Positions 1-64,000 of a stretch of 64,000 bases of DNA are shown piece by piece (position 1 is the first letter of the stretch; the number at the start of each line of letters is the position of its first letter). Where the stretch lies: NCBI GenBank assembly GCA_963663225.1, contig OY760142.1, forward strand, positions 192,001 to 256,000. The letters run 5' to 3'. The stretch comes from Nitrospirota bacterium. Lineage in GTDB: Bacteria; Nitrospirota; UBA9217. The notes under the pieces are model-generated. The model worked only from the letters and a program-made list of their open reading frames with translations. It was not told the origin of the DNA and ran no database searches. The position numbers and the translations under genes were made by a program.

Positions 1-2
1 CT

Positions 3-1844
3 TTATTGAATACAACAAGTGCCGAAGGCATAAATTGGAATGCCGATTACAGCCCTTATGGCAGGAACTCATATTTTACTTTCGCAAAATTATCTGGCTA
101 CGGGGGCAAAACGGCCTTTGATTCATTAGGCGACTACAACAGATTTATCGGCAACACACTCCAGGAATATCTTGCAGAAGCATGGTCAGGCGTCATATGG
201 GCAACCGCATCACAGCAGGTATCCATTTACGGCAATTACTTCAGTCATATAGGCTATGATTCCTACAAGCACAATATTTATCTTAAAGCACAAGCAGGAT
301 ATACCGGCGACCGCAGCGTTCAATACGTCAACATCGGATATAATGAATTCAATAACCCCGTAGCCGGCACCGACAGCAGAGGTGGGGCGATCTTTATAAG
401 CCGCAACAGTGACGCCGGATCATATACGACAAATAATATTTATGTCTTTGACAATTATTTTCACGACGGGAATATGGAATTTATTTATATAGGCGACAAT
501 GTCAATATAGGAGATGTTTACATCTACAACAATATTTTCAAGGGAGGGACAAACACAAACGGCGGCGCTATTTCCTTTGCAGGAGGCACCAACAACGTCT
601 ATCTGTATAATAATGTGTTTTATCAGACCGGATCGGGCGCGGGCGCTTTGCTCTCTGGTTTTGACACGGGAGGTCCCCTTACCTCAAGGGTATATTCCCG
701 CAATAATGTCTTTTATTCTAACTCTTCATCCATAAGCTATCTTTACTGGGATGGGGCGAGCAAAGGCGCGCAGTTTAATTCAGATCACGATCTTTTCTAT
801 AATGGCGGCAGCCTTCCATCCGGAAGCGGCATCACCGTAACGAATTCGCTTACAGGCAATCCTCTCTTTTCTGCACCGTCAAGCGGGGATTTTACACTGC
901 AAACCGGCAGCCCGGCACTCAACAGCGGAACATCTTCTGTCAGCTCCGTTGTCGCGAGTGATTATGTCGGTACTTCGCGACCACAGGATTCCGCCTATGA
1001 TATAGGCGTTTATGAAACCATCGGCAGCGGAAGTACAACTCCAGCCACCTATACCGTTGGAGGTTCAATAACCGGTCTCAATGGTACGCTGGTCTTACAG
1101 AATAACGGAAGTGATACGCTGACCGTATCGACAAACGGCTCATTCTCTTTCGGGACTGCCCTGACTAATAATGCCTCGTACGACGTACGAGTATTAACGC
1201 AACCCACCGGACAGACTTGCACCGTCACGAACGGATCCGGTAATATCCCGAATGCTGATGTTACGAGTATTGGCATTACCTGTGCGAATAATCCCGGACT
1301 TACCTATACTCTCGGCGGCCAGATCAGTGGTTTGAATGGAACGGTAGTTATTCAGAATAACGGTGGAAACGATTTATCCATAACCGCCAACGGTACCTTT
1401 ACATTTTCCAGCGCACTAAGTGACGGCGCGACGTATGCGGTAAGCGTTCTCACCCAACCCTCCGCTCAGCAGTGCACGGTATCAAACGGAACGGGAACTA
1501 TATCCGGCGCGAACGTTACAAGTGTAAGAATAGTATGTGTGAACACTTACACGATCGGAGGTTCCATCAGCGGTCTGAACGGCGGCACCGTAACGCTCCG
1601 AAACAATTCCAGCGATATCGTAGCCCGGAATGTAAATGGCTCCTTCACCTTCTCCACAGCACTCTTAAACGGAGCTACCTATTCTGTTGTCGTCACTAAT
1701 AATCCTACTGGCCAAACGTGCACAGTATCAAACGGTTCAGGAACCGTTTCCAGCGCAAACGTGACAACTGTAAGTATAGCCTGTGTTGCCAACTCAACGC
1801 CGACAAAAGTCCCTTCAACAGTAACCGGCGTCACGATAAGATAA
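3..1844 (+). CDS. Secreted/surface protein, 5'-truncated by the window edge: right-handed parallel beta-helix (pectin-lyase-like) region, choice-of-anchor-Q-like segment, then three ~83-aa beta-sandwich repeats
   Basis: Frame is open from base 3. Asn/Gly-rich NNxFxx beta-helix repeats; GDFTLQTGSPALNSG...RPQDSAYDIGVYE motif; 3x YT(V/L/I)GGxIxGLNGTxxLxNN...CTVxNGxG repeats. Confidence 0.75.
   Translation, partial: LLNTTSAEGINWNADYSPYGRNSYFTFAKLSGYGGKTAFDSLGDYNRFIGNTLQEYLAEAWSGVIWATASQQVSIYGNYFSHIGYDSYKHNIYLKAQAGYTGDRSVQYVNIGYNEFNNPVAGTDSRGGAIFISRNSDAGSYTTNNIYVFDNYFHDGNMEFIYIGDNVNIGDVYIYNNIFKGGTNTNGGAISFAGGTNNVYLYNNVFYQTGSGAGALLSGFDTGGPLTSRVYSRNNVFYSNSSSISYLYWDGASKGAQFNSDHDLFYNGGSLPSGSGITVTNSLTGNPLFSAPSSGDFTLQTGSPALNSGTSSVSSVVASDYVGTSRPQDSAYDIGVYETIGSGSTTPATYTVGGSITGLNGTLVLQNNGSDTLTVSTNGSFSFGTALTNNASYDVRVLTQPTGQTCTVTNGSGNIPNADVTSIGITCANNPGLTYTLGGQISGLNGTVVIQNNGGNDLSITANGTFTFSSALSDGATYAVSVLTQPSAQQCTVSNGTGTISGANVTSVRIVCVNTYTIGGSISGLNGGTVTLRNNSSDIVARNVNGSFTFSTALLNGATYSVVVTNNPTGQTCTVSNGSGTVSSANVTTVSIACVANSTPTKVPSTVTGVTIR
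1050..1787 (+). repeat. Three tandem intragenic repeats (243-255 nt period) encoding Cys-containing beta-rich domains
   Basis: Repeat units start at 1050, 1305 and 1548 (YTVGGSITGLNG / YTLGGQISGLNG / YTIGGSISGLNG); each has two conserved Cys. Confidence 0.85.
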
Positions 1845-1866
1845 CTGAGACAACGGAAAAATATCC

Positions 1867-1899
1867 GGGTGGAAAGCAGCTTGCTTTTCACCCTTTTTT
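1867..1899 (+). terminator. Rho-independent terminator of the surface protein gene
   Basis: GGGTGGAAAGC-AGCTT-GCTTTTCACCC, an 11-bp stem (one G-U) followed by T6, between convergent genes. Confidence 0.8.
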
Positions 1900-3835
1900 A
1901 TGAAACTGAGTCATTCAAAGGATATGAGACTGCACTCGCATCCTTGATGGTGGACTCCGGCACAATTTCCTTCAACAACCCTATAATCCTGACGGTATCA
2001 TTCTGGTCTACATAAACATTTAGAAGGTCAACCTTCTCAAACAGACCCGAACAGGCACATCCATTCTGTTTCAGCATGGTAATCTTTTTATTGCTGGTCG
2101 GTACAATGCCTTCACCTTTCCAGTAGAGTTCCTCATACAGTTTTTCTCCCGGTCGAAGGCCTGAATACACAACATCTATATCTTTTCCAGGTTCCAGGCC
2201 CGAAAGACGCACCAATTCATGCGCAAGATCAACAATTTTGATTGGTTCGCCCATATCCAGCAGGAATATCTCCCCCCCTTTACCCATTGCGCCAGCAGTC
2301 ATAACCAGTTGAACAGCTTCTGGAATGGCCATAAAATAACGAGTAACATCAGGATGCGTAACCGTAATGGGGCCGCCTTTTGCAATTTGCTTTTTGAACA
2401 AGGGGATGACACTTCCGTTGCTGCCGATAACATTTCCGAACCGAACAGCAATAAATTTTGTTTTTTCAGTATTCAAGCTCTGTACGGACAGTTCGGCGAT
2501 GCGCTTCGTCGTTCCCATAATGTTCGCAGGATTAACGGCTTTGTCGGTGGATATCAGAACAAATTTACCCACGTTGTTCTTTACGGCAAGCTTTGCCAGA
2601 TTCATAGTTCCGAGTACATTGTTCCGGACGGCCTCGATCGGTTCGCGTTCCATTAAAGGGACATGCTTGTATGCCGCTGCATGATACACAAGCTCTATCT
2701 CATGCCGATGCAAAATGCCGTTTACTTTTTCAGTATCTAAAATGTCACCGATAACCGGGACAATGGCAAGACCTGGAAATTCTTTTTTGATATCAAGCTC
2801 AAGATCGTATAAAGTATTTTCATAGCGATCATACAGAACCAATACGCGCGGCTTGTATTCTGCAACTTGTCTGCAAAGTTCCGAACCTATCGAACCGCCT
2901 GCCCCGGTCACCAAAACAGCTTTTCCCTTGATTTCCGATTCCATGTGTTTGCGATCGGATTCGCGGCTGAATTTTATTATTTTTCTGCCAAGAAGATCAT
3001 CGTAAGCTACATCCTTTAGCTGGCTGGTGATTGCCTTCCCTTCTATCAGTTTCCCAAGATTGGGCAGTACCCGTATCTTGAGTTGCGCTTCCTGGGCTAT
3101 ATTCGTGATTCTGACAATATCTTTATAGCTTGAAGAGGGAATCGCAATGAAAACTTCATCGACGGAATATTTTTTTGCCAGTTGGGGAATGTCCAGCGTA
3201 TTGCCGAGAATCGGAGTTCCCTGAATATGAATTCCTTTTTTATACGGGTCATCATCGACAAAACCCACTGCATGAATACCAAGCTGGGTATTGTTTTTGA
3301 TTTCATTCAGAATCATAACACCTGCCTTGCCGGCACCGACAATTAATATGTACTTTAGTATTTTGGTTGTTTTTGTATTTCTTAATTCCGAATAGTACCG
3401 AATAATAAATCTGCTTCCACCAATAACCAGCAAGTTAATGAGACCTTCAAGTATAAAAATCGACCGTGGAAATTCTTCAATGCGGTATACAAAAACCATT
3501 ACCGTGAGAAAAAGCAAGGACCCCGAAAGAACAGCCTTGAACGTATCAATCAGGTCCTGCATGCTCACAAATCTCCAGGAACCGGCGTGAATCTTGAAAA
3601 AATAATACGTAACGATCCGGGAAATGAGCAGCAGAGGCAAACACTTGTATAAAATAGGAAGCTCTTTGCTCGGTATTGTAAAATCAAAGCGTATATTGTA
3701 CGCCGCAATATATGAAAAAGCTGAGAGCAGCAACTGTGTCAAAATAATAAGTGTATTTCGATTTTGCAAAAGCACATTATTTGTGGTTTCGCTTTCTCGA
3801 ATTTTTTTCAATAGTTCCTGGATTTTTGTATTCAT
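1898..3835 (-). CDS. capD: Membrane-bound UDP-GlcNAc 4,6-dehydratase, CapD/PglF/WbpM family
   Basis: N-terminal TM helices, CoA-binding-like domain (IVGAGKAG), GAGGSIGSEL, HAAAYKHVP, STDKAV, VRFGNVIGSNGSV. Start moved to ATG 3835 after RBS AGGAGG. Confidence 0.92.
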   Translation of the reverse strand: MNTKIQELLKKIRESETTNNVLLQNRNTLIILTQLLLSAFSYIAAYNIRFDFTIPSKELPILYKCLPLLLISRIVTYYFFKIHAGSWRFVSMQDLIDTFKAVLSGSLLFLTVMVFVYRIEEFPRSIFILEGLINLLVIGGSRFIIRYYSELRNTKTTKILKYILIVGAGKAGVMILNEIKNNTQLGIHAVGFVDDDPYKKGIHIQGTPILGNTLDIPQLAKKYSVDEVFIAIPSSSYKDIVRITNIAQEAQLKIRVLPNLGKLIEGKAITSQLKDVAYDDLLGRKIIKFSRESDRKHMESEIKGKAVLVTGAGGSIGSELCRQVAEYKPRVLVLYDRYENTLYDLELDIKKEFPGLAIVPVIGDILDTEKVNGILHRHEIELVYHAAAYKHVPLMEREPIEAVRNNVLGTMNLAKLAVKNNVGKFVLISTDKAVNPANIMGTTKRIAELSVQSLNTEKTKFIAVRFGNVIGSNGSVIPLFKKQIAKGGPITVTHPDVTRYFMAIPEAVQLVMTAGAMGKGGEIFLLDMGEPIKIVDLAHELVRLSGLEPGKDIDVVYSGLRPGEKLYEELYWKGEGIVPTSNKKITMLKQNGCACSGLFEKVDLLNVYVDQNDTVRIIGLLKEIVPESTIKDASAVSYPLNDSVS

Positions 3836-3874
3836 ACTATCCTCCTGTATCAAGCACGCGATGCATTCTTTTAT

Positions 3875-3902
3875 CGTCGGGCAATATATTGCTTGCCCGA
3901 CG
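3875..3902. other. Intergenic 10-bp perfect hairpin (mRNA stability or pause element)
   Basis: CGTCGGGCAA-N8-TTGCCCGACG; no U-tract follows on the minus strand. Confidence 0.4.
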
Positions 3903-3914
3903 GCTGGTTTTTAC

Positions 3915-4952
3915 TTAAGTGCTGTTTTTATCGACCAACTCGTACAAATCAAGGATTTTCCGTGCATTCGATTTCCAGTTAAACTCGCGCTCTGCATACG
4001 CACGGGCTTTCTCTCCCATGTCTTGTATATCCATGGAGAACAGTCGGTCAATTGCTTTTCTGAGTTCCTGAGTGTCCTTCGTCGGCACAAGGATGCCGGT
4101 ATCGGAATTTATGATATCTTTTATTCCACCAATAGCGGTGCTGATCACGGGTTTTGAGAATGCATAAGCGAGCGGGATTACACCTGACGTGGTGATATCG
4201 GTATACGGAAGCACAACAATATCACAGGCATTGAAATAGTACTGTATTTCATCGTTGCCAATCCACTTGGCGAAAAGACGCAGCTGGGGCATGGTTTTCG
4301 CGTGCTCAGTAAGCATTTTGCATACATTCGCATCTTGCAGTTTGCCAGCAACGATGACGATTGTGTTTTTTCTATCTTTTACGGCATCAAGCAGATATTC
4401 ATATCCCCTGTTTTCCCGTATAAAGCCAAAGCATAGTATCACGTTGATGTTCTCAGGTATCTTTAAGAAAGCACGGGCCTCTTGCTTCGTGACAGTATTT
4501 GGATATGACTCATTAAAATTGCCGTGAGGAATAACAATATGAGCTTTTTTTGTTTTTGTATCAAACGTATCTTCTGCGCGTTCGATATCATGTCGGCTGT
4601 GGAATATGATCGCGTCAGACTTTTCATAAAACCATGCTGAAGATAATTTATCTCGTTCCGTATAACCATGCGGAAGAATATTATGCATTTCCCAGATGAT
4701 TTTTATTCCGAGGAGCTTGCAGAGATAATAAAAACCCTTCATGATGAAGCTGAATGGGAAAATATACAACCAATGGACATGGATGATTCTATAATCTTGC
4801 AGCCTGAAATAAAGCATTTTAATAAGATTCGTGAAGGAGGAATAATGAAAGGGCTTTAAAACAACGACCTGCACACCTTCAGCTTCAAGATGATGCTTCA
4901 ATTGGTTGATATATTCGTGATTTTTGGGAATGATAAAAATGTTTTTTTTCAT
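3915..4952 (-). CDS. Glycosyltransferase family 4
   Basis: IIHVHW, IPHGNF, FGFIRENRG, DIVVLPY..TTSGV...AYAFSKPVI (GT-B motifs). Start set at MKKNIF. Confidence 0.88.
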   Translation of the reverse strand: MKKNIFIIPKNHEYINQLKHHLEAEGVQVVVLKPFHYSSFTNLIKMLYFRLQDYRIIHVHWLYIFPFSFIMKGFYYLCKLLGIKIIWEMHNILPHGYTERDKLSSAWFYEKSDAIIFHSRHDIERAEDTFDTKTKKAHIVIPHGNFNESYPNTVTKQEARAFLKIPENINVILCFGFIRENRGYEYLLDAVKDRKNTIVIVAGKLQDANVCKMLTEHAKTMPQLRLFAKWIGNDEIQYYFNACDIVVLPYTDITTSGVIPLAYAFSKPVISTAIGGIKDIINSDTGILVPTKDTQELRKAIDRLFSMDIQDMGEKARAYAEREFNWKSNARKILDLYELVDKNST

Positions 4953-4965
4953 TTGTTTTCCGGAA

Positions 4966-5760
4966 TCATGCTCTATATTTAAAAAACGCGGACCAGATGC
5001 GATAGTACAGTTTGCTTCCCAGTGCTTTTTTAGCAACTGCCTTCGCGCTATACACAAGTTTTTCCTTTGCAGCATAGGAGGAATCGGCGCCTACAATCTG
5101 CCGAAAGCAGCTTATCGGCATGGATCGTGTGATTACGAACCGGTTAAAAACGGTACTGCTTCCAGTACTTGTTGTTTTATTCAAACCAGGGCAGGATGTT
5201 GCCACTCCTTTATAGCCGGCCTCCTGCGCCGCACGTAAAACGTTCCGGGAGCAAAACCCGCCTGGCAGAGAAATAAAATCAACAGGCAGAGAAAGTTCTT
5301 TTTGCAGCTGTTGCTTGGATTCCTGCAATTCATGCATCAAAGCTTTTTTGTCAAGGTCTGAAAGAAATACATGATTAAAGCTATGGGACTGAATCGACAT
5401 GTTTTCTTTGGCCATTTCCCTGAGATGCGTCCAATCAACATAACCGGGGGAACCAACCCGACTTACCGTAATAAAGAAGGTTGCTTTCATACCATATCGT
5501 TTCAGAATTGGAAGGGCTGCTGCATAGTCGCTGTAATTGCCGTCATCAAAAGAAATGATGACGTACTTCCCATTTTGATCAAGCAACCGGCTATCCAGCA
5601 AGTTTCCTAAATCAGCGCTGGAAAATCCATTCTTCGATAGATATTGAATATGCTGTTCAAAAATGTCAGTAGAAATAGCATAATTTTCCGTATTATCAGT
5701 TCCCTCAAACAGCGCATGATAAAGGAGTACAGGCACACGTAAAGTATTATTCGTCGGCAT
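4966..5760 (-). CDS. Polysaccharide deacetylase (CE4/NodB-like)
   Basis: PVLLYH, ISFDDG, ATFFI, QSHSFNH, SLPGG. Confidence 0.9.
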   Translation of the reverse strand: MPTNNTLRVPVLLYHALFEGTDNTENYAISTDIFEQHIQYLSKNGFSSADLGNLLDSRLLDQNGKYVIISFDDGNYSDYAAALPILKRYGMKATFFITVSRVGSPGYVDWTHLREMAKENMSIQSHSFNHVFLSDLDKKALMHELQESKQQLQKELSLPVDFISLPGGFCSRNVLRAAQEAGYKGVATSCPGLNKTTSTGSSTVFNRFVITRSMPISCFRQIVGADSSYAAKEKLVYSAKAVAKKALGSKLYYRIWSAFFKYRA

Positions 5761-5763
5761 GTT

Positions 5764-6915
5764 CTATACCATTACTTCCTTGTAAAGCGCAAGGTACCGG
5801 GCAGACATACGGTCAGACGAATAGTTTGCCCGGACTGTTTCATATCCACCTTCAGCATAACGTCTTCGCTTGCCGTCATCTGCAAGCAGTGAAGAAAGTG
5901 CATCTTCCAGCCCCTGAACATCTCCAGGAGCAACAAGAATGCCGTTTTCTTCCTGGATGATATTCGGAATAGCACCTACGCTCGTGGCTATGACCGGCTT
6001 CTGCGCCGCCATGGCTTCCAGTAATACCATGGGAAGCCCTTCTTTAATTGAAGGAAGGACGAATATATCCATAATGGACAGGAGTTCCGGGATGTCCGTC
6101 CGGAAACCGGTGAAAATTACATTTTTATTCAAGCCGTACTGCTCAGTTTCCTGCTTCAAAAAATCGAGAAGAGGGCCTTCTCCCACGATAAGCATCTTGA
6201 CAGCTCTGCCGGAGGCAAAAATATTTCTGGCGGCCTGCAAAAGATACGTATGTCCTTTTTCCACACCGAGATTCCCTATAGTGCCGACCACGAGCTCATT
6301 GAGCGAAATCCCCAGTTCACGTTTAAGTTTTTCCACCGGATGATGGTTCTGAAATCTTGTCAGATCAATCCCATTGTCTATAACACTGATCTTTTCCGCC
6401 GGTACGCCTGAATTCAACATGTCACTTCTTACACCTTCCGATACGGCGACAATTTTATTAAAAAAACGAATCAGCAGACTGTCAATCCGTCGGTATATGC
6501 GTAGTTTCCAGTGAGACGTAAGCCAGTTATGGTTTGTCGCTACGAGCGGCATGCCTTTTTTTCTGGCCAGCAAGGCATAGAAATTTGACTTATATCCGTG
6601 GCAATGAATGATATCAATGTCTTTTTCGCGGACAAATGTCCGTATCGCTTCAACCGCTTTGCTGTCGAATTTTGCCTTGCATGAAAAAACAACCGCAGCA
6701 ATAGAATTTTTTCCGGCTTCCTCCACGACTTCCTTGTGGGGATTATAGGTATTCATGATGACGCCGATAACAGGTTCGCACCGTTGCCGCTTCAGACTGC
6801 TGCATAGTTCGATCGCAACCCGTTCTGCTCCATACAGTCCTCTGCTGCTGATCAAGTGCAAAACTTTCAGGGGTCGCGCAGTATTTGCTGGGTGAGAGGA
6901 TGTCAACTCTTGCAC
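5764..6915 (-). CDS. Glycosyltransferase family 4
   Basis: GLYGAER, IDNGID, EKGH, FVLPSIKEGLPMVLLEAMA. Confidence 0.92.
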   Translation of the reverse strand: MQELTSSHPANTARPLKVLHLISSRGLYGAERVAIELCSSLKRQRCEPVIGVIMNTYNPHKEVVEEAGKNSIAAVVFSCKAKFDSKAVEAIRTFVREKDIDIIHCHGYKSNFYALLARKKGMPLVATNHNWLTSHWKLRIYRRIDSLLIRFFNKIVAVSEGVRSDMLNSGVPAEKISVIDNGIDLTRFQNHHPVEKLKRELGISLNELVVGTIGNLGVEKGHTYLLQAARNIFASGRAVKMLIVGEGPLLDFLKQETEQYGLNKNVIFTGFRTDIPELLSIMDIFVLPSIKEGLPMVLLEAMAAQKPVIATSVGAIPNIIQEENGILVAPGDVQGLEDALSSLLADDGKRRRYAEGGYETVRANYSSDRMSARYLALYKEVMV

Positions 6916-7559
6916 GTATCATCTCCGCACTTTTTGGCATTTGGCATAATGTCCTGTTTTTGCGCAGGGGCCAAAATCCGGTAGAAAGTCAGAAAAATTA
7001 GTTTCATATCATAGAAAAATGAACGATGCAGTATGTATTCCTTTGCCATCCGCATTTTTTCCGGGAGAAGCACGGTCAGATAAAAATGTTCCGGGTTGTC
7101 CTGTCCTTTCAGAACGCTTTCTTCATCCCTGAATGTCAGAGATGAAATATCCGTAATGCCCGGGCGCACGCTCAGAATGGTTTCATATTCCTGTTTGTAA
7201 TACTCGACGTATTTCTTTACTTCCGGCCGTGGTCCCACTATGCTCATATCGCCTGTTACAACATTGATAAGCTGCGGCAGTTCATCAATTTTTGTTTTTC
7301 TCAATATCCGTCCAATCGCAGTAACACGTGCGTCGCCGCCCGCAGTAATCTGCAATCCGCTTTTCTGAGCATCACGCACCATGGTCCTGAATTTGTAAAT
7401 AAAAAACGGTTTGAACCTCCGGCCCATCCGTTCCTGTTTGAAGAAAACAGGACCATCGCTGCCGAATCTGACTAGAAAAGCGACGACGATAAAGAGCGGC
7501 AATAGGACCAGAAGTCCGATCAAAGCACTGAAAAAATCAAAAAGGCGTTTTATCATCAT
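6903..7559 (-). CDS. Priming phosphoglycosyl transferase (bacterial sugar transferase, PglC-like)
   Basis: KRLFD + single TM, FKQERMG, KFRTM, RKTKIDELPQLINV, GDMSIVGPRPE. Confidence 0.92.
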   Translation of the reverse strand: MMIKRLFDFFSALIGLLVLLPLFIVVAFLVRFGSDGPVFFKQERMGRRFKPFFIYKFRTMVRDAQKSGLQITAGGDARVTAIGRILRKTKIDELPQLINVVTGDMSIVGPRPEVKKYVEYYKQEYETILSVRPGITDISSLTFRDEESVLKGQDNPEHFYLTVLLPEKMRMAKEYILHRSFFYDMKLIFLTFYRILAPAQKQDIMPNAKKCGDDTCKS

Positions 7560-7601
7560 AGCATGTAAGCATAAATAGCGGTGCGGCGCGTGCACGCGTC
7601 G

Positions 7602-8825
7602 TTACTTCTTATAGAGCGTGATAATTTCCGTGACAGTCCGAATCACCCGGTCGATATCACTCTCGGTCATTTTCGGATAGATTGGCAGGGAGATTATCCT
7701 CTTGTAGGTTTCGAATGCCACAGGATACTGTTCAGGTTTGTATCCGAAGGTATCCCGGTAATACGGATGGATATGCAACGGAATAAAGTGAACGGAGGTC
7801 CCGATTCCCCGCTGCCTCAGTTCCTCGATGAATCGGTTCCGGTCGATGTTTAGGGTCTCCAGATTCAGTTTGAGCACATACAGATGCCAGCCGTGCTTAT
7901 ATTGCTGGGCACCACCCGTTAACTCCGAAGAATTGCTCCCGTCCATCTCCGGAAGTTCAACTGCCGAAAGCTTCGAAAATGCCTGGCTGTATCTTTCGGC
8001 GATATATTTTCTCCGCTTCCATAATTCATCGGCTTTTTTCAGCTGAACAATGCCCAGAGCAGCCGCTGTATCCGTGAGATTGTACTTATAACCCGGCGCT
8101 ATAATTTCATAATACCAGCTTCCTTCCGCCGTATATCTTTTCCAGGCATCCTTGCTGATTCCGTGCAGGCTCATAATCCTCATCCGATCGGCCCACTCGT
8201 CGTTGTTCGTTGTTATCATTCCGCCTTCACCGGTAGAAATATTTTTTGTTGCGTAAAAGCTAAAGCAGGTAATGTCGCCGATTGTTCCGATAATGTCCTT
8301 GCCATATACTGCAGGAAATGCATGCGCCGCATCCTCAATGACCATCAACCCGAATTTTCTGGCGATGGCCATGATCGCCTCCATGGCACAGGGACGACCG
8401 GCGTAATGAACGGGAATGATGGCTTTCGGCAGAGCAGAGCCGCGCTCAGCGCATGAAGACAGATACGCTTCTATGCCGGCGGGGGCAATGTTCATCGTCA
8501 CCGGGTCAATATCAACAAAAACCGGTACTGCTTTGAAGTAACGGATCACTTCGGCGGTGGCAGCAAACGTCATGGGGGTTGTAAGAACCGAATCGCCCTC
8601 CTTGATGCCGATGGCCTCCAGCGCGAGGTGAAGGGCGGCTGTGCATGAGTTTACCGCGATAGCGTGCTTGCATCCGATGTATTTTGCGAAATCGCTTTCA
8701 AATTGTTTTGTACGAGGACCGGTTGTTATCCACCCGCTTTTAAGGGTATCTACAACAGCCTGAATTTCCTCGTCTCCGATCAACGGAAGTGAGAAAGGAA
8801 GAAAATCATTTTTATTTGCACTCAT
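7602..8825 (-). CDS. DegT/DnrJ/EryC1/StrS PLP-dependent NDP-sugar aminotransferase
   Basis: GWITTGP, NSCTAALH, IEDAAHA, FSFYATKNISTGEGG. ATG 8825 follows RBS AAGGAG. Confidence 0.93.
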   Translation of the reverse strand: MSANKNDFLPFSLPLIGDEEIQAVVDTLKSGWITTGPRTKQFESDFAKYIGCKHAIAVNSCTAALHLALEAIGIKEGDSVLTTPMTFAATAEVIRYFKAVPVFVDIDPVTMNIAPAGIEAYLSSCAERGSALPKAIIPVHYAGRPCAMEAIMAIARKFGLMVIEDAAHAFPAVYGKDIIGTIGDITCFSFYATKNISTGEGGMITTNNDEWADRMRIMSLHGISKDAWKRYTAEGSWYYEIIAPGYKYNLTDTAAALGIVQLKKADELWKRRKYIAERYSQAFSKLSAVELPEMDGSNSSELTGGAQQYKHGWHLYVLKLNLETLNIDRNRFIEELRQRGIGTSVHFIPLHIHPYYRDTFGYKPEQYPVAFETYKRIISLPIYPKMTESDIDRVIRTVTEIITLYKK

Positions 8826-8842
8826 CTGACGCTCCTTAACAG

Positions 8843-9622
8843 TTATCTGAATTTTCTGCCGCGGCTCAGGAAACGCTTCACATCTTCCCTGTCCGGCCAA
8901 CCGTAGTAATTTCCCTTAGTCATATCGAGCGAACGGGTTGCAACATCGTTCCTGACAATTTTTTCTATGCCTTCAAGCACCATTTCCGCACCAATCTGTT
9001 TGGAATGCCGGATAAAGGAATCCAGGGTGTCATGCTCACGGATTAGGAATTGCCTCTGGACCAGCACATCGCCCGCGTCGATTTTTTCGTTTACAAAAAA
9101 CAGCGTGCTCCCCGCTTCCTTTTCGCCATTTGCAAGGACCCAAAACGACGGCATTACGCCCCGGTAATCAGGCAGCAGCGAACCGTGAAGGTTCAGGCAG
9201 CCTTTCGGTGCCAGCTGGATCAAGTCCTTTTTAAATATCTGCGGACATGATATGGATACGATAAGCTCCGTGTCCCAATCTTTTAAGAGTTGCCGGGTCT
9301 CCGGGCTGTTTACATCAAGAGCCTGCACATAAGGAATACCGTACGCCGCCAGCACCGACTTAAGCGAATAATATTTTCCTGTTTTGCCGCCAAAACGATC
9401 CATCACCTTGTGTGACAGAACCTGAACGGAAAGCATCCCGGCTTCCCAGAAACCGAACGTTTTTGCATAGCGCAACGCAAGCCCCAGCGTTGTTGTTTTT
9501 TTGTAAAGCGGCGGAACAACGATAACTTTAACCTCATGCCGGCCTTTCAGATTTTCAAGAACAAACTGGTAGAATTCCGGCAAATACAGCGGTTCATCCG
9601 GCGTTAAAAAAACAATGCGCAT
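8843..9622 (-). CDS. N10-formyl-THF-dependent formyltransferase (sugar N-formyltransferase-like)
   Basis: NLHGSLLPDYRG and IDAGD motifs of the formyl_trans_N domain; lacks the Fmt C-terminal domain. Confidence 0.85.
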   Translation of the reverse strand: MRIVFLTPDEPLYLPEFYQFVLENLKGRHEVKVIVVPPLYKKTTTLGLALRYAKTFGFWEAGMLSVQVLSHKVMDRFGGKTGKYYSLKSVLAAYGIPYVQALDVNSPETRQLLKDWDTELIVSISCPQIFKKDLIQLAPKGCLNLHGSLLPDYRGVMPSFWVLANGEKEAGSTLFFVNEKIDAGDVLVQRQFLIREHDTLDSFIRHSKQIGAEMVLEGIEKIVRNDVATRSLDMTKGNYYGWPDREDVKRFLSRGRKFR

Positions 9623-9623
9623 G

Positions 9624-10484
9624 CTATATTCCTGCCTTTTCGCGGTGTTTTTGCAAAATGTCCGTTATTGTCCCGAACCTGCTCAACTGCAGAAGTCCGG
9701 CCACTTTTTCCTCAAATCCGGCACGTCCGATTCCCTGATGCAGTCTGCGAGTGACGGGAACATGCTTCATCATCTCTTGCCATTCCAGCGGGTTAAATTC
9801 ATACGGATGGCAGTAAATAACAAAGGGCATATTTTCTTCTTCAATCCGTTTCAGACATCGCTTCAAAAACCAGGCCGGAAACAAACGAAAATATCCGCCT
9901 CCTCCTATCGGGATACGAAGACCTGCGGGCCGCTTCAACTGGAGGACAGTGACCGGCAGTTCTTCCAGAGGTCCTTCCGGAGTCTCAATCCTGCTGTATC
10001 CCCGTGCAAAACCTTCTATGCCGTAGCGAGGGGTTTTTAAAGGGAAAATGGACGAATCAAATTTAATACCGCACTCAACCATGACATCAAACGCCCAGAA
10101 GTTATCCTTGTCGATAGAAAAATCAGGAGCACGGAATCCGGTTACCGGTTTTCCGATAATGTCTTCAATCAGTTTGCCTGTCTCCGTTAATTCCTGTTTA
10201 AATGCTTTCGGCGTAAGACTGTAGACCGGTCGATGAGAATACCCGTGCGACTGGACTTCATGGCCGTTCGTACAAATCTCTTTGATCAACTCTGGATACT
10301 GTTTCGCAACCATCCCCTGGACGAAAAATGTGCCCTTTACATTCAAACGTTCAAGAAAGCCAAGAACATGCCGTGTGTTCCGGACGCAAAGTTCACTGAT
10401 GGGCGCGTCAAAGTTGTAAGAAGACTGGTACCAGTCTTCAACATCCACAGAAAAGGCGTGAATACTATTGTTTGCCATATTCAT
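9624..10484 (-). CDS. Polysaccharide deacetylase, PEP-CTERM/XrtA-system type (DUF3473-like C-terminus)
   Basis: SVDVEDWY, TFFVQG, SHGYSH, GFRAPDFSI, GGGYFRL, YCHPYEF. Confidence 0.88.
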   Translation of the reverse strand: MNMANNSIHAFSVDVEDWYQSSYNFDAPISELCVRNTRHVLGFLERLNVKGTFFVQGMVAKQYPELIKEICTNGHEVQSHGYSHRPVYSLTPKAFKQELTETGKLIEDIIGKPVTGFRAPDFSIDKDNFWAFDVMVECGIKFDSSIFPLKTPRYGIEGFARGYSRIETPEGPLEELPVTVLQLKRPAGLRIPIGGGGYFRLFPAWFLKRCLKRIEEENMPFVIYCHPYEFNPLEWQEMMKHVPVTRRLHQGIGRAGFEEKVAGLLQLSRFGTITDILQKHREKAGI

Positions 10485-11521
10485 TATCTGCTGAGTGATT
10501 CGAACCAGCTTGATTTGAAATTGAGGAATCGGTTAGCCAACCCAAACAGAAAGCCTGTTCCGAAACCCGTATGAATGCAGAAGATGGAGGCGGCAATGCC
10601 GGACCAAAATTTCATCTCGTGTTTCAGGGCGATTCTCAGGGCTTCCGCTGCAAGTGCAACCAGATAACCGCCTGTGTACAGAAAAAAGCATGCGGCCGCA
10701 TAGTTGCTGAACAGTCCAACACACCCCAGTACGCCGAATCCGGCTACAAGCAGCGCTGGCATGTAATGGCGCCATGAGGCCTGCCGGGGATGCTTTTCCA
10801 ACACAAATACTTTCCAATAACCGTATTGCAAAAACTGTTTGAACAGCTGTTTGAACGTTTTTCTAGGAAAATACTGGATCTTGATTCTGCCTGATTGAAT
10901 GACTTTGCCTCCATTCTTTCTCAAACGGAACGATAACTCATCATCCTGATTCCTGATCATGCGTTCGTCATACAAGCCGACTTCAATGAGGCGGCTTTTT
11001 TTGAAACAGCCGCCGTATACCGCATCGGTCTCGCCGATGAAATCTCCCCGATCACGCAAGGCGCCTCCCATGGCTATGGGACTTTTATATGCAAGCGCAA
11101 TGCTTTGCTGCGTGTAGGTAACGCCTGCCGGCACCAGCACACCACCGGCATTATCGGCACCGGTCTGCTCCATGAGGCCAATCAGTTCCGTTAAATAGTT
11201 TTTCGGATGAACGCACCGTACGTCTGCGCGCACAATATATTCCCCCCGAGCCTGCATGATTCCGAGATTCATGCCGTGTGGAACCGTTTTCTGCGGGTTG
11301 TCCAGAACGGTCAGCCCAGGGTATTTAGTCTGAAGCGTTGTATACATATCCCTGGTTCCATCCGTGCTCATGCCGTCAATGACAATAACTTCAAAACCGT
11401 CGGCTGGTGCGTCAAAACCATAAATGTTATCCAGACAGCTTTCAATATGTCCGGCTTCGTTCCTGCAGGGAATCAGGACTGAAGCTTTCAATTTTTGTCC
11501 GACGCTGTTTTTCATGTTCAT
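10484..11521 (-). CDS. Glycosyltransferase family 2 (ExoA-like)
   Basis: SVLIPCRNEA, IDGMSTDGT, RNQDDELSFRL, QFLQYGYWK, C-terminal TMs. Confidence 0.9.
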   Translation of the reverse strand: MNMKNSVGQKLKASVLIPCRNEAGHIESCLDNIYGFDAPADGFEVIVIDGMSTDGTRDMYTTLQTKYPGLTVLDNPQKTVPHGMNLGIMQARGEYIVRADVRCVHPKNYLTELIGLMEQTGADNAGGVLVPAGVTYTQQSIALAYKSPIAMGGALRDRGDFIGETDAVYGGCFKKSRLIEVGLYDERMIRNQDDELSFRLRKNGGKVIQSGRIKIQYFPRKTFKQLFKQFLQYGYWKVFVLEKHPRQASWRHYMPALLVAGFGVLGCVGLFSNYAAACFFLYTGGYLVALAAEALRIALKHEMKFWSGIAASIFCIHTGFGTGFLFGLANRFLNFKSSWFESLSR

Positions 11522-11555
11522 AGCCTGTTCATTCGTCCGTGATACAGCTTGCCGC

Positions 11556-12815
11556 TTAATGGAACTCGTATGCTCCCATATCGAAACCAGTTCCTTGAGG
11601 CCGCTTCACGCCGTCTTTATCCGTCATAACATCCGGCAACGCTACACCTTTATTGATCGCTGCGGAATTCTGCTGAAGGTGGAAATTTTCCTGCCGCGGG
11701 TTTATAAACCGCGGATCGCCGGTCACCGGAGACGTATCCGTCAATTTCAGCAGTTTTACCGGCTTGGGCCAGTACAGGTTGTTCGCGATCCTGATAGTCG
11801 AATTTCCTTTTTCGTTTTTTACATGCTGCGTACTCGCTGTCGAGCCGTCAGCGTTCGACAAGTCGAATATATTATTCTGCACGACGACGTTGTTTATATC
11901 CCGTTCGGTTCCATAAATCGACAGCGCCGCCCCTCCATTGCCGAAAATAGTATTATTGAAAATTTTTACGTTTGACACAACACCCGGAACATAGATGCCG
12001 CTGTGGGGATTGTTAAAAAGGATATTGTTTCTGATAATAACGTTTTCAATTCTTGCGTGATCATATGCCGCAAGGATGATTCCCGACCGCTGCAGAGAAT
12101 TGGCGACAATATTCCCTTCTATCACAACATCTTTTATCAGCCGCTCAAAACCCGGCTTGTCGCCACCGCGCCGCTGGTCAAAGACATGAATTCCATAGCC
12201 GCTCATTCCGCGAGCTGTGTTGTTTTTTATTTTAATGTTTGTACCGTGGCTGATATAGTAGCAATGACCCTGGGTTCCTACGCTGCTTGCTTTGATATCG
12301 CAGACATTCCCTTCAAGAAGAATATTATTGCCGCTCACACCGATCGCATCCCATGAATATCCGGCTCCTGAAAAATTATTATTTACCAGCTGTATCGTGG
12401 TACGGTTGATCCCGCCCGCACCGATTGACTTTCCGTTTTTAAAATGCAGCCCTTCAATACGGATATAGTCGCATTCGATGATAAAGGGCCTTTGACTGTT
12501 CACAAAAACAGGCGTCTCGTGCGGATACGCTTTTATCGTCACCAACTTTCCGGGTGCGCCGCAGTGGCCGTATTCCGCCCGAAGCCATACTTCACTTTCC
12601 TGATAGGTTCCGCCGCGAACAAGCACGGTGTCTCCCGGCCGCGCTTTTCGCGCCGCGTATTCCACGCTGCCCCAGGGACTGCTCTGAGACCCGCTGTTTC
12701 TGTCAGATCCGCTTGATGATACATAATAGGTGTCTCCCGCGCCGATTGCGGAGACAGGAATCATGGTCAGAATGAGTATAAAAAGAAAAAAACAATATAA
12801 GACGGGTTTATACAC
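11556..12815 (-). CDS. Secreted right-handed parallel beta-helix protein (DUF1565 N-terminus, choice-of-anchor-Q-like C-terminus); possible polysaccharide lyase/hydrolase
   Basis: Signal peptide, YYVSSSGSDRNSGSQSSPW, PGDTVLVRGGTY, NNxxxxN repeats, FHLQQNSAAINKG...DMGAYEF. GTG 12815 follows AGGAGG. Confidence 0.8.
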   Translation of the reverse strand: MYKPVLYCFFLFILILTMIPVSAIGAGDTYYVSSSGSDRNSGSQSSPWGSVEYAARKARPGDTVLVRGGTYQESEVWLRAEYGHCGAPGKLVTIKAYPHETPVFVNSQRPFIIECDYIRIEGLHFKNGKSIGAGGINRTTIQLVNNNFSGAGYSWDAIGVSGNNILLEGNVCDIKASSVGTQGHCYYISHGTNIKIKNNTARGMSGYGIHVFDQRRGGDKPGFERLIKDVVIEGNIVANSLQRSGIILAAYDHARIENVIIRNNILFNNPHSGIYVPGVVSNVKIFNNTIFGNGGAALSIYGTERDINNVVVQNNIFDLSNADGSTASTQHVKNEKGNSTIRIANNLYWPKPVKLLKLTDTSPVTGDPRFINPRQENFHLQQNSAAINKGVALPDVMTDKDGVKRPQGTGFDMGAYEFH

Positions 12816-14178
12816 GTTTCCTCCTTGGGATCTCAAGCATCGCTTTGCCGGTGACAACAGGAACTGAATTTTCGACCTGAGTGGCTTGCTGTTTCGCAGA
12901 TTTCATTAACAGAATTCCTCTGTCGGTCAGTCCCCAAAAAACCCAAAAATACGTCCCCATTTCATAATAGGAAAAGCGATCGCCAAAAACATTTGTAATA
13001 GCATGCGCTATAGCGCACCCGATAAAACCGAGCCCGAGACCGCGTTGAAATTGGCTTGTGCCGCCTCTGAACAACTTCCAGCCGCTTCTGAGCGCACCCA
13101 AGAAAATGAGCAGCAATAAGAACGTGCCGATAAGGCCTTGCTCGCACAGAGTCTTTAAATAGAAGTTATGCGTGTCGGACCAGTGTTCGCTGATATGCGC
13201 CACGGTAAAGCCTTTGAACCCGCTCCCGAAAATCGGATATTCATGGAACATGTCCATTGCTGAGTTCCAGAGCATCAGACGTGCCGCTGCGGAAGACTCC
13301 AGCTCACCGGTTCCGCTTTCGGTCATCTGTATACGTTCAACGACTGAAGTCGGCAACACGACCTGCCACAGCAGAACAAGAATCACTACCGCGACTAAGA
13401 GACGCCTGTCCTTCAGAAGGCCATAAACCGCCAACACGCTAAAAGCAGCAAGGTATGCTCCTCGGGAAAACGTAAAAAAGAGCGGATGGAGTGAAAAAAT
13501 CAATGCCGCCAGATACAGCCATTTTCTTTTCCGATCCTTGTCCAGAAGGAAAAGGCCCAGAATAAATGAAAAACAATAGGCGATAAACGCGCCGTAGTGG
13601 TTCGAGCCGAGCCCGGCTACCCAGAAAGGACCCGCGTCCCTGCTTTCATCGACAAAAGACGCGCCTGCAGTAAAATTCCTGAAGCTTTTTACAGCGACGT
13701 ACAAGACCACCAGGGTCATGATGACAACCAGTTGTTTCTGTTGTTTTTCGTCCTTGATTGCGCTCACGGTCAGAAAGTAGGTGAAGATCATTACGCAATA
13801 ACTTTTCCAGATCACGAGAACCTGGCTTTCCCGCGTTATGGGTGTGGGAAGGCCGAAATTCAGGCTGACATTCCATACCGAAATATAGCTGACGATAAGG
13901 AAAATCAGCACGATAACGGAATTATCGGATTTTGAAAAACCTTTTTTATTCACGAAAATGCCGATAAATACTGCAATGATCAGCATGTCGATGAAATCCT
14001 TGCCGTACGGAAAGCTATACAGCTTGTGGTACACGTTCGGCTGCGGTATCAGGGCGACTGCCAGATACAGCGCCCATTCCGCTTTTTTTGCGATGCTGAT
14101 AATCGCGGTGATAATTCCGCCGAAATAAAGCGTGTTGACTAATATCCAACTGATGATTGGTCGTAAAAAAGCTATCAT
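12808..14178 (-). CDS. wzy: O-antigen ligase/polymerase family membrane protein (probable Wzy)
   Basis: About 11-12 TM segments, FTFSRGAYLA, RLMLW, GSGFKGF, DTHNFYL (Wzy_C motif). Confidence 0.8.
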   Translation of the reverse strand: MIAFLRPIISWILVNTLYFGGIITAIISIAKKAEWALYLAVALIPQPNVYHKLYSFPYGKDFIDMLIIAVFIGIFVNKKGFSKSDNSVIVLIFLIVSYISVWNVSLNFGLPTPITRESQVLVIWKSYCVMIFTYFLTVSAIKDEKQQKQLVVIMTLVVLYVAVKSFRNFTAGASFVDESRDAGPFWVAGLGSNHYGAFIAYCFSFILGLFLLDKDRKRKWLYLAALIFSLHPLFFTFSRGAYLAAFSVLAVYGLLKDRRLLVAVVILVLLWQVVLPTSVVERIQMTESGTGELESSAAARLMLWNSAMDMFHEYPIFGSGFKGFTVAHISEHWSDTHNFYLKTLCEQGLIGTFLLLLIFLGALRSGWKLFRGGTSQFQRGLGLGFIGCAIAHAITNVFGDRFSYYEMGTYFWVFWGLTDRGILLMKSAKQQATQVENSVPVVTGKAMLEIPRRKRV

Positions 14179-14236
14179 ATATTATGCCTGTTGTTTGCCT
14201 TGAGCATATAGCACCGGTAAATACCGATTGCCGGAA

Positions 14237-15697
14237 TCAAGCCCAGTTTAAACTTCTTTTCAATTTTTCTCTTAGTTCATTTTCTTTATACAACGTTCCG
14301 ATGCAAATAATGATGACTCCTGCAAGGACCTTGACGATAAGGCTTATCCAGACAGTTGCGATGTGGATTTGCAGAACGATAAGGAACATGACGCTTGACA
14401 GAGCGAGGTAATAAATTAATTTATTAAACTCCAGATTGATGCGCAGATATTTCCTCGACTGAAATGCTCCGAGGAATGTCGCGAGCGAACATGCCGTCAA
14501 ATTTGCAATAGCGGCGCCGGTGGTACCGTAGGAGGGAAGCAGCAGTATATTCATGGTAATATTGACGGCAACGGCAAACAGCATAATGCCGAGCATGGTC
14601 ATTGTTCGTTTTGCCAAATAGAGGCCGGCGTTGAACAGGCTCCCCATCGCAAATATCATGTAGCCGACAAGGATAACCGGTGAAAAGAAAGCCGCAGCTG
14701 CGTATTTTTCAGAAGCCAGCGTGATAAACAGGTCTTTGGAAACCGCAATATATCCGAAGCAAATGGGTATAAAAGCTATCAGAAGATAATGCATGCTCTT
14801 CTGTAAAAAAACCTCTGTCTTTTCCTTGCCCTCCTTATTGTAAACCTCCAGATAAATCGGGACAATCGCATAGGATATGGAAAACGTAATAATGTTTGCT
14901 ATATACATGGCAAGATTATATCCAACGGCATACAGGCCGAGCATGGCCTCTCCGTGATAAGCAACAATAAGATAACGGTCGGCATAGGACAATGCCAGAA
15001 AAGCGCATTCGCTGAAGAGCAGCGGAAGTCCGAATTTTATCAATCTTTTTGCGAGGTCGCCGGATACCCTTCCCAACTGTACGGGAAACGTTCTAAAAAA
15101 CCAGGTGAATAAGACAACGCCGGCCACAAACTCAGAGATTACCACACCGATGAAATATCCGTATAATTCATGAACGACGAACAACAAGAGAAAAAGCGAG
15201 AGACCTATGGACAGCGCTTTTTCGCATACATTAAGCGCGTTCATGAAAATTGTCTTGCCTTTAACTCGCATGAAATTCATCGCTATAATGTTTAGCGGGC
15301 GGATAAACAGATAAGCAGCCATAACGCCAAAACAGGTAAGATATGTGGTGTCAATATTGATAAAATGTCTAAGAACGGGAAGAGTCAGCAGATACAGCAC
15401 GACTGTGACGACTGCGAACACAAGGCCTCTGATAAGGACCGTCGTGGAGAATACCGTTAAAGTCTCGGTATCTGAGCTGTTTTCTCCATACAATCTGATA
15501 ATCCCGTCTGACAAGCCGGCTTTGCTGACGGCCACGGCAATAAGCATCGTTGTGGTCACCAATCCCAGAATCCCGTACTGTTCTTTCGTAAGCACCCTTG
15601 TTAATATAGGAAACGAGATGAAACTGAGCAGCTGTGCCATGCCCATACCGGTAATAAAGTGACTGAATTGTGTAAAAAATTTTCTGACAGCTGACAT
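14237..15697 (-). CDS. wzx: Oligosaccharide flippase
   Basis: Polytopic membrane protein; PILTRVLTKEQYG, FGLPL, ADRYLI, GLYAVGY. Confidence 0.88.
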   Translation of the reverse strand: MSAVRKFFTQFSHFITGMGMAQLLSFISFPILTRVLTKEQYGILGLVTTTMLIAVAVSKAGLSDGIIRLYGENSSDTETLTVFSTTVLIRGLVFAVVTVVLYLLTLPVLRHFINIDTTYLTCFGVMAAYLFIRPLNIIAMNFMRVKGKTIFMNALNVCEKALSIGLSLFLLLFVVHELYGYFIGVVISEFVAGVVLFTWFFRTFPVQLGRVSGDLAKRLIKFGLPLLFSECAFLALSYADRYLIVAYHGEAMLGLYAVGYNLAMYIANIITFSISYAIVPIYLEVYNKEGKEKTEVFLQKSMHYLLIAFIPICFGYIAVSKDLFITLASEKYAAAAFFSPVILVGYMIFAMGSLFNAGLYLAKRTMTMLGIMLFAVAVNITMNILLLPSYGTTGAAIANLTACSLATFLGAFQSRKYLRINLEFNKLIYYLALSSVMFLIVLQIHIATVWISLIVKVLAGVIIICIGTLYKENELREKLKRSLNWA

Positions 15698-15752
15698 AAT
15701 AAAATAATGTTTTGCAGAGCCAATCAGGCAATTCTGCGTCGGAAGCCTGTAT

Positions 15753-16790
15753 TTAAAAACCGGTCAACTTTAGTGCAAAGTACCCTTTTGAGAATCCTCC
15801 ATGAAGAGACAAGCTCGAGGCTTCCCACATATTAATCCTTTTTAATGAAAAAGTATCCGAAAGATCATTGACACCTATTTCCGTTGTAACGGCGTATTCA
15901 TATCCTGCTTCCTGAACCGCCTTCTTGAGCGCAGAATCGATATTTCCGCATGGATACGAAAAGCTGTTTACCTGCTGCCGGGTGTTCTCTTCTATAATCT
16001 GTTTTGAATCATACAGTTCATGTTTCAACTGTATTTTGTCTATCATGGTCGGGTTGTCATGACTGCAGGTGTGAGAGCCGAATTGACCATGATCATGCAT
16101 CGACGCGATCTGATTCCAGCTCATTATAGGATTGCTACTTTTTAATTTTTCGTGGTCTGTCTGCAACTTTTCGTGGAGTATTTTGAGAAGTGAATCTACT
16201 TTTTTTGAATCCCACTCATTAACTCTGGCAAAGAAACCAGACGGGTTTTTCTCAAATTCCTCGAACAACATTGCTACTTCAGAGTTTGTCCGCTGTATAA
16301 GTGTCTCTTTGCTGCCCCATTGCTGCATCTGAATAAGGTAATAATACAATTGATCCCACCAGAACGGATTCTCATCTTTGCTACCGATTTTATCGGCAGT
16401 GAGAAAGAATGTCGCGGTCAAATCCAGTTTTTTAAGCACTGGGTAGGCATTCCGATAGTTATCTTCATAACCGTCGTCAAAGGTAATAATCAGCGAGTTG
16501 GAAGGTAACTTATTGCCGGGATAATTTTTTTTTAAATCCTGGAACGAAAGAACAGTATACCATTTCTTAATAAAGCGTAGTTGATTCTCAAAACTCTCTA
16601 CTGTTGTAAACAGATATGGCAGCGACGCGTCAAGTTTACTGAGCGATTGGCCAGTCACCCTGTGATAGGTTATGATGGTAAGCCGATTACCGGCAATATT
16701 GTTCAGAAAACGGACAAAATGAAATAATCCGGTGTATAGATATAGCAAACCAACGGCTCTTCGAACAGTTTGTTTTATTTTAGTAACCAC
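15753..16790 (-). CDS. Polysaccharide deacetylase (CE4)
   Basis: ITYHRV, ITFDDGYEDNY, ATFFL, FWWD, GSHTCSH, FSYPCG. Confidence 0.9.
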   Translation of the reverse strand: MVTKIKQTVRRAVGLLYLYTGLFHFVRFLNNIAGNRLTIITYHRVTGQSLSKLDASLPYLFTTVESFENQLRFIKKWYTVLSFQDLKKNYPGNKLPSNSLIITFDDGYEDNYRNAYPVLKKLDLTATFFLTADKIGSKDENPFWWDQLYYYLIQMQQWGSKETLIQRTNSEVAMLFEEFEKNPSGFFARVNEWDSKKVDSLLKILHEKLQTDHEKLKSSNPIMSWNQIASMHDHGQFGSHTCSHDNPTMIDKIQLKHELYDSKQIIEENTRQQVNSFSYPCGNIDSALKKAVQEAGYEYAVTTEIGVNDLSDTFSLKRINMWEASSLSLHGGFSKGYFALKLTGF

Positions 16791-16831
16791 GAATGCTTCC
16801 TTTTCCGTGATAAAACTGAGCGTATGACTAC

Positions 16832-17908
16832 TTAATGATTTCCCCAGGATAACAACATTCTTTTTAATGAGACAAGCATTTTTATCGCATTAAAAGGAAA
16901 CACTGAGCACAAGCGGTAAAACCAGAAGGTGTTATCACAGTACGGATTGTTTATCGATTTAATCACCTTCCAGATTGCTTCCGCTTCATACCGCATGCCT
17001 TTTTTTAGATACTCTTTGTATAAAAGCACAAGCAACCTTTTGTATTCTCTTTCAATCTCTTCTATTGCGGGTCTGTTCGGACTTTGCGATGGGAAATATA
17101 TTTTTTTACAAATATCGATATGATACCGCAATTTTGTAAGATATTCGACCTGCGTAAGACGATTACCGGCATGACTTCTGTTGCCCGCTGTGGCAATATC
17201 CATAAAAATAAGATCACAATCCTGCGTCAAATGGGCCATAAGCCAGTAATCTTCCCATGTCAAATAACCTTCCGAAAATCGAATCTTCTTCTCAAAACAT
17301 TCTCTTTTTGCCAGAAGTGTCCAAGCACTAATATAGTTATTTTTTAATTCTGCAGAAAATAGATTTCCTGCATATATGTCAAAAGAATCGTTATTATAGG
17401 TTATCCCAAAATCCCTAGAGCTGTATTGTTTCGAATATACATCTGACCAAGTGCGAATACTTCCTTTTTCCCCCATACCCACCCAGGTATGCAAACCATT
17501 ATTCGAAATAATCCCCGTCTTATCAAATATGTAAAAATCTGAATGCACCGCTTTATAGGTAGGAAAAGCCCGCAACACGTTAAATTGCAATGACAGCTTA
17601 AATGGCATCCATATATCGTCAGAATCTAAAAAGGCGAGCCATTCGTTCTGCGCCTCCTGGATTCCACGGTTTCTTGCTGCGCCTGCACCGGCATTTTGCT
17701 GGCAAATATATTTTATTTTACTGCCGAAGCCCAGCACAACTTCCCGCGTATTGTCTGTTGATCCATCATCAACAACAATAATTTCAATATCGCAATTGTG
17801 GATATCCTGATCGAGCACGCTTCGGATTGACTCGGCGATTAAACCAGCACGATTAAAAGTAGGAATTATTACAGATACAGACGGGAACTCAGTCATATTA
17901 TTAACCAT
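16832..17908 (-). CDS. Glycosyltransferase family 2
   Basis: VSVIIPTFNR, VVDDGSTDNT, AARNRGI, AFLDSDD. Confidence 0.92.
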   Translation of the reverse strand: MVNNMTEFPSVSVIIPTFNRAGLIAESIRSVLDQDIHNCDIEIIVVDDGSTDNTREVVLGFGSKIKYICQQNAGAGAARNRGIQEAQNEWLAFLDSDDIWMPFKLSLQFNVLRAFPTYKAVHSDFYIFDKTGIISNNGLHTWVGMGEKGSIRTWSDVYSKQYSSRDFGITYNNDSFDIYAGNLFSAELKNNYISAWTLLAKRECFEKKIRFSEGYLTWEDYWLMAHLTQDCDLIFMDIATAGNRSHAGNRLTQVEYLTKLRYHIDICKKIYFPSQSPNRPAIEEIEREYKRLLVLLYKEYLKKGMRYEAEAIWKVIKSINNPYCDNTFWFYRLCSVFPFNAIKMLVSLKRMLLSWGNH

Positions 17909-19028
17909 GGGTGGTCAACTTAAACAATTTTTTCGCGAAATCTTTTATACTGAAAATAGACTGTAATAATTGTCCTTTATAACTTTTATTAAATGCACAT
18001 ACTATGACATGTTTTCTCTCGTTTTCCTTCGCCCATATTCGCTTCCATGTCATGGAGGGTCCGAGAAAATCAAATTCAGTTATGTTACGCTTGAAGACGG
18101 CATCAAATTGCATCCATTTAAGCGTGTTGCCTACTCCGAATTCATGGTATGTTTCGTCAAATTCAGTTTTTAAATCATACAAGGTGTTTTCATACAGCAG
18201 ACAAAAGTCAAAAACAACGGGTGTATTTCCGGCATAAAGAATATAAAGCTCCAACCATGCTTCCCGTGCAGCGGTATACGCCAAGTCACGGTAAAAAGAT
18301 TTTAGTAATGGTGTCGAAGAAAGAGCCGTGCCCTCCCTGGCTTTCCAGCTTTTTGCAGCAATTGTGAATACATCATCAAGTGCTTTATCCAACTCAGATG
18401 AGTCCTTATAGGAGATAAGTTTTACAGGACCGTTTTCCTCTAGTTTTTTAAACCTGCTGTTCAAACCTCTCTTAAATCGTGGCTGAAGGTTCTTAATATA
18501 GTCATCCCAGCAGTTCGTTATGGGTATATACGGCGTCGACATTTGAAAATACTGTTTGCAGGAAATGTCTTTTTTCTTCAAAGACGCTAAAAAGTGCTTT
18601 TTAGCAGGTGAATCGTCGTAAAAATACTCAAGATTCAGTAAATCCCATGTTTCGCCATATTCATTCAGCAAGCATGAGACTATAACATCGCATGCTTGTT
18701 CTGGCTTATCACTTAATATTAGATCTGCTCTGTTTGAATGAACATTTGCTATAAATTCAATTTTGTTTGCGTTCAGTGTTGTGTTTGTTTTGCCAATGAC
18801 AGTATATGGTCCTTGGTTGAACATAAAAGGAGCTATCGCAATAAGTTCGTTTTTATCATATACAAGTATGATAAAGAGCTTATTTTCGGACCGGAAGGCT
18901 CTCCACCATGCATCCATCCATTCGTGAGTTAGAAAAACAAAGGGGTGAAGACTTCGTTTTAGCAAGTTGTTCCAAGCATTCTTAATCTCCAAAAAATCTT
19001 CATATGTATTTATGACGTGAACCTTCAT
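17901..19028 (-). CDS. GNAT family N-acyltransferase, CelD/BcsL (FemAB-like) type
   Basis: WNNLL...FLTHEWMDAWW, IAIAP, GVGNTL, EFDFLG..MTWKRIWA. Confidence 0.82.
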   Translation of the reverse strand: MKVHVINTYEDFLEIKNAWNNLLKRSLHPFVFLTHEWMDAWWRAFRSENKLFIILVYDKNELIAIAPFMFNQGPYTVIGKTNTTLNANKIEFIANVHSNRADLILSDKPEQACDVIVSCLLNEYGETWDLLNLEYFYDDSPAKKHFLASLKKKDISCKQYFQMSTPYIPITNCWDDYIKNLQPRFKRGLNSRFKKLEENGPVKLISYKDSSELDKALDDVFTIAAKSWKAREGTALSSTPLLKSFYRDLAYTAAREAWLELYILYAGNTPVVFDFCLLYENTLYDLKTEFDETYHEFGVGNTLKWMQFDAVFKRNITEFDFLGPSMTWKRIWAKENERKHVIVCAFNKSYKGQLLQSIFSIKDFAKKLFKLTTHG

Positions 19029-19039
19029 TTCATGGTATT

Positions 19040-20185
19040 TCAGGATTTTTTGGCGATATATGCAGTCTGGCTGGGCAAACCGGCACTTCTAAATAGTTTT
19101 TTTGCTGAGCATTTTATACGATATAAAATATTCGAGAGCGTACCATTTATTGTTTTGTTATAAAGAGTAACCGTAAACAAAGGACGGCCATCTTTGGTCC
19201 AGCCGCTTTTATATTCCTCGCTTCCCTGTAAGAAGTTATACTCTGTATTGCCGTTTTGAAAGGCTTCTTTGATTGCCTCAAATACAATAGCTTTGCCCGG
19301 TCCAAACCGCTCCCATTTTACGTCCATTCCCTTCTGATAGGAAAATATGCGTCCTTGATAGTTAAAATTATAAGAAGCGGCAATGACGTCTTTTTTGTTT
19401 CGCAAAAACCTCATGGAAATCCAACCGGAGTTGTTTATGCGTTTTGACAAAGCCTTGTGGAATTCGAGAATCGCGGCATCATTAAAGGTGCTGCGGATTT
19501 TTTTTCTACTGGATCTGCTCGCATGAATAGCAAACAAGGTATCAAATGCTTCAGGTTCGGCCAGCGGGTCACACGATTCATATGAGAAGCCCTGCGCTTC
19601 CAGTTTCTTTTTTCTGCTTTTCAGGTTGTATCTTTGTTTGGAATCAAGGGTATTTACAAAATCTTCAAAGCTGCCGTGCAACGGAATAAAGTAAGCGTAG
19701 GAATCCTGCCGGATATTGTAACAGAGGCCGTTCCTGTAATCAGCGCGGTCCTGTTTAGTCCATGAAATAAAGTTGCTGCCCTCAGCAAACAGTCGCAAAT
19801 CAAGAACGTCCCATTCTCTATATTCAGAATACAGGAAATTACAGAGTGCTTCGATGCATGCTTTCGCGTTTTCTTTTGATGCAATAACATCAAGATGGTC
19901 AGGATACAGCTCCCTGCAGCCGCAATAGGTTAATACACGGCCGACAGTACATTCTCTGTTCAAACAAATATTATACGAAGCAAGCGGGAGTATGCCTTTA
20001 AGTTCGGAATCCTCATACACAAATAAAATGAGAGGCATATAGCTTTCACCAAACTGTTCCCACCAGGTATATATCCATTCCCAGGTGCAGAAGATTGATG
20101 GAATCGGCATCGAAGCCGCCAAACAGTTCCAGGCGTCCCTGCTGTTTTCGAATTCCTTCTCAGTTGCGATCTTTACTGTATACAT
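19040..20185 (-). CDS. GNAT family N-acyltransferase, CelD/BcsL type
   Basis: WNCLA...FCTWEWIYTWW, GILPL, DHLD, YQKG, GPG, NFLQGSEEYKSGW. Confidence 0.85.
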   Translation of the reverse strand: MYTVKIATEKEFENSRDAWNCLAASMPIPSIFCTWEWIYTWWEQFGESYMPLILFVYEDSELKGILPLASYNICLNRECTVGRVLTYCGCRELYPDHLDVIASKENAKACIEALCNFLYSEYREWDVLDLRLFAEGSNFISWTKQDRADYRNGLCYNIRQDSYAYFIPLHGSFEDFVNTLDSKQRYNLKSRKKKLEAQGFSYESCDPLAEPEAFDTLFAIHASRSSRKKIRSTFNDAAILEFHKALSKRINNSGWISMRFLRNKKDVIAASYNFNYQGRIFSYQKGMDVKWERFGPGKAIVFEAIKEAFQNGNTEYNFLQGSEEYKSGWTKDGRPLFTVTLYNKTINGTLSNILYRIKCSAKKLFRSAGLPSQTAYIAKKS

Positions 20186-21326
20186 TTTTTATCAGTTTCT
20201 TGCCCGGTTTAATGACCCGTTGTGACAGGTAATGTACCGCCCTATTGGAGACGTTATTTTTCTTAATAAAAAGCGAGAAATTAAACCGAGTATTGTTTGC
20301 CCAGAAGTATTTATATTTTTCATCGCCCCGGAGAAAATCAAACTCAGAACATCTCTCGGAAAAAGCTTTTTCGATCATCAGGGATAACAGAACCGTGCCC
20401 GCACTTTTTTCTTCCCCGTGCGCGGACAGTCCTGTTTGGTAATAGTAGTATTTGTTGTTGTACTTTATACAATAATAAAAAGCCTGATAAACCGACTCCT
20501 TCAGGAGAAAGGCAATAATTATTTTGTTTTCATTCAGTAAGTAGCCAACCAAGGATTCGTGGAAACTATAGACCTTGTCTCCTCTGAAGGCAGTCGGATA
20601 ATTTTTTCTTTTTGCACGTTCCGCATGAAGCAAGAATAAAGTCTTCAGGTAGTGCTGCAGATTACCGGATTGGCTGTCCAGAATGCGGCATTTCCAGTTT
20701 TCCTTTTCCAGCAGATTTTTTTTCTTGCGCAGAAGTGTATTGCGTGTTTTTCCTGAAAAAGAACCGAGAAAGTCCTCAAAAGTTTTATCGATAGTCAGAT
20801 AGGGGCAACGAGAGTCCGCGTTGCATTCAATGAGTAATTTTAGGAGCCCGTTTCGATGATCCGAAAGATACTTTTTTATGCAGGAGTTTTCATGCACGCC
20901 TTCCAGTGTTATTTCATCCCATTCCATCTCATGCGTCTGTAGATAATCAAATACCAGCTTCGGGAAAAGGTGTTCAACTCTTCTATCGCAAAGAATGTCG
21001 AGATGATCGGGAGCAGTCTCGGAAGAGGAGCAGAATTTGACTGTATTGCGTCGGACACCGAAATATCTTTTTTTCTCGATATAAAACGGCGCAATCCCGA
21101 CTAGTTGCCCTTGTGTGTCATAACCACAGACAATAAGTAGTTCTTTCTTTTCGTTTTTAAACGTATTCCACCAGGAAAACATCCACTCCCAAGACAAAAA
21201 GAATTCATTCGTAACGCTTCTGTTCAGGAGTTCGTTCCATTGTTCCCGCAGAAAAGTAAAATCTTTTTCCGAGAGCCGTTTTATAAAAAGAGATTTCACT
21301 TCTATGTCTGACTTCGTTGTTATCAT
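20160..21326 (-). CDS. GNAT family N-acyltransferase, CelD/BcsL type
   Basis: WNELL...FFLSWEWMFSWW, GIAPF, DHLD, YYYQTG, SAGTVL, FDFLRGDEKYKYFWA. Confidence 0.87.
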   Translation of the reverse strand: MITTKSDIEVKSLFIKRLSEKDFTFLREQWNELLNRSVTNEFFLSWEWMFSWWNTFKNEKKELLIVCGYDTQGQLVGIAPFYIEKKRYFGVRRNTVKFCSSSETAPDHLDILCDRRVEHLFPKLVFDYLQTHEMEWDEITLEGVHENSCIKKYLSDHRNGLLKLLIECNADSRCPYLTIDKTFEDFLGSFSGKTRNTLLRKKKNLLEKENWKCRILDSQSGNLQHYLKTLFLLHAERAKRKNYPTAFRGDKVYSFHESLVGYLLNENKIIIAFLLKESVYQAFYYCIKYNNKYYYYQTGLSAHGEEKSAGTVLLSLMIEKAFSERCSEFDFLRGDEKYKYFWANNTRFNFSLFIKKNNVSNRAVHYLSQRVIKPGKKLIKNVYSKDRN

Positions 21327-21366
21327 GAGAATATCGCTATCGCCGCCTCTTTTGCGCTGTTGACGG

Positions 21367-22521
21367 TCAGTTTTCTCTGGTGAGAATTACCTGTTTAAAG
21401 ATTGTCTCATAATTTTCTATCATATGTTCCAGGCTGAATTTTTCTTCCACCCTTTTTTTTGCGGCCGTGCTGAACTGTTGCGCCGTTATCGGATCATCCA
21501 AGATGGACCAGATGGCTTCCGCCAGCGCGTGGGAATCTCCGGGCGGGACCAAAAAACCCGTCTCACCCTGGACAACTGCTTCGGCATTGCCGCCGACCGT
21601 TGTTGCCACTACCGGCTTGGAAGAAGCCATGTATTCCAAAATCGTGTTTGAAAAACCTTCACTTAATGAAGCCACAACGGCAACATCGAATATGGAAATT
21701 ATTTCCGGAACATCTCTGCGCCTTCCCAGAAAATGCACATTCCGGGAAACACCAAGTTTTTCGGCCATTGTCTGCATACTGCTGATTGAATAACCCATGT
21801 CAGTTGTATCACTGCCGGCGATGAGAAACTCAACATCGGATCTTCTTTTGCAAATACGCGAAGCGGCCTCAATGAGATACGTAATGCCTTTTATGCGGCG
21901 AAGATTTGCGACGAGTCCCACTACCGGATGAGCAGGGTCAATACCGATTTCTTTTTTAATATCTGAGCACGTTCTGCGGCACGTATTGTATTCCCGCAAA
22001 TCAACTCCATTGTAAATCGAAACTATCCGTTTTTCAGGAAACCAGCCTTGTTTAACTATCTCCTGTTTGACTGCATCGCATACGGTTATCTCCCGATCAA
22101 AAAAACCACCGATAAGTTTGTACGCCATCTTATGATGCGAGCGCGTTTTGAAGCCCATGTCTCTTCTGCTTGAAATAACCGGAATATTGCATGCTTTAGC
22201 AAGGATTAAGCCGTAAAAATCTGAAGTTTCGTGATACGTTACGATGAGCGAAATATTCTTATTTTTAATCAACCTGCGCAGAAAAAAGATATTTTTTATC
22301 CCATTGACAGTATAGATCCCACCCCGCAAAAGGTCAAAGACTGAGTGGCCTTCTTCGCGCATTTCCTGAGCAAGCTGGCCGGAATAGATGCAAGCCATGT
22401 AAAGATTAAATTTCTCTTTATCAATACCTTTTAGCAGCTGTGTAATATTGCGTTCAGATCCCGCCATTCCCATGAACGTGTCAGTCAGGATCAGCACATT
22501 ATATTTATTTGTCATTTCCAT
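21367..22521 (-). CDS. Glycosyltransferase family 4
   Basis: AGSERN, SSRRDMG, IYNGVD, ANLRRIKG, SLSEGFSNTILEYMA. Confidence 0.92.
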   Translation of the reverse strand: MEMTNKYNVLILTDTFMGMAGSERNITQLLKGIDKEKFNLYMACIYSGQLAQEMREEGHSVFDLLRGGIYTVNGIKNIFFLRRLIKNKNISLIVTYHETSDFYGLILAKACNIPVISSRRDMGFKTRSHHKMAYKLIGGFFDREITVCDAVKQEIVKQGWFPEKRIVSIYNGVDLREYNTCRRTCSDIKKEIGIDPAHPVVGLVANLRRIKGITYLIEAASRICKRRSDVEFLIAGSDTTDMGYSISSMQTMAEKLGVSRNVHFLGRRRDVPEIISIFDVAVVASLSEGFSNTILEYMASSKPVVATTVGGNAEAVVQGETGFLVPPGDSHALAEAIWSILDDPITAQQFSTAAKKRVEEKFSLEHMIENYETIFKQVILTREN

Positions 22522-22545
22522 AATTTCAACACATTTTTAGCAAAA

Positions 22546-23244
22546 TTACTTTTCTTCTTGTTTTTTGTCTATGGTGTCTGGTTTTGTGCCAGATGATTCT
22601 TGGTTCGGTTTCGAGAAATCGACGGAAAGCAAATGACATTTTAAATCTTTTCTGAATGTTTTCGAGGCCATGATATCCTGCACTTCGAATTTATTCTTAC
22701 CTTTAAATAAATAGTCAAACTTCGTCAGGCCCTGTCGCTCCCATTCCATGAGGCATTTTTGCTTATATTTTTCTACTGTTGAAACACGTATTGCGGGATT
22801 TCCTATCATGATACTGCCCGGTTTTACATCGTTGATAACCGTAGCATAGGGGCCGATGATTGAATTTTTTCCAATTCTAACTCCGGCGGATATAGTAGCA
22901 TGAGCTCCTATAAAGCAATTATCTTCTATGATGACTTTTCCAAAAAAACGTAAATGCGGGAGCTCGTCTCTGAAAATTACGCTCGCGCCGTCATGCGTCA
23001 TGAGATCCACGCCATACGCTATGGAAACACTATCGCCGATTTCAACCAGATAAGGTTCTGAACTCAAGCTTCTAATTTGAAGAAAACAATTTTTCCCGAC
23101 TATTGCGCCCTGTTTTCTGAATTTTTCTGCAATCGTAACGTCATTGTAGCGGAATCGTTCGTAAATTCTGTGAAGAATGTAAGCAACCATGTACAAGGGT
23201 GCGAGCAAAATTCTTAGCTTTTTACAGTACATAGACACCTGCAA
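22546..23244 (-). CDS. Hexapeptide-repeat (left-handed beta-helix) acyltransferase
   Basis: EPYLVEIG, THDG, IEDNCFIG, IGKNSIIG, GNPA. Confidence 0.87.
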   Translation of the reverse strand: MQVSMYCKKLRILLAPLYMVAYILHRIYERFRYNDVTIAEKFRKQGAIVGKNCFLQIRSLSSEPYLVEIGDSVSIAYGVDLMTHDGASVIFRDELPHLRFFGKVIIEDNCFIGAHATISAGVRIGKNSIIGPYATVINDVKPGSIMIGNPAIRVSTVEKYKQKCLMEWERQGLTKFDYLFKGKNKFEVQDIMASKTFRKDLKCHLLSVDFSKPNQESSGTKPDTIDKKQEEK

Positions 23245-23273
23245 TATCCATTAAATTTTTTACCGCAAACGCA

Positions 23274-24371
23274 CTATTTAACGTCGCAACGGAAATTTCC
23301 CGAATAATCCACGCTACCATTTTTGGCGAGTACCACGAGGTTCATTTTTCTAAAACTCGGCACTAAACCCAGCGGTGCATAATCTTCAAAATTCAGATAT
23401 GTTGCATTTTCAAATACTACTCCCTTCGCGTTCATCTCTTCCGCACGTTTTACGGCTTCATACAGGAGTGCTGCTATATGCGGCATGCTGCATTCTTTAA
23501 AAGGATTTACAATCAGGAAGTCGACAACAATAAAAAATTGTGTTTTGCTTTCCTTGATCGTTTCTAACGGATAAAAATTTATAAAAGCGTTTATTTCACC
23601 ATCGCGTTCTACTACAAAAGTTCTGTGCGTGGGATGGCCAAAACAGTAGTGTTTGAGCTGATCTTCCGCCATGGTCAGCATAAAATGCGGTGCATCGGGA
23701 ATTTTATTAAACAATTGCGTCAACTGTCCGGCATCAGCTTCTTCTGCAATTCTTATTCTGGCAGAACCGGGCAACGGAGAATTGTCTTGCAGGTATTTTT
23801 TCAAACGTGCGGGCATGACTACACACTGGTTGAATGTTGAATAAGTTTTTCGCTTCACCTGAAAATATTTTGCCGACAGTTTATCACCTATGCTTTTTAA
23901 TGGCTTTCCTTCTTCAATATAGGCAAATGTCGCGCTGCAGTCGGGCTCATAGAAATCTGCATCAGGGTGAAATAAATGAGTATGTTCGGCCAACTGCATT
24001 ACACAATCCATCCTGTGGCGTAAATCAAGCCGGGGAGAAACTGCAAGGTGGGTGTTTAAATATGAATTCATTACATTCCCATTACAGATCATTTTTCTAG
24101 GGAGAAAACTCTGAAAGGCCACTAATTCATCATCAAGGAACGCTCCAAGAAGTATGTTTTTGTCAGTATTGGGTCCTCCATACAACCACAGTAAATAGTC
24201 CTGGGGAAATACCGGGCTTCCTGTTTTGCCGTACAATTGGCTCCAGATAGAATTCAAAAATGTGCCTATTTTCTGCATTTCTTGCAATGAAAGACGCGAA
24301 AATTTCAGCAATCGTTCATGCCGCAGCAATTTTATAAAAGAAGTAAGTGGTTGTCCGTTTTTAATTTGCAT
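23274..24371 (-). CDS. Tandem-GNAT acyltransferase resembling glycylpeptide N-myristoyltransferase
   Basis: By-eye similarity to NMT segments: DYLLWLYGGP...LVAFQSFLPRK...THLAVSPRL and RIAEEADAGQLTQL...TFVVERDGEINAFINFYPL. Confidence 0.6.
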   Translation of the reverse strand: MQIKNGQPLTSFIKLLRHERLLKFSRLSLQEMQKIGTFLNSIWSQLYGKTGSPVFPQDYLLWLYGGPNTDKNILLGAFLDDELVAFQSFLPRKMICNGNVMNSYLNTHLAVSPRLDLRHRMDCVMQLAEHTHLFHPDADFYEPDCSATFAYIEEGKPLKSIGDKLSAKYFQVKRKTYSTFNQCVVMPARLKKYLQDNSPLPGSARIRIAEEADAGQLTQLFNKIPDAPHFMLTMAEDQLKHYCFGHPTHRTFVVERDGEINAFINFYPLETIKESKTQFFIVVDFLIVNPFKECSMPHIAALLYEAVKRAEEMNAKGVVFENATYLNFEDYAPLGLVPSFRKMNLVVLAKNGSVDYSGNFRCDVK

Positions 24372-24421
24372 GTATTATGTCCAAGATGTCGCCATGGTCG
24401 CTCAAGGTGAATTATTTCGGT

Positions 24422-26050
24422 CTATTTGTCCGACGTTCCGTAAACGCTGCTGAGCAGCGCTCTGTCTATTTTCTTGCTTTTATTTTTGGGAAGCTGTTCG
24501 AGTCTGACAAGATGCTGCGGGATCATATATCGGGGCAGGCTCTTTTTCAGGTTGTGGTGAATCTCTTCATGGCAGTCCGCGGCCGCCTCGTAAACAAGTT
24601 TGAGTGACTTAATTTCACCGTTTTCCCGGACCGGGATGACAACATTACCCGTCACTGAATCAACTTTTGAAACAACTCTCTCGATTTCCTGCAAATTGAT
24701 TCGATATCCGAAAAATTTGATCTGACTGTCCTTGCGGCCATGGATGCAGTAGCCGACCCCGGGAATAAAAGACGCGACATCCCCGGTCCTGTAAAACGGC
24801 ACCCCGTGCTCATCCCTTCCAAAAACCTTGTTCGTTTTGTCAGGATCATTCCAATATCCGATAGACAAATGAGGAGAATGGACGATGAGCTCTCCTCGCT
24901 CTTCATTTTCCGGGAAGTCGGTTTTGTCAAGCGTGAAACGGATTCCCATGATCGGGAAACCGATGGGAACGGCGCCTCCGTCCTCGCCCTTGTAATCGTT
25001 CAGCGAGAAAACAGCCATCAGTGACGATTCAGTAGATCCATAGCCGTTGATAAACTTTGCGTTGGGCAGCATGGCCATCACAGTTGCCAAAATATTCCGG
25101 TTGGCGGGTTCTCCGCCGAGCAAAACAGTTTTTAGCCCCTGAAGATGCTCCGGCTTGATCAGACCGCTGTTTACGAGAGCGTTCAGCGTCGAGGTGACCA
25201 GCAGCGTTCTGGTGACTTTGTACGTATATGTAAGGTCCAGAATGTCCTTCGGAAAAATTACTTCTTCTGGGTAAACAGCAAGTGTTCCACCTGAACACAG
25301 CGGTGGAAATATGTCAGCGGTTGAGGCGGAGAATGCGGTTGCATTCAGCCCACTGGTCACGTCATCCACGTTATAACCCAGGGTATCGATCACCCACTGG
25401 ACATTCTTGAAAATATTGCCGTGGGGAATCATGACGCCTTTCGGCTCGCCGGTGGAGCCTGACGTGAAATAAATCATCGCCAGATCATTCGGCAAAAGGT
25501 CTACTTTTTGTGGATCATCCCGCCGCGCGCTTCCGAACGGCAATTTGACGAAATCGCGTTCTTCGCCATCGTCAAGCAGAACGGCCTGAAAACGCCCTGG
25601 AGATAGTTCCGCACATTTTCTGAACAGGTCAGCTGAAAAGCGGTCGGCAAAAACGCGAAGCGGCGATATTTCAATCAATAAATCAGTCAGTCTGGCCGGC
25701 GGTGTTTTGGTGTCCAGAGGAACAACGACTCCTCCCGCTCTTATGATGCCGATCATGGCGGCATACAGATAGATTGACCTGTTCATCATGAGTGCGACAC
25801 GATCGCCTTTTTTCAGACCACTCTCCTGCAGATACTGTGAAACATCGAGAGTCAGTTCGCGCAGTTCATGATAGGTCCATGCTTTGTCATACAGCCGTAT
25901 CGCGGCTTTTGATGCGTGCAAAGCAAACATCTTATCGAGCAGATCCATGATGGTAGAAACGGCTGATTGATTTTCTGCTTGTTTCTGGTTTATCGCGGTG
26001 TTTTTTTCCATGGGATTCTTTTTGACAATTGCATTGTCCTGAAGTTCCAT
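24422..26050 (-). CDS. Stand-alone NRPS/DltA-like adenylation enzyme
   Basis: YFTSGSTGEPKG (A3), FSAS (A4 variant), NGYGSTE (A5), YRTGD (A7), GRKDSQIK, PRYMIP, LPKNKSKKIDR (A10). Start at 26050 or 26011. Confidence 0.88.
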   Translation of the reverse strand: MELQDNAIVKKNPMEKNTAINQKQAENQSAVSTIMDLLDKMFALHASKAAIRLYDKAWTYHELRELTLDVSQYLQESGLKKGDRVALMMNRSIYLYAAMIGIIRAGGVVVPLDTKTPPARLTDLLIEISPLRVFADRFSADLFRKCAELSPGRFQAVLLDDGEERDFVKLPFGSARRDDPQKVDLLPNDLAMIYFTSGSTGEPKGVMIPHGNIFKNVQWVIDTLGYNVDDVTSGLNATAFSASTADIFPPLCSGGTLAVYPEEVIFPKDILDLTYTYKVTRTLLVTSTLNALVNSGLIKPEHLQGLKTVLLGGEPANRNILATVMAMLPNAKFINGYGSTESSLMAVFSLNDYKGEDGGAVPIGFPIMGIRFTLDKTDFPENEERGELIVHSPHLSIGYWNDPDKTNKVFGRDEHGVPFYRTGDVASFIPGVGYCIHGRKDSQIKFFGYRINLQEIERVVSKVDSVTGNVVIPVRENGEIKSLKLVYEAAADCHEEIHHNLKKSLPRYMIPQHLVRLEQLPKNKSKKIDRALLSSVYGTSDK

Positions 26051-26054
26051 CGCT

Positions 26055-27266
26055 TTACACGACAATTTCAGCAGGCAGCGCGTGACTGAGAAAATGAAGC
26101 GGGCTTGCTGAAAAACCATATGCTCCTGAATTAAAGAAGAGGAGAACGTCGCCTTCCTCGATGTCGGCAGCCAGTTCAATATCAGTTGCCAATACATCGT
26201 CGGGAATGCAAAGGCTGCCGGTTATTGTGTACCTGATTTCAGCACCGGATTTTTCCTCTCCTGACAGTGTATCAATCTCGTAGTTACGCCGTATTACCTG
26301 TCCAATACCGCCGGCCGCCGCATAGTGTTGATGCATACCGCCGTCAACGACAAGAAATTCACGAGCGTAGCCCTTCTTGCGATACAACACGTGAACCGCG
26401 TAAAGCCCGCATTCCGCCACCAGAAAGCGGCCTGGCTCGATGATGAACGTGGTGTTTCTGAGCGGAGCCGTAAGCTCTTCATCGGCAAAAAGTCTGGAGA
26501 GACCTTCCCTAAGCGCCGCAAGATCGAGCGGGGGTTTTTTCCCGAACATATCTATCCCCCAGCCGCCGCCAAAGTTTATTTTTTCGATGACAATTCCGTA
26601 TTTGTTCGCAATTTCGACGCTTTTTTCGAGAATAAAGCGATAATTGCTCAAAATCTTGTCTGATTCCTGATATTGTGAACCAAGATGCAGGTGCAGGCCC
26701 CGGAAGCGGAGCATCTCCGGGTGGGATTTGATTACGGCAATGGCTTCCTCCAACTGGTCTTCAGGAATGCCGAACTGGGTATCTCCTCCCATCTTCATGG
26801 CTGAGGCCGCAGGACGCGTTTTGGGGTTTACCCTGATGCCCACGTTTCCGGCTTTCTTTTTTGCGCGGCAAAGTTTCGCTATCGTGTGTATTTCTGAAAC
26901 GCTTTCAGCATTTATGCAGGAAACACCGGCATCGATCGCCTGCGATAATTCATCAAGGGTTTTTCCGGGACCGGTGAATTCTATGCTATCTGACGAAAAT
27001 CCGGCAATCAGTGCCGCCGCGAGTTCCCCCCCCGAGGCCACGTCGGCACCCATGCCAAGTGCGTTCATTGTTCTTAAGATGTCATTATTGGGATTGGCCT
27101 TGAACGCATAATGGATTTTGAAATGCTCTGGCAGACAATCTGACAGGTCACGATACTTTTTTTCAATGACCTTTTTAAAATAACAAAAAACCGGAAGCTT
27201 TCTCCCATCAAGAAAAGCGAGAAGTTCCGATTTTGGTATCAGCTTGTAAAATTCTTGCTTGTTCAT
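26055..27266 (-). CDS. PLP-dependent fold-III decarboxylase (exosortase-A-associated; DAP decarboxylase/BtrK-like)
   Basis: HYAFKANP (PLP lysine), DVASGGE, TGPGKT, HLHLGSQ, NFGGG, EPGRFLV, GSLCIPDD, GAYG. Confidence 0.87.
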   Translation of the reverse strand: MNKQEFYKLIPKSELLAFLDGRKLPVFCYFKKVIEKKYRDLSDCLPEHFKIHYAFKANPNNDILRTMNALGMGADVASGGELAAALIAGFSSDSIEFTGPGKTLDELSQAIDAGVSCINAESVSEIHTIAKLCRAKKKAGNVGIRVNPKTRPAASAMKMGGDTQFGIPEDQLEEAIAVIKSHPEMLRFRGLHLHLGSQYQESDKILSNYRFILEKSVEIANKYGIVIEKINFGGGWGIDMFGKKPPLDLAALREGLSRLFADEELTAPLRNTTFIIEPGRFLVAECGLYAVHVLYRKKGYAREFLVVDGGMHQHYAAAGGIGQVIRRNYEIDTLSGEEKSGAEIRYTITGSLCIPDDVLATDIELAADIEEGDVLLFFNSGAYGFSASPLHFLSHALPAEIVV

Positions 27267-28863
27267 ATTTGTTTTTTATTTCCGCGTATCGAACTTTGCC
27301 GTTTTCAGCCAGGGGCAGACTTTTCACAATGTTGATGTTGTCAGGCACCATATACGACGGCAGGCGTTCCTTCATATGTTTGATAAGGTCTTCTTTTTTT
27401 AGACCGTCACAGGAAATGATTTCCGCTATTATGTTGTGGCCTTTCCGATCATCCGGAATTCCCACTACCGCGCAGTGTGTCACTCCAGGATGTTCCAGAA
27501 TGCAGCTTTCCACTTCTTTGGGATAAATTCTGAATCCTGAGCTCTTGATCATTCCATCTTCACGTCCCAAAACATACAGAAAACCATCGCGGTCGATTTT
27601 TCCACGGTCACCGGTAAAAACCACCTTGCCCGCAGAGATCGTTGGCTTTAAACACGCGGGTATCTCTGCAAGTTTTTTCTGCGAACCAGCAACTTCATTG
27701 ATATACCCAAGCATGGTGCCAGCACCGTAATGAATTATTTCTCCTTCTTCGTCCGGGGATGCGATTTGGGTATTGTCTTTCAAAATAAAAATGCGAGTCC
27801 CCTTAACCGGACGGCCTACCGATGTCATTTTACCATCATAGTCGTTCGCTTTTAATATGCCGCTTCTGAACGTTTCACTCTGCCCGTATGTTTTTATTAT
27901 TTTCGTCCTCGGGAAATAATGCTTCAACTGTTCCAAATATTTTCGTGCGAGGTCTCCTCCGGAAACAGTGATGTATCGCAATGTTTTCGTATCTTCCGGG
28001 AAGCCGTCTTCTCGGGGAACAGAAAGCATATCGGCCCAGATGGTAGGCACTGCGGAAATCCCTGAGATATTAAATCGTTTGATTGCCGTTGCAATATCCC
28101 GTGGAAACCAGGAATTCAAAATAATAAGATGGGCGCCCGATAAAATGCTCGAAAAGAGCTGATTCAGTCCGACATCAAACGAAAAAGGCAGCAGGCTGAG
28201 CAAACAATCTTCCCTGTTAATTTCAAAATCTTCAATTTCTGTGGTGACTCTGACGTACAGATCGTCGCGATCGATTAACACACCCTTTTGCTCACCTGTC
28301 GATCCTGAAGTAAATAAGCAGTATCCGCGTTTTTTCTGGGAATTTGAGAATGGAGCATGTATCCGGGGATCGCCCATGCCGTCAATTGCTGCAGAAGCGC
28401 CGGATTGTTGAGATTCCTGGACCCTGCGAGCCGGGATAAAATTCAAAAACTCGATTCCATCGCTACAAAGAGCAAACCGCATATTCGATGTAATAGCATC
28501 TTCAGACGACATAATCTGCTTTACCGTGCTTCTGTTGAGAATGATAAATTTAGGTTTGGCAACTCTCGCCAATCTTATTACGTGAGGTGGCTTCAGCCTC
28601 GAATTCAATGAACAGGCGGCGCCGCCGGCCAAAATGGCACCAAGAATGGTTACTGCTGCATCGATGGACTTGTTCATGTAACTAGCAACCAGATCATTCG
28701 GCTGCATCCCCTCTCTGGTAAAGAAGTCTGCAACTTCTTTTACTTTTCGAGCCAGCATGCCATAGGTCAGGGTTTGGAGTGTTCCCCCGGGCAAACAGTG
28801 GGAAATCGCAGCTTTGTCATTGTGTCGCGCAAATGCCTGCTCTATGCGTCGGGAAAGAATCAA
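27208..28863 (-). CDS. AMP-forming acyl/aminoacyl ligase (exosortase-A-associated type)
   Basis: FTSGSTGEQKG, LPFSFDVGLNQL, YGQSETFRS, FTGD, GREDGMIKSSGFRI, ENGKV. Confidence 0.86.
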   Translation of the reverse strand: MILSRRIEQAFARHNDKAAISHCLPGGTLQTLTYGMLARKVKEVADFFTREGMQPNDLVASYMNKSIDAAVTILGAILAGGAACSLNSRLKPPHVIRLARVAKPKFIILNRSTVKQIMSSEDAITSNMRFALCSDGIEFLNFIPARRVQESQQSGASAAIDGMGDPRIHAPFSNSQKKRGYCLFTSGSTGEQKGVLIDRDDLYVRVTTEIEDFEINREDCLLSLLPFSFDVGLNQLFSSILSGAHLIILNSWFPRDIATAIKRFNISGISAVPTIWADMLSVPREDGFPEDTKTLRYITVSGGDLARKYLEQLKHYFPRTKIIKTYGQSETFRSGILKANDYDGKMTSVGRPVKGTRIFILKDNTQIASPDEEGEIIHYGAGTMLGYINEVAGSQKKLAEIPACLKPTISAGKVVFTGDRGKIDRDGFLYVLGREDGMIKSSGFRIYPKEVESCILEHPGVTHCAVVGIPDDRKGHNIIAEIISCDGLKKEDLIKHMKERLPSYMVPDNINIVKSLPLAENGKVRYAEIKNKYEQARILQADTKIGTSRFS

Positions 28864-29132
28864 GCTTCATCTCCCGCCAATTTCTTTTCAATAAAATACG
28901 ATATTTTGCTTATGGAGTCGAAATTGTCCAAAGAAAGTTCCGCCGGATAAAAAATAACGTCAAATTTCTCTGAAAAAGCCTCAATAATCTGGATTGCTCC
29001 GAGAGAGTCGATTAGCCCGCTGTCGATCAGCGAATCCTCTTCACCAATACTAGTACCACTCCCATTGCCATCCTTTGCGGCAATCTCTGTTATTATTTGT
29101 TTAACCGCTCCTTTTATTTCTGCTAACTCCAT
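28860..29132 (-). CDS. Acyl/aminoacyl carrier protein
   Basis: Acidic, 90 aa; SGLIDSLG phosphopantetheine motif; LDNFDSI. Confidence 0.9.
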   Translation of the reverse strand: MELAEIKGAVKQIITEIAAKDGNGSGTSIGEEDSLIDSGLIDSLGAIQIIEAFSEKFDVIFYPAELSLDNFDSISKISYFIEKKLAGDEA

Positions 29133-29194
29133 GCTGAATGCCCCCCATTCAACGATTATTTTTATAATGATGCAGCAATGTATATTTTTTTGAC

Positions 29195-29905
29195 TTACCT
29201 TTGCAGGAGATCCCGCAAGAGGTTATCCAGTATCTCATACGCTTTTTGGTTTAAGTGTGTTCCGTCTCCACTGTTTAACTCATCACGAAGAGAACGCTCG
29301 CGGTCGCTTTTCCGTAATGCAGCCTCGAGGTCAATCAGCGTGATTTTCTCTTTTTTGGCGTAATCCCGAATCCAGTCATTGTAGGCCAAAATGCCTTCTA
29401 TTTTGCCTTGCACAGCCTCCGCGCGTGCGCGTGTAACAGGGACAACGGTCGCCAATATCACCTCTACGCGCGCGTCACGAATCCGCTTGACCCATTTTTG
29501 CACCAGTTCCTGCTGAAGGGCGATGTCGCCTGGAAAATAGGACGAACATTCTTTAATAACAATAATGTTCGGCAACACGGGTGACGGCCGGAAAAAACCC
29601 TTTATGTATGACAGCGTAAAGTGAAACTTTCTTTTCGGACGCATCAGGATTTCATCGATTGCTTCCGTTTTATCAAACTGATACACCGCTATAAATTCGA
29701 CGCTATGAGCGCGGTCACCCGTCCGCTGGGAATACTCTGCAAGTTTCCATGCCTTCCCGATGGAAGCCCCGACAAACATCACGTTTTTTTTGGAGGCATC
29801 CGCTTTACCCTGATCCTGGATTTGCGTACAACCGGTCAGCACAAGCAAGCCTGCCGCTACAACGAAGAATATTTTTTTTACGGCCTTAATCATAGAGAAC
29901 CTCAC
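29195..29905 (-). CDS. SGNH/GDSL-family lipoprotein (esterase or acyltransferase)
   Basis: Lipobox LVLTGC, block I FVGASIG, block V DGTHLN. Confidence 0.75.
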   Translation of the reverse strand: MRFSMIKAVKKIFFVVAAGLLVLTGCTQIQDQGKADASKKNVMFVGASIGKAWKLAEYSQRTGDRAHSVEFIAVYQFDKTEAIDEILMRPKRKFHFTLSYIKGFFRPSPVLPNIIVIKECSSYFPGDIALQQELVQKWVKRIRDARVEVILATVVPVTRARAEAVQGKIEGILAYNDWIRDYAKKEKITLIDLEAALRKSDRERSLRDELNSGDGTHLNQKAYEILDNLLRDLLQR

Positions 29906-30501
29906 GCAAGGTCATCCTTGAACAATTTCAGCAAATGTTGTTTTAAATGTTGGCTATTTTGGCGTGCATATTTTGTGGACCACCAATTTTCGTCATTTTC
30001 CAGCTGTATGTCGGGTGGCTTTTGCATCTTCCATCGCTCAAGACATTTTTCCTTGTATTTCAATACAGAACCGAACGGCCGCGCAGGCACTCCCATAACA
30101 ATAGTATCAGGGGGAACATCCGCGATCACAACTGAACCGGCACCGACAATCGAATTTTTTCCGATTCTGATACCCGGAAACAGGATGGCGTTCTGACCGA
30201 TGATGCAATTATCTTCTATTACGATGGGACCGAATATCTGAAGGTCCGGCACCTCATGCCTGAAAACCCAGGCGCCTCCATCGTGAGTCATGAATTTCAC
30301 TCCCTGAGCAATACCGACGTGATTTCCGATTTTAATGAGATACGGTTCAGTGCCGAGCTGGGTTGGAATTATTCTGCAATGCTCTCCTATCTGGACCCCT
30401 TGTTTTCTGAAATATTCCGCGATAGTATCCGCATTATACTTTCGAAGTTCATACGCTTGCAGCAACCGGGCTACAACTTTTTTAAGCACCTTAAAAATCA
30501 T
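29902..30501 (-). CDS. Hexapeptide-repeat acyltransferase
   Basis: EPYLIKIG, THDGG, IEDNCIIG, VGAGSVV, GVPAR. Confidence 0.88.
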   Translation of the reverse strand: MIFKVLKKVVARLLQAYELRKYNADTIAEYFRKQGVQIGEHCRIIPTQLGTEPYLIKIGNHVGIAQGVKFMTHDGGAWVFRHEVPDLQIFGPIVIEDNCIIGQNAILFPGIRIGKNSIVGAGSVVIADVPPDTIVMGVPARPFGSVLKYKEKCLERWKMQKPPDIQLENDENWWSTKYARQNSQHLKQHLLKLFKDDLA

Positions 30502-30527
30502 TGACCTGACTCCTTTTGTATTCCCGC

Positions 30528-32612
30528 CTAGTTTACAGCGTGTGCGTGAGCACGGTCGCTTTCGTCTGCCGTTAAAATGAGATCAACCAGCTCTTTTCTG
30601 GTTTCCTCAAAAAAATCTGGAGTCCATTCCGATTCTCCATCCTGACGACAGACTGGTTCTCCGGATTTGCCTCGGATTCTTGAGAAAAAGTCTTCATAAC
30701 GGGAAGTGTCTATTCCTTTCCGCTTCAATACAGAAACCCGCTTTACAAGCTGATACAGCAGCTTATGGTCATTAATCCCCTCGCGGATTGCTTCCCATTT
30801 GAGCGTCGGCACCGGACCGGACGGAGCTGGATAGGCCAGATACAGATCGTGCCCCGGTGTATCCGCCTTTTCCGGGAGGCCGCTTGCATTCTGCGTATTC
30901 TGAAATGTCCAGGATGACATTCCGTCAATGTTCTTCATCCACGTGTAATATCCGTACACATACCGTGCATAGGCGGGATTATCACATTGAGTAGTTATAT
31001 TATTATTGTATATCCAGTAACGTGAACCATTTTGATGGGCGGCCTGCATCTCGTGTTCATTCATTTCCGCAGAGCACAGATAATCAACCGGCGAGAACTG
31101 ATCGTATCGAAGAGACGTAAGCATTGTTTTTCCACCCGACTCTTTTACGGCCTTAAGCAGCACGGGCGTTACAGCATATCGTTTCTTCTGTAAATCCTGC
31201 TGTGAATCATCCGGTTCATCGATAGGTAAAAATATGACCGGTGGGCAGTGATTTTCTTTTGCAAATTCCGTAACTGTTCTGACAAGATGACGTAGACGCT
31301 CCTCGTGTACTTTTTGATCAAAACCTTTTATGTTTCCCGGATGCTTCGGTTTGGCAGTTTGGATAAGATGTCCCATATACCAGATGACAGGCTTTGTAAA
31401 TCCGGTGTCTCGTGCCGCGAGAAGAGCGGCGAAAACATCGTCCAGAACCAGGGTGCCGTCATCCCGGGTAAGAGCGACGAAGGGAGAATGGATTGAAAGC
31501 GTAGTCATGCCATGCTCTCTATAGTTTTTCAAAACTGCTCGCGCCGAGCGCCGGAGTTCGTTCTTCTCTTTCTCATTCCATGGAAAGACAAGCTCCGTAA
31601 ATTCGTACGTCATGAGCATGAAATAGTCTTTATCCGGGATATCTTCTGTAATAATGGGGAGAACCATAATCTGGAGCGGTATTGTTTTACTCTTCCCATA
31701 TTGCGGCAAAACCGTTATTGTTCCCGTGTACTTGCCCGGCAGAACGGATTGATCAATTTTTGCTGTTAGCCAGAAACGGCAATGACCTCCTTTTTTAACG
31801 GAAGTCTTGCTCTTAGATCTGATCAGGGCAGGGAGCCGCCTGAATTCTCCTGGCGGGAGGCCTGTCGAATCCTCTACTGATTCGACAACCCCGATTTTAA
31901 TTTTTTCTTTTGCGATGGTCCCCTGCGGGCCGTTCAAATCTTCAATTGCTAATTTTACCGTTCCGAGGTTCCTGCTAGAAAATAAGGAAATACTGATTGG
32001 AAGATATATATTTCGTGCCGTCCGTATTGATATTTCGCGAATGCTTTCCGCCGCTTCCGGCACCGTCCCCGGATATTCATAGAGTAGCGGAGACCGCAAA
32101 AAAACAACATAGCCGTCGGGGAAATCGACATCATTCGTTTTTATCTTCGCGGATTCATTCCGTAACGGCATCTCACGGTAGGCGATGGGAGTATGTATCC
32201 GTTCGGAATCGTTATAGTTCCTCAGCTCGGATTGCAATACAGACTGGGTAATAAAAACCGTGAAGATCCGTTGATCGTCTGCGGCCTCCAGCTGAATGTC
32301 GTATTTCCCTTCAGACAACGGGGATGGAAGATCGAAAAGAAGATTGCCGTTTTTCTCCCGTACCAGTATGGTCTGTGCCTGTGCAATAATATTGCCGTCC
32401 CGACAAAGAGTTCCTTTGACCTTCAGCCGGTCAATATGCTCCGCACCGCCAGAAACAGTAAACGCAGCATAAAGCGCTTTCTTCAGCTGAACTTGGTCAA
32501 GCACCGCTACTCTATCCCGAAGAATTAGAGAATCTATATGGATTGATTTTGTTTTGCAGGCTGGGCAAAGAACAGCAACGACAAGAGCAAATATCCCAAG
32601 AAGTCTTTTCAC
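30528..32612 (-). CDS. Exported (probable lipoprotein) glycoside-hydrolase-like protein (GH123/DUF4091-like)
   Basis: Signal peptide with Cys (LCPAC), FWLT...PGKYTGTI, PIDEPDD acidic pair, PTLKWEAIREGINDHK C-terminal motif. Confidence 0.6.
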   Translation of the reverse strand: MKRLLGIFALVVAVLCPACKTKSIHIDSLILRDRVAVLDQVQLKKALYAAFTVSGGAEHIDRLKVKGTLCRDGNIIAQAQTILVREKNGNLLFDLPSPLSEGKYDIQLEAADDQRIFTVFITQSVLQSELRNYNDSERIHTPIAYREMPLRNESAKIKTNDVDFPDGYVVFLRSPLLYEYPGTVPEAAESIREISIRTARNIYLPISISLFSSRNLGTVKLAIEDLNGPQGTIAKEKIKIGVVESVEDSTGLPPGEFRRLPALIRSKSKTSVKKGGHCRFWLTAKIDQSVLPGKYTGTITVLPQYGKSKTIPLQIMVLPIITEDIPDKDYFMLMTYEFTELVFPWNEKEKNELRRSARAVLKNYREHGMTTLSIHSPFVALTRDDGTLVLDDVFAALLAARDTGFTKPVIWYMGHLIQTAKPKHPGNIKGFDQKVHEERLRHLVRTVTEFAKENHCPPVIFLPIDEPDDSQQDLQKKRYAVTPVLLKAVKESGGKTMLTSLRYDQFSPVDYLCSAEMNEHEMQAAHQNGSRYWIYNNNITTQCDNPAYARYVYGYYTWMKNIDGMSSWTFQNTQNASGLPEKADTPGHDLYLAYPAPSGPVPTLKWEAIREGINDHKLLYQLVKRVSVLKRKGIDTSRYEDFFSRIRGKSGEPVCRQDGESEWTPDFFEETRKELVDLILTADESDRAHAHAVN

Positions 32613-32660
32613 AATCGTTCAGTCATCTATGATAAAGAGATGCAGAGGGTGAAATAAAGA

Positions 32661-33290
32661 TCACTTTTTATCCCGGTAGAGGCTGATAAGATGCTCCTGC
32701 AGTAACCTGCAATCACGGTTTTTCAGCTGCTGAATCCGTTCCGGCGACCGGGATTCGCTCTGCTGAATGCCTGCAAAATATGCCGAGGGACACTGTTTTT
32801 TCCATAATGCCAATACTTTCTCTTTATATTTGTCGGTCGTTGAAACAATTCTTGCAGGATTTCCGGCCACGATTGCTCCTTCAGGGACATCCTTGGTCAC
32901 AACTGCACCCGCCCCTACAATTGCATTCGGTCCGATTTTAACATTTCCCAGAATGATTGCGTTAAGGCCGATAAAACAATTATCGGCTATCTCAATGGGG
33001 CCGAACCGTTGCACGCTGGGGTGTTCGTCGGTAAAGATCCAAGGCGACCCGTCATGGCTCAGAAAAATCACGTTCGGTGCTATCGTGCAATGGCTGCCGA
33101 TTCTGATTAAATACGGCTCCTGTCCTAGCGAGCTTACGTATATTCTGTTGCGGTCGCCGATGATCGCTCCCTGCTTCCTAAAATATTCCGCAATGGTGAA
33201 TTCGTTGTACCGGTTCAGTTCAATACTATGCTGAATGCGCCGTTTTACGCTTTGTACAATTTTAATCAGTGCGTTTACCATCACAACCAC
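32661..33290 (-). CDS. Hexapeptide-repeat acyltransferase
   Basis: [37 protein letters not shown]. Confidence 0.88.
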
Positions 33291-33335
33291 CGAACCTCAC
33301 TTGCTTTTCTTGCGATAAGAACATCACCAACAGAT

Positions 33336-34355
33336 CTATAATCCCAGTTTCTTTTTTGCGTTATTTATAAACGCCAACTCCGGATCGGAGTATATTTTTT
33401 GATACCCGTCTTCCCTTGTCATTACTCCGTCCCGGACCATGTTGGCGATTTCCCACACGTACGGGTGAAAACCATGGCGTTTCAGATGGACATCATTCCC
33501 GAAGGCATTGAGAAGACAGTTCGTGGAATTGCTGTCCGTGTCCTGAGGCGCCGTCCACCCGAATTCTCCGATCTGTTCAACCAGTGTTCCTTCGTGGTAA
33601 AACTCCCAGGCCATGGGGTGAACGTTATAGGGGAACCGTTCCTGCATGGCGAAATGCTTCTCATTCAGAAAATATGATTCGATATCGGTTCCAGCCACTT
33701 CGCGCAGCGGATTCAGGACCGCTTCCTGCGACATTTTGACGAGTGACGGATTCGTTCTCATAATCGAGGACTGCACCGGCGCCTGTCCAGGCGACCACCC
33801 GTATCCGATCATGGGTATTTCCTGTTCAATGGCTGTTTTCAAACAGTATGACTTCACAATAGCCATACACGAGGTACAGATGGTACTTGCTCGTTCAAGC
33901 GTTTTTTTCGAATATAGATCGCGGTCTGCTGCAACTGCAAAAATTTTTTTCAAAATGTCCCAGCGCGGTTTGAAAAAAATATGGTCCACATTCAACCGAT
34001 CAGTCACCCGCCGAATGTTCGCCACGGCCGTCTCGGACACGAACCCGTTGTCCAGACTGACTGCCAGCACCCGCAGTCGGTATTTGTTTTTGAGCAGACT
34101 CATGGTGTAGGTCGAGTCTTTCCCGCCGCTATATGCCATCAAAATATCATAGGATCGGCGCCGGGCTGCCGGTCCTCCTGTCTGCTCCAGTAAATCCAGG
34201 AACTTCCGTTCATATCTTTTTTTGTCTTCGGCGTGTTTTTTTTCCTTTCCGGCGGCCTGCTGGCAGTGCACGCAAACACCGGCTTCATCAAAACTGATGC
34301 CGGGAAAGGTTCCCGGCAATATGCAGCGCGTACAAACGGTTATATTAGATGACAT
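33336..34355 (-). CDS. N-type ATP pyrophosphatase (PP-loop), N-acetyl-sugar amidotransferase (WbpG-like)
   Basis: CTRCILP...GVCVHC, YSGGKDS PP-loop, DNGF, CTSC, STNC. Start set at MSSNIT. Confidence 0.8.
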   Translation of the reverse strand: MSSNITVCTRCILPGTFPGISFDEAGVCVHCQQAAGKEKKHAEDKKRYERKFLDLLEQTGGPAARRRSYDILMAYSGGKDSTYTMSLLKNKYRLRVLAVSLDNGFVSETAVANIRRVTDRLNVDHIFFKPRWDILKKIFAVAADRDLYSKKTLERASTICTSCMAIVKSYCLKTAIEQEIPMIGYGWSPGQAPVQSSIMRTNPSLVKMSQEAVLNPLREVAGTDIESYFLNEKHFAMQERFPYNVHPMAWEFYHEGTLVEQIGEFGWTAPQDTDSNSTNCLLNAFGNDVHLKRHGFHPYVWEIANMVRDGVMTREDGYQKIYSDPELAFINNAKKKLGL

Positions 34356-35217
34356 GGTTTGCAGTCCTTTTCTTCGTGGCCCGTATTGCTCGTATTTTGT
34401 CTCCATCTTTGAAATACTCGATATTCTGATAACCGCCGCTTTTTTCGATTACTCGGGTGACCAGGGTCTCCTGCCGTTCACCGATTTCAAAGAGCAGGAC
34501 TCCGTCCGGCTTCAGCAACGGCTGCGCATCTGTGATCAGCCGGCGGTAGATGTTAATCCCGTATGGCCCGCCGTCAAGCGCGACGAGCGGCTCATGGTCA
34601 ATAATTTCGGCAGACAGTTTGCTGAGTGAGCTTGTCGGTATATAAGGCGGATTACATACGATGCAGTCTATATTTTCTTCGTATTCCACTCCTGCATAAG
34701 GCGCGAACAGGTCTCCGACCGCGAGAGAAATCCTGTCCTCGAGCTTGAACTTTGCCACGTTCCGGCGGGCTATCTCCACCGCGGCAGAACTGATGTCACT
34801 GGCCAGAACCGATACCTGTTGTGCCTGCAGGGCAATGGATACTGCGATGTTTCCGCAGCCGGTTCCTACTTCGATCAGCGTGAGGGTCTTGCCGGCAGAT
34901 TCTTTTTTACACAGCGATTCAAGAACTGCGTTCACTAATACTCTGGTTTCATCGGTCGGAATCAGCGTATCCGGAGTGCAGAAAAACATGCGTCCCATAA
35001 AATGCGCTTTACCGAGAATATACTCCCAGGGCATTCCTTTTTTCCTTTTTTGAATCGCAAGTTCAAGATTGATCTGTTCCCCCTCCGCATGCGTTAAGGT
35101 CGCTCCCCGCAGCGCGCCGCTCGACAGCAGGTCAAAAAGGCGCAAAGTCTCGTAAAGAGAGTTTTCCGTGCCGGCTTGTTCAATCAAAGTATAACTGCGT
35201 AAAAAATCATGGAACAT
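34345..35217 (-). CDS. prmC: PrmC/HemK-family SAM-dependent N-methyltransferase (divergent paralog inside the EPS locus)
   Basis: PWEYILG, LIPTDET (canonical LIPRPET), EVGTGCGNIA, NPPYIP, HEPLVALDGG, FEIG. Confidence 0.8.
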   Translation of the reverse strand: MFHDFLRSYTLIEQAGTENSLYETLRLFDLLSSGALRGATLTHAEGEQINLELAIQKRKKGMPWEYILGKAHFMGRMFFCTPDTLIPTDETRVLVNAVLESLCKKESAGKTLTLIEVGTGCGNIAVSIALQAQQVSVLASDISSAAVEIARRNVAKFKLEDRISLAVGDLFAPYAGVEYEENIDCIVCNPPYIPTSSLSKLSAEIIDHEPLVALDGGPYGINIYRRLITDAQPLLKPDGVLLFEIGERQETLVTRVIEKSGGYQNIEYFKDGDKIRAIRATKKRTANHVI

Positions 35218-35231
35218 GAATAATAACCTCG

Positions 35232-36782
35232 TTATTCGTTTACGGCCATCAAGAGTGTTTTGCTGATTTTACCCGTTGTAGTCTTTGGAAGAGTTTCCAG
35301 AATTTCTACATACTTGGGAACCATAAAGTTTTCGAGATGGTCCGCGCAATATTTCAAAATATCCTTTTCCGTCAGGCGCGCACCGTTCTCCAGCGCGACA
35401 TACGCTTTAATTGCCTGGCCGAAAATTTCATCCGGAACACCAACGACTGCCGCCTCCACAATGCCGTCGAGCGCATACAGTACATTTTCCACTTCCTTCG
35501 GACTGACTTTTTCACCCTTGCATTTTATGATATCGTCTTTTCTTGCAACAAAATAAAAATATCCGTCCTCGTCCGTTCTGAAAAGATCACCGGTGTATAA
35601 GAGCCGCTCTCCTGGATACGTGCCCGGCTTCAGACGTTTTGCCGTTTCTTCGGGCAGATCCCAATATCCAAGCATTACATTGGAACCTCTCACCACCAAT
35701 TCTCCCACCTCTCCGGGTGGCATCCGTCGGCCTTTTTCATCGACGATGAAAATTTCTTCATTCGGCATGCCTTTTCCCACGGAAGTGGGTTTTTTCTCAA
35801 GATCTGCCGGAGGCAGATAGGAAACCCGTTTGCATTCCGTCAAGCCGTACATCGAGTAGAGCTTTGCCTGGGGGAAAAGCTCACGCAATCTTTTTATATG
35901 GCTGACCGGCAGTGCCGCAGCGGTATTGGTAATGTACCGCAGAGTACTGAAGTCATATTTCTGAATATCTTTCATTTGCAGCAGAAGAGAAAAAATCGTC
36001 GGAACGCCGGGAAAACCCGTAACCTTTTCTTCAGTCATTACTTTAAGGACTTGAGCAGGGTAGGCAAAGGATTTTTCCAGCACGACGGTAGCGCCGACTC
36101 TGAATCCCATAAGAATCTGGTAAAGGCCGTAATCGAAGGTGAGCGGCAGCACATTGATAATGATATCCTGATCGGTATTGTCAAGATATGTCGTTATTGA
36201 ATGCGCAGCCGAAACCATGTTCAGGTGAGAGAGCATGACCCCTTTCGGATTTCCCGTTGATCCAGAAGTATAAACGATGGAAGCCAGATCGAGATCAATG
36301 CATGTTTTTTTTATGGAGCCGTTTATCGCATTGTTGCACGTAATTTTCTCAAAGGACAGAGGGGAGGACGCCAGACCGCTCCATATAACCGTTTGGAGAT
36401 GGGGGGAAGTCGTGGACGCCACGACGTCCTTCCGGGCGTTCTGGGTAATCATTACCTTTGCCCTGCTGTTGTTCAGAATATACTCAAGTTTTCCGGACTT
36501 GGTCGTGTGATTGATCATCATGAATGCCGCGTTTGCCTTGAGTATTCCGAAAAGCGCAATGACTGCTTCGACCGAGTTGTCCATGAATACGGCGACCCGG
36601 TCGCCGCGCTCAACTCCGGACGCCGCAAGAGCATGGGCAAGACGTTCTGAACGGGAATCTATATCAGCATACGTAAAACGCTTTCCCTGATAAATCAGCG
36701 CTGTTTTTTCCGGAAATTTTTGTGCGCTGGTTTCGAGAAAATGATTGACAAGTGTATGTCTGAACATGGCGGTGTCCATCAT
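35232..36782 (-). CDS. AMP-forming acyl/aminoacyl-carrier ligase
   Basis: YTSGSTGNPKG, LPLTFDYGLYQ, MYGLTECKR, YTGD, RKDDIIK, PKTTTGKI. Confidence 0.9.
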   Translation of the reverse strand: MMDTAMFRHTLVNHFLETSAQKFPEKTALIYQGKRFTYADIDSRSERLAHALAASGVERGDRVAVFMDNSVEAVIALFGILKANAAFMMINHTTKSGKLEYILNNSRAKVMITQNARKDVVASTTSPHLQTVIWSGLASSPLSFEKITCNNAINGSIKKTCIDLDLASIVYTSGSTGNPKGVMLSHLNMVSAAHSITTYLDNTDQDIIINVLPLTFDYGLYQILMGFRVGATVVLEKSFAYPAQVLKVMTEEKVTGFPGVPTIFSLLLQMKDIQKYDFSTLRYITNTAAALPVSHIKRLRELFPQAKLYSMYGLTECKRVSYLPPADLEKKPTSVGKGMPNEEIFIVDEKGRRMPPGEVGELVVRGSNVMLGYWDLPEETAKRLKPGTYPGERLLYTGDLFRTDEDGYFYFVARKDDIIKCKGEKVSPKEVENVLYALDGIVEAAVVGVPDEIFGQAIKAYVALENGARLTEKDILKYCADHLENFMVPKYVEILETLPKTTTGKISKTLLMAVNE

Positions 36783-37054
36783 CAGGCGTTTTGGACCGCA
36801 ACCGGTCCCGTACTTGCTTTTTTGGCGACAAAATCGGCGAGCTTGCCGATGGAATCAAAGTTATCGGGTATTATTTCATCATCGGTTACGGCGAACCCGA
36901 ATTTCTCTTCGACAAAGGACACTAGTTCGAGCACGCCGGTTGAGTCGATAATGCCTTTTTCCAGAAAAGAGACCTCGTCGGTCAGTGTATGGTCATCCTG
37001 ACCATATAAAAAGTTTTCTATGACAAAGGCTCTGATTACATCTTTCTGTTGCAT
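36782..37054 (-). CDS. Acyl/aminoacyl carrier protein
   Basis: FLEKGIIDSTGVLELV phosphopantetheine motif, PDNFDSI. ATG 37054 follows RBS AAGGGGAG. Confidence 0.92.
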   Translation of the reverse strand: MQQKDVIRAFVIENFLYGQDDHTLTDEVSFLEKGIIDSTGVLELVSFVEEKFGFAVTDDEIIPDNFDSIGKLADFVAKKASTGPVAVQNA

Positions 37055-37163
37055 AGTGGTGCTCCCCCTTTTGCTGGTTAATCGTATCTCTGTACACGTA
37101 TATGTATATGTTAAAATGCCCGATAGAGCTGAGTTGATATGCATCCAGACGATCGCGGGATAA

Positions 37164-39104
37164 TCAACGAATGCTCCGTTTTTTTACCTGAAATTGTTTT
37201 ATAAACTGGTCATACAGCAGCATCGTAGAAACAATACCGACAATGGCCATATTGTCCTTGAATCCCAAAACAGGGCTTTGTCTGCATTTTTTTACCAGGG
37301 TGGACACTGACCTGGGGTTGAAAAAACCGACTTCCTGCAGTTGCTTTTCTGAAAGGATTTCCTCAATATAGTCGGGTGACTCCTTTGCAAAAAAGCTTTT
37401 CGCGTCAGGGGCCATATAGGGCTGCTTAGTTCTCTTCACCACCGCCGGAGGCAGTAAGTTCCTCATGCTTTTCTTGAGAATATACTTTTCCGTAAGGGCG
37501 CACATTCTGATTGTGGGGGGCAGTTTGCAGGAAAACTCCACAAGCCGGTGATCAAGAAACGGGAACCTTCCTTCTATCGAATGCGCCATGGCAACCCGGT
37601 CACCCTGCGATGAGAGCAGATAGCCAGAAAGCAAAGTCTTGATTTCCATGTACTGCGCCTGTGAAATGTCGTCAAATGCACTGAAATCATCCGACAATAA
37701 ATCCGTCAAATCATACAGATTGTTATACCCGCGCAGCGTGTCTTTCAGTGCATCGGAAAAGAATGATTTTATTTTCGCAGTCGTGTTCCAGCGCGGAACA
37801 TGAGAAAAGTATTGGGGAGGATATTTGTCCGCATCCGTGTTAAAGAATGCTTCCGCGTATTTGACTGACCGCACCGGAGAATGCGCGAGATATGGATACA
37901 GACGTTTTAGAATCAGCTGCCTGAAACGGGAATCAGGATTTTTTTCCAAAAATCTTCGTACTTTGGTTTCCTTAAAAATATCATAACCGGCTAATATTTC
38001 ATCCGATCCTTCCCCCGTCAAAACAACCTTATATCCGCTTTCCCTGACCAGTTTTGACAAAAGAAAAAGTGGCGCCGGTGCAGTGCGCACAATGGGCTTC
38101 TCCGTATGCCAGACAACGTCCGGGAACACATTTCCGATATCGGCATAGGAACACTTGATATCGCTGTGGTCGGTCCCCAGATAGTCGATCATCTGCTTCT
38201 GATAGGAGCTTTCATCATAAACTTCATCGGCAAAGGTGACTGAAAATGTCCTTAAGGGCGTATCAGTGTATTTTTTTATAAGCGTCGTAATGACTGAAGA
38301 GTCTATTCCTCCGCTGAGGTATGCGCCCACCGGGACGTCAGCCCTCAGTTGGAGCCTTGTAGAGTCGATCAAAAGACTGCGCAATTCTTCGGCATACTGA
38401 GTTTCCGTTTTTGAACATGCATCGGGAGTAAAATCAGGATCCCAATACCGTTTCTGGACCAGTACACCGCGGGTAATGGTAATAGAATGTCCGGCGGGAA
38501 GTTCGAAAATATCTTTGAAGGCAGTCCTTGGCGGAATGGTCATCCAGAAGGTGAATATCTGGTCCAGAGCGCACGGATCTATTTCCCTCTTTACGCGGGA
38601 ATCGGCAAACAGGGATTTTATCTCCGATGCAAACAGCAGCGAATCTTCGATCCGGGTATAGAAAAGCGGACGAATACCCAGCCGGTCTCGCGCTATGAAG
38701 AAGACATCACCGGTTTTGTCCCAGATGGCAAATGCAAACTGGCCGTTCAGATAACCAAGGCATTCCGTACCGTATTCTTCATAAAGATGTACAATTACCT
38801 CGGTATCGGATTTTGTATAAAAAACGTGGCCTTTCTTCTGGAGAAATTCCCGCAGTTCGATGTAATTGAATATTTCACCGTTGAAAATGATTGCAATGGT
38901 TCTGTCTTCATTGTAAATCGGCTGGTTTCCACCCGCAAGGTCGATAATACTCAACCTGGCGTGCGCCAGTCCCGCCCGCAGATCACGATGGAATCCGTAT
39001 CCATCCGGACCGCGATGCTGCACCATCTCAATCATGTCCTTCAGGACATCCAGGGATATTTCCCTGTCGCGATGGAGGTTAAAAATGCCTGCTATGCCGC
39101 ACAT
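37164..39104 (-). CDS. asnB: Asparagine synthase (glutamine-hydrolysing) family amidotransferase
   Basis: N-terminal MCGIAG, HRGPD, RLSIIDL, NGEIFN, LSGGIDSS, TGEGSDE, RFPFLD. Confidence 0.92.
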   Translation of the reverse strand: MCGIAGIFNLHRDREISLDVLKDMIEMVQHRGPDGYGFHRDLRAGLAHARLSIIDLAGGNQPIYNEDRTIAIIFNGEIFNYIELREFLQKKGHVFYTKSDTEVIVHLYEEYGTECLGYLNGQFAFAIWDKTGDVFFIARDRLGIRPLFYTRIEDSLLFASEIKSLFADSRVKREIDPCALDQIFTFWMTIPPRTAFKDIFELPAGHSITITRGVLVQKRYWDPDFTPDACSKTETQYAEELRSLLIDSTRLQLRADVPVGAYLSGGIDSSVITTLIKKYTDTPLRTFSVTFADEVYDESSYQKQMIDYLGTDHSDIKCSYADIGNVFPDVVWHTEKPIVRTAPAPLFLLSKLVRESGYKVVLTGEGSDEILAGYDIFKETKVRRFLEKNPDSRFRQLILKRLYPYLAHSPVRSVKYAEAFFNTDADKYPPQYFSHVPRWNTTAKIKSFFSDALKDTLRGYNNLYDLTDLLSDDFSAFDDISQAQYMEIKTLLSGYLLSSQGDRVAMAHSIEGRFPFLDHRLVEFSCKLPPTIRMCALTEKYILKKSMRNLLPPAVVKRTKQPYMAPDAKSFFAKESPDYIEEILSEKQLQEVGFFNPRSVSTLVKKCRQSPVLGFKDNMAIVGIVSTMLLYDQFIKQFQVKKRSIR

Positions 39105-40057
39105 CGCTTCCCTGAATGGTCGCGGTACCAGTTGATTGTTTCAACAAGACCGCGGTTGATGGGATATTGGGGGTTATATGCAAGTTGTTTGCGCGCGAGA
39201 TCCACATCAGCGAGGGAATCCCTTACATCACCGGAACGTTTCGGACGGTAGATGATTTCCGAGCTTGACGATGTCTCCTTCTGAATCAATTGAGCAAGAT
39301 CAAGGACGGTTATCCGCTGACCATATGCGATGTTAAAAACTCTGCCCGGTATCTGGTCAATGGTCAAAGCGTTCAAATTTGCGGAAACGACATCATCGAT
39401 ATAGCTGAAGTCCCGCGTTTGCAGGCCGTCGCCTTCTATCGGAAGAGGTTCGTTCTGGAGCGCTTTTGTAATAAATTTCGGGATAACCGCCGCATAGTCT
39501 GAGGCAGGGTTTTGTCTGCGGCCATACACGTTAAAATATCTCAGGCCGATAATCTGCATGCCGTAAAGATTGGAAAAAACCGAGGCGAGCATCTCCTTCG
39601 AAGCTTTAGAAACAGCATACGGCGACTTCGGGTTGAGCGGCATGCTCTCACGCTTCGGTAATTCCGGCGTATCACCGTAGACGGAGGAAGAACTGGCGAA
39701 CACTATCCGTTTGCAGCCGTACTCCGCAGCGATATGAAACAGATTTGTCGTACCGGTGATATTTACATCAATGGTCTTTATCGGATCTTTGACGCTTTTG
39801 GAGACGCTCGGTACCGCCGCCTGATGGGATATCAGCGAAATATTTTCGGACTTTATTATGGATCTCAACAGTCCGCCGTCAAGAATGCTTCCATGAATAA
39901 ATTTCATATTGTCGCTTTCCTGTATATCGAGGACATTCTCCATTTTCCCCGTGCTCAAATCATCCAGGACAACGACACGGTATCCGCGCAACAGCAATGC
40001 CTCGGCTATGTTGCTCCCGATAAATCCTGCTCCGCCCGTTACTAATACTGACTCCAT
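39092..40057 (-). CDS. NAD-dependent UDP-HexNAc(A) 4-epimerase (WbpP-like SDR)
   Basis: TGGAGFIGS, ASSSSVYG, PYAVSK, LRYFNVYG, YAAVIPKF, GDGLQTRDF. Confidence 0.9.
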   Translation of the reverse strand: MESVLVTGGAGFIGSNIAEALLLRGYRVVVLDDLSTGKMENVLDIQESDNMKFIHGSILDGGLLRSIIKSENISLISHQAAVPSVSKSVKDPIKTIDVNITGTTNLFHIAAEYGCKRIVFASSSSVYGDTPELPKRESMPLNPKSPYAVSKASKEMLASVFSNLYGMQIIGLRYFNVYGRRQNPASDYAAVIPKFITKALQNEPLPIEGDGLQTRDFSYIDDVVSANLNALTIDQIPGRVFNIAYGQRITVLDLAQLIQKETSSSSEIIYRPKRSGDVRDSLADVDLARKQLAYNPQYPINRGLVETINWYRDHSGKRCAA

Positions 40058-40086
40058 AATTCCTCCTTGGAATAAAACAATGCTTC

Positions 40087-41397
40087 TTAAAATATCTGTC
40101 TGAATTCGAGAATGAACCGATTGTTCGAGTAATTGTTCGCCATAATGTCATACGAATGGCTGTTTGCAAACCGATATTCAAAAGACAGGGTCGCCTTCTC
40201 AGATAATTGTTGGTCAAGTCGAAGTGTTGAAAGAACGATTTTCGTTACGCCGCCGGTAGCGGTTGTATCGTTTACATCCTGATAGCCGGCCCCCAGTGTA
40301 CCGGTTGTAAGTGTAGCAAAACGGTATAGTGCCGACCCCTGTACTTGCTGGGTTCTGGACAACCGCTGATTCGACAGAGCGTCACGATATTCATTCCATC
40401 CTCCTGAAAGGGTGACAACGGCCCTCGGCCAGGTATTTGAAATGCTGGCAGTATACTGGTCATCCAGCGTAACAAGACGCACCGGATCCTGAACAACATA
40501 CCTGCGCGCACCCAAAGCGAATGTCAGGGTTGATATCCGATGGTTCAGACCTCCGTCCCAGAACCAGTAATCCTTTCTTGGATGATTTTGGTTGGGGTCC
40601 GCTTTCGGCTCAAAATCGAACCAGGTTTTGCCGCCCCGGGCGAAAATATAGGCATTTTCTGCGTACGCATACTGTGGTCCGGCGTATACGTCAACCTGGG
40701 TATAATTTGAAATGTGGTTGAAATCATGCGTATATCGCGCTCCTGCGGTAAATGTCATGCGTGAAGAAAGATTGATCCCCAGGTCGCCGTATGCAATATG
40801 TTCCAGGTGGTTGACGGTTTCAGCCTGGCTTGCGACGCTGCCGTTGAGGTAGCGAACATCCTGGAAAATGTATCCGAATACAGTCCGCGAGTTCGTAGAG
40901 GGTCGGAGAATGAGATACGGATTAACCGCAAATATGTTTTGATCAACCTGGTTGGCGGTGGGACTCTGCTGCGTGTAATCGATGCTGACGTTTTGAGATA
41001 CCCTGCTGTAGTCGTCCCGCACTTCAACATACAGATAGTCCTGAATAAGTTCAGTCCGGTTTCTCAGAAAAAGCAGATGAGAATAGTCGTTCTGGATACG
41101 GTGCCGGGTATAATAGTAATAGCTGTACGTATAGTTCAGGTCCCAGTCCCAGAAGGAAGTTGTATATTTTAATCGAATTGACGGGGATAGTCTGGTGATA
41201 AAGGACTCGATTTTATTTTCATCGCGTTGCAGAAAAACGTTGTCATTATACTCTTCACTCACCATAATAGAAGGCTCAATCCTGAACACGGCGCCTTCTG
41301 TTTCCAGCGCAAAGCAGGTAAGCATAAAAACAATGGCCGCAGCAACAAGTCCTGATATTCGCAAGGAAGCCCCCCTTCGGGAAAGTATATGGATCAT
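40087..41397 (-). CDS. Outer-membrane beta-barrel of the PEP-CTERM-associated polysaccharide export system
   Basis: Signal peptide, EEYNDNVF, alternating aromatic beta-strands, C-terminal Phe (LEFRQIF); lies next to wzc/wza. Confidence 0.8.
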   Translation of the reverse strand: MIHILSRRGASLRISGLVAAAIVFMLTCFALETEGAVFRIEPSIMVSEEYNDNVFLQRDENKIESFITRLSPSIRLKYTTSFWDWDLNYTYSYYYYTRHRIQNDYSHLLFLRNRTELIQDYLYVEVRDDYSRVSQNVSIDYTQQSPTANQVDQNIFAVNPYLILRPSTNSRTVFGYIFQDVRYLNGSVASQAETVNHLEHIAYGDLGINLSSRMTFTAGARYTHDFNHISNYTQVDVYAGPQYAYAENAYIFARGGKTWFDFEPKADPNQNHPRKDYWFWDGGLNHRISTLTFALGARRYVVQDPVRLVTLDDQYTASISNTWPRAVVTLSGGWNEYRDALSNQRLSRTQQVQGSALYRFATLTTGTLGAGYQDVNDTTATGGVTKIVLSTLRLDQQLSEKATLSFEYRFANSHSYDIMANNYSNNRFILEFRQIF

Positions 41398-42344
41398 TTT
41401 TTTCCTGTCCTATTCAAAATAGTATCCAGCCAGGTCTTAATCTTTTGAATTGCCGTATTAATCGTTTTTTCCGTCTGATCCATCAGTTTAGCAGCTTTGA
41501 GCGCTCCGGCCTGTTCCACTGCCGAAGAGCGGTCATAGTACGGCATCCCCTGCGATGAAAGATAGTGTGGAACATTATTGAAGACTGTCCCGAATACATG
41601 GGTGTCATTCAGGAGTGCCAGCGCCTGCCCTGCTGATTTCACCGGCGTCCGGCCGGCTTGAACCACGAAAATAGCTCCATCTATGTACTCCTTTAAATAC
41701 AGGGCTTCAGCGGTGGTCAGAAGCGGAGAAGAGTCAAAGATAATATACCGGTCACGGTATCGGTATTTCATTTCCCGCACAAGGTCTTTCATTTTTTCGG
41801 ATGCGAGAAGCTCGGACGGATTGCTCGGCGGATTGCCGGCAGGCAGCAATACCAGTTTGCCGATTCCCGTTTTGATAAGGATATCGGAAAGCTGCACCTT
41901 TGCCTGCAGATAATCGCTCAGACCGTACTGCGGGGTTATGCCGAGATAGGTATGAATCGACGGCTGGCGAAGGTCCGTATCGATCAGGAGGACGGTATGA
42001 TCGATTTCCTGCGCCATCGTAATAGCCAGATTGATCGCGGTGACTGTTTTCCCTTCTCCCGCAAGTGCGCTGGTAACAAGGAGACTGTTCAGAAAATCTT
42101 TTTCCGTGCTTTTAAAAATTCTTGCCCGCAGCTTTTTGTATTCCTCCGCGGAAGGGGCGGTCGGATCGGTTATGCAAACGATATGTTTATTAACGGCAGT
42201 GGGGTCGATTATGGATTCTCCCACCTCGAAAACCGGCGTCGAGCTCTGCCGCTCTCGTGCCACACTTATCGTCGATGATGATTCTCTTCCGCCCTGCCTC
42301 AACTGCGCAGCTTTTTCCAATGCTTTCTCTATTCTGCTCATCAC
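41394..42344 (-). CDS. BY-kinase (XrtA-associated tyrosine autokinase, stand-alone Wzc C-terminal domain)
   Basis: MSRIEKALEKA, TSALAGEGKT (Walker A), LIDTDLRQP, IIFDSSP, Tyr residues near the C-terminus. Confidence 0.9.
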   Translation of the reverse strand: MMSRIEKALEKAAQLRQGGRESSSTISVARERQSSTPVFEVGESIIDPTAVNKHIVCITDPTAPSAEEYKKLRARIFKSTEKDFLNSLLVTSALAGEGKTVTAINLAITMAQEIDHTVLLIDTDLRQPSIHTYLGITPQYGLSDYLQAKVQLSDILIKTGIGKLVLLPAGNPPSNPSELLASEKMKDLVREMKYRYRDRYIIFDSSPLLTTAEALYLKEYIDGAIFVVQAGRTPVKSAGQALALLNDTHVFGTVFNNVPHYLSSQGMPYYDRSSAVEQAGALKAAKLMDQTEKTINTAIQKIKTWLDTILNRTGKK

Positions 42345-42361
42345 AGGTCTCCCGTGTATGG

Positions 42362-43924
42362 TTATAGGATCCGTACTCCTAAGATCTGACTAATAACTTC
42401 CTCAAGCAAAACCAAACCGACAATGCCGAGATAGATGGCAGCGGCTTTATAATATTTTCTGTCGAGCAGCCGCGATGCCGCCCGGTCCTCTTCCGTTTCA
42501 ATTTGCGGCACAGTCGCCAAAAGGGGAAGCTTGAGGCCGTTTTCAAGCAAATCTTCATTTTTAAAGGTTGGATCTAAATAATCGAGCGCAACCACCGAAG
42601 CAATACCCGCGATTATTCCCAAAAACAGTCCAACCAGGATCATTTTTACCCTATTCGGGAAAATTGGTAGATGCGGTTCGACAGGCGGATCCATAATCTT
42701 GAAGGTAGAATTTTGCCCCAGTTCCAGATCTCTTGATACCCTCGCGCTTTCCAACTTGATCAAAAGATCGTCATAAATTCTCTGATAAACAGCTCGATTG
42801 CGTTGCAGTTTCGTCCATTCCTCCTGCTCTTTCGGCATCTTTCTGAGAAGTGACTGCCCCTCCTGCTGCTGTTTCGTCAGTTCTCCCTGGCGCGCGCGCA
42901 GTGTCTCAATTTCCGTCTCGGTCCTGGCCAACTCTTCCCGCAACTGCTGGTAAACCGGATTGACAGCCGCAGTCTCTGTTCCGGCACCTTCATGTCGCTG
43001 TGTAGAAGCCATTGCAATCTGTTTTTTCAACTCCTCAATTTCATTCTTAACTTTTATTACTTCCGGATAATCCTCGGTATATTTCGTCGTCAAGAGGATG
43101 AGTTGATTGTTCAACTGGCTTAACCGTGCCTGCGGTGATCCTTCTCGGGTAACAAAGGCAACGGTCAGCTCTTTTTCACCCGAAAGCTGTTTTTTGAGGC
43201 TTTCCCGTTTCTTTTCCAGTTCACGAAGTTTGATTTCCGCATCGATTTTTCCGGATTGGAAGGTTTCGATTCTGCTGACTACCGTATTTTCGCTCTGCGG
43301 CACCAGCGTCGGATGCTGCTCCCTGAACTCCCGTATAAGCTTATCGGAGGCATCAAGTTTCTCCCGGTATTCATTCAATTCTTTTTCGATAAAACTGAAT
43401 GCTCCGTAAACATCCTGCGTCCGGGAGCTTTCGTTTATCGCTATGCATTCGCTGATGTGGGTATTCACCAGGCTGGTCACTTTTTTCGGATCACCGCCGC
43501 GATACGCAATTGAAAAATAGAGGTCAGATGCTGTAGCTCCACCGCTCCGGACGGTAACCGTAAGGCTTTTTCGCATTCCTTCAATCAGGCTTTCGTATTG
43601 AGTCGGATTGCTGATTTTGTCGTCGAGATTGAGCTTTTTAATGACGCGTTCAATAAGGCTTCTGCTGGTTAAAATATTTCTCAGGTTTCTCAGCCGCTCT
43701 TCCAGGCTTACCGTGACACCCACGCCCTGCATCAGGGGGTTGATCAGAGATGTGCCCTGGATGTACACCGTGGCGTTTGCTTCGTATGTCTTGGGCATAA
43801 GGAAACCGCCCCAGGTAAAGACGGATATCACGATAAGCGCCACAGCAATCGCCAGATATCTTCTTTTGTACAGGATGCCGAGATAATACTTAAAATCAAT
43901 TTTAAAGGCGCCGTTTTCTTCCAT
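42362..43924 (-). CDS. Polysaccharide co-polymerase/chain-length determinant (XrtA-system type)
   Basis: Two TMs flanking a coiled-coil periplasmic domain, YTEDYPEV, IMDPPVEP..P..PNR, LKLPLLATVP. Confidence 0.88.
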   Translation of the reverse strand: MEENGAFKIDFKYYLGILYKRRYLAIAVALIVISVFTWGGFLMPKTYEANATVYIQGTSLINPLMQGVGVTVSLEERLRNLRNILTSRSLIERVIKKLNLDDKISNPTQYESLIEGMRKSLTVTVRSGGATASDLYFSIAYRGGDPKKVTSLVNTHISECIAINESSRTQDVYGAFSFIEKELNEYREKLDASDKLIREFREQHPTLVPQSENTVVSRIETFQSGKIDAEIKLRELEKKRESLKKQLSGEKELTVAFVTREGSPQARLSQLNNQLILLTTKYTEDYPEVIKVKNEIEELKKQIAMASTQRHEGAGTETAAVNPVYQQLREELARTETEIETLRARQGELTKQQQEGQSLLRKMPKEQEEWTKLQRNRAVYQRIYDDLLIKLESARVSRDLELGQNSTFKIMDPPVEPHLPIFPNRVKMILVGLFLGIIAGIASVVALDYLDPTFKNEDLLENGLKLPLLATVPQIETEEDRAASRLLDRKYYKAAAIYLGIVGLVLLEEVISQILGVRIL

Positions 43925-43933
43925 GCAACCCTC

Positions 43934-44830
43934 CTAAAACCAGCTTGTCTTGACCGTAACCACATCACCAGGCCGTAAGGTGAAATTTTTGCCTATGTCT
44001 CCGTTCATGACATCTTTTATTTTTACTTTATGATTCTGAACCGCATCGCCTTCCTTTCGGGAGACAAGAACGTTGTTTTTGCTTGCGAACTCGGTAAAAC
44101 CTCCCGCAGCCAGTATAGCGTCAAGAGCCGTCATGCCTTCGCTATAAGGGATAATGCCCGGCGTCCTGACCGCACCGGTCACTCGAATGCGGTTGCTGAA
44201 CCCTCCTGGGAGATAAATGATATCATTCGGTTCAAGCTTTACATCCTGGGAGTAATCGCCTTTTCCCACCAGTTGCTCAAAACTGACGGCAACTTTTTTC
44301 CCGGCTCTCAGCAAATAGGCATTGGGTAAATCAATGTTGCTGACTGATCCCAACTGTGCAAGAAGCTGCAGCAGCGTTGTATTTCTTCTGAGTGTAATCT
44401 GTCCGGAAGCTGCTCCACCGGCTCCGGCAGCGGCGCTGGCTGTTTGTCCGGCTGTGTCTGACAGCAACGCATTTGATCGGGAGACGCCGTCTCCGAAAAC
44501 ATACACTTTAAAACTATTAATTGCCGTCACCGTGATGCTGACGACCGGCGCTTTTACATACCGCAGGAGCTCTTTTTCAATGACTTTTTTCAATTCAAGG
44601 GGGGTTTTGCCTTCCGCCTTGATGTCGCCGACAAGAGGCATTGAGACCATTCCATCCGGTCTTACCGGAACATGAACACTCAATTCATTGTTTCCCCATA
44701 CTGATATCTGCAGCATGTCTTCCGCACCGATGACGTATCCTTCCGCATGAGCTGTTTTCATGTTCAGAGACAGCAGCGTCATTAAAAAAACCGATAAAAC
44801 GGCCAAGACCATCTTGTACGTTGATCTCAT
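43934..44830 (-). CDS. wza: Polysaccharide export OPX protein (periplasmic, Poly_export + SLBB domains)
   Basis: YVIGAEDMLQISVW, VRPDGMVSMPLVGDI, SLBB repeats (GAVRTPG, AGGFTEFA); Sec signal without lipobox. Confidence 0.87.
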   Translation of the reverse strand: MRSTYKMVLAVLSVFLMTLLSLNMKTAHAEGYVIGAEDMLQISVWGNNELSVHVPVRPDGMVSMPLVGDIKAEGKTPLELKKVIEKELLRYVKAPVVSITVTAINSFKVYVFGDGVSRSNALLSDTAGQTASAAAGAGGAASGQITLRRNTTLLQLLAQLGSVSNIDLPNAYLLRAGKKVAVSFEQLVGKGDYSQDVKLEPNDIIYLPGGFSNRIRVTGAVRTPGIIPYSEGMTALDAILAAGGFTEFASKNNVLVSRKEGDAVQNHKVKIKDVMNGDIGKNFTLRPGDVVTVKTSWF

Positions 44831-45025
44831 AATTTCCCCCCGCAATTTTTTCGCAGAATAGCACCGCATTTTTGCAATGCTCCGCCCTCTCAGTCACAGA
44901 CACGTGCCGGAGGGATAAAAAACCATTGTTTACATCCACTTCTTGCACAGCATCAGCTCCAAAAAACATTGTTCCGTGTTTGGTCGCTGATTTTTACGAT
45001 CGAACGGCGAGCATTCAATTGTTTG

Positions 45026-45601
45026 TCAACACAATGATTCTACTTCCTGGGCTGCCACTCGTATGGAAACGCTTCTGCCGAGCAGTTCTACAGTAACCTG
45101 GAACAGATATTCGTTTTCTTTCCGGATCAGAATGCCTTCTGCATTTTTGAGCGGGCCGTTTTTAATCCGGATCCGGGTCCCCTGTTTCAAGTGCGGATAG
45201 ACATCCAGCTCTTTGCCGCTCTCGACGAGAAGCCGTAAGGAATCTATCTCTTCGGGAGCAACCGGTGTCGGCTTGCCGGGTTCCAGCGAGATGAAAGTCA
45301 CAACCCCTCGTGTCCTCAGCACGTCTAGGAACGCCTCAGGTCCGGGACTAATTTTCACGAAAAGGTATCCTGGAAACAGTGGATATTTGACGATCTTTTT
45401 TCTGTCTTTCCACTGGCTGACCCGCTTTGCAGCAGGCAGAAATGCTTCCAGATTTTTTTCAGTCAGTTCATCCAGAACAACGAATTCATGCCGCGATTTT
45501 ACATGAACGGCATACCAGCATACCGTCTGCTCTGCCGGCGATTGTCGACTAAAATGAGATTCCGAAAACACTATAGACCGTGCCAGTTCACATTGATTCA
45601 T
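45026..45601 (-). CDS. NusG-paralog transcription antiterminator (UpxY/LoaP/RfaH-like)
   Basis: WYAVHVKSRHE, PLFPGYLFV (NGN domain); KOW motif GTRIRIKNGPLKNAEG. Confidence 0.88.
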   Translation of the reverse strand: MNQCELARSIVFSESHFSRQSPAEQTVCWYAVHVKSRHEFVVLDELTEKNLEAFLPAAKRVSQWKDRKKIVKYPLFPGYLFVKISPGPEAFLDVLRTRGVVTFISLEPGKPTPVAPEEIDSLRLLVESGKELDVYPHLKQGTRIRIKNGPLKNAEGILIRKENEYLFQVTVELLGRSVSIRVAAQEVESLC

Positions 45602-45703
45602 GAGTTCCACGTTTCCTTTTATTTCCGTATTCCCGATTTTCCAGTCCATGCAGGCGACAGGAAAGGACTTACCGATCACCGTTTAGGCAAAACATGCATA
45701 ATT

Positions 45704-46600
45704 TTATTCCGGATCCTGTATCCCCAGAGCATGAAGAAGAGCGGAATAATCGATACTTTTTCTCACACCCTGATCATGAGAACCCCAATAGAGCGTTTCA
45801 AAGTCGAGGTCCTTTACGATATCCCGGACCATAGCGGGGTCAACCTCTTTCGTTTCTTCAATAAAAGCGGTCAACAGCAGGAAGTCACACATGATGTTTA
45901 CCAGCCGTGGGACTCCCTTTGTGTACTGGTAAATAAGATCAATGCTCCCATCGGAAAACGTTACGGCGTCTCTGTTGCCAGCCACTTCATGACGGTGCAG
46001 AATATACTCTAGCGTCTCTTCTTTTGTCAGCGGGCTGATCCGGCAATTGATGCTGATGCGCTGACGAAGTTGACGCAGCTGCGGTAGGGCAAGAACATCC
46101 CTCAGTTCAGGCTGGCCGACGAGAACAATTTGCAGCAGTTTCGAGGTGCTGGTCTCCAGATTTGACAGCATCCTGATTTCTTCCAGCAGATCAGGCTTTA
46201 GGTTCTGCGCCTCATCAATAATAAGAACCGGATTAAAGCGCCTCGCATGCTGTTCTATCAGAAAATCATTCAGGTCTTTGAACAGCGTGACTTTGTCCTT
46301 TCCTTGCACTGCAAGCCCGAAATCATCATTGATCATAGCGATCAACTGTTCGGAAGTAACTTTTGTGTTAAAAATCTTAGCGAGAGTGACATTGCCTGCC
46401 AGTCTTTTAATAAGATCGCTGATAAGCGTCGTTTTACCTGAGCCGACTTCTCCCGTCAGGAGTATAAAGCCCGCCTTTTCCCGTATTCCATATTGCAGAT
46501 AGTGAATCGCCCGTTTATGGGTTCTGCTCATGTACAGGAAATCAGGGTTCGGTATAAGCTCAAACGGTTTTGTTTTAAAATTAAAAAATGCTTCATACAT
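45704..46600 (-). CDS. ExeA-like AAA ATPase, PEP-CTERM/XrtA-system associated
   Basis: MYEAFFNFKTKPF, TGEVGSGKTT, IIDEAQNL, LVGQPEL, LRQRI, GVPRLVN. Confidence 0.9.
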   Translation of the reverse strand: MYEAFFNFKTKPFELIPNPDFLYMSRTHKRAIHYLQYGIREKAGFILLTGEVGSGKTTLISDLIKRLAGNVTLAKIFNTKVTSEQLIAMINDDFGLAVQGKDKVTLFKDLNDFLIEQHARRFNPVLIIDEAQNLKPDLLEEIRMLSNLETSTSKLLQIVLVGQPELRDVLALPQLRQLRQRISINCRISPLTKEETLEYILHRHEVAGNRDAVTFSDGSIDLIYQYTKGVPRLVNIMCDFLLLTAFIEETKEVDPAMVRDIVKDLDFETLYWGSHDQGVRKSIDYSALLHALGIQDPE

Positions 46601-46618
46601 AGAATTGCTGTCCTTCCT

Positions 46619-46684
46619 GCACAGGTTTCTAGGGAACCGCTGCCGTAGTGCCTCCTGCCGGTAGCGCTCTAACTAACCTGTTGC
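46619..46684. other. Long imperfect intergenic stem-loop directly upstream of the ATPase RBS
   Basis: ACAGGTT/AACCTGT, TAGGG/CTCTA and CGCTGCCG/CGGTAGCG nested pairings. Confidence 0.45.
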
Positions 46685-46689
46685 CTGCT

Positions 46690-47112
46690 TCATATTTCTA
46701 CTCTTATTTCCGGCTTCGCTGCATTGCTGACCAGAGCTGATTCAGCACCGCTTTTACAGTTTTCCATGATTTGATTTACGAGATCCCGGAATTTCGTATA
46801 ATCAAGCGGCTTTATCATACAATGCAGCAGTGATTTGTCCACGTTATCGAGCATGATTGCCAAATCTCGGTTCAGCCGGTCAGAAAGGATGATGACCGGA
46901 AGTTTTGTTTTAACAAGCTCTGCCAGTACGACTGCCCCATATGGATAGCTTGTTATGACGAGACCGAAATCTTCGCAGTTCAGTATTGATGTGATGCTTT
47001 GAAGATCGCTGGTAACAATAGTGGAATACTTTTCTTTTTCCAGTATTGCCGAGCAGATACGTGCAAATCTTGCTTCATCAATTATTAATATCTTCTTTGT
47101 TTGGATTTCCAT
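46690..47112 (-). CDS. Stand-alone atypical (pseudo-)receiver domain protein
   Basis: KKILIIDE, FGLVITS (Ser at the phospho-Asp position), PVIILS, IKPLD. Confidence 0.7.
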   Translation of the reverse strand: MEIQTKKILIIDEARFARICSAILEKEKYSTIVTSDLQSITSILNCEDFGLVITSYPYGAVVLAELVKTKLPVIILSDRLNRDLAIMLDNVDKSLLHCMIKPLDYTKFRDLVNQIMENCKSGAESALVSNAAKPEIRVEI

Positions 47113-47127
47113 GGCAATAATACTAAT

Positions 47128-47144
47128 AGCAAATTCAATGCCTG
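47128..47144 (-). promoter_or_regulatory. Sigma-54 (-24/-12) promoter of the EPS operon
   Basis: Minus strand CAGGCATTGAATTTGCT = GG-N10-GC with TTGC; AT-rich upstream region. Confidence 0.7.
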
Positions 47145-47610
47145 AGATAAAAGTCCAATTATTAAGGCAGTTTCAATTTAAAAAATCAGCTTTCCAGAAA
47201 TTTGTTTCTCAAGTATACACATTTCAAAAAAAGTCGTTGTTTTCGGTTGTATCCAATGGATACAAAATTGACAACGTATTGGAAACTAACAATTTATATT
47301 TTATAACTGTTTCTTTTAGAAACACATTTTGGTGTGCGGTTATCTCGTTTTCCTATTATTTTATTGCCGACAGCATTTTTTTTGGGCATTTTTTTACACA
47401 GGTGGCTATGAAAACATCCTTTTTTTCACGGTCCTTCAGCAGAACCATTCTTGCAATCCTTTATAAAACAATGAATTTCTCCATCCATTTTCGTTAAGAA
47501 AGAAACTGATTTTTTGAGCATGTTTTTTGCTAGTTACTATTCTCAAAAAGTACGCATTTCTGCAGGGCAAAGACTCAAAGCAAGTTTTTATCAAGAGGAG
47601 GCTTTGGTTT

Positions 47611-49440
47611 ATGTGTGGTATTGTCGGATACGTTGGTAAAACTGGTTCTCTCCAGGTGCTCGTTGACGGACTTAAGCGACTTGAATACCGGGGATATGAT
47701 TCAGCAGGCATAGCTTTTGTCAACGGGAATGGCCTTGAAGTGTGCAAAACCAAGGGGAAACTCAAGGATCTTCAGCGTATGCTCCCCGATCCTGCTCCTG
47801 CAGTACGAATGGGGCTTGGCCATACACGCTGGGCCACCCACGGTGGTCCTTCATCGGTCAATGCACATCCACACCGTGTTGAAGGCATTGCCGTAGTGCA
47901 TAATGGAATTATAGAAAACTACAGGGAATTGAAGACAACTTTGGAAAGCGAAGGGCATACTTTTCTCTCTGAAACAGACACTGAGGTTGTGCCGCAACTG
48001 ATTGCAAAATATATGAACAAAGGCCTTCCGATCAGGGAAGCAATTCGGTCAGCCGTTGCTCAGCTGCACGGTTCTTATGCGCTTGGTATCATCAGCGAGC
48101 AGCATCCCAATACCCTTTTTGCAGTAAGAAAAGGAAGCCCGCTCGTTCTTGGAATCGGCACGGATGATTTTTACTTCGCTTCCGACATTCCGGCAATCCT
48201 TCCTTACACCCGCAAATTCATATTCATGGAAGACGGACAGCTGTGCACCCTCACCGGGGAAGGAATGGATATTCGACTTGTTGAATCCGATGCCGTTGTC
48301 TCCAATTTAGGCAAGGTAATAGAGATCGACTGGACGTCCGATATGGCCGAAAAAGACGGCTATGATCACTTCATGCACAAGGAAATATACGAGCAACCCC
48401 GTGCAATCACTGCGACAATCAGCGAACGCCTACAAAGTCCTCTTAACTTTCTTTCCGAGCTTGGAATCTACGTCCAAAGAAAATCGGATGTAAAAAAGCT
48501 GCACATCGTTTCCTGCGGCACGTCGTATCACGCGGCGCTCGTCGGGAAATATATGATTGAAAATATTGTTCGCATTCCGGTAAGCGTTGATATCGCCTCG
48601 GAATATCGCTATCGGCAGCCCATCATTGAGAAGGGTACGCTTTTTGTTGCAATCACTCAATCGGGGGAAACAGCTGATACGCTTGCGGCTCAGCGCGAAG
48701 CGAAACGTCTTGGAGCATTGACGCTCACCATCTGCAATGTCGTGGGAAGCACATCAACACGCGAAGCTGATTCGGTTCTTTACACCCGATCAGGGCCGGA
48801 AATCGGTGTCGCATCTACGAAAACATTTACTTCGCAGATGGCGGCATTATGTGTTTTGGCTCTTGCCATGGGGTTCAAAAAATCCACGATTTCTCAGGCA
48901 GAATATGACGCGCTGAAGTCTCATCTTATTGAAATTCCCGCGCTCATAGAGAAGACATTGCAATCGGATGCAAAAATCAAGGAGCTTGCAAAAACCCTCG
49001 CGCAGGCAAAGGATTTTTTGTATCTCGCGCGGGGAATAAACTATCCACTTGCTCTCGAAGGGGCCTTAAAATTAAAGGAAATTTCTTATATACACGCCGA
49101 GGGGTATCCGGCAGGCGAAATGAAACATGGTCCCATAGCTCTCATCGACCAGAATCTGCCGGTTGTTGTGGTCGCCTCCTCAAATGATCTTTTTGAAAAG
49201 ATATTCTCCAACATAGAAGAAGTGAAAGCCCGGGGAGGACGGGTTGTTGCAATAACTGATATCCCCGAGGCGATGAAGGGAAAGGCTGATGATGTCATAA
49301 CCGTACCATCAACCCATCCGCTGCTTACTCCCTTTGTTAACGTAATCCCTCTCCAGCTCCTTGCATACCATATCGGCGTGCTGAGAAACTGCGATGTGGA
49401 TCAGCCACGAAACCTTGCGAAAAGCGTGACGGTTGAATAA
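47611..49440 (+). CDS. glmS: Glutamine--fructose-6-phosphate aminotransferase
   Basis: MCGIVG, LEYRGYDSAG, GHTRWATHG, SQ/TQSGETADT, EIGVASTK, DQPRNLAKSVTVE; RBS GAGGAGG. Confidence 0.97.
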   Translation: MCGIVGYVGKTGSLQVLVDGLKRLEYRGYDSAGIAFVNGNGLEVCKTKGKLKDLQRMLPDPAPAVRMGLGHTRWATHGGPSSVNAHPHRVEGIAVVHNGIIENYRELKTTLESEGHTFLSETDTEVVPQLIAKYMNKGLPIREAIRSAVAQLHGSYALGIISEQHPNTLFAVRKGSPLVLGIGTDDFYFASDIPAILPYTRKFIFMEDGQLCTLTGEGMDIRLVESDAVVSNLGKVIEIDWTSDMAEKDGYDHFMHKEIYEQPRAITATISERLQSPLNFLSELGIYVQRKSDVKKLHIVSCGTSYHAALVGKYMIENIVRIPVSVDIASEYRYRQPIIEKGTLFVAITQSGETADTLAAQREAKRLGALTLTICNVVGSTSTREADSVLYTRSGPEIGVASTKTFTSQMAALCVLALAMGFKKSTISQAEYDALKSHLIEIPALIEKTLQSDAKIKELAKTLAQAKDFLYLARGINYPLALEGALKLKEISYIHAEGYPAGEMKHGPIALIDQNLPVVVVASSNDLFEKIFSNIEEVKARGGRVVAITDIPEAMKGKADDVITVPSTHPLLTPFVNVIPLQLLAYHIGVLRNCDVDQPRNLAKSVTVE

Positions 49441-49545
49441 ACAGGGTTTTCTCGGCGCAGCACGAAGAGGTCGGAGGACCTTATCCGCCCGGATGGAATG
49501 GGACACTCCGCATGCTTCAACAAACAGCTGTGGCCGTCCGGTCCT

Positions 49546-49581
49546 AAAAAAAGGCGTTGCAGGATTAGTCCTGCAACGCCT
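49546..49581 (-). terminator. Rho-independent terminator (probably bidirectional) between glmS and the oxidoreductase operon
   Basis: 13-bp perfect stem AGGCGTTGCAGGA-TTAG-TCCTGCAACGCCT, flanked by an A7 tract (U-tract on the minus strand). Confidence 0.88.
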
Positions 49582-49609
49582 CTCTCAACACACAATCTTT
49601 ATCTAGGAA

Positions 49610-52600
49610 TCAATAATCATATTTTGGTTTTTTGCAGAAAAGCCCCTTGTCTCTTGCTGCATTGATAAGGGAAAATGACTCGACAGCATTGTCGGCAATC
49701 CCTTTATAGTGCGGCATCTTTTCAGCAATCAATCCTCTGACATGATCCATGCTATACGATTTCCCCGTTGCCTCCTGCAGTATCATGTTCAGGACCTCGA
49801 AGTTTGATACGCCCTGAAGCGGATCGAAAGCCTTTTTGAATTTCACGACTTTTCCATCAAAGGAAACAATCGATCCTTCCGATTCGATATTCGGAGCATA
49901 CGGAAGAACAACCTCGGCGCTGGCGGTTATATCATTCTCGAAAGACGAGAGCGCAGCAACAAAGTCGACCCCTTTCGGAGAAAGATCAGAGATACTTATA
50001 TTTTCATTCAGCGAAAGTATCGCCTTGATTTTCCCTTTCTGCAAGGATTCCTTAATCGCTTTGAGTTTGTCAGCCGAGGAGAACCCGGTCGAGCCGTCGA
50101 ACACGATATCCCGGTACCCCTGGCTGTTGCTGTTTTTGTGGATAACGGCGATGCCGTTATTCGCCTTGTTCATGCGGCCCGTGCTGAGCAACAGGTTAAC
50201 GGCTGCCTTGATATCCTTGAGGTTTGCGCCATCAACCGTATCATTATAAAGAACAATGGCGTTCTTTGCGCCGTCAAGCAGGGCTGCCGCGACAGTCTCA
50301 ACTTTATCCAGGTTTTTGGGATACGTTTCCTTGAGGACTCCCGACTTGAATTTTTCAAATCCCTCAATGGCAGCTGCCGCTTTGGCGTCGAATGCCTTGT
50401 TGCTGATCACACTCTTGAGAATGGCATTGATTATCTGCCCTTCCTCACCGGTCTTGCAATCAATATGGACGGACACGTATTTCTCAAGTTCAGAATTGAG
50501 CGGTCCTATCTGGACAAGCTGTGCGCCCTTTGCAACTGCCCTTTTTACCTGGAAACCGAACACAGGGCTGTTCAGCGTCAGTCCGGAGCCGATATTGATA
50601 ATCACGTTTGCCTTTGCCACATCTTCGCGCGTGGCGGAAGAAATATTCATACCCGTCATCTCGCTGATATCGGGTATCTCCGCACGCACGATATCTTCTG
50701 CAGAGGCTATATTGGAAGAACCGTAATGCTTTGCTATCGACGAAAGAAGGAATACTTCCTCATTCGTCGCGGACGGAGAAACAAGGAACAGCAGGGAGTC
50801 GCCGCCCTGTTTGCTTTTGATATCATTGAGCCGCGCCGTTAATTTAGCGATCGCCGTCCGGATGGGAACGGCCCCCTTCCCATTCTCATAGCTTTCAGCA
50901 ATTCTGCCGTCCTGCTTCAAATAGGTGCTCTCGAATCTGCCTTTCTTGCACAGTTCTCCTTCAACATATTTTTCATAGGGTTTCGCGGTCAGATAGAAAA
51001 TATCCCGGTCGTATGCGTTGATGTCGATTTCGCAAGCAACGCTGCAGTCGGAACAAACCGACCGTTTCGCCGTGGTTTTAAACGGCGCCTGTCTCTTGAA
51101 GGGGTAGTTGAACTCGATTGCCCCTGTGGGACAGACTTCGATGCAGTTGCCGCAGGAAATGCATGAGGTTTCCGCAAGCGGTCTATCCATTGACGGCTTC
51201 ACCACGGTTGAGTAGCCGCGGTTTATAAACCCGAGGGCATGAATGCCGATCAGGTCTCCGCAATACCGTACGCACCTTCCACAGAGCACGCATTTGTTCG
51301 GATCGAGTGAAATATAGGGGTGCTGATCGTCAACCTTGGATTTTTTAAATTTGCCAGTATATGCCTTCTGCACCGCACCGACTGCGGTGGAGTAATCCTT
51401 GAGGTCGCAGTCATAAATGGTGACGCAACCGCAGGCAAGGCACCGGTTTGCTTCGTGGGAAACGATTTCAGGAGTGACCCCGAGATCAACTTCATCGAAC
51501 GTCTTGATTCTTTCCGCGGGATCCAGCTTTTTGCTATGGCTGCGTTCGACCTGTTCGATATGCGCAAAGGACGCCTTGTCGAGTTTTTCAAGCGCCGCCT
51601 TGTCGCTGACGAATTCATCGTGAATCGGAACGATTTTGCCAGTCGAAATATATTTGTCGATGACCGTCGCGGCCTTTCTTCCCATGCCGATGGCATCAAT
51701 GGCCGCCATGGGCCCGCTCGCAACGTCGCCGCCGGCAAAAATCCCCGAAATATTCGTAGCTGTCGACTTCGGATCGAAATCAATTGTTTTCCATTTGGTT
51801 GTTTTTATTTCACCAAACGTCTTGTTTGCCAGCGAGGAGAGATCGGCTTCCTGGCCAATCGCGGAAACGATCATATCGCACTTGAATACAAACTCGGAAT
51901 TTTCCTTCTGGATCGGCTTTCTTCTGCCGCTCGCATCCGGCTCTCCCAGATACATCTCAAAGCACTCGAGACCGATCAGTTTTCCATTCTCGGCAACCAC
52001 TCTCTTGGGAGCCGTAAGCATCTTAAACTCGATGCCCTCTTCGACCGAATCATGGATCTCTTCCTTATCGGCAGGCATTTCATCCAGCGTACGGCGGTAC
52101 AAGAGCGCCACTTTGTCTGCTCCGCACCGGACTGCCGTTCTCGCCACGTCGATCGCCGTGTTGCCGCCGCCGACAACCGCCACGGTTCCGCTCAAGCGCG
52201 GCAGAACAGCCGCCTTTTTGACATCTTCAAGGAATTTGATGCCGGTCTGAACAAAGGGAGAATTTTCTCCATCAATGCCCATGGGTTTTCCGACCCAGGA
52301 ACCGATGGCAAGATAAACGGCGCTGTATCCCTTTGCCTTTAATTCATCAAGAGTGATGTCTTTTCCGAGCTTCACTCCTGTCTCGACATTTATGCCGTGG
52401 GAAATAATGAAGTTGACTTCCTTATCGAGCACTTTTGCAGGCAAGCGATATTCGGGGATTCCGTAGCGCACCATACCGCCGAGCTTCGGCTGAGCTTCGA
52501 AAATGGTGACTTCATATCCCTTCTTGGCAAGAAAATACGCGCAGGTCAGACCCGAAGGGCCACCGCCGACAACCGCGACTTTTTTGCCGTTCTTCGGAGC

Positions 52601-53161
52601 AAGGACGGGTTTCTCAAGCCTGTCATATTCAAGGTCGGCCACATAGCGTTTTACGAAGTTCAAAGCGGCCGGAGTATCCGTATAGTTTCTTCTGCAATTC
52701 CCCTCGCAATACTTCACGCAAACCCTGCCGCACATGAGAGGCATCGGGTTGGTCTCCCTGATCAGTTCGAGAGCCTCTTTATATTTGCCTGCGCCTGCAA
52801 GAGCAAGATATCCCTGGATATCCACTGAAGCCGGGCATCTTGTGTTGCACGGCCCCCTGCAGTCGGCATAGTGGGTTGAAAGAATAAGCTCAAGAGCCGA
52901 TTTTCTCGACGCCACCGCTGCGGGGCTGTCCGTCTCTATCTCCATACCGTCTGCAGCAGGCACGGCACAGGAGACGAGTATTTTTTTCGATTTCATTTCC
53001 TCGACTGAACATACAAGGCAGGAACGATGGGGCTCAAGCCGCGGCTCATAACACATGGCCGGGATATCGAAACCATTGTCCCTTGCCACCTGCAGTATGG
53101 TCTTGCCAGGTTCGGTAACTATGCTTTTTCCGTTGATTTTTATTGTAATGGTATTTGCCAT
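49610..53161 (-). CDS. Large subunit of a Stn/NfnABC-type transhydrogenase: 2Fe-2S + GltD-like FAD/NADPH domain + 4Fe-4S + NuoG/molybdopterin-fold domain
   Basis: C-x-CLVC 2Fe-2S, CRGPCNTRCP, GGGPSG, GGGNTAID, YRRT, CVLCGRCVRYC, CISCGNCIEVCP, CSDCSVAC...LCKKGRF. Confidence 0.8.
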   Translation of the reverse strand: MANTITIKINGKSIVTEPGKTILQVARDNGFDIPAMCYEPRLEPHRSCLVCSVEEMKSKKILVSCAVPAADGMEIETDSPAAVASRKSALELILSTHYADCRGPCNTRCPASVDIQGYLALAGAGKYKEALELIRETNPMPLMCGRVCVKYCEGNCRRNYTDTPAALNFVKRYVADLEYDRLEKPVLAPKNGKKVAVVGGGPSGLTCAYFLAKKGYEVTIFEAQPKLGGMVRYGIPEYRLPAKVLDKEVNFIISHGINVETGVKLGKDITLDELKAKGYSAVYLAIGSWVGKPMGIDGENSPFVQTGIKFLEDVKKAAVLPRLSGTVAVVGGGNTAIDVARTAVRCGADKVALLYRRTLDEMPADKEEIHDSVEEGIEFKMLTAPKRVVAENGKLIGLECFEMYLGEPDASGRRKPIQKENSEFVFKCDMIVSAIGQEADLSSLANKTFGEIKTTKWKTIDFDPKSTATNISGIFAGGDVASGPMAAIDAIGMGRKAATVIDKYISTGKIVPIHDEFVSDKAALEKLDKASFAHIEQVERSHSKKLDPAERIKTFDEVDLGVTPEIVSHEANRCLACGCVTIYDCDLKDYSTAVGAVQKAYTGKFKKSKVDDQHPYISLDPNKCVLCGRCVRYCGDLIGIHALGFINRGYSTVVKPSMDRPLAETSCISCGNCIEVCPTGAIEFNYPFKRQAPFKTTAKRSVCSDCSVACEIDINAYDRDIFYLTAKPYEKYVEGELCKKGRFESTYLKQDGRIAESYENGKGAVPIRTAIAKLTARLNDIKSKQGGDSLLFLVSPSATNEEVFLLSSIAKHYGSSNIASAEDIVRAEIPDISEMTGMNISSATREDVAKANVIINIGSGLTLNSPVFGFQVKRAVAKGAQLVQIGPLNSELEKYVSVHIDCKTGEEGQIINAILKSVISNKAFDAKAAAAIEGFEKFKSGVLKETYPKNLDKVETVAAALLDGAKNAIVLYNDTVDGANLKDIKAAVNLLLSTGRMNKANNGIAVIHKNSNSQGYRDIVFDGSTGFSSADKLKAIKESLQKGKIKAILSLNENISISDLSPKGVDFVAALSSFENDITASAEVVLPYAPNIESEGSIVSFDGKVVKFKKAFDPLQGVSNFEVLNMILQEATGKSYSMDHVRGLIAEKMPHYKGIADNAVESFSLINAARDKGLFCKKPKYDY

Positions 53162-53172
53162 GGTTTTCAGCC

Positions 53173-54942
53173 CTAATCCTTATAGATAGCGTTGAAATTG
53201 CACACCGTAAAGCATTTGCCGCACTTAACGCACTGTTCCTGGTTGACGGTATGAGGTTTCTTCCGTTCTCCCGTGATCGCCTTTGTGGGGCAATCGCGCG
53301 CGCAGAGAGTACACCCTGTGCACTTCTCCGGCTTAATGACGAACTTCACCAGTGCCGCGCAGGAATGCGCCGGACAAACATGGTCTCTGATATGCGCAAG
53401 ATATTCATCCTTGAAGTATTTGAGCGTCGTGAGCACGGGGTTCGGCGCGGTGACTCCCAGGCCGCAGGAGGAAGACTTCCCGATATAATCAGCAAGTTCC
53501 TGAAGCTTCGCAATGTCCTCTTCCTTGCCCTTCCCGGCAACAATGCGTTCGAGAATCTCCAGCATGCGGAGCGTTCCGATCCTGCAGGACGTGCATTTGC
53601 CGCAAGATTCGTTCTGGGTAAACTCAAGGAAGAACCGGGCCAGCTCAACCATGCAGGTATCTTCGTCCACGACGATCATGCCGCCGGAACCCATAATGGC
53701 GCCGAGCTTGGTTATTTCCTCGTAATCGATTTTCGTATTCGCGAGAGATGCCGGGATGCAGCCTCCGGAAGGGCCGCCCATCTGAACGCCCTTGAACTTT
53801 TTGCCGTTCCTGATCCCGCCGCACACTTCATTCACAATTTCGTTAATGGTGATGCCCATCGGAACTTCAACAAGTCCGGCTTTGCTTGCCTTGCCGGCTA
53901 TCGCAAACACCTTGGTGCCTTTGCTTTTCTCCGTCCCATACGCTGCATATTTTGCCGCACCGTTCAGAACAATCCACGGCACGTTGGCAAACGTCTCCAC
54001 GTTGTTGATATTGGTGGGTTTGCCCCACAAACCTTTTGCCGCAGGATAGGGAGGCCGAACTTTCGGCGTGCCCCGTTTTCCCTCAATGGATGACATCAGG
54101 GCAGTCTCTTCACCGCAGACAAAAGCACCGGCCCCTTCTTTCACCTTCAGCTTGAAGGAGAACTTGCTGCCGAAAATATTGCTGCCGAGCATGCCTTTCT
54201 TTTCGAGGATCGCAATGGACCGCTGAAGACGCCGCACTGCCATGGGATACTCTGCTCTGCAGTAGATATATCCCTCGGAAGCGCCGATGGCATATCCGCA
54301 GATCATCATGCCTTCGAGAACAGAGTGGGGATCGCCCTCCAACACGCTTCTGTCCATAAAAGCCCCGGGGTCGCCCTCGTCAGCATTGCAAATAACGTAT
54401 TTTTTATCGTTCTTGGACTGGCTTGCGAATTTCCATTTCATTCCGGTGGAGAATCCTCCGCCGCCCCTTCCCCGCAGTCCCGACGCGATCATCATTTCAA
54501 TAACCTGATCCGGTGTCATTTCCGTCAGGACCTTTTTAATTGCCTTGTATCCGTCCTTGCCAAAATACTCATCCAGGGAATCAGGATCAATGGTACCGCA
54601 ATTGCGGAGAACAATTTTCACCTGTTTCTTCAGGTAGTCATACTCCTGGCCTTCTTTCTTGTCCCGTATGATCACCCATTCCTCGACCGGTTTCTGGTCG
54701 GTAACGTGGCTATCAAATATCTTTTTTGCCTTTTCCTCGGTGACGTCACCGTAAAGAAATGTCTGAGCCCCCGTACTTACTTCGACCAAAGGCTCCCGAT
54801 AGCACATGCCGACGCAGCCGGTTGCAGAGACCGCAACTGATGATTTAGGAGCATTCCCCGACAAATTCGTTAAAGCATCAAAAACCTTTTGCGCTCCTGC
54901 CGAGACGCCGCAGGTAGCCATTCCAACAGTAATATTTATCAC
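53173..54942 (-). CDS. NuoF/HydB-like FMN/NADH-binding subunit (StnB/BfuB type)
   Basis: GLRGRGGGGF, NADEGDPGAFMDR, GAFVCGEETAL, GGPSGGC, SCGKCTSCRIG, C-terminal 2x[4Fe-4S]. Confidence 0.9.
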   Translation of the reverse strand: MINITVGMATCGVSAGAQKVFDALTNLSGNAPKSSVAVSATGCVGMCYREPLVEVSTGAQTFLYGDVTEEKAKKIFDSHVTDQKPVEEWVIIRDKKEGQEYDYLKKQVKIVLRNCGTIDPDSLDEYFGKDGYKAIKKVLTEMTPDQVIEMMIASGLRGRGGGGFSTGMKWKFASQSKNDKKYVICNADEGDPGAFMDRSVLEGDPHSVLEGMMICGYAIGASEGYIYCRAEYPMAVRRLQRSIAILEKKGMLGSNIFGSKFSFKLKVKEGAGAFVCGEETALMSSIEGKRGTPKVRPPYPAAKGLWGKPTNINNVETFANVPWIVLNGAAKYAAYGTEKSKGTKVFAIAGKASKAGLVEVPMGITINEIVNEVCGGIRNGKKFKGVQMGGPSGGCIPASLANTKIDYEEITKLGAIMGSGGMIVVDEDTCMVELARFFLEFTQNESCGKCTSCRIGTLRMLEILERIVAGKGKEEDIAKLQELADYIGKSSSCGLGVTAPNPVLTTLKYFKDEYLAHIRDHVCPAHSCAALVKFVIKPEKCTGCTLCARDCPTKAITGERKKPHTVNQEQCVKCGKCFTVCNFNAIYKD

Positions 54943-54955
54943 GGTTAACCTCGCC

Positions 54956-55438
54956 TCAATTCCGCGCTTTGCGCTGATATTCCTTCAACAGCTTCCGTAC
55001 ACTCTGGGCTGTCAGCTTTCCATGCACATCCTCGTTGATGAAAATAACCGGCCCGATACTGCAGCAACCGAGACATGCGACCGTCTCAACGGTAAACAAA
55101 CCGTCATTTGACGTATCAGAGGAGTCGTCCAGCTTGAGTTCTTCTTTAATAACATTAAGAAGCATGGTCGAATCGTTAACATGACAGGCCGTTCCATCAC
55201 AAACCTTGAGAAGATTTTTTCCCGGCGGCTTCAGCCGGAACTGCTTATAAAATGTCACGACGCTGTAAATGTCGCTTTCAGCAGCGCCAGTCAACTGGCT
55301 GATTTCATGGATAGATTCTTCAGGAACGTATCCGTTCTCCACCTGCACCTTCTGCAGAAGTGGAATAACGTCACTTTTGCTTGCCCCTTTTGCAGCAACT
55401 TCAGGGGGGAAAAACTTAAACGTCGCGTTCTTGAGCAC
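54956..55438 (-). CDS. NuoE/HydC-like 2Fe-2S subunit (StnA/BfuC type)
   Basis: VVTFYKQF, VCDGTACHV, ACLGCCSIGP. GTG 55438 follows AAGGAGG. Confidence 0.88.
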   Translation of the reverse strand: MLKNATFKFFPPEVAAKGASKSDVIPLLQKVQVENGYVPEESIHEISQLTGAAESDIYSVVTFYKQFRLKPPGKNLLKVCDGTACHVNDSTMLLNVIKEELKLDDSSDTSNDGLFTVETVACLGCCSIGPVIFINEDVHGKLTAQSVRKLLKEYQRKARN

Positions 55439-55688
55439 CCTCTGCCTCCTTAAACTCTGCGATTTCGTACCCGAACGATCACGATAGTGCATTTCGTGAC
55501 GTTGCAAACTCATTATTTTAACCTTTTTATACCCTTTTTACAAGAAAACTTTTCGGATAAGAGCAAACGGAAAATGCACCGATAAGAATTATATAATGAA
55601 AAACCCTGCTGCAGTGCTGTCTTCCTGGTAAAAACACTTATGCAATTTCCGCTGTTGCTTACAACAAGCAAAATGCAGAAAACAATTC

Positions 55689-55735
55689 AAAAAAAAGGAG
55701 CGCCCCCCGGCTAAATTCCGCAGGGGTAGCGCTCC
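55689..55735 (-). terminator. Rho-independent terminator downstream of the malic enzyme gene
   Basis: Minus strand GGAGCGC...GCGCTCC stem with internal G/C pairing, followed by U8. Confidence 0.75.
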
Positions 55736-55833
55736 CGGTCTATAGTCGCTACTCACAACAGTGCATGTTTGTTAACCAGCTGTAAAGAACATATCCACGC
55801 AATCGCGAATAGATCGGATGTGGCGCAGGTTCC

Positions 55834-57153
55834 TTAGAGCTGATGTTTGTAGGATTTCACGAACGCACTCATACGATCGCGAGCGTCGAATACGCGTTTG
55901 CGCAGGTCTTTTGCATACTGATCCAAGTCAAGTTTAACCGTGGCAACGCCTTCATCCATGGCTGCCTTGGCAACCGCAACCGGCTCGAGGTCGATCAGAC
56001 GGGTATCAAGCGCCTTCGGGATGATGTAGTCCAGACCATAGGTCAGCGACTTCACATTATACGCATCACAAACTTCCTGCGGTACCGGCTTTTTGGCCAG
56101 GTCAGCGATAGCTTGCGCTGCAGCTTTCTTCATATTTTCGGTGATTGCAGTTGCGCCGCAGTCCAGAGCTCCGCGGAAGATATAGGGGAACCCGGAAACG
56201 TTGTTCACCTGGTTCGGGAAGTCAGAACGGCCCGTTCCCATGATCAGGTCCGGACGAGCTGCCTTTGCATCGGGATACGGAATTTCCGGATCAGGGTTCG
56301 CCATGGCGAACATGATCGGATTTTTGGCCATGCTCTTAACCATTGCAGGAGATACAAGGTTCGCCTGCGAAAGGCCGAGGAACATGTCTGCGCCCTTGAA
56401 TGCTTCTTCAAGCGATGAGAAAGCCTTTTTCTGGGCAAACAGCTTTTTGTACTCGTTGAGGTCGGTACGACCCGCATGAATATGGCCTTTGGTGTCGAAC
56501 AGGGAGATGTTTTCCTGAGGAACACCGAGCAAAACATAGAATTTGCAGCAGGCAATACCGGCAGCACCGGCGCCCGAGCAGACCACTCTCATGTCAGAGG
56601 CTTTCTTGCCTGAAATATCGATGGCATTGATCAAGCCTGCACCGGAGATGATCGCCGTACCATGCTGGTCATCATGGAATACCGGTATTTTCATGATCTT
56701 TTTCAGTTTTTCTTCAATATAGAAGCAATCGGGTGCGCCGATGTCTTCGAGATTGATGCCGCCAAAAGTCGGCTCTAATGCCTTCACAATTTCAATGATT
56801 TTATCCGGATCCTTGACATCAAGATTGATATCATAGGAATCAATGTCCGAGAAAATCTTGAACAAGATTCCCTTGCCTTCCATGACCGGCTTTGCAGCTG
56901 CTGGGCCGAGGTTTCCAAGTCCCAGGATGGCGGTACCGTTGGTGACAATTGCCACCAGGTTGCCCTTACCTGTGTACTTGTAAACATCTGCGGGATTTGC
57001 CGCAATTGCGCGGCAAGCGTCAGCAACACCTGGCGAGTAGGCCGTTGCCAGATCCTTCTGGGTAAAGTAGGGCTTTGTCGGAATGACTGTGCATTTCCCC
57101 GGAGGAAACACATTATGATACTTCAATGCTTCTTCTTTCGTTACCAGTGCCAT
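55834..57153 (-). CDS. Malic enzyme (NAD(P)-dependent; MaeB-type catalytic domain without the PTA domain)
   Basis: [65 protein letters not shown]. Confidence 0.93.
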
Positions 57154-57276
57154 TTTACTACCTCCTTTTGTCTATAAAGTTATTTCCCGGCATTTTTACT
57201 TCAAATTCTATCACGGCATATTGTTTTTAGGGATACAACTGGATCCTGCAACTGTACAAATACTCATGCTGCAAAA

Positions 57277-57293
57277 AGCAAGGAACATGCCAA
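57277..57293 (-). promoter_or_regulatory. Sigma-54 (-24/-12) promoter of the malic enzyme gene
   Basis: Minus strand TTGGCATGTTCCTTGCT, a near-consensus TGGCA-N6-TTGC. Confidence 0.8.
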
Positions 57294-57434
57294 TTATTAT
57301 AATGGTATATAGGACTTATTTTACAGAGGATTAGCTGTTTTTAGAATAACTTCACGCTTGTTTCTGAATATAACGAAACTCATGGATGTGATTCGAAAAA
57401 AACTATAATTTTATTATTTACAGCAAGATATGAA

Positions 57435-57452
57435 CTATAATAAAAATTATAG
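57435..57452. promoter_or_regulatory. Candidate enhancer (bEBP binding) palindrome
   Basis: CTATAAT-AAAA-ATTATAG perfect inverted repeat about 150 bp upstream of the -24 box; related half-site CTATAAT at 57403. Confidence 0.45.
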
Positions 57453-57585
57453 GCCATAACTTTTTATACTGATTATTTATTATATATTTTTTACCTGCCC
57501 CACAGGGATGTGTTTCACCTTTATAAAGCGGCCTATCATAGCACAAATCACTTTTTTAGCAATAAAAAAAGCAGAGAGCCTGACA

Positions 57586-59010
57586 TTATTCTTCGCTCGA
57601 AGTTTCCTGCTGCTGTTTAAGGCGCTTGCTCAGCGCTGGCTGCGATATGCCCAAAAATCGGCTTGCCACAGACTGATTCCCTCTCGCACGCTTCATGGCT
57701 TCCGCAATGAGAAGCCCCACGGTCTGCTGAATGGAAGGCAGAGTTTCCACACTTTCGAAGATATTCGCGGAATCAGCATGAAAACGCGAAGGGGTCCGGT
57801 CATGTGAAGCACTTATCTTTTTAAATTGTTTGGTTGAAACAGTGCCCGAGGCGGACTGAGCAACGGCGTCGAACACCATCGAACGCAGTTCCCGGATATT
57901 GCCCGGGAAATTATACTGTTCAAGAAGCGGGACCAGATCAAAGGCATAATTCAGCTTGTCCTTTCCGAGAGAACGGGCCGCTTCCTCCAGAAAATAATCG
58001 AGCAGCAGCGGGATGTCTTCCTTTCGATCGCGAAGCGGAGGCAGGTGTATATGGTGCGTGTGCAAACGGAAAAAAAGGTCCTTTCGCAATTCTCCCCGCG
58101 CCTGTTTTTCAGTAAGGTTCTGGTTCGTGGAAGCGATAACGCGCGCATTCAACCGTTTCGGCCTGTCGCTGCCTAAGGGAAAGTAATCTCCCTCCTGAAG
58201 AAGACGCAGAAGCTTCACCTGCGATGCATTGTTCAGGTCGCCTATTTCGTCCAAAAAAAGAGTCCCCAGGGCCGCCTGTTCCACCATGCCGCTTCTCGGC
58301 TGGTCCGCGCCGGTAAAGGCGCCTTTTACGTGTCCAAACAAGGTATCGGTAAACATGGCATCATCAAGTCCTCCCACATTCACCGATACCAGCGAACCCT
58401 TGCAGCCGCTTAAGGTATGGACTGCATTGACGATGAGCCCTTTTCCCACGCCGCTTTCACCCGTAACCAGCAGCGGCTGGCTGCTTTTGGCTACCGCTTC
58501 CACGTATTGGAAAATCGTTTTCATCGTTTTATTCAGCGTAATGATGCCTTCAAACGCGTGGGGATCCCGGAGTGAATCCGACAGAAAACTCCTGGTCATC
58601 TCGCGGTTCTCCGAACGCATTTCTATGATTTTTATCGCATGCTGGATTGCGGTAATAATCCGGCATTCTTCGGCAGTCTTGACCATATAATCGAAAGCGC
58701 CGTGTTTCATGCAGGTGACCGCGGTCTCGAGCTGGCTTATGCCGCTGCAGACAATCACTATTATCTCGGGGAACTGTTCGTTTATCAGTTTCAGAAGTTC
58801 TTCTCCCGAGAGGTTGGGCATCGTGAGATCCAGCAGCACAATGCCGATCTCCTGCTGGGCCAGTATCTCTAAAACATCACGGCTGTCCTGGCAGGACATC
58901 ACATTGGTGATGCCTGCATGCCTCTCAAGGGACATGCGCATGGATCGGATCCATGCCTGCTCATCATCCACGATCAGGATGCGAAATGACGGATACCCTG
59001 CTGCACTCAT
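57586..59010 (-). CDS. Sigma-54-dependent response regulator (NtrC/AtoC family)
   Basis: REC domain (IVDDE, LLDLTMP), GESGVGKG, GAFTGA, LFLDEIG, FPGNIREL, C-terminal Fis-type HTH. Confidence 0.93.
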   Translation of the reverse strand: MSAAGYPSFRILIVDDEQAWIRSMRMSLERHAGITNVMSCQDSRDVLEILAQQEIGIVLLDLTMPNLSGEELLKLINEQFPEIIVIVCSGISQLETAVTCMKHGAFDYMVKTAEECRIITAIQHAIKIIEMRSENREMTRSFLSDSLRDPHAFEGIITLNKTMKTIFQYVEAVAKSSQPLLVTGESGVGKGLIVNAVHTLSGCKGSLVSVNVGGLDDAMFTDTLFGHVKGAFTGADQPRSGMVEQAALGTLFLDEIGDLNNASQVKLLRLLQEGDYFPLGSDRPKRLNARVIASTNQNLTEKQARGELRKDLFFRLHTHHIHLPPLRDRKEDIPLLLDYFLEEAARSLGKDKLNYAFDLVPLLEQYNFPGNIRELRSMVFDAVAQSASGTVSTKQFKKISASHDRTPSRFHADSANIFESVETLPSIQQTVGLLIAEAMKRARGNQSVASRFLGISQPALSKRLKQQQETSSEE

Positions 59011-60818
59011 GCCTGAACCTCCCATTCTGCCACAGGCAGTTTGATAATTACGGTTGCTCCCTCGCCGGGCTTGGAATTAAAACTGAGCGTTCCCCCATGC
59101 TCCTTCACAATTCCCGCGGAGATCGCAAGCCCGAGACCCGTTCCGCCGCTGTCCCTCTTGGTGGTAAAAAAGGGATCGGTCACGCGGTTCAGATGTTCCG
59201 GCGGAATGCCGATTCCATCGTCGTGCACCCTGATGATAATCGTCCCGACTTCACGCTCATATGAGGTCATGACAAATATCCCTTTGTCGACAAACGGCAA
59301 GCCGGGAAACGAGCTCATAATATCTACCGAAGGCTGTGGCGTGCGCTCCGGCTTCTGCCGGTTGGCGCTCTCAACGGCCTGCGCCGCATTCAACACAAGG
59401 TTTACAATCACCTGTTCGAGCCGGTGCGGATTGCCCTTGATCAAAGGAAGCGGTTCCGTGCAATAAACAGCGCAGTGGATGGCCGAGCTTTTCAACGAGT
59501 GTTCCAGCAGCCGGACGGAAGTCCGCACCACATTGTTCACGTCGAACAGCTCCTTGGAATTGGAATCGTTTTTCCGCGAAAAGTGCTTGAGATCGTCGAC
59601 AATGCGCTTGATGCGCTTTACCGCAACCTGCATCTCGTCAAGAAGCTGGGGAAGTTCCTTGCGCATCCGTGAATACGGCAGACCACCCATTAAAAATTCC
59701 CCGTGTTCACGGTAATAAGCATCAAGAATCGGGTCGGCATCTTTGATGACCTCGCTGACCAGCGGCAAATTAAAAAGAAGCAGACCGTTCGGATTGTTGA
59801 TTTCATGGGCCACGCTCGAGACAAGAACACCCAGGGCAGCCATCTTATCGGCCTGGATCAACCGCTGGTGCTGAAGCCTCAGCTCTTCATCCATGCGTTT
59901 GCGTTCTTCCACCTCGCGGTTCAGGGCAGCGGTCCTGGCGGCAACCCGCATCTTCAGCAGTCTGGACCAAATAATGGACGCAAGAAGGCCGAAAATAAGC
60001 GCGGAAACAATGTACATGTTGTATTTTTTCAGCCATTTCCAGGAAGCATACTCTGTATCCACATTTCCCAGCCATTTTTCCTGCAGTTCCTGATACCGGC
60101 CCGTCTCTTTGAGAAATGCCAGCCCTTCATTGAATTTTTCCAATGTAGCCAGGTTCCCTTTTCTGAAGGCAAAGCAGTACTTGCTGGTATCGATATTCTT
60201 GGCAACCAGTTCTACGTTTGTGATCTTTAAATCGGTAATCAGATATGTTGCCTGAAGCGTTTCCAGCACGGCATAGTCATGTTTAGCCGAGGCAAGCATC
60301 TTCACTGCCTCCGCAATGGACGAAACAGTGACTATCTGAATTTGGCTCCATGCCGCCCGGGAGTAATCGTGTTTTCCATCCAGGCTCACAAGAACGACTT
60401 TCTTTCCGCGGAGATCATCAAGGGATGAAACCGGAGATGCGTCTGTTCTGGCGAAGATGGAATGAGAAATTGCGGAATGCGGCGAAGAAAGGTCCAGGAT
60501 ATGCGCCCGTTCTTCCGAAAAGGGAAGGCCTTCGATAACATCAATACGGCCGGTTTCCACATCCCTGAATATCGTGGACCATGATTTTTCCAGCTTAAAC
60601 GTGACTTCAACGTCCATGGTCTCGGCTATGGCTTTTGTCAACTCCACAATGAAACCGGCGGGCTTGCCATCTCTGTCAATGAACTCATACGGTGGATGGG
60701 CGCTGTTGCCGCCTACAACGATCATGTGTTTGGAGTTATCGGTGTTCTCCGCGGCCAGAGTCTGAGCATGGAGAGCTGGTAATAACAGCAGCAGACAGAT
60801 GAAGGCTCTCACCATCAT
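59007..60818 (-). CDS. Sensor histidine kinase with a periplasmic amino-acid-type substrate-binding (SBP_bac_3) domain
   Basis: Signal peptide, HPPYEF, TM, VAHEINNP (H-box), NLVLNAAQA, DDGIGI, PFFTTK, GTGLGL. Confidence 0.92.
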   Translation of the reverse strand: MMVRAFICLLLLLPALHAQTLAAENTDNSKHMIVVGGNSAHPPYEFIDRDGKPAGFIVELTKAIAETMDVEVTFKLEKSWSTIFRDVETGRIDVIEGLPFSEERAHILDLSSPHSAISHSIFARTDASPVSSLDDLRGKKVVLVSLDGKHDYSRAAWSQIQIVTVSSIAEAVKMLASAKHDYAVLETLQATYLITDLKITNVELVAKNIDTSKYCFAFRKGNLATLEKFNEGLAFLKETGRYQELQEKWLGNVDTEYASWKWLKKYNMYIVSALIFGLLASIIWSRLLKMRVAARTAALNREVEERKRMDEELRLQHQRLIQADKMAALGVLVSSVAHEINNPNGLLLFNLPLVSEVIKDADPILDAYYREHGEFLMGGLPYSRMRKELPQLLDEMQVAVKRIKRIVDDLKHFSRKNDSNSKELFDVNNVVRTSVRLLEHSLKSSAIHCAVYCTEPLPLIKGNPHRLEQVIVNLVLNAAQAVESANRQKPERTPQPSVDIMSSFPGLPFVDKGIFVMTSYEREVGTIIIRVHDDGIGIPPEHLNRVTDPFFTTKRDSGGTGLGLAISAGIVKEHGGTLSFNSKPGEGATVIIKLPVAEWEVQA

Positions 60819-61241
60819 AGTGATTTAGCTTGCCTCTGGGATTGGTGGGGTTTTACGAATAACATAATTTGTGTAACTTACTGCATTATAAGGAGAAAGT
60901 CAAGCAACATATGAGTTTTTGCCTGTTAAGAACAAAAAAACCGCTGCCTTCATCTTTGTATTGACAAACCCGGCCCGTTGAGAGCAAATTCTTCATACGA
61001 TTTGACATAATACAGGTGTGCAATTGTAAAAAAAGGGCTGCCGTAACCAGCAGGGTAACCATCCCTAAAGGGCTCCACGCTCGCCTCATCAAAGACGCCA
61101 CACAACTGCGTTTCTCCTAAAAAAGCTATTCCATACATTGCATATTAGCCGTAGCATGACGACTATTCCGAATTTTGAATATTAGTCATTTAAATATGCT
61201 TTTAAATTCAGTCGGATACAGCAAATTCTTTCTTAAATTCA

Positions 61242-61271
61242 TTGGCCATCATTTCAATTATATGCTATATT
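61242..61271 (+). promoter_or_regulatory. Candidate sigma-70 promoter for the cassette array (Pc-like position)
   Basis: TTGGCC-N18-TATATT with extended -10 TG, just upstream of the first GTTAG core site. Confidence 0.4.
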
Positions 61272-61279
61272 TCCCGAAG

Positions 61280-61298
61280 AACTAATATCTGGTTAGTC
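61280..61298 (+). other. Possible attI-like simple site at the start of the cassette array
   Basis: AACTAAT-N5-GTTAGTC inverted boxes; GTT core 15 nt before the first cassette ATG. Confidence 0.35.
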
Positions 61299-61306
61299 TA
61301 ACTGAA

Positions 61307-61984
61307 ATGGCGAAAAACGATTTATACATATCCCCTTTTGAAGGCAAAACACCCGAAGAACGTTTTGTAGCCTATATTGATATTCTTGGCTTTGGTAAAG
61401 AAGTAAACGATAACTTAGAAGCTGCCATAGACGTTTATGAAGATTTGATTGGTCATTGTCATTTATTAGGTCGCCTAGTAAATCTGTCAATCTATTCCGA
61501 TTCAATTATTCTGCAATCTGCAAAATTGATTGACGTCGCATATGTAGCGACAATGGTTCAATTTATTGCTCTTACACGAAATTATCTGGTACGAGGAGGC
61601 ATCGCGGTCGGGAAGCATCTTGAATCGAGGCAAAATGGAAATTTATTCGTGGTCAGCAAAGCATTAGTAAAAGCTGTAAAACAGGAGAAGCTAAATCAAA
61701 CCCAAGAGACACCGTGTATTACCCTTCATCATGAAATAAATCCAGTTCCGTCGGTCGTATTAAATGATCCTGCACGCATTGTTGTTGAATACAAGGGACA
61801 AAACATTGTTAATCCTTTCAATCCCCACATGGAATCAAGCCAAAGAGATGGAATACATTCTCAACTAATTGAACTACGTGACAGATGTCCCGAGAAGGAC
61901 CAACCGAAATACACTTGGTATATAGAATTGATGGATTTCATTCTAAGAACATATGGGGAAAGTGGACGACAGCGGCCAAATTAG
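61307..61984 (+). CDS. Cassette gene: class III nucleotidyl cyclase-like domain protein
   Basis: FVAYIDILGF and YSDSII (two metal-binding Asp), LVRGGIAVG. Confidence 0.6.
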   Translation: MAKNDLYISPFEGKTPEERFVAYIDILGFGKEVNDNLEAAIDVYEDLIGHCHLLGRLVNLSIYSDSIILQSAKLIDVAYVATMVQFIALTRNYLVRGGIAVGKHLESRQNGNLFVVSKALVKAVKQEKLNQTQETPCITLHHEINPVPSVVLNDPARIVVEYKGQNIVNPFNPHMESSQRDGIHSQLIELRDRCPEKDQPKYTWYIELMDFILRTYGESGRQRPN

Positions 61985-61987
61985 ATA

Positions 61988-62046
61988 TACCAACAACACC
62001 GGCGAGAGGGACAGAGAATCACGCCCTCCTCATGGCGGCGTTAGCG
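61988..62046 (+). mobile_element. attC site 1 (degenerate)
   Basis: R'' TACCAAC, GAGAGGG/CCCTCCTC arms, R' GTTAGCG; 59 bp, starting 4 nt after the stop codon. Confidence 0.6.
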
Positions 62047-62068
62047 GAATATTCTGGTAATCAATCGC

Positions 62069-62887
62069 ATGACTATACCATACATAAAACAATATGAAAC
62101 CCAATTACATTCGCGACATTATATTCGAAATGCGACTGCTGCAAATTATTGGTATGATTTTTCTGCAAATCGTGTATCCACTTATGTTAATAATTACCAT
62201 GACGATTTCTGCATGGTTATCAATGGCTCAGAAACTGAGAACGACGCCTATGTCTTGCCATATAAAGTCTTTAAAGGTTTTTTTACTGAAGATTACCTTG
62301 ATCACCGAAACCGTTGGAATGGTACCATCAAAGACAATATCATCAAACTCACATTGACAGCGAATAACAAGCCAAACAAATATCTATCCGTTGGTGCTTT
62401 TTATAATGCCTTTTCATTTCTCGTCTCAAACCTGCCCGATGAGAATGAAATTCATGTAGTAACGACAGATAGCTTAGAAATCAATCTTTCAAATCTGCAG
62501 AAACTGATTCAGGAGTTTAACGAGCATTACTCAAGTATTGCTCCGGAAAAGCGGATTACCGTATCGGAACGAATCGCGAGACCCAATGCAATCACAGATT
62601 ATATTAAGAAAATTCAAAAATTTACTTGCCAGATATGCAAGCTTCCCGGCTTTCAACAAAAAAACGGTTCCAAATATATCGAAGCCCATCACATCATAGA
62701 ACTGCATGACTTAATTCCAGGATCATACTGCTCTGACAACATCATTACAGCCTGCCCAACTTGTCATAGGAAGCTACATTACGCATCTGTATTGTACCAG
62801 ACTCAAAACGAGCAAATAGTATCTGTCATTATTAATGGCCAAGCTTATTCTTTTCAAAGAAATGTTATTTCTGAAAAAGTAAAGTAG
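62069..62887 (+). CDS. Cassette gene: HNH endonuclease (McrA-like C-terminal HNH) with an uncharacterised N-terminal domain
   Basis: CQIC...YIEAHHII...NIITACPTCHRKLH. Confidence 0.85.
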   Translation: MTIPYIKQYETQLHSRHYIRNATAANYWYDFSANRVSTYVNNYHDDFCMVINGSETENDAYVLPYKVFKGFFTEDYLDHRNRWNGTIKDNIIKLTLTANNKPNKYLSVGAFYNAFSFLVSNLPDENEIHVVTTDSLEINLSNLQKLIQEFNEHYSSIAPEKRITVSERIARPNAITDYIKKIQKFTCQICKLPGFQQKNGSKYIEAHHIIELHDLIPGSYCSDNIITACPTCHRKLHYASVLYQTQNEQIVSVIINGQAYSFQRNVISEKVK

Positions 62888-62888
62888 G

Positions 62889-62948
62889 GCCTAACGTGTC
62901 GTTCGAGTCCCGCGCTCAAGCAGCGCGGGGCTCAACTCGTCGTTCTCC
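62889..62948 (+). mobile_element. attC site 2
   Basis: R'' GCCTAAC, L'' GTT[C]GAG with extrahelical C, CCCGCGCT/AGCGCGGG stem, L' GCTCAAC, R' GTTCTCC. Confidence 0.88.
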
Positions 62949-63070
62949 CCTCGCTTCGCAAACGAGGGGAGAATCCCGGGGCTGAGCCTAAGCCCCATCC
63001 CCTTGCAAAAACGCTCGGGGAGAACCAGGGGCTCGAAACCTACCGCTAACGCGGAGGCTCAGCCCCGGGA
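62943..63070 (+). mobile_element. Gene-less, highly self-complementary 128-bp cassette
   Basis: Bounded by attC2 and attC3; its R'' GGAGAAC is the exact complement of its 5' GTTCTCC; no ORF called; multiple hairpins. Confidence 0.72.
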
Positions 63071-63076
63071 TTAGTC
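63019..63076 (+). mobile_element. attC site 3 (R' core reads ATT instead of GTT)
   Basis: R'' GGAGAAC, L'' GCT[C]GA, CCGC-TAAC-GCGG central hairpin, L' GCTCAGC, 6-nt spacer, ATTAGTC. Confidence 0.72.
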
Positions 63077-63117
63077 CATGACAGAAGCTATTCACACCCG
63101 TAAGGAGACTTTTCACA

Positions 63118-63864
63118 GTGGACATCCCACGGATATTCAACATTACTGAAAGTGCTCACCGCATCCACAACCCGTTCACAGCCGAAAAGCTCGCCACTCT
63201 CGGCGCGGCGCTGCGTCTGGAATCGGGAGCCCGAGTGCTCGACCTCGGCAGCGGTTCTGGAGAGATGCTGTGTACCTGGGCACGCGATCACGGCGTCATC
63301 GGCACCGGCATCGACATGAGCAAGTTATTCACCGAGCAAGCGAAACTCCGTGCTGAAGAACTCGGCGTCGCCCATCAAGTCAAGTTCATCCATGGCGATG
63401 CTGCCGGCTATGTCTCTGACGAGAAGGTCGATGTGGCAGCCTGTCTCGGTGCCACTTGGATCGCCGGGGGATTCACGGGCACTATCGAACTTCTGGCGCG
63501 GAGCCTGCGCACCGGAGGGATCATCCTCATCGGCGAGCCCTACTGGCGGCAGTTACCGCCGACGGAAGATGTTGCCAAGGGGTGTCTTGCCAACTCAATC
63601 TCCGACTTTCTCATGCTTCCAGAACTTCTCGCGTCTTTCGGCCACCTTGGCTACGATGTCGTTGAAATGGTTCTGGCTGACCAAGACGGCTGGGACAGAT
63701 ACGAGGCGGCCAAATGGCTCACCATGCGCCGATGGCTTGAAGCCAATCCCGACGACGAGTTAGCGAAAGATGTTCGAGCCAAACTGACCTCGGAACCCGA
63801 GCGCTACGCCGCTTACACGCGTGAATACCTGGGCTGGGGTGTGTTCGCGCTGATGCCGCGGTGA
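63118..63864 (+). CDS. yjhP: Cassette gene: class I SAM-dependent methyltransferase, YjhP-like
   Basis: MDIPRIF...HRIHNPFT, VLDLGSGSGEMLCTWARDHG, GWDRYEAAKWLTMRRWL; GTG start after AAGGAG; higher GC than its neighbours. Confidence 0.85.
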   Translation: MDIPRIFNITESAHRIHNPFTAEKLATLGAALRLESGARVLDLGSGSGEMLCTWARDHGVIGTGIDMSKLFTEQAKLRAEELGVAHQVKFIHGDAAGYVSDEKVDVAACLGATWIAGGFTGTIELLARSLRTGGIILIGEPYWRQLPPTEDVAKGCLANSISDFLMLPELLASFGHLGYDVVEMVLADQDGWDRYEAAKWLTMRRWLEANPDDELAKDVRAKLTSEPERYAAYTREYLGWGVFALMPR

Positions 63865-63910
63865 TGCGGGGATTACCGGGCGACTCAAAAAGTGGAGAAA
63901 ATCCAATCAT

Positions 63911-63970
63911 GCCTACCAAGTCATTTAAGCCTATACCGCTGCGCGGAGAGGTTTAATTCAGGCATTAAAT
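63911..63970 (+). mobile_element. attC site 4 (eroded: AAC>ACC, GTT>ATT)
   Basis: GCCTACC-AAGTC-ATTTAAGC...CCGCTGCGCGG...GTTTAAT-TCAGGC-ATTAAAT follows the classic 60-bp attC layout. Confidence 0.75.
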
Positions 63971-63989
63971 ATCGAGGTGTATTGAAATT

Positions 63990-64000
63990 ATGGCTCATAT
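63990..64000 (+). CDS. Probable start of the next cassette gene (truncated by the window edge)
   Basis: GAGGTG RBS at 63974 and ATG at 63990, right after attC4. Confidence 0.35.

What the first reader, a model, noticed from the sequence alone, without database searches (positions are those of the whole stretch)
23274..39104. Two carrier-protein (NRPS-like) assembly modules embedded in an exopolysaccharide operon
Seen: the operon holds two ACP-centred modules. Module A is asnB - ACP - AMP ligase - PrmC-like methyltransferase - PP-loop amidotransferase - acyltransferase. Module B is ACP - AMP ligase - PLP decarboxylase - second adenylation enzyme - NMT-like transferase - acyltransferase. No condensation, KS or MBOAT gene is present. 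Known: ligase/decarboxylase/ACP/AsnB genes are recognised companions of exosortase-A EPS loci, but as far as I know their products are not established; BtrK in butirosin synthesis decarboxylates glutamyl-ACP to 4-aminobutyryl-ACP. Inference: this locus builds two distinct non-sugar substituents on carriers and amide-links them to the glycan or to PEP-CTERM glycoproteins. This is my best candidate for an undescribed system in the window.
Basis: partly seen in the sequence, partly recalled or inferred. Interest (0 to 1): 0.75.

Follow-up and report, generated by a model that had tools for sequence, protein, structure and literature searches.

The report
Two carrier-protein cassettes decorating an exopolysaccharide
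Inside a long sugar-coat (exopolysaccharide) operon sit two separate gene cassettes that most likely hang an aspartate- or glutamate-type acid on a small carrier protein, amidate it in one case and decarboxylate it in the other, and pass the product to the sugar polymer; both cassette cores are widespread but nobody has shown what they make.

Summary
15 tightly packed minus-strand genes (22546-39104) contain two carrier proteins, three adenylating enzymes and tailoring enzymes.

Each "module" is built on a conserved core.

Cassette A is AsnB-ACP-ligase plus a PP-loop amidotransferase. It was intact in 14 of 14 related Nitrospirota loci and on a Mesorhizobium plasmid. An exosortase gene lies in 13 of those 14 loci.

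Cassette B is ACP-ligase-PLP decarboxylase. A ligase lies directly upstream in 22 of 25 loci with a close decarboxylase relative. This decarboxylase is far closer to BtrK (270 bits) than to any diaminopimelate decarboxylase (150 bits). Together with a second adenylating enzyme, the set mirrors BtrI/J/K and VinL/N/O/M logic.

The NMT-like gene folds as a true N-myristoyltransferase-type double GNAT.

The HemK-like methyltransferase is a rare accessory. It recurs next to ACP1-type carriers and beside the Mesorhizobium cassette.

This genome has no exosortase, no PEP-CTERM protein and no MBOAT. The target is therefore the glycan, not PEP-CTERM proteins.

The three hexapeptide acyltransferases look like ordinary O-acetyltransferases. 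They may not belong to the modules.

The scan had already noted both cassette cores on other DNA (at least 5 and 8 earlier findings). No substrate or product is shown here.

Verdict: a new variant of a known kind.

The parts
37164..39104 (-). AsnB-like glutamine amidotransferase; first gene of cassette A
   Evidence: PF00733 315 bits and TIGR01536 516 bits. TIGR03108 scores 484, below its cut-off of 817. MCGIAG (Cys2) and SGGIDS motifs are present. It lies next to the ACP1-Lig1 pair in 14 of 14 related loci and on a Mesorhizobium plasmid (50% identity).
36782..37054 (-). ACP1, stand-alone carrier protein (the ORF as listed runs to 37144; likely start is M31)
   Evidence: PP-binding 21.3 bits. 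IIDSTG serine motif. 45-70% identical orthologues follow AsnB in 14 of 14 loci. It is 32-37% identical to the carriers that follow the methyltransferase orthologues.
35232..36782 (-). Lig1, adenylating ligase with an Asp plus Lys-Arg pocket; loads ACP1 (inferred)
   Evidence: AMP-binding 329 bits; TIGR03098 492 bits, below the 592 cut-off. After LgrA and 8xjz, its best PDB relatives are VinN (3wvn, 240 bits), malonyl-CoA synthetase and oxalate-CoA ligase. The FDYGLYQ and YGLTECKR motifs are invariant in 14 of 14 orthologues and in the Mesorhizobium copy.
34345..35217 (-). HemK/PrmC-family NPPY methyltransferase, an accessory of cassette A
   Evidence: TIGR03534 208 bits. The housekeeping PrmC lies elsewhere in the genome (281 bits). 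Orthologues of at least 50% identity occur in only 4 of 401 Nitrospirota genomes. In 3 other loci it is followed by an ACP1-type carrier. A HemK/PrmC gene lies two genes from the Mesorhizobium cassette (38.5% identity).
33336..34406 (-). WbuX-like PP-loop ATP-dependent amidotransferase; fills the PP-loop slot of cassette A
   Evidence: TIGR03573 151 bits, below the 203 cut-off. SGGKDS and CxxC...CxxC motifs. Orthologues of 46-67% identity occur in 7 of 14 cassette-A loci. The other 7 carry a NadE-like PP-loop enzyme instead.
32661..33290 (-). Hex1, hexapeptide-repeat acyltransferase
   Evidence: Hexapep 45 bits. 46-50% identical to Hex2 and Hex3. Nearest solved relatives are maltose/galactoside O-acetyltransferases. 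Membership of cassette A is not supported.
30528..32612 (-). 694-aa predicted lipoprotein with a weak GH123 N-domain likeness; not part of either cassette
   Evidence: PF22680 23.8 bits, below its cut-off. Signal peptide and lipobox-like N-terminus. Outside the genus it had no tblastn hit in the loci examined.
29902..30501 (-). Hex2, hexapeptide acyltransferase, paired with the SGNH gene
   Evidence: Hexapep_2 37 bits. A Hex2 (66%) and SGNH (55%) pair follows the exosortase in L167.
29195..29905 (-). SGNH/GDSL-family lipoprotein
   Evidence: PF13472 37 bits. LTGC lipobox.
28860..29132 (-). ACP2, carrier protein of cassette B
   Evidence: PP-binding 26.6 bits. LIDSLG serine motif. Its stop overlaps the Lig2 start by 4 nt.
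27208..28863 (-). Lig2, adenylating ligase of the decarboxylase-linked family
   Evidence: TIGR03098 345 bits, below the 592 cut-off. Best PDB hits are NRPS A domains. It shares FD.G.NQL and TE.[FH]RS with 35 of 35 decarboxylase-adjacent ligases.
26055..27266 (-). BtrK-like PLP-dependent decarboxylase
   Evidence: BtrK (7ru7/2j66) 270 bits, E 2e-79, against 150 bits for the best diaminopimelate decarboxylase. TIGR03099 353 bits, below the 478 cut-off. AFKAN lysine, GGGWG, EPGR and CIPDD motifs are present. In the tree it falls with all 34 ligase-adjacent homologues, apart from the LysA clade.
24422..26050 (-). Ade3, second stand-alone NRPS-type adenylating enzyme
   Evidence: TIGR01733 275 bits; LgrA A domain 300 bits. 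Its Asp235 equivalent is Ser, whereas 39 of 41 aligned family members keep Asp. Orthologues appear to share contigs with decarboxylase orthologues, inferred from 10 equal contig lengths.
23274..24371 (-). N-myristoyltransferase-fold double GNAT
   Evidence: Model pLDDT 86.2, pTM 0.85. Foldseek top hits are eukaryotic NMTs: E 3e-18, TM 0.65-0.68, full length. The family is small: 36 clusters found. It occurs in 3 of 401 Nitrospirota genomes.
22546..23244 (-). Hex3, hexapeptide acyltransferase; lies outside the stated range
   Evidence: Hexapep 42 bits. A 60% identical copy follows the decarboxylase in L023.
17901..21326 (-). Three FemAB-like double GNATs (Acetyltransf_6); candidate transferases for the carrier-bound groups
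   Evidence: PF13480 at 64-88 bits. The same family lies beside the cassettes in L021, L022, L025, L032, L084, L130, L135, L169 and L175.

Best explanation
The stretch encodes two independent carrier-protein cassettes that build amino-acid-derived, nitrogen-rich acyl groups for the exopolysaccharide made by the surrounding Wzx/Wzy operon.

Cassette B (inferred steps):
1. Lig2 adenylates Asp or Glu at its side-chain carboxyl and loads it on holo-ACP2.
2. The BtrK-like decarboxylase removes the free alpha-carboxyl on the carrier, giving beta-alanyl- or 4-aminobutyryl-S-ACP2.
3. Ade3 then acylates the freed amine, as VinM and BtrJ do. In this genus it probably uses a non-amino acid, because its amine-binding Asp is replaced by Ser.
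4. The NMT-fold double GNAT passes an acyl group from the pantetheine thioester to an amine.

Cassette A (inferred steps):
1. Lig1 has the VinN-like Asp plus Lys-Arg pocket. It loads a small amino-dicarboxylate, most likely Asp through its beta-carboxyl, on ACP1.
2. The AsnB-like enzyme amidates the free carboxyl, as OxyD is thought to do for the malonamate starter.
3. The WbuX-like PP-loop enzyme performs a second ATP-dependent nitrogen transfer. NadE-like enzymes fill this slot in relatives.
4. The HemK-like NPPY methyltransferase methylates the resulting planar amide or amidine nitrogen.

The products are probably N-linked to free amines of amino sugars made by the PseB/PseC-like and deacetylase genes of the same operon. 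The likely transferases are the NMT-like and FemAB-like double GNATs.

Shown here: gene content, motifs, family relations, fold, synteny and co-occurrence. Inferred: every substrate, the order of steps, the transferases and the acceptor.
For: Operon context: XrtA-type export, chain-length, kinase and ATPase genes, plus glycosyltransferases, Wzx, Wzy, PseB/PseC-like genes and four CE4 deacetylases, all lie on the same strand.

Cassette B:
- The decarboxylase scores 270 bits to BtrK against 150 bits to the best LysA.
- The quick ML tree has a 100% SH-aLRT split. A 29-row LysA clade holds none of the ligase-adjacent homologues; the other clade holds all 34.
- A ligase lies directly upstream in 22 of 25 loci, and an ACP within 6 kb in 20 of 25, where the decarboxylase is at least 37% identical. 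Below 37% the figures are 11 of 44 and 4 of 44.
- 35 of 35 decarboxylase-adjacent ligases keep the amine-binding Asp and an Arg three residues after YGxxE.
- Reviews describe the same logic for BtrJ/I/K, CtaD/E/F, FlvN/L/O and VinN/L/O/M, including side-chain loading and a second amide-forming adenylating enzyme (passages read).
- Ade3 and NMT-like orthologues appear on the same contigs as decarboxylase orthologues. This rests on 10 and 5 equal contig lengths, plus locus tags VLZ10_14210 and VLZ10_14220.
- Both genes are missing or decayed together in L023.
- The NMT fold is well supported.
- In L040 an aminoglycoside 3-N-acetyltransferase-family gene sits inside the trio.

Cassette A:
- AsnB-ACP1-Lig1 was present in 14 of 14 loci, with a PP-loop enzyme in 14 of 14: WbuX-like in 7 and NadE-like in 7, never both.
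- The same set, with 50-54% identity and the same pocket motifs, lies on Mesorhizobium plasmid pMESCI01 with a HemK/PrmC gene two genes away.
- Lig1's solved relatives after LgrA and 8xjz are VinN, malonyl-CoA synthetase and oxalate-CoA ligase, all activators of small dicarboxylates.
- VinN's key residues are D230, K330 and R331.
- Methyltransferase orthologues are followed by an ACP1-type carrier in 3 of 3 loci with room downstream.
- OxyD precedent: passage read.
Against: - No biochemical datum exists for any of these proteins.
- All curated exosortase-associated models score below their cut-offs.
- The Lys-Arg and Arg assignments rest on my motif-anchored reading. An alignment to VinN itself could not be printed, and the HMMER alignment to LgrA puts the loop gap a few residues further on.
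- Ade3 is not specifically VinM-like: about 112-120 bits to the beta-aminoacyl-ACP synthetase and VinM-type entries, against 300 bits to LgrA.
- AsnB sits directly after a TviC-like epimerase, and a nucleotide-sugar dehydrogenase lies 6 kb outside the window. AsnB could therefore amidate a uronic acid instead.
- WbuX-family enzymes are annotated as making sugar acetamidino groups, which methyltransferases are reported to N-methylate (PtmH).
- Only an AcpS-type phosphopantetheinyl transferase is present in the genome.
- The same-contig evidence is indirect.
- The transferase and the acceptor are unknown.
Confidence: 0.6

Rival explanations
1. Only the ACP-ligase pairs work on carriers. AsnB, the WbuX-like enzyme and the methyltransferase act on sugars: AsnB makes a uronamide such as GalNAcAN, WbuX converts an N-acetyl group to an acetamidino group, and the methyltransferase N-methylates it.
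For: A TviC-like UDP-GlcNAcA 4-epimerase overlaps the AsnB start. A nucleotide-sugar dehydrogenase lies at C1:185943, just outside the window, and TviB-like dehydrogenases lie inside the block in L174 and L177. TIGR03573 is named 'N-acetyl sugar amidotransferase'. N-methylation of the acetimidoyl group of legionaminic acid by PtmH/ORF8 is reported (passage read).
Against: AsnB-ACP-ligase keeps its composition and order in 14 of 14 loci and on a rhizobial plasmid that has no epimerase beside it. WbuX-like and NadE-like enzymes alternate in the same slot, 7 and 7 of 14, which fits one shared carrier-linked task. WbuX scores below the family cut-off, and no HisH/HisF-like partner was seen in the operon scans. 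The methyltransferase follows ACP1-type carriers in loci that have neither AsnB nor WbuX.
Confidence: 0.2
2. The cassettes serve exosortase-dependent protein sorting. They would make the acceptor to which PEP-CTERM proteins are joined, rather than decorate the polysaccharide as such.
For: An exosortase gene lies beside cassette A in 13 of 14 related loci. It scores over the XrtW cut-off in the 5 loci scanned. The decarboxylase and ligase relatives are the NCBIfam 'exosortase A system-associated' families.
Against: In this genome it cannot be the present function. There were 0 matches to TIGR03109, PF09721 and PF07589, no tblastn hit to XrtW, and 0 PEP-CTERM-like tails in 11290 frames (genome 98.99% complete). 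Both cassettes nevertheless keep intact motifs. The Mesorhizobium copy has no exosortase within 6 kb.
Confidence: 0.08
3. The ligases are ordinary acyl-CoA or acyl-ACP synthetases, as annotated. The carriers would deliver fatty or short acyl chains (lipid anchor or O-acyl groups) through the three hexapeptide acyltransferases.
For: NCBIfam names the relatives 'acyl-CoA ligase' and 'long-chain-fatty-acid--CoA ligase'. A hexapeptide transferase follows the trio in L023, L046 and L064, and precedes it in L098. LpxA/LpxD-type hexapeptide enzymes use acyl-ACP (recalled from memory).
Against: The best solved relatives of all three ligases are NRPS amino-acid A domains. The amine-binding Asp is invariant in 35 of 35 trio ligases. 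A BtrK-type decarboxylase needs an amino-acid moiety. The nearest solved relatives of Hex1 are acetyl-CoA sugar O-acetyltransferases, not LpxA/LpxD.
Confidence: 0.07
4. The cassettes make a diffusible small molecule (peptide-like or polyketide-primed) unrelated to the polysaccharide, and merely sit in the operon.
For: In L039 the trio is followed by a 2427-aa NRPS-PKS hybrid. Streptomyces loci pair the decarboxylase with condensation and adenylation genes.
Against: Here the cassettes lie mid-operon, between export genes and glycosyltransferases, with 0-109 nt gaps. There is no condensation, KS, thioesterase or exporter of their own. Most related loci are polysaccharide loci.
Confidence: 0.05

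Closest known systems
Butirosin side-chain pathway BtrI (ACP) / BtrJ (ligase) / BtrK (PLP decarboxylase), with BtrH transfer to an aminoglycoside amine
   Same: A stand-alone carrier, ATP-dependent loading of an acidic amino acid, and a decarboxylase that is the closest solved relative of the window's enzyme (270 bits). The product goes to an amino-sugar amine, and a second acylation of the freed amine occurs (review passage; the roles of BtrH and BtrG are recalled from memory).
   Different: The ligase here is an AMP-binding (ANL) enzyme, not an ATP-grasp. No BtrH, BtrG or BtrO homologue was seen. The context is a Wzx/Wzy polysaccharide operon, not an antibiotic cluster.
Beta-amino-acid starter cassette of macrolactam antibiotics: VinN/VinL/VinO/VinM (vicenistatin) and FlvN/L/O/M (fluvirucin)
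   Same: The same four roles in the same enzyme classes: an ANL adenylating enzyme for an Asp-type acid, a carrier, a PLP decarboxylase acting after thioester formation, and a second adenylating enzyme (review passages). VinN is among Lig1's best solved relatives (240 bits). The Asp and Lys-Arg/Arg pocket residues are present.
   Different: There is no VinK-type acyltransferase, no VinJ peptidase and no PKS. Ade3 is not specifically VinM-like and has lost the amine-binding Asp. The VinN-like ligase Lig1 sits in the cassette without a decarboxylase.
asnB - ACP - adenylate-forming enzyme - nadE cassette of rhizobial megaplasmids (seen here on Mesorhizobium ciceri pMESCI01). Earlier scan notes cite the Sinorhizobium meliloti pSymB operon with ACP SMb20651 (Ramos-Vega et al. 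2009); I did not see that paper.
   Same: Same gene order and 49-54% identical proteins, the same FDYGLYQ and YGLTECKR ligase motifs, and a HemK/PrmC methyltransferase two genes away.
   Different: The window has a WbuX-like enzyme in place of NadE-like, the methyltransferase lies inside the cassette, and a second cassette follows. The product is unknown in both.
NCBIfam exosortase A-associated set: TIGR03098 ligase, TIGR03099 decarboxylase, TIGR03108 amidotransferase
   Same: These are the best-scoring curated families for Lig1/Lig2, the decarboxylase and AsnB. They occur in the same kind of locus.
   Different: All scores are below the curated cut-offs: 492 and 345 against 592; 353 against 478; 484 against 817. 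No exosortase is present in the genome.
Vibrio cholerae O1 tetronate genes RfbK (carrier) / RfbL = WbeL (ligase)
   Same: A carrier protein plus an adenylating ligase inside an O-antigen cluster make a non-sugar N-acyl substituent of an amino sugar (passages read).
   Different: The substrate there is a hydroxy acid, and there is no decarboxylase or amidotransferase. The sequence relation was not tested here.
Dlt D-alanylation system (DltA/DltC/DltB/DltD)
   Same: A carrier plus an adenylating enzyme decorate a cell-surface polymer with an amine-bearing acyl group. Related trio loci L021 and L032 carry an MBOAT next to the trio.
   Different: This genome has no MBOAT. DltA and DltC models score far below their cut-offs.

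Membership tests
BtrK-type aminoacyl-ACP decarboxylase | Closer in sequence to BtrK than to diaminopimelate decarboxylases | tested here: met
   270 bits (E 2e-79, residues 12-402) against 150 bits for the best LysA. In the tree it lies outside the LysA clade.
BtrK-type aminoacyl-ACP decarboxylase | PLP lysine and fold-type III active-site motifs intact | tested here: met
   AFKAN, GGGWG, EPGR and CIPDD are present and invariant in 17 homologues.
BtrK-type aminoacyl-ACP decarboxylase | Acts on the carrier-bound amino acid | not testable with these tools
   Only the gene linkage speaks for it: a ligase in 22 of 25 loci and an ACP in 20 of 25.
BtrI/J/K cassette | ATP-grasp ligase (BtrJ) | tested here: not met
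   Lig2 is an AMP-binding enzyme (PF00501 193 bits).
VinN-type beta-amino/dicarboxylate adenylating enzyme | Asp230 equivalent plus Lys330-Arg331 in the loop after YGxTE | tested here: inconclusive
   Lig1 has FDYG and TECKR; Lig2 has FDVG and SETFR. Positions were read from motifs; no alignment to VinN itself was available. VinN scores 240 bits to Lig1.
VinM-type amide-forming adenylating enzyme | Specific sequence kinship with VinM/IdnL7-type enzymes | tested here: not met
   The beta-aminoacyl-ACP synthetase entries score about 112-120 bits, against 300 bits for an LgrA A domain. Only the position in the cassette fits.
TIGR03098 / TIGR03099 / TIGR03108 (exosortase A-associated) | Score over the curated cut-off | tested here: not met
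   492 and 345 against 592; 353 against 478; 484 against 817.
TIGR03098 / TIGR03099 / TIGR03108 (exosortase A-associated) | Exosortase and PEP-CTERM proteins present in the genome | tested here: not met
   0 matches.
PrmC release-factor methyltransferase (TIGR03534) | Score over cut-off and NPPY motif | tested here: met
   208 bits against a cut-off of 199; NPPY present.
PrmC release-factor methyltransferase (TIGR03534) | It is the genome's release-factor enzyme | tested here: not met
   A better copy (281 bits) lies at C1:793459. This paralogue occurs in 4 of 401 genomes and beside ACP genes.
WbuX N-acetyl sugar amidotransferase (TIGR03573) | Score over cut-off | tested here: not met
   151 bits against 203. 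The PP-loop and zinc-ribbon motifs are present.
N-myristoyltransferase fold (double GNAT) | Full-length structural match | tested here: met
   Foldseek E 3e-18, TM 0.65-0.68 over about 370 columns, with a model of pLDDT 86. At the sequence level it is below the Pfam cut-off (19.5 against 27.9).
Dlt system | MBOAT (DltB) partner | tested here: not met
   PF03062 has 0 matches in the genome.
AsnB-ACP-ligase-PP-loop cassette (rhizobial asnB/ACP/ligase/nadE type) | The four roles adjacent, and ligase motifs FDYGLYQ and YGLTECKR | tested here: met
   Window; 14 of 14 Nitrospirota loci; Mesorhizobium plasmid. Here the PP-loop member is WbuX-like, as in 7 of the 14.

The most novel reading that the evidence does not exclude
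The exosortase-linked carrier cassettes, together with the FemAB-like double GNATs, build a short amine-ended stem on the polysaccharide repeat unit. That stem would be the long-sought nucleophile to which exosortases join PEP-CTERM proteins, much as Fem-built glycine bridges serve sortase. The window's genus would then be a natural variant that lost the exosortase and its substrates but kept the stem, enlarged it with a second cassette, and now uses it only to give the polymer charged, amide-rich groups.
Probability: 0.12. Interest if true: 0.9.

Novelty: new variant of a known kind. Interest (0 to 1): 0.6.

Why it matters
Curated 'exosortase-associated' ligase, decarboxylase and amidotransferase families, and the rhizobial asnB-ACP-ligase-nadE cassette, are catalogued without a known product.

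This window carries both cassette types side by side. Comparison with solved and reviewed pathways gives each one a concrete, mass-spectrometry-testable chemistry:
- on-carrier decarboxylation to beta-alanyl or 4-aminobutyryl;
- on-carrier amidation and N-methylation of an aspartate-like acid.

If this is right:
- many genes now auto-named 'acyl-CoA ligase', 'diaminopimelate decarboxylase', 'NAD synthase', 'asparagine synthase' and 'release-factor methyltransferase' are misnamed;
- a class of amino-acid-derived polysaccharide substituents gains a biosynthetic route;
- the link of cassette A to exosortase genes offers a handle on what exosortases attach proteins to.

Tried and rejected
- Complex prediction of the methyltransferase with ACP1 (alignments A4 and A5) gave 'no answer' (score 0.01). 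It says nothing either way.
The claim that Ade3, NMT-like and decarboxylase orthologues share contigs therefore rests on equal longest-contig lengths and one pair of locus tags.
- The VinN paper (PMC4223343) and the Sinorhizobium ACP paper (DOI guessed from memory) are not held. VinN residues come from a review.
- An alignment of Lig1 to VinN could not be printed, because five LgrA entries fill the five alignment slots.
- A search for the NMT-like protein in 401 genomes of the phylum of G402 found nothing. The three handle genomes also had none.
- Paper searches for exosortase with decarboxylase, ACP or ligase gave nothing on function. The Haft 2006 paper contains none of these terms.
- I rejected reading Hex1-3 as LpxA/LpxD-like acyl-ACP transferases, because their nearest solved relatives are sugar O-acetyltransferases.
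- I rejected the idea that Lig1 is the canonical decarboxylase-linked ligase. It has the higher TIGR03098 score, but its pocket motifs differ from all 35 decarboxylase-adjacent ligases, and its orthologues never sit by a decarboxylase (0 of 14).
- The careful tree search did not finish; the quick tree is reported.

Full report
**What is there.**
The window holds one long minus-strand operon (about 1898-46600). It opens with XrtA/PEP-CTERM-type polysaccharide genes, all found:
- ATPase TIGR03015, 400 bits;
- a UpxY antiterminator;
- export protein TIGR03027;
- chain-length determinant TIGR03007;
- tyrosine kinase TIGR03018;
- outer-membrane protein TIGR03016.

It ends with glycosyltransferases, Wzx, a Wzy-like protein, a PseB-like dehydratase, a PseC-like aminotransferase, a formyltransferase and four CE4 deacetylases.

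The finding's stretch lies in the middle. Gaps between genes are 0-109 nt or the genes overlap.

Three FemAB-like double GNATs lie just downstream.

**Cassette B.**
The decarboxylase is not a diaminopimelate decarboxylase in disguise.
- Its best solved relative by a wide margin is BtrK, the L-glutamyl-[BtrI carrier] decarboxylase: 270 bits, E 2e-79, nearly full length. The best LysA scores 150 bits.
- I fetched 80 loci around relatives and mapped the operon's proteins on them.
- Where the relative is at least 37% identical and 2 kb of upstream DNA is available, 22 of 25 loci have an adenylating ligase ending just upstream on the same strand, and 20 of 25 have a carrier gene within 6 kb.
- Below 37% identity the figures are 11 of 44 and 4 of 44. 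Short carrier genes are under-counted by tblastn.
- A quick maximum-likelihood tree of 79 sequences splits at 100% SH-aLRT. One clade of 29 rows contains the genome's own LysA and no ligase-adjacent member. The other contains all 34 ligase-adjacent ones. The careful search did not finish.

All 35 decarboxylase-adjacent ligases, Lig2 included, share two features. One is FD[AVY]G, the Asp that binds the substrate amine in NRPS A domains. The other is TE-x-[FH]-R-S after the YGxxE motif.

The best solved relatives of Lig2 and Ade3 are NRPS adenylation domains.

Two reviews describe exactly this logic.
- Asp or Glu is adenylated and tied to a carrier through its side-chain carboxyl (BtrJ, CtaD, FlvN with BtrI, CtaE, FlvL). 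It is then decarboxylated on the carrier (BtrK, CtaF, FlvO) to 4-aminobutyrate or beta-alanine (PMC11350588, passage).
- In vicenistatin, VinN loads 3-methylaspartate on VinL, and VinO decarboxylates only after thioester formation. A second adenylating enzyme, VinM, then aminoacylates the freed amine (PMC11284099, passages).

The window's order ACP2-Lig2-decarboxylase-Ade3 reproduces these four roles.

**The accessories of cassette B.**
Outside the genus, Ade3 and the NMT-like gene were not linked to the decarboxylase in the 80 species-representative loci. Protein searches tell a different story.
- They show 40 Ade3 relatives (46-94% identical) and 36 clusters of the NMT-like protein in total.
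- One pair of locus tags, VLZ10_14210 and VLZ10_14220, is two genes apart.

In L023 (a Syntrophales genome, decarboxylase 64% identical) only a decayed remnant of Ade3 is left. The NMT-like gene is missing from that locus and genome, and a 60% identical Hex3 follows directly. Ade3 and the NMT-like gene therefore look like a dispensable pair.

The NMT-like protein occurs in 3 of 401 Nitrospirota genomes, all in the window's genus, and in 0 of 401 genomes of another phylum.

Its AlphaFold model (pLDDT 86.2, pTM 0.85) matches eukaryotic N-myristoyltransferases over its full length (E 3e-18, TM 0.65-0.68). NMTs move an acyl group from a pantetheine thioester to an amine.

The window's Ade3 and its 94% relative have Ser where 39 of 41 family members have the amine-binding Asp, and their loop is one residue shorter. 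In this genus its substrate has probably changed to a non-alpha-amino acid.

**Cassette A.**
Lig1 scores higher than Lig2 on the exosortase-associated ligase model (492 against 345 bits), but it is a different enzyme.
- Its pocket motifs are FDYGLYQ and YGLTECKR, unlike all 35 decarboxylase-linked ligases.
- After LgrA and one other NRPS, its best solved relatives are VinN (3wvn, 240 bits), malonyl-CoA synthetase and oxalate-CoA ligase. All of these activate small dicarboxylates.
- A review gives D230, K330 and R331 as the residues that hold the amine and the free carboxylate of 3-methylaspartate in VinN (PMC11253843, passage). By my motif-anchored reading, Lig1 has Asp and Lys-Arg in the matching places.

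I found Lig1 orthologues of at least 50% identity in 17 other genomes of 401 Nitrospirota and fetched 14 loci outside the genus.
- All 14 have AsnB (47-74% identical), an ACP1-type carrier (45-70%) and the ligase together, with both ligase motifs unchanged.
- None has a decarboxylase.
- All 14 have a PP-loop amidotransferase in the block: WbuX-like in 7 and a NadE-like 'NAD synthase' (PRK00876) in the other 7, never both.

Two unrelated PP-loop enzymes alternating in one slot argues that they do the same job for the cassette. It argues against the WbuX-like enzyme being a sugar acetamidino synthase here.

The same cassette lies on Mesorhizobium ciceri plasmid pMESCI01, annotated asnB / acyl carrier protein / class I adenylate-forming enzyme / nadE. 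Identity is 49-54%, the ligase motifs are the same, and a HemK/PrmC-family methyltransferase (38.5% identical, NPPY) sits two genes away.

The AsnB role has a precedent. The amidotransferase OxyD is held responsible for the malonamate starter unit of oxytetracycline (PMC6164072, passage). That OxyD is an AsnB homologue is recalled from memory.

**The methyltransferase.**
It passes the PrmC model's cut-off, but the genome has a better PrmC elsewhere.
- Orthologues of at least 50% identity occur in 4 of 401 Nitrospirota genomes.
- A metagenome scan gave four loci with orthologues of at least 50% identity, one of them the same DNA as the G164 contig.
- In the three distinct loci with room downstream (L130, L134, L135) the methyltransferase is followed by a carrier. 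These carriers are 62-80% identical to each other, and closer to ACP1 (32-37%) than to ACP2 (29-31%).
- Their partners are different there: a FemAB-like GNAT, a small GNAT-like protein, an arginase-family enzyme, an acyl-CoA dehydrogenase and another ligase.

The enzyme thus travels with ACP1-type carriers, not with AsnB or WbuX as such. NPPY methyltransferases act on planar amide or amino nitrogens. An amide or amidine on the carrier-bound acid is the natural candidate, but this is inference.

**No exosortase here.**
In 13 of the 14 cassette-A loci an exosortase gene lies in the same locus, within a few genes downstream of the cassette where I mapped it. It scores over the XrtW cut-off in all 5 loci scanned, and the 14th contig ends early.

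The window's genome is one contig and 98.99% complete. It has:
- no match to exosortase A, to the general exosortase family or to XrtW;
- no PEP-CTERM domain;
- no PEP-CTERM-like tail in 11290 frames.

The same-genus loci lack an exosortase as well.

In L167 the order is AsnB-ACP-ligase-WbuX-ligase-CE4-XrtW-Hex2-SGNH-CE4-Fem.

**Transfer and acceptor are unknown.**
- Hex1-3 are 46-51% identical paralogues. Their nearest solved relatives are maltose, galactoside and polysialic-acid O-acetyltransferases. They may simply O-acetylate the polymer, although a hexapeptide gene does sit next to the trio in L023, L046, L064 and L098.
- Related trio loci use other partners: an MBOAT in L021 and L032; an aminoglycoside 3-N-acetyltransferase-family gene in L040; Acetyltransf_9 and FemAB-like GNATs in several loci; and a FemAB-like domain in one frame with the carrier in L022, which is unverified as a fusion.
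- This genome has no MBOAT. Transfer must therefore happen in the cytoplasm, most simply onto the free amines that the operon's aminotransferase and deacetylases create.
- Only an AcpS-type phosphopantetheinyl transferase is present.

**Known precedents and novelty.**
Carrier plus ligase inside a polysaccharide cluster is not new in principle. V. cholerae O1 RfbK/RfbL (WbeL) are assigned to the tetronate N-acyl group of perosamine (passages).

Searches for a paper on the products of the exosortase-linked cassettes found none, and Haft 2006 does not mention them.

This scan had already met the ACP-ligase-decarboxylase trio in at least 5 other genomes and the AsnB-ACP-ligase-NadE-like cassette in at least 8 findings, with similar readings.

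What this window adds:
- both cassettes side by side;
- a VinM-position second adenylating enzyme with an NMT-fold partner;
- the WbuX/NadE alternation;
- an exosortase-less host.

I rate it a new variant of a known kind, interest 0.6.

Noticed in passing
whole genome G000 (window = C1:192001-256000): The operon is of exosortase (XrtA/XrtW) type, yet the 98.99%-complete single-contig genome has no exosortase and no PEP-CTERM proteins. Relatives carry XrtW a few genes downstream of cassette A.
   Followed up: yes
L023:590-1490: In a Syntrophales genome the gene after the decarboxylase is a decayed remnant of an Ade3-like enzyme: N- and C-terminal pieces in different frames within about 900 bp. 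A 60% identical Hex3 follows, and there is no NMT-like gene.
   Followed up: partly
window 24422-26050: Ade3 and its 94% relative have Ser at the amine-binding Asp235 position and a one-residue shorter loop. 39 of 41 family members keep Asp. This suggests a recent change of substrate.
   Followed up: partly
L022:6685-8322: In an Actinoplanes locus a FemAB-like Acetyltransf_6 domain and the trio's carrier domain lie in one open frame. This is a possible fusion linking Fem-like transferases to carrier-bound donors. In this GC-rich DNA it could be an ORF-calling artefact.
   Followed up: no
L039:11273-18556: In a betaproteobacterial locus the ACP-ligase-decarboxylase trio is followed by a 2427-aa A-T-KS-AT-aminotransferase hybrid. 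There the decarboxylated unit may prime a polyketide.
   Followed up: no
L021:6638-8074 and L032:12639-14078: The closest Lig2-type trios outside the genus sit beside an MBOAT (DltB/AlgI-like) gene. That would be a Dlt-like route across the membrane, which this genome lacks.
   Followed up: partly
L130, L134, L135: A second cassette type recurs: a small GNAT-like protein, the HemK-like methyltransferase, an ACP, an arginase-family enzyme, an acyl-CoA dehydrogenase and a ligase, all in polysaccharide loci. Its chemistry is unknown.
   Followed up: partly
L166, L167, L171, L172, L173, L175: 6 of 14 cassette-A loci carry a second, 33-39% identical ligase with a different loop (YGQTEAxARL). The window lacks it.
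   Followed up: no
window 29195-30501 and L167:3384-4800: The Hex2-SGNH lipoprotein pair is conserved (66% and 55%) directly after the exosortase in another family's genome. It is therefore older than cassette B in this locus.
   Followed up: partly
G000:C1:185943-186473 (about 6 kb outside the window's low end): A nucleotide-sugar dehydrogenase lies on the same strand and could supply uronic acids to the operon.
   Followed up: no
window 30528-32612: A 694-aa predicted lipoprotein with only a weak GH123 N-domain likeness sits between the cassettes. No homologue was seen in any related locus outside the genus.
   Followed up: no
L178:8592-9707 (Mesorhizobium pMESCI01): A 371-aa hypothetical protein with no Pfam match lies between nadE and the HemK/PrmC gene of the rhizobial cassette.
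   Followed up: no
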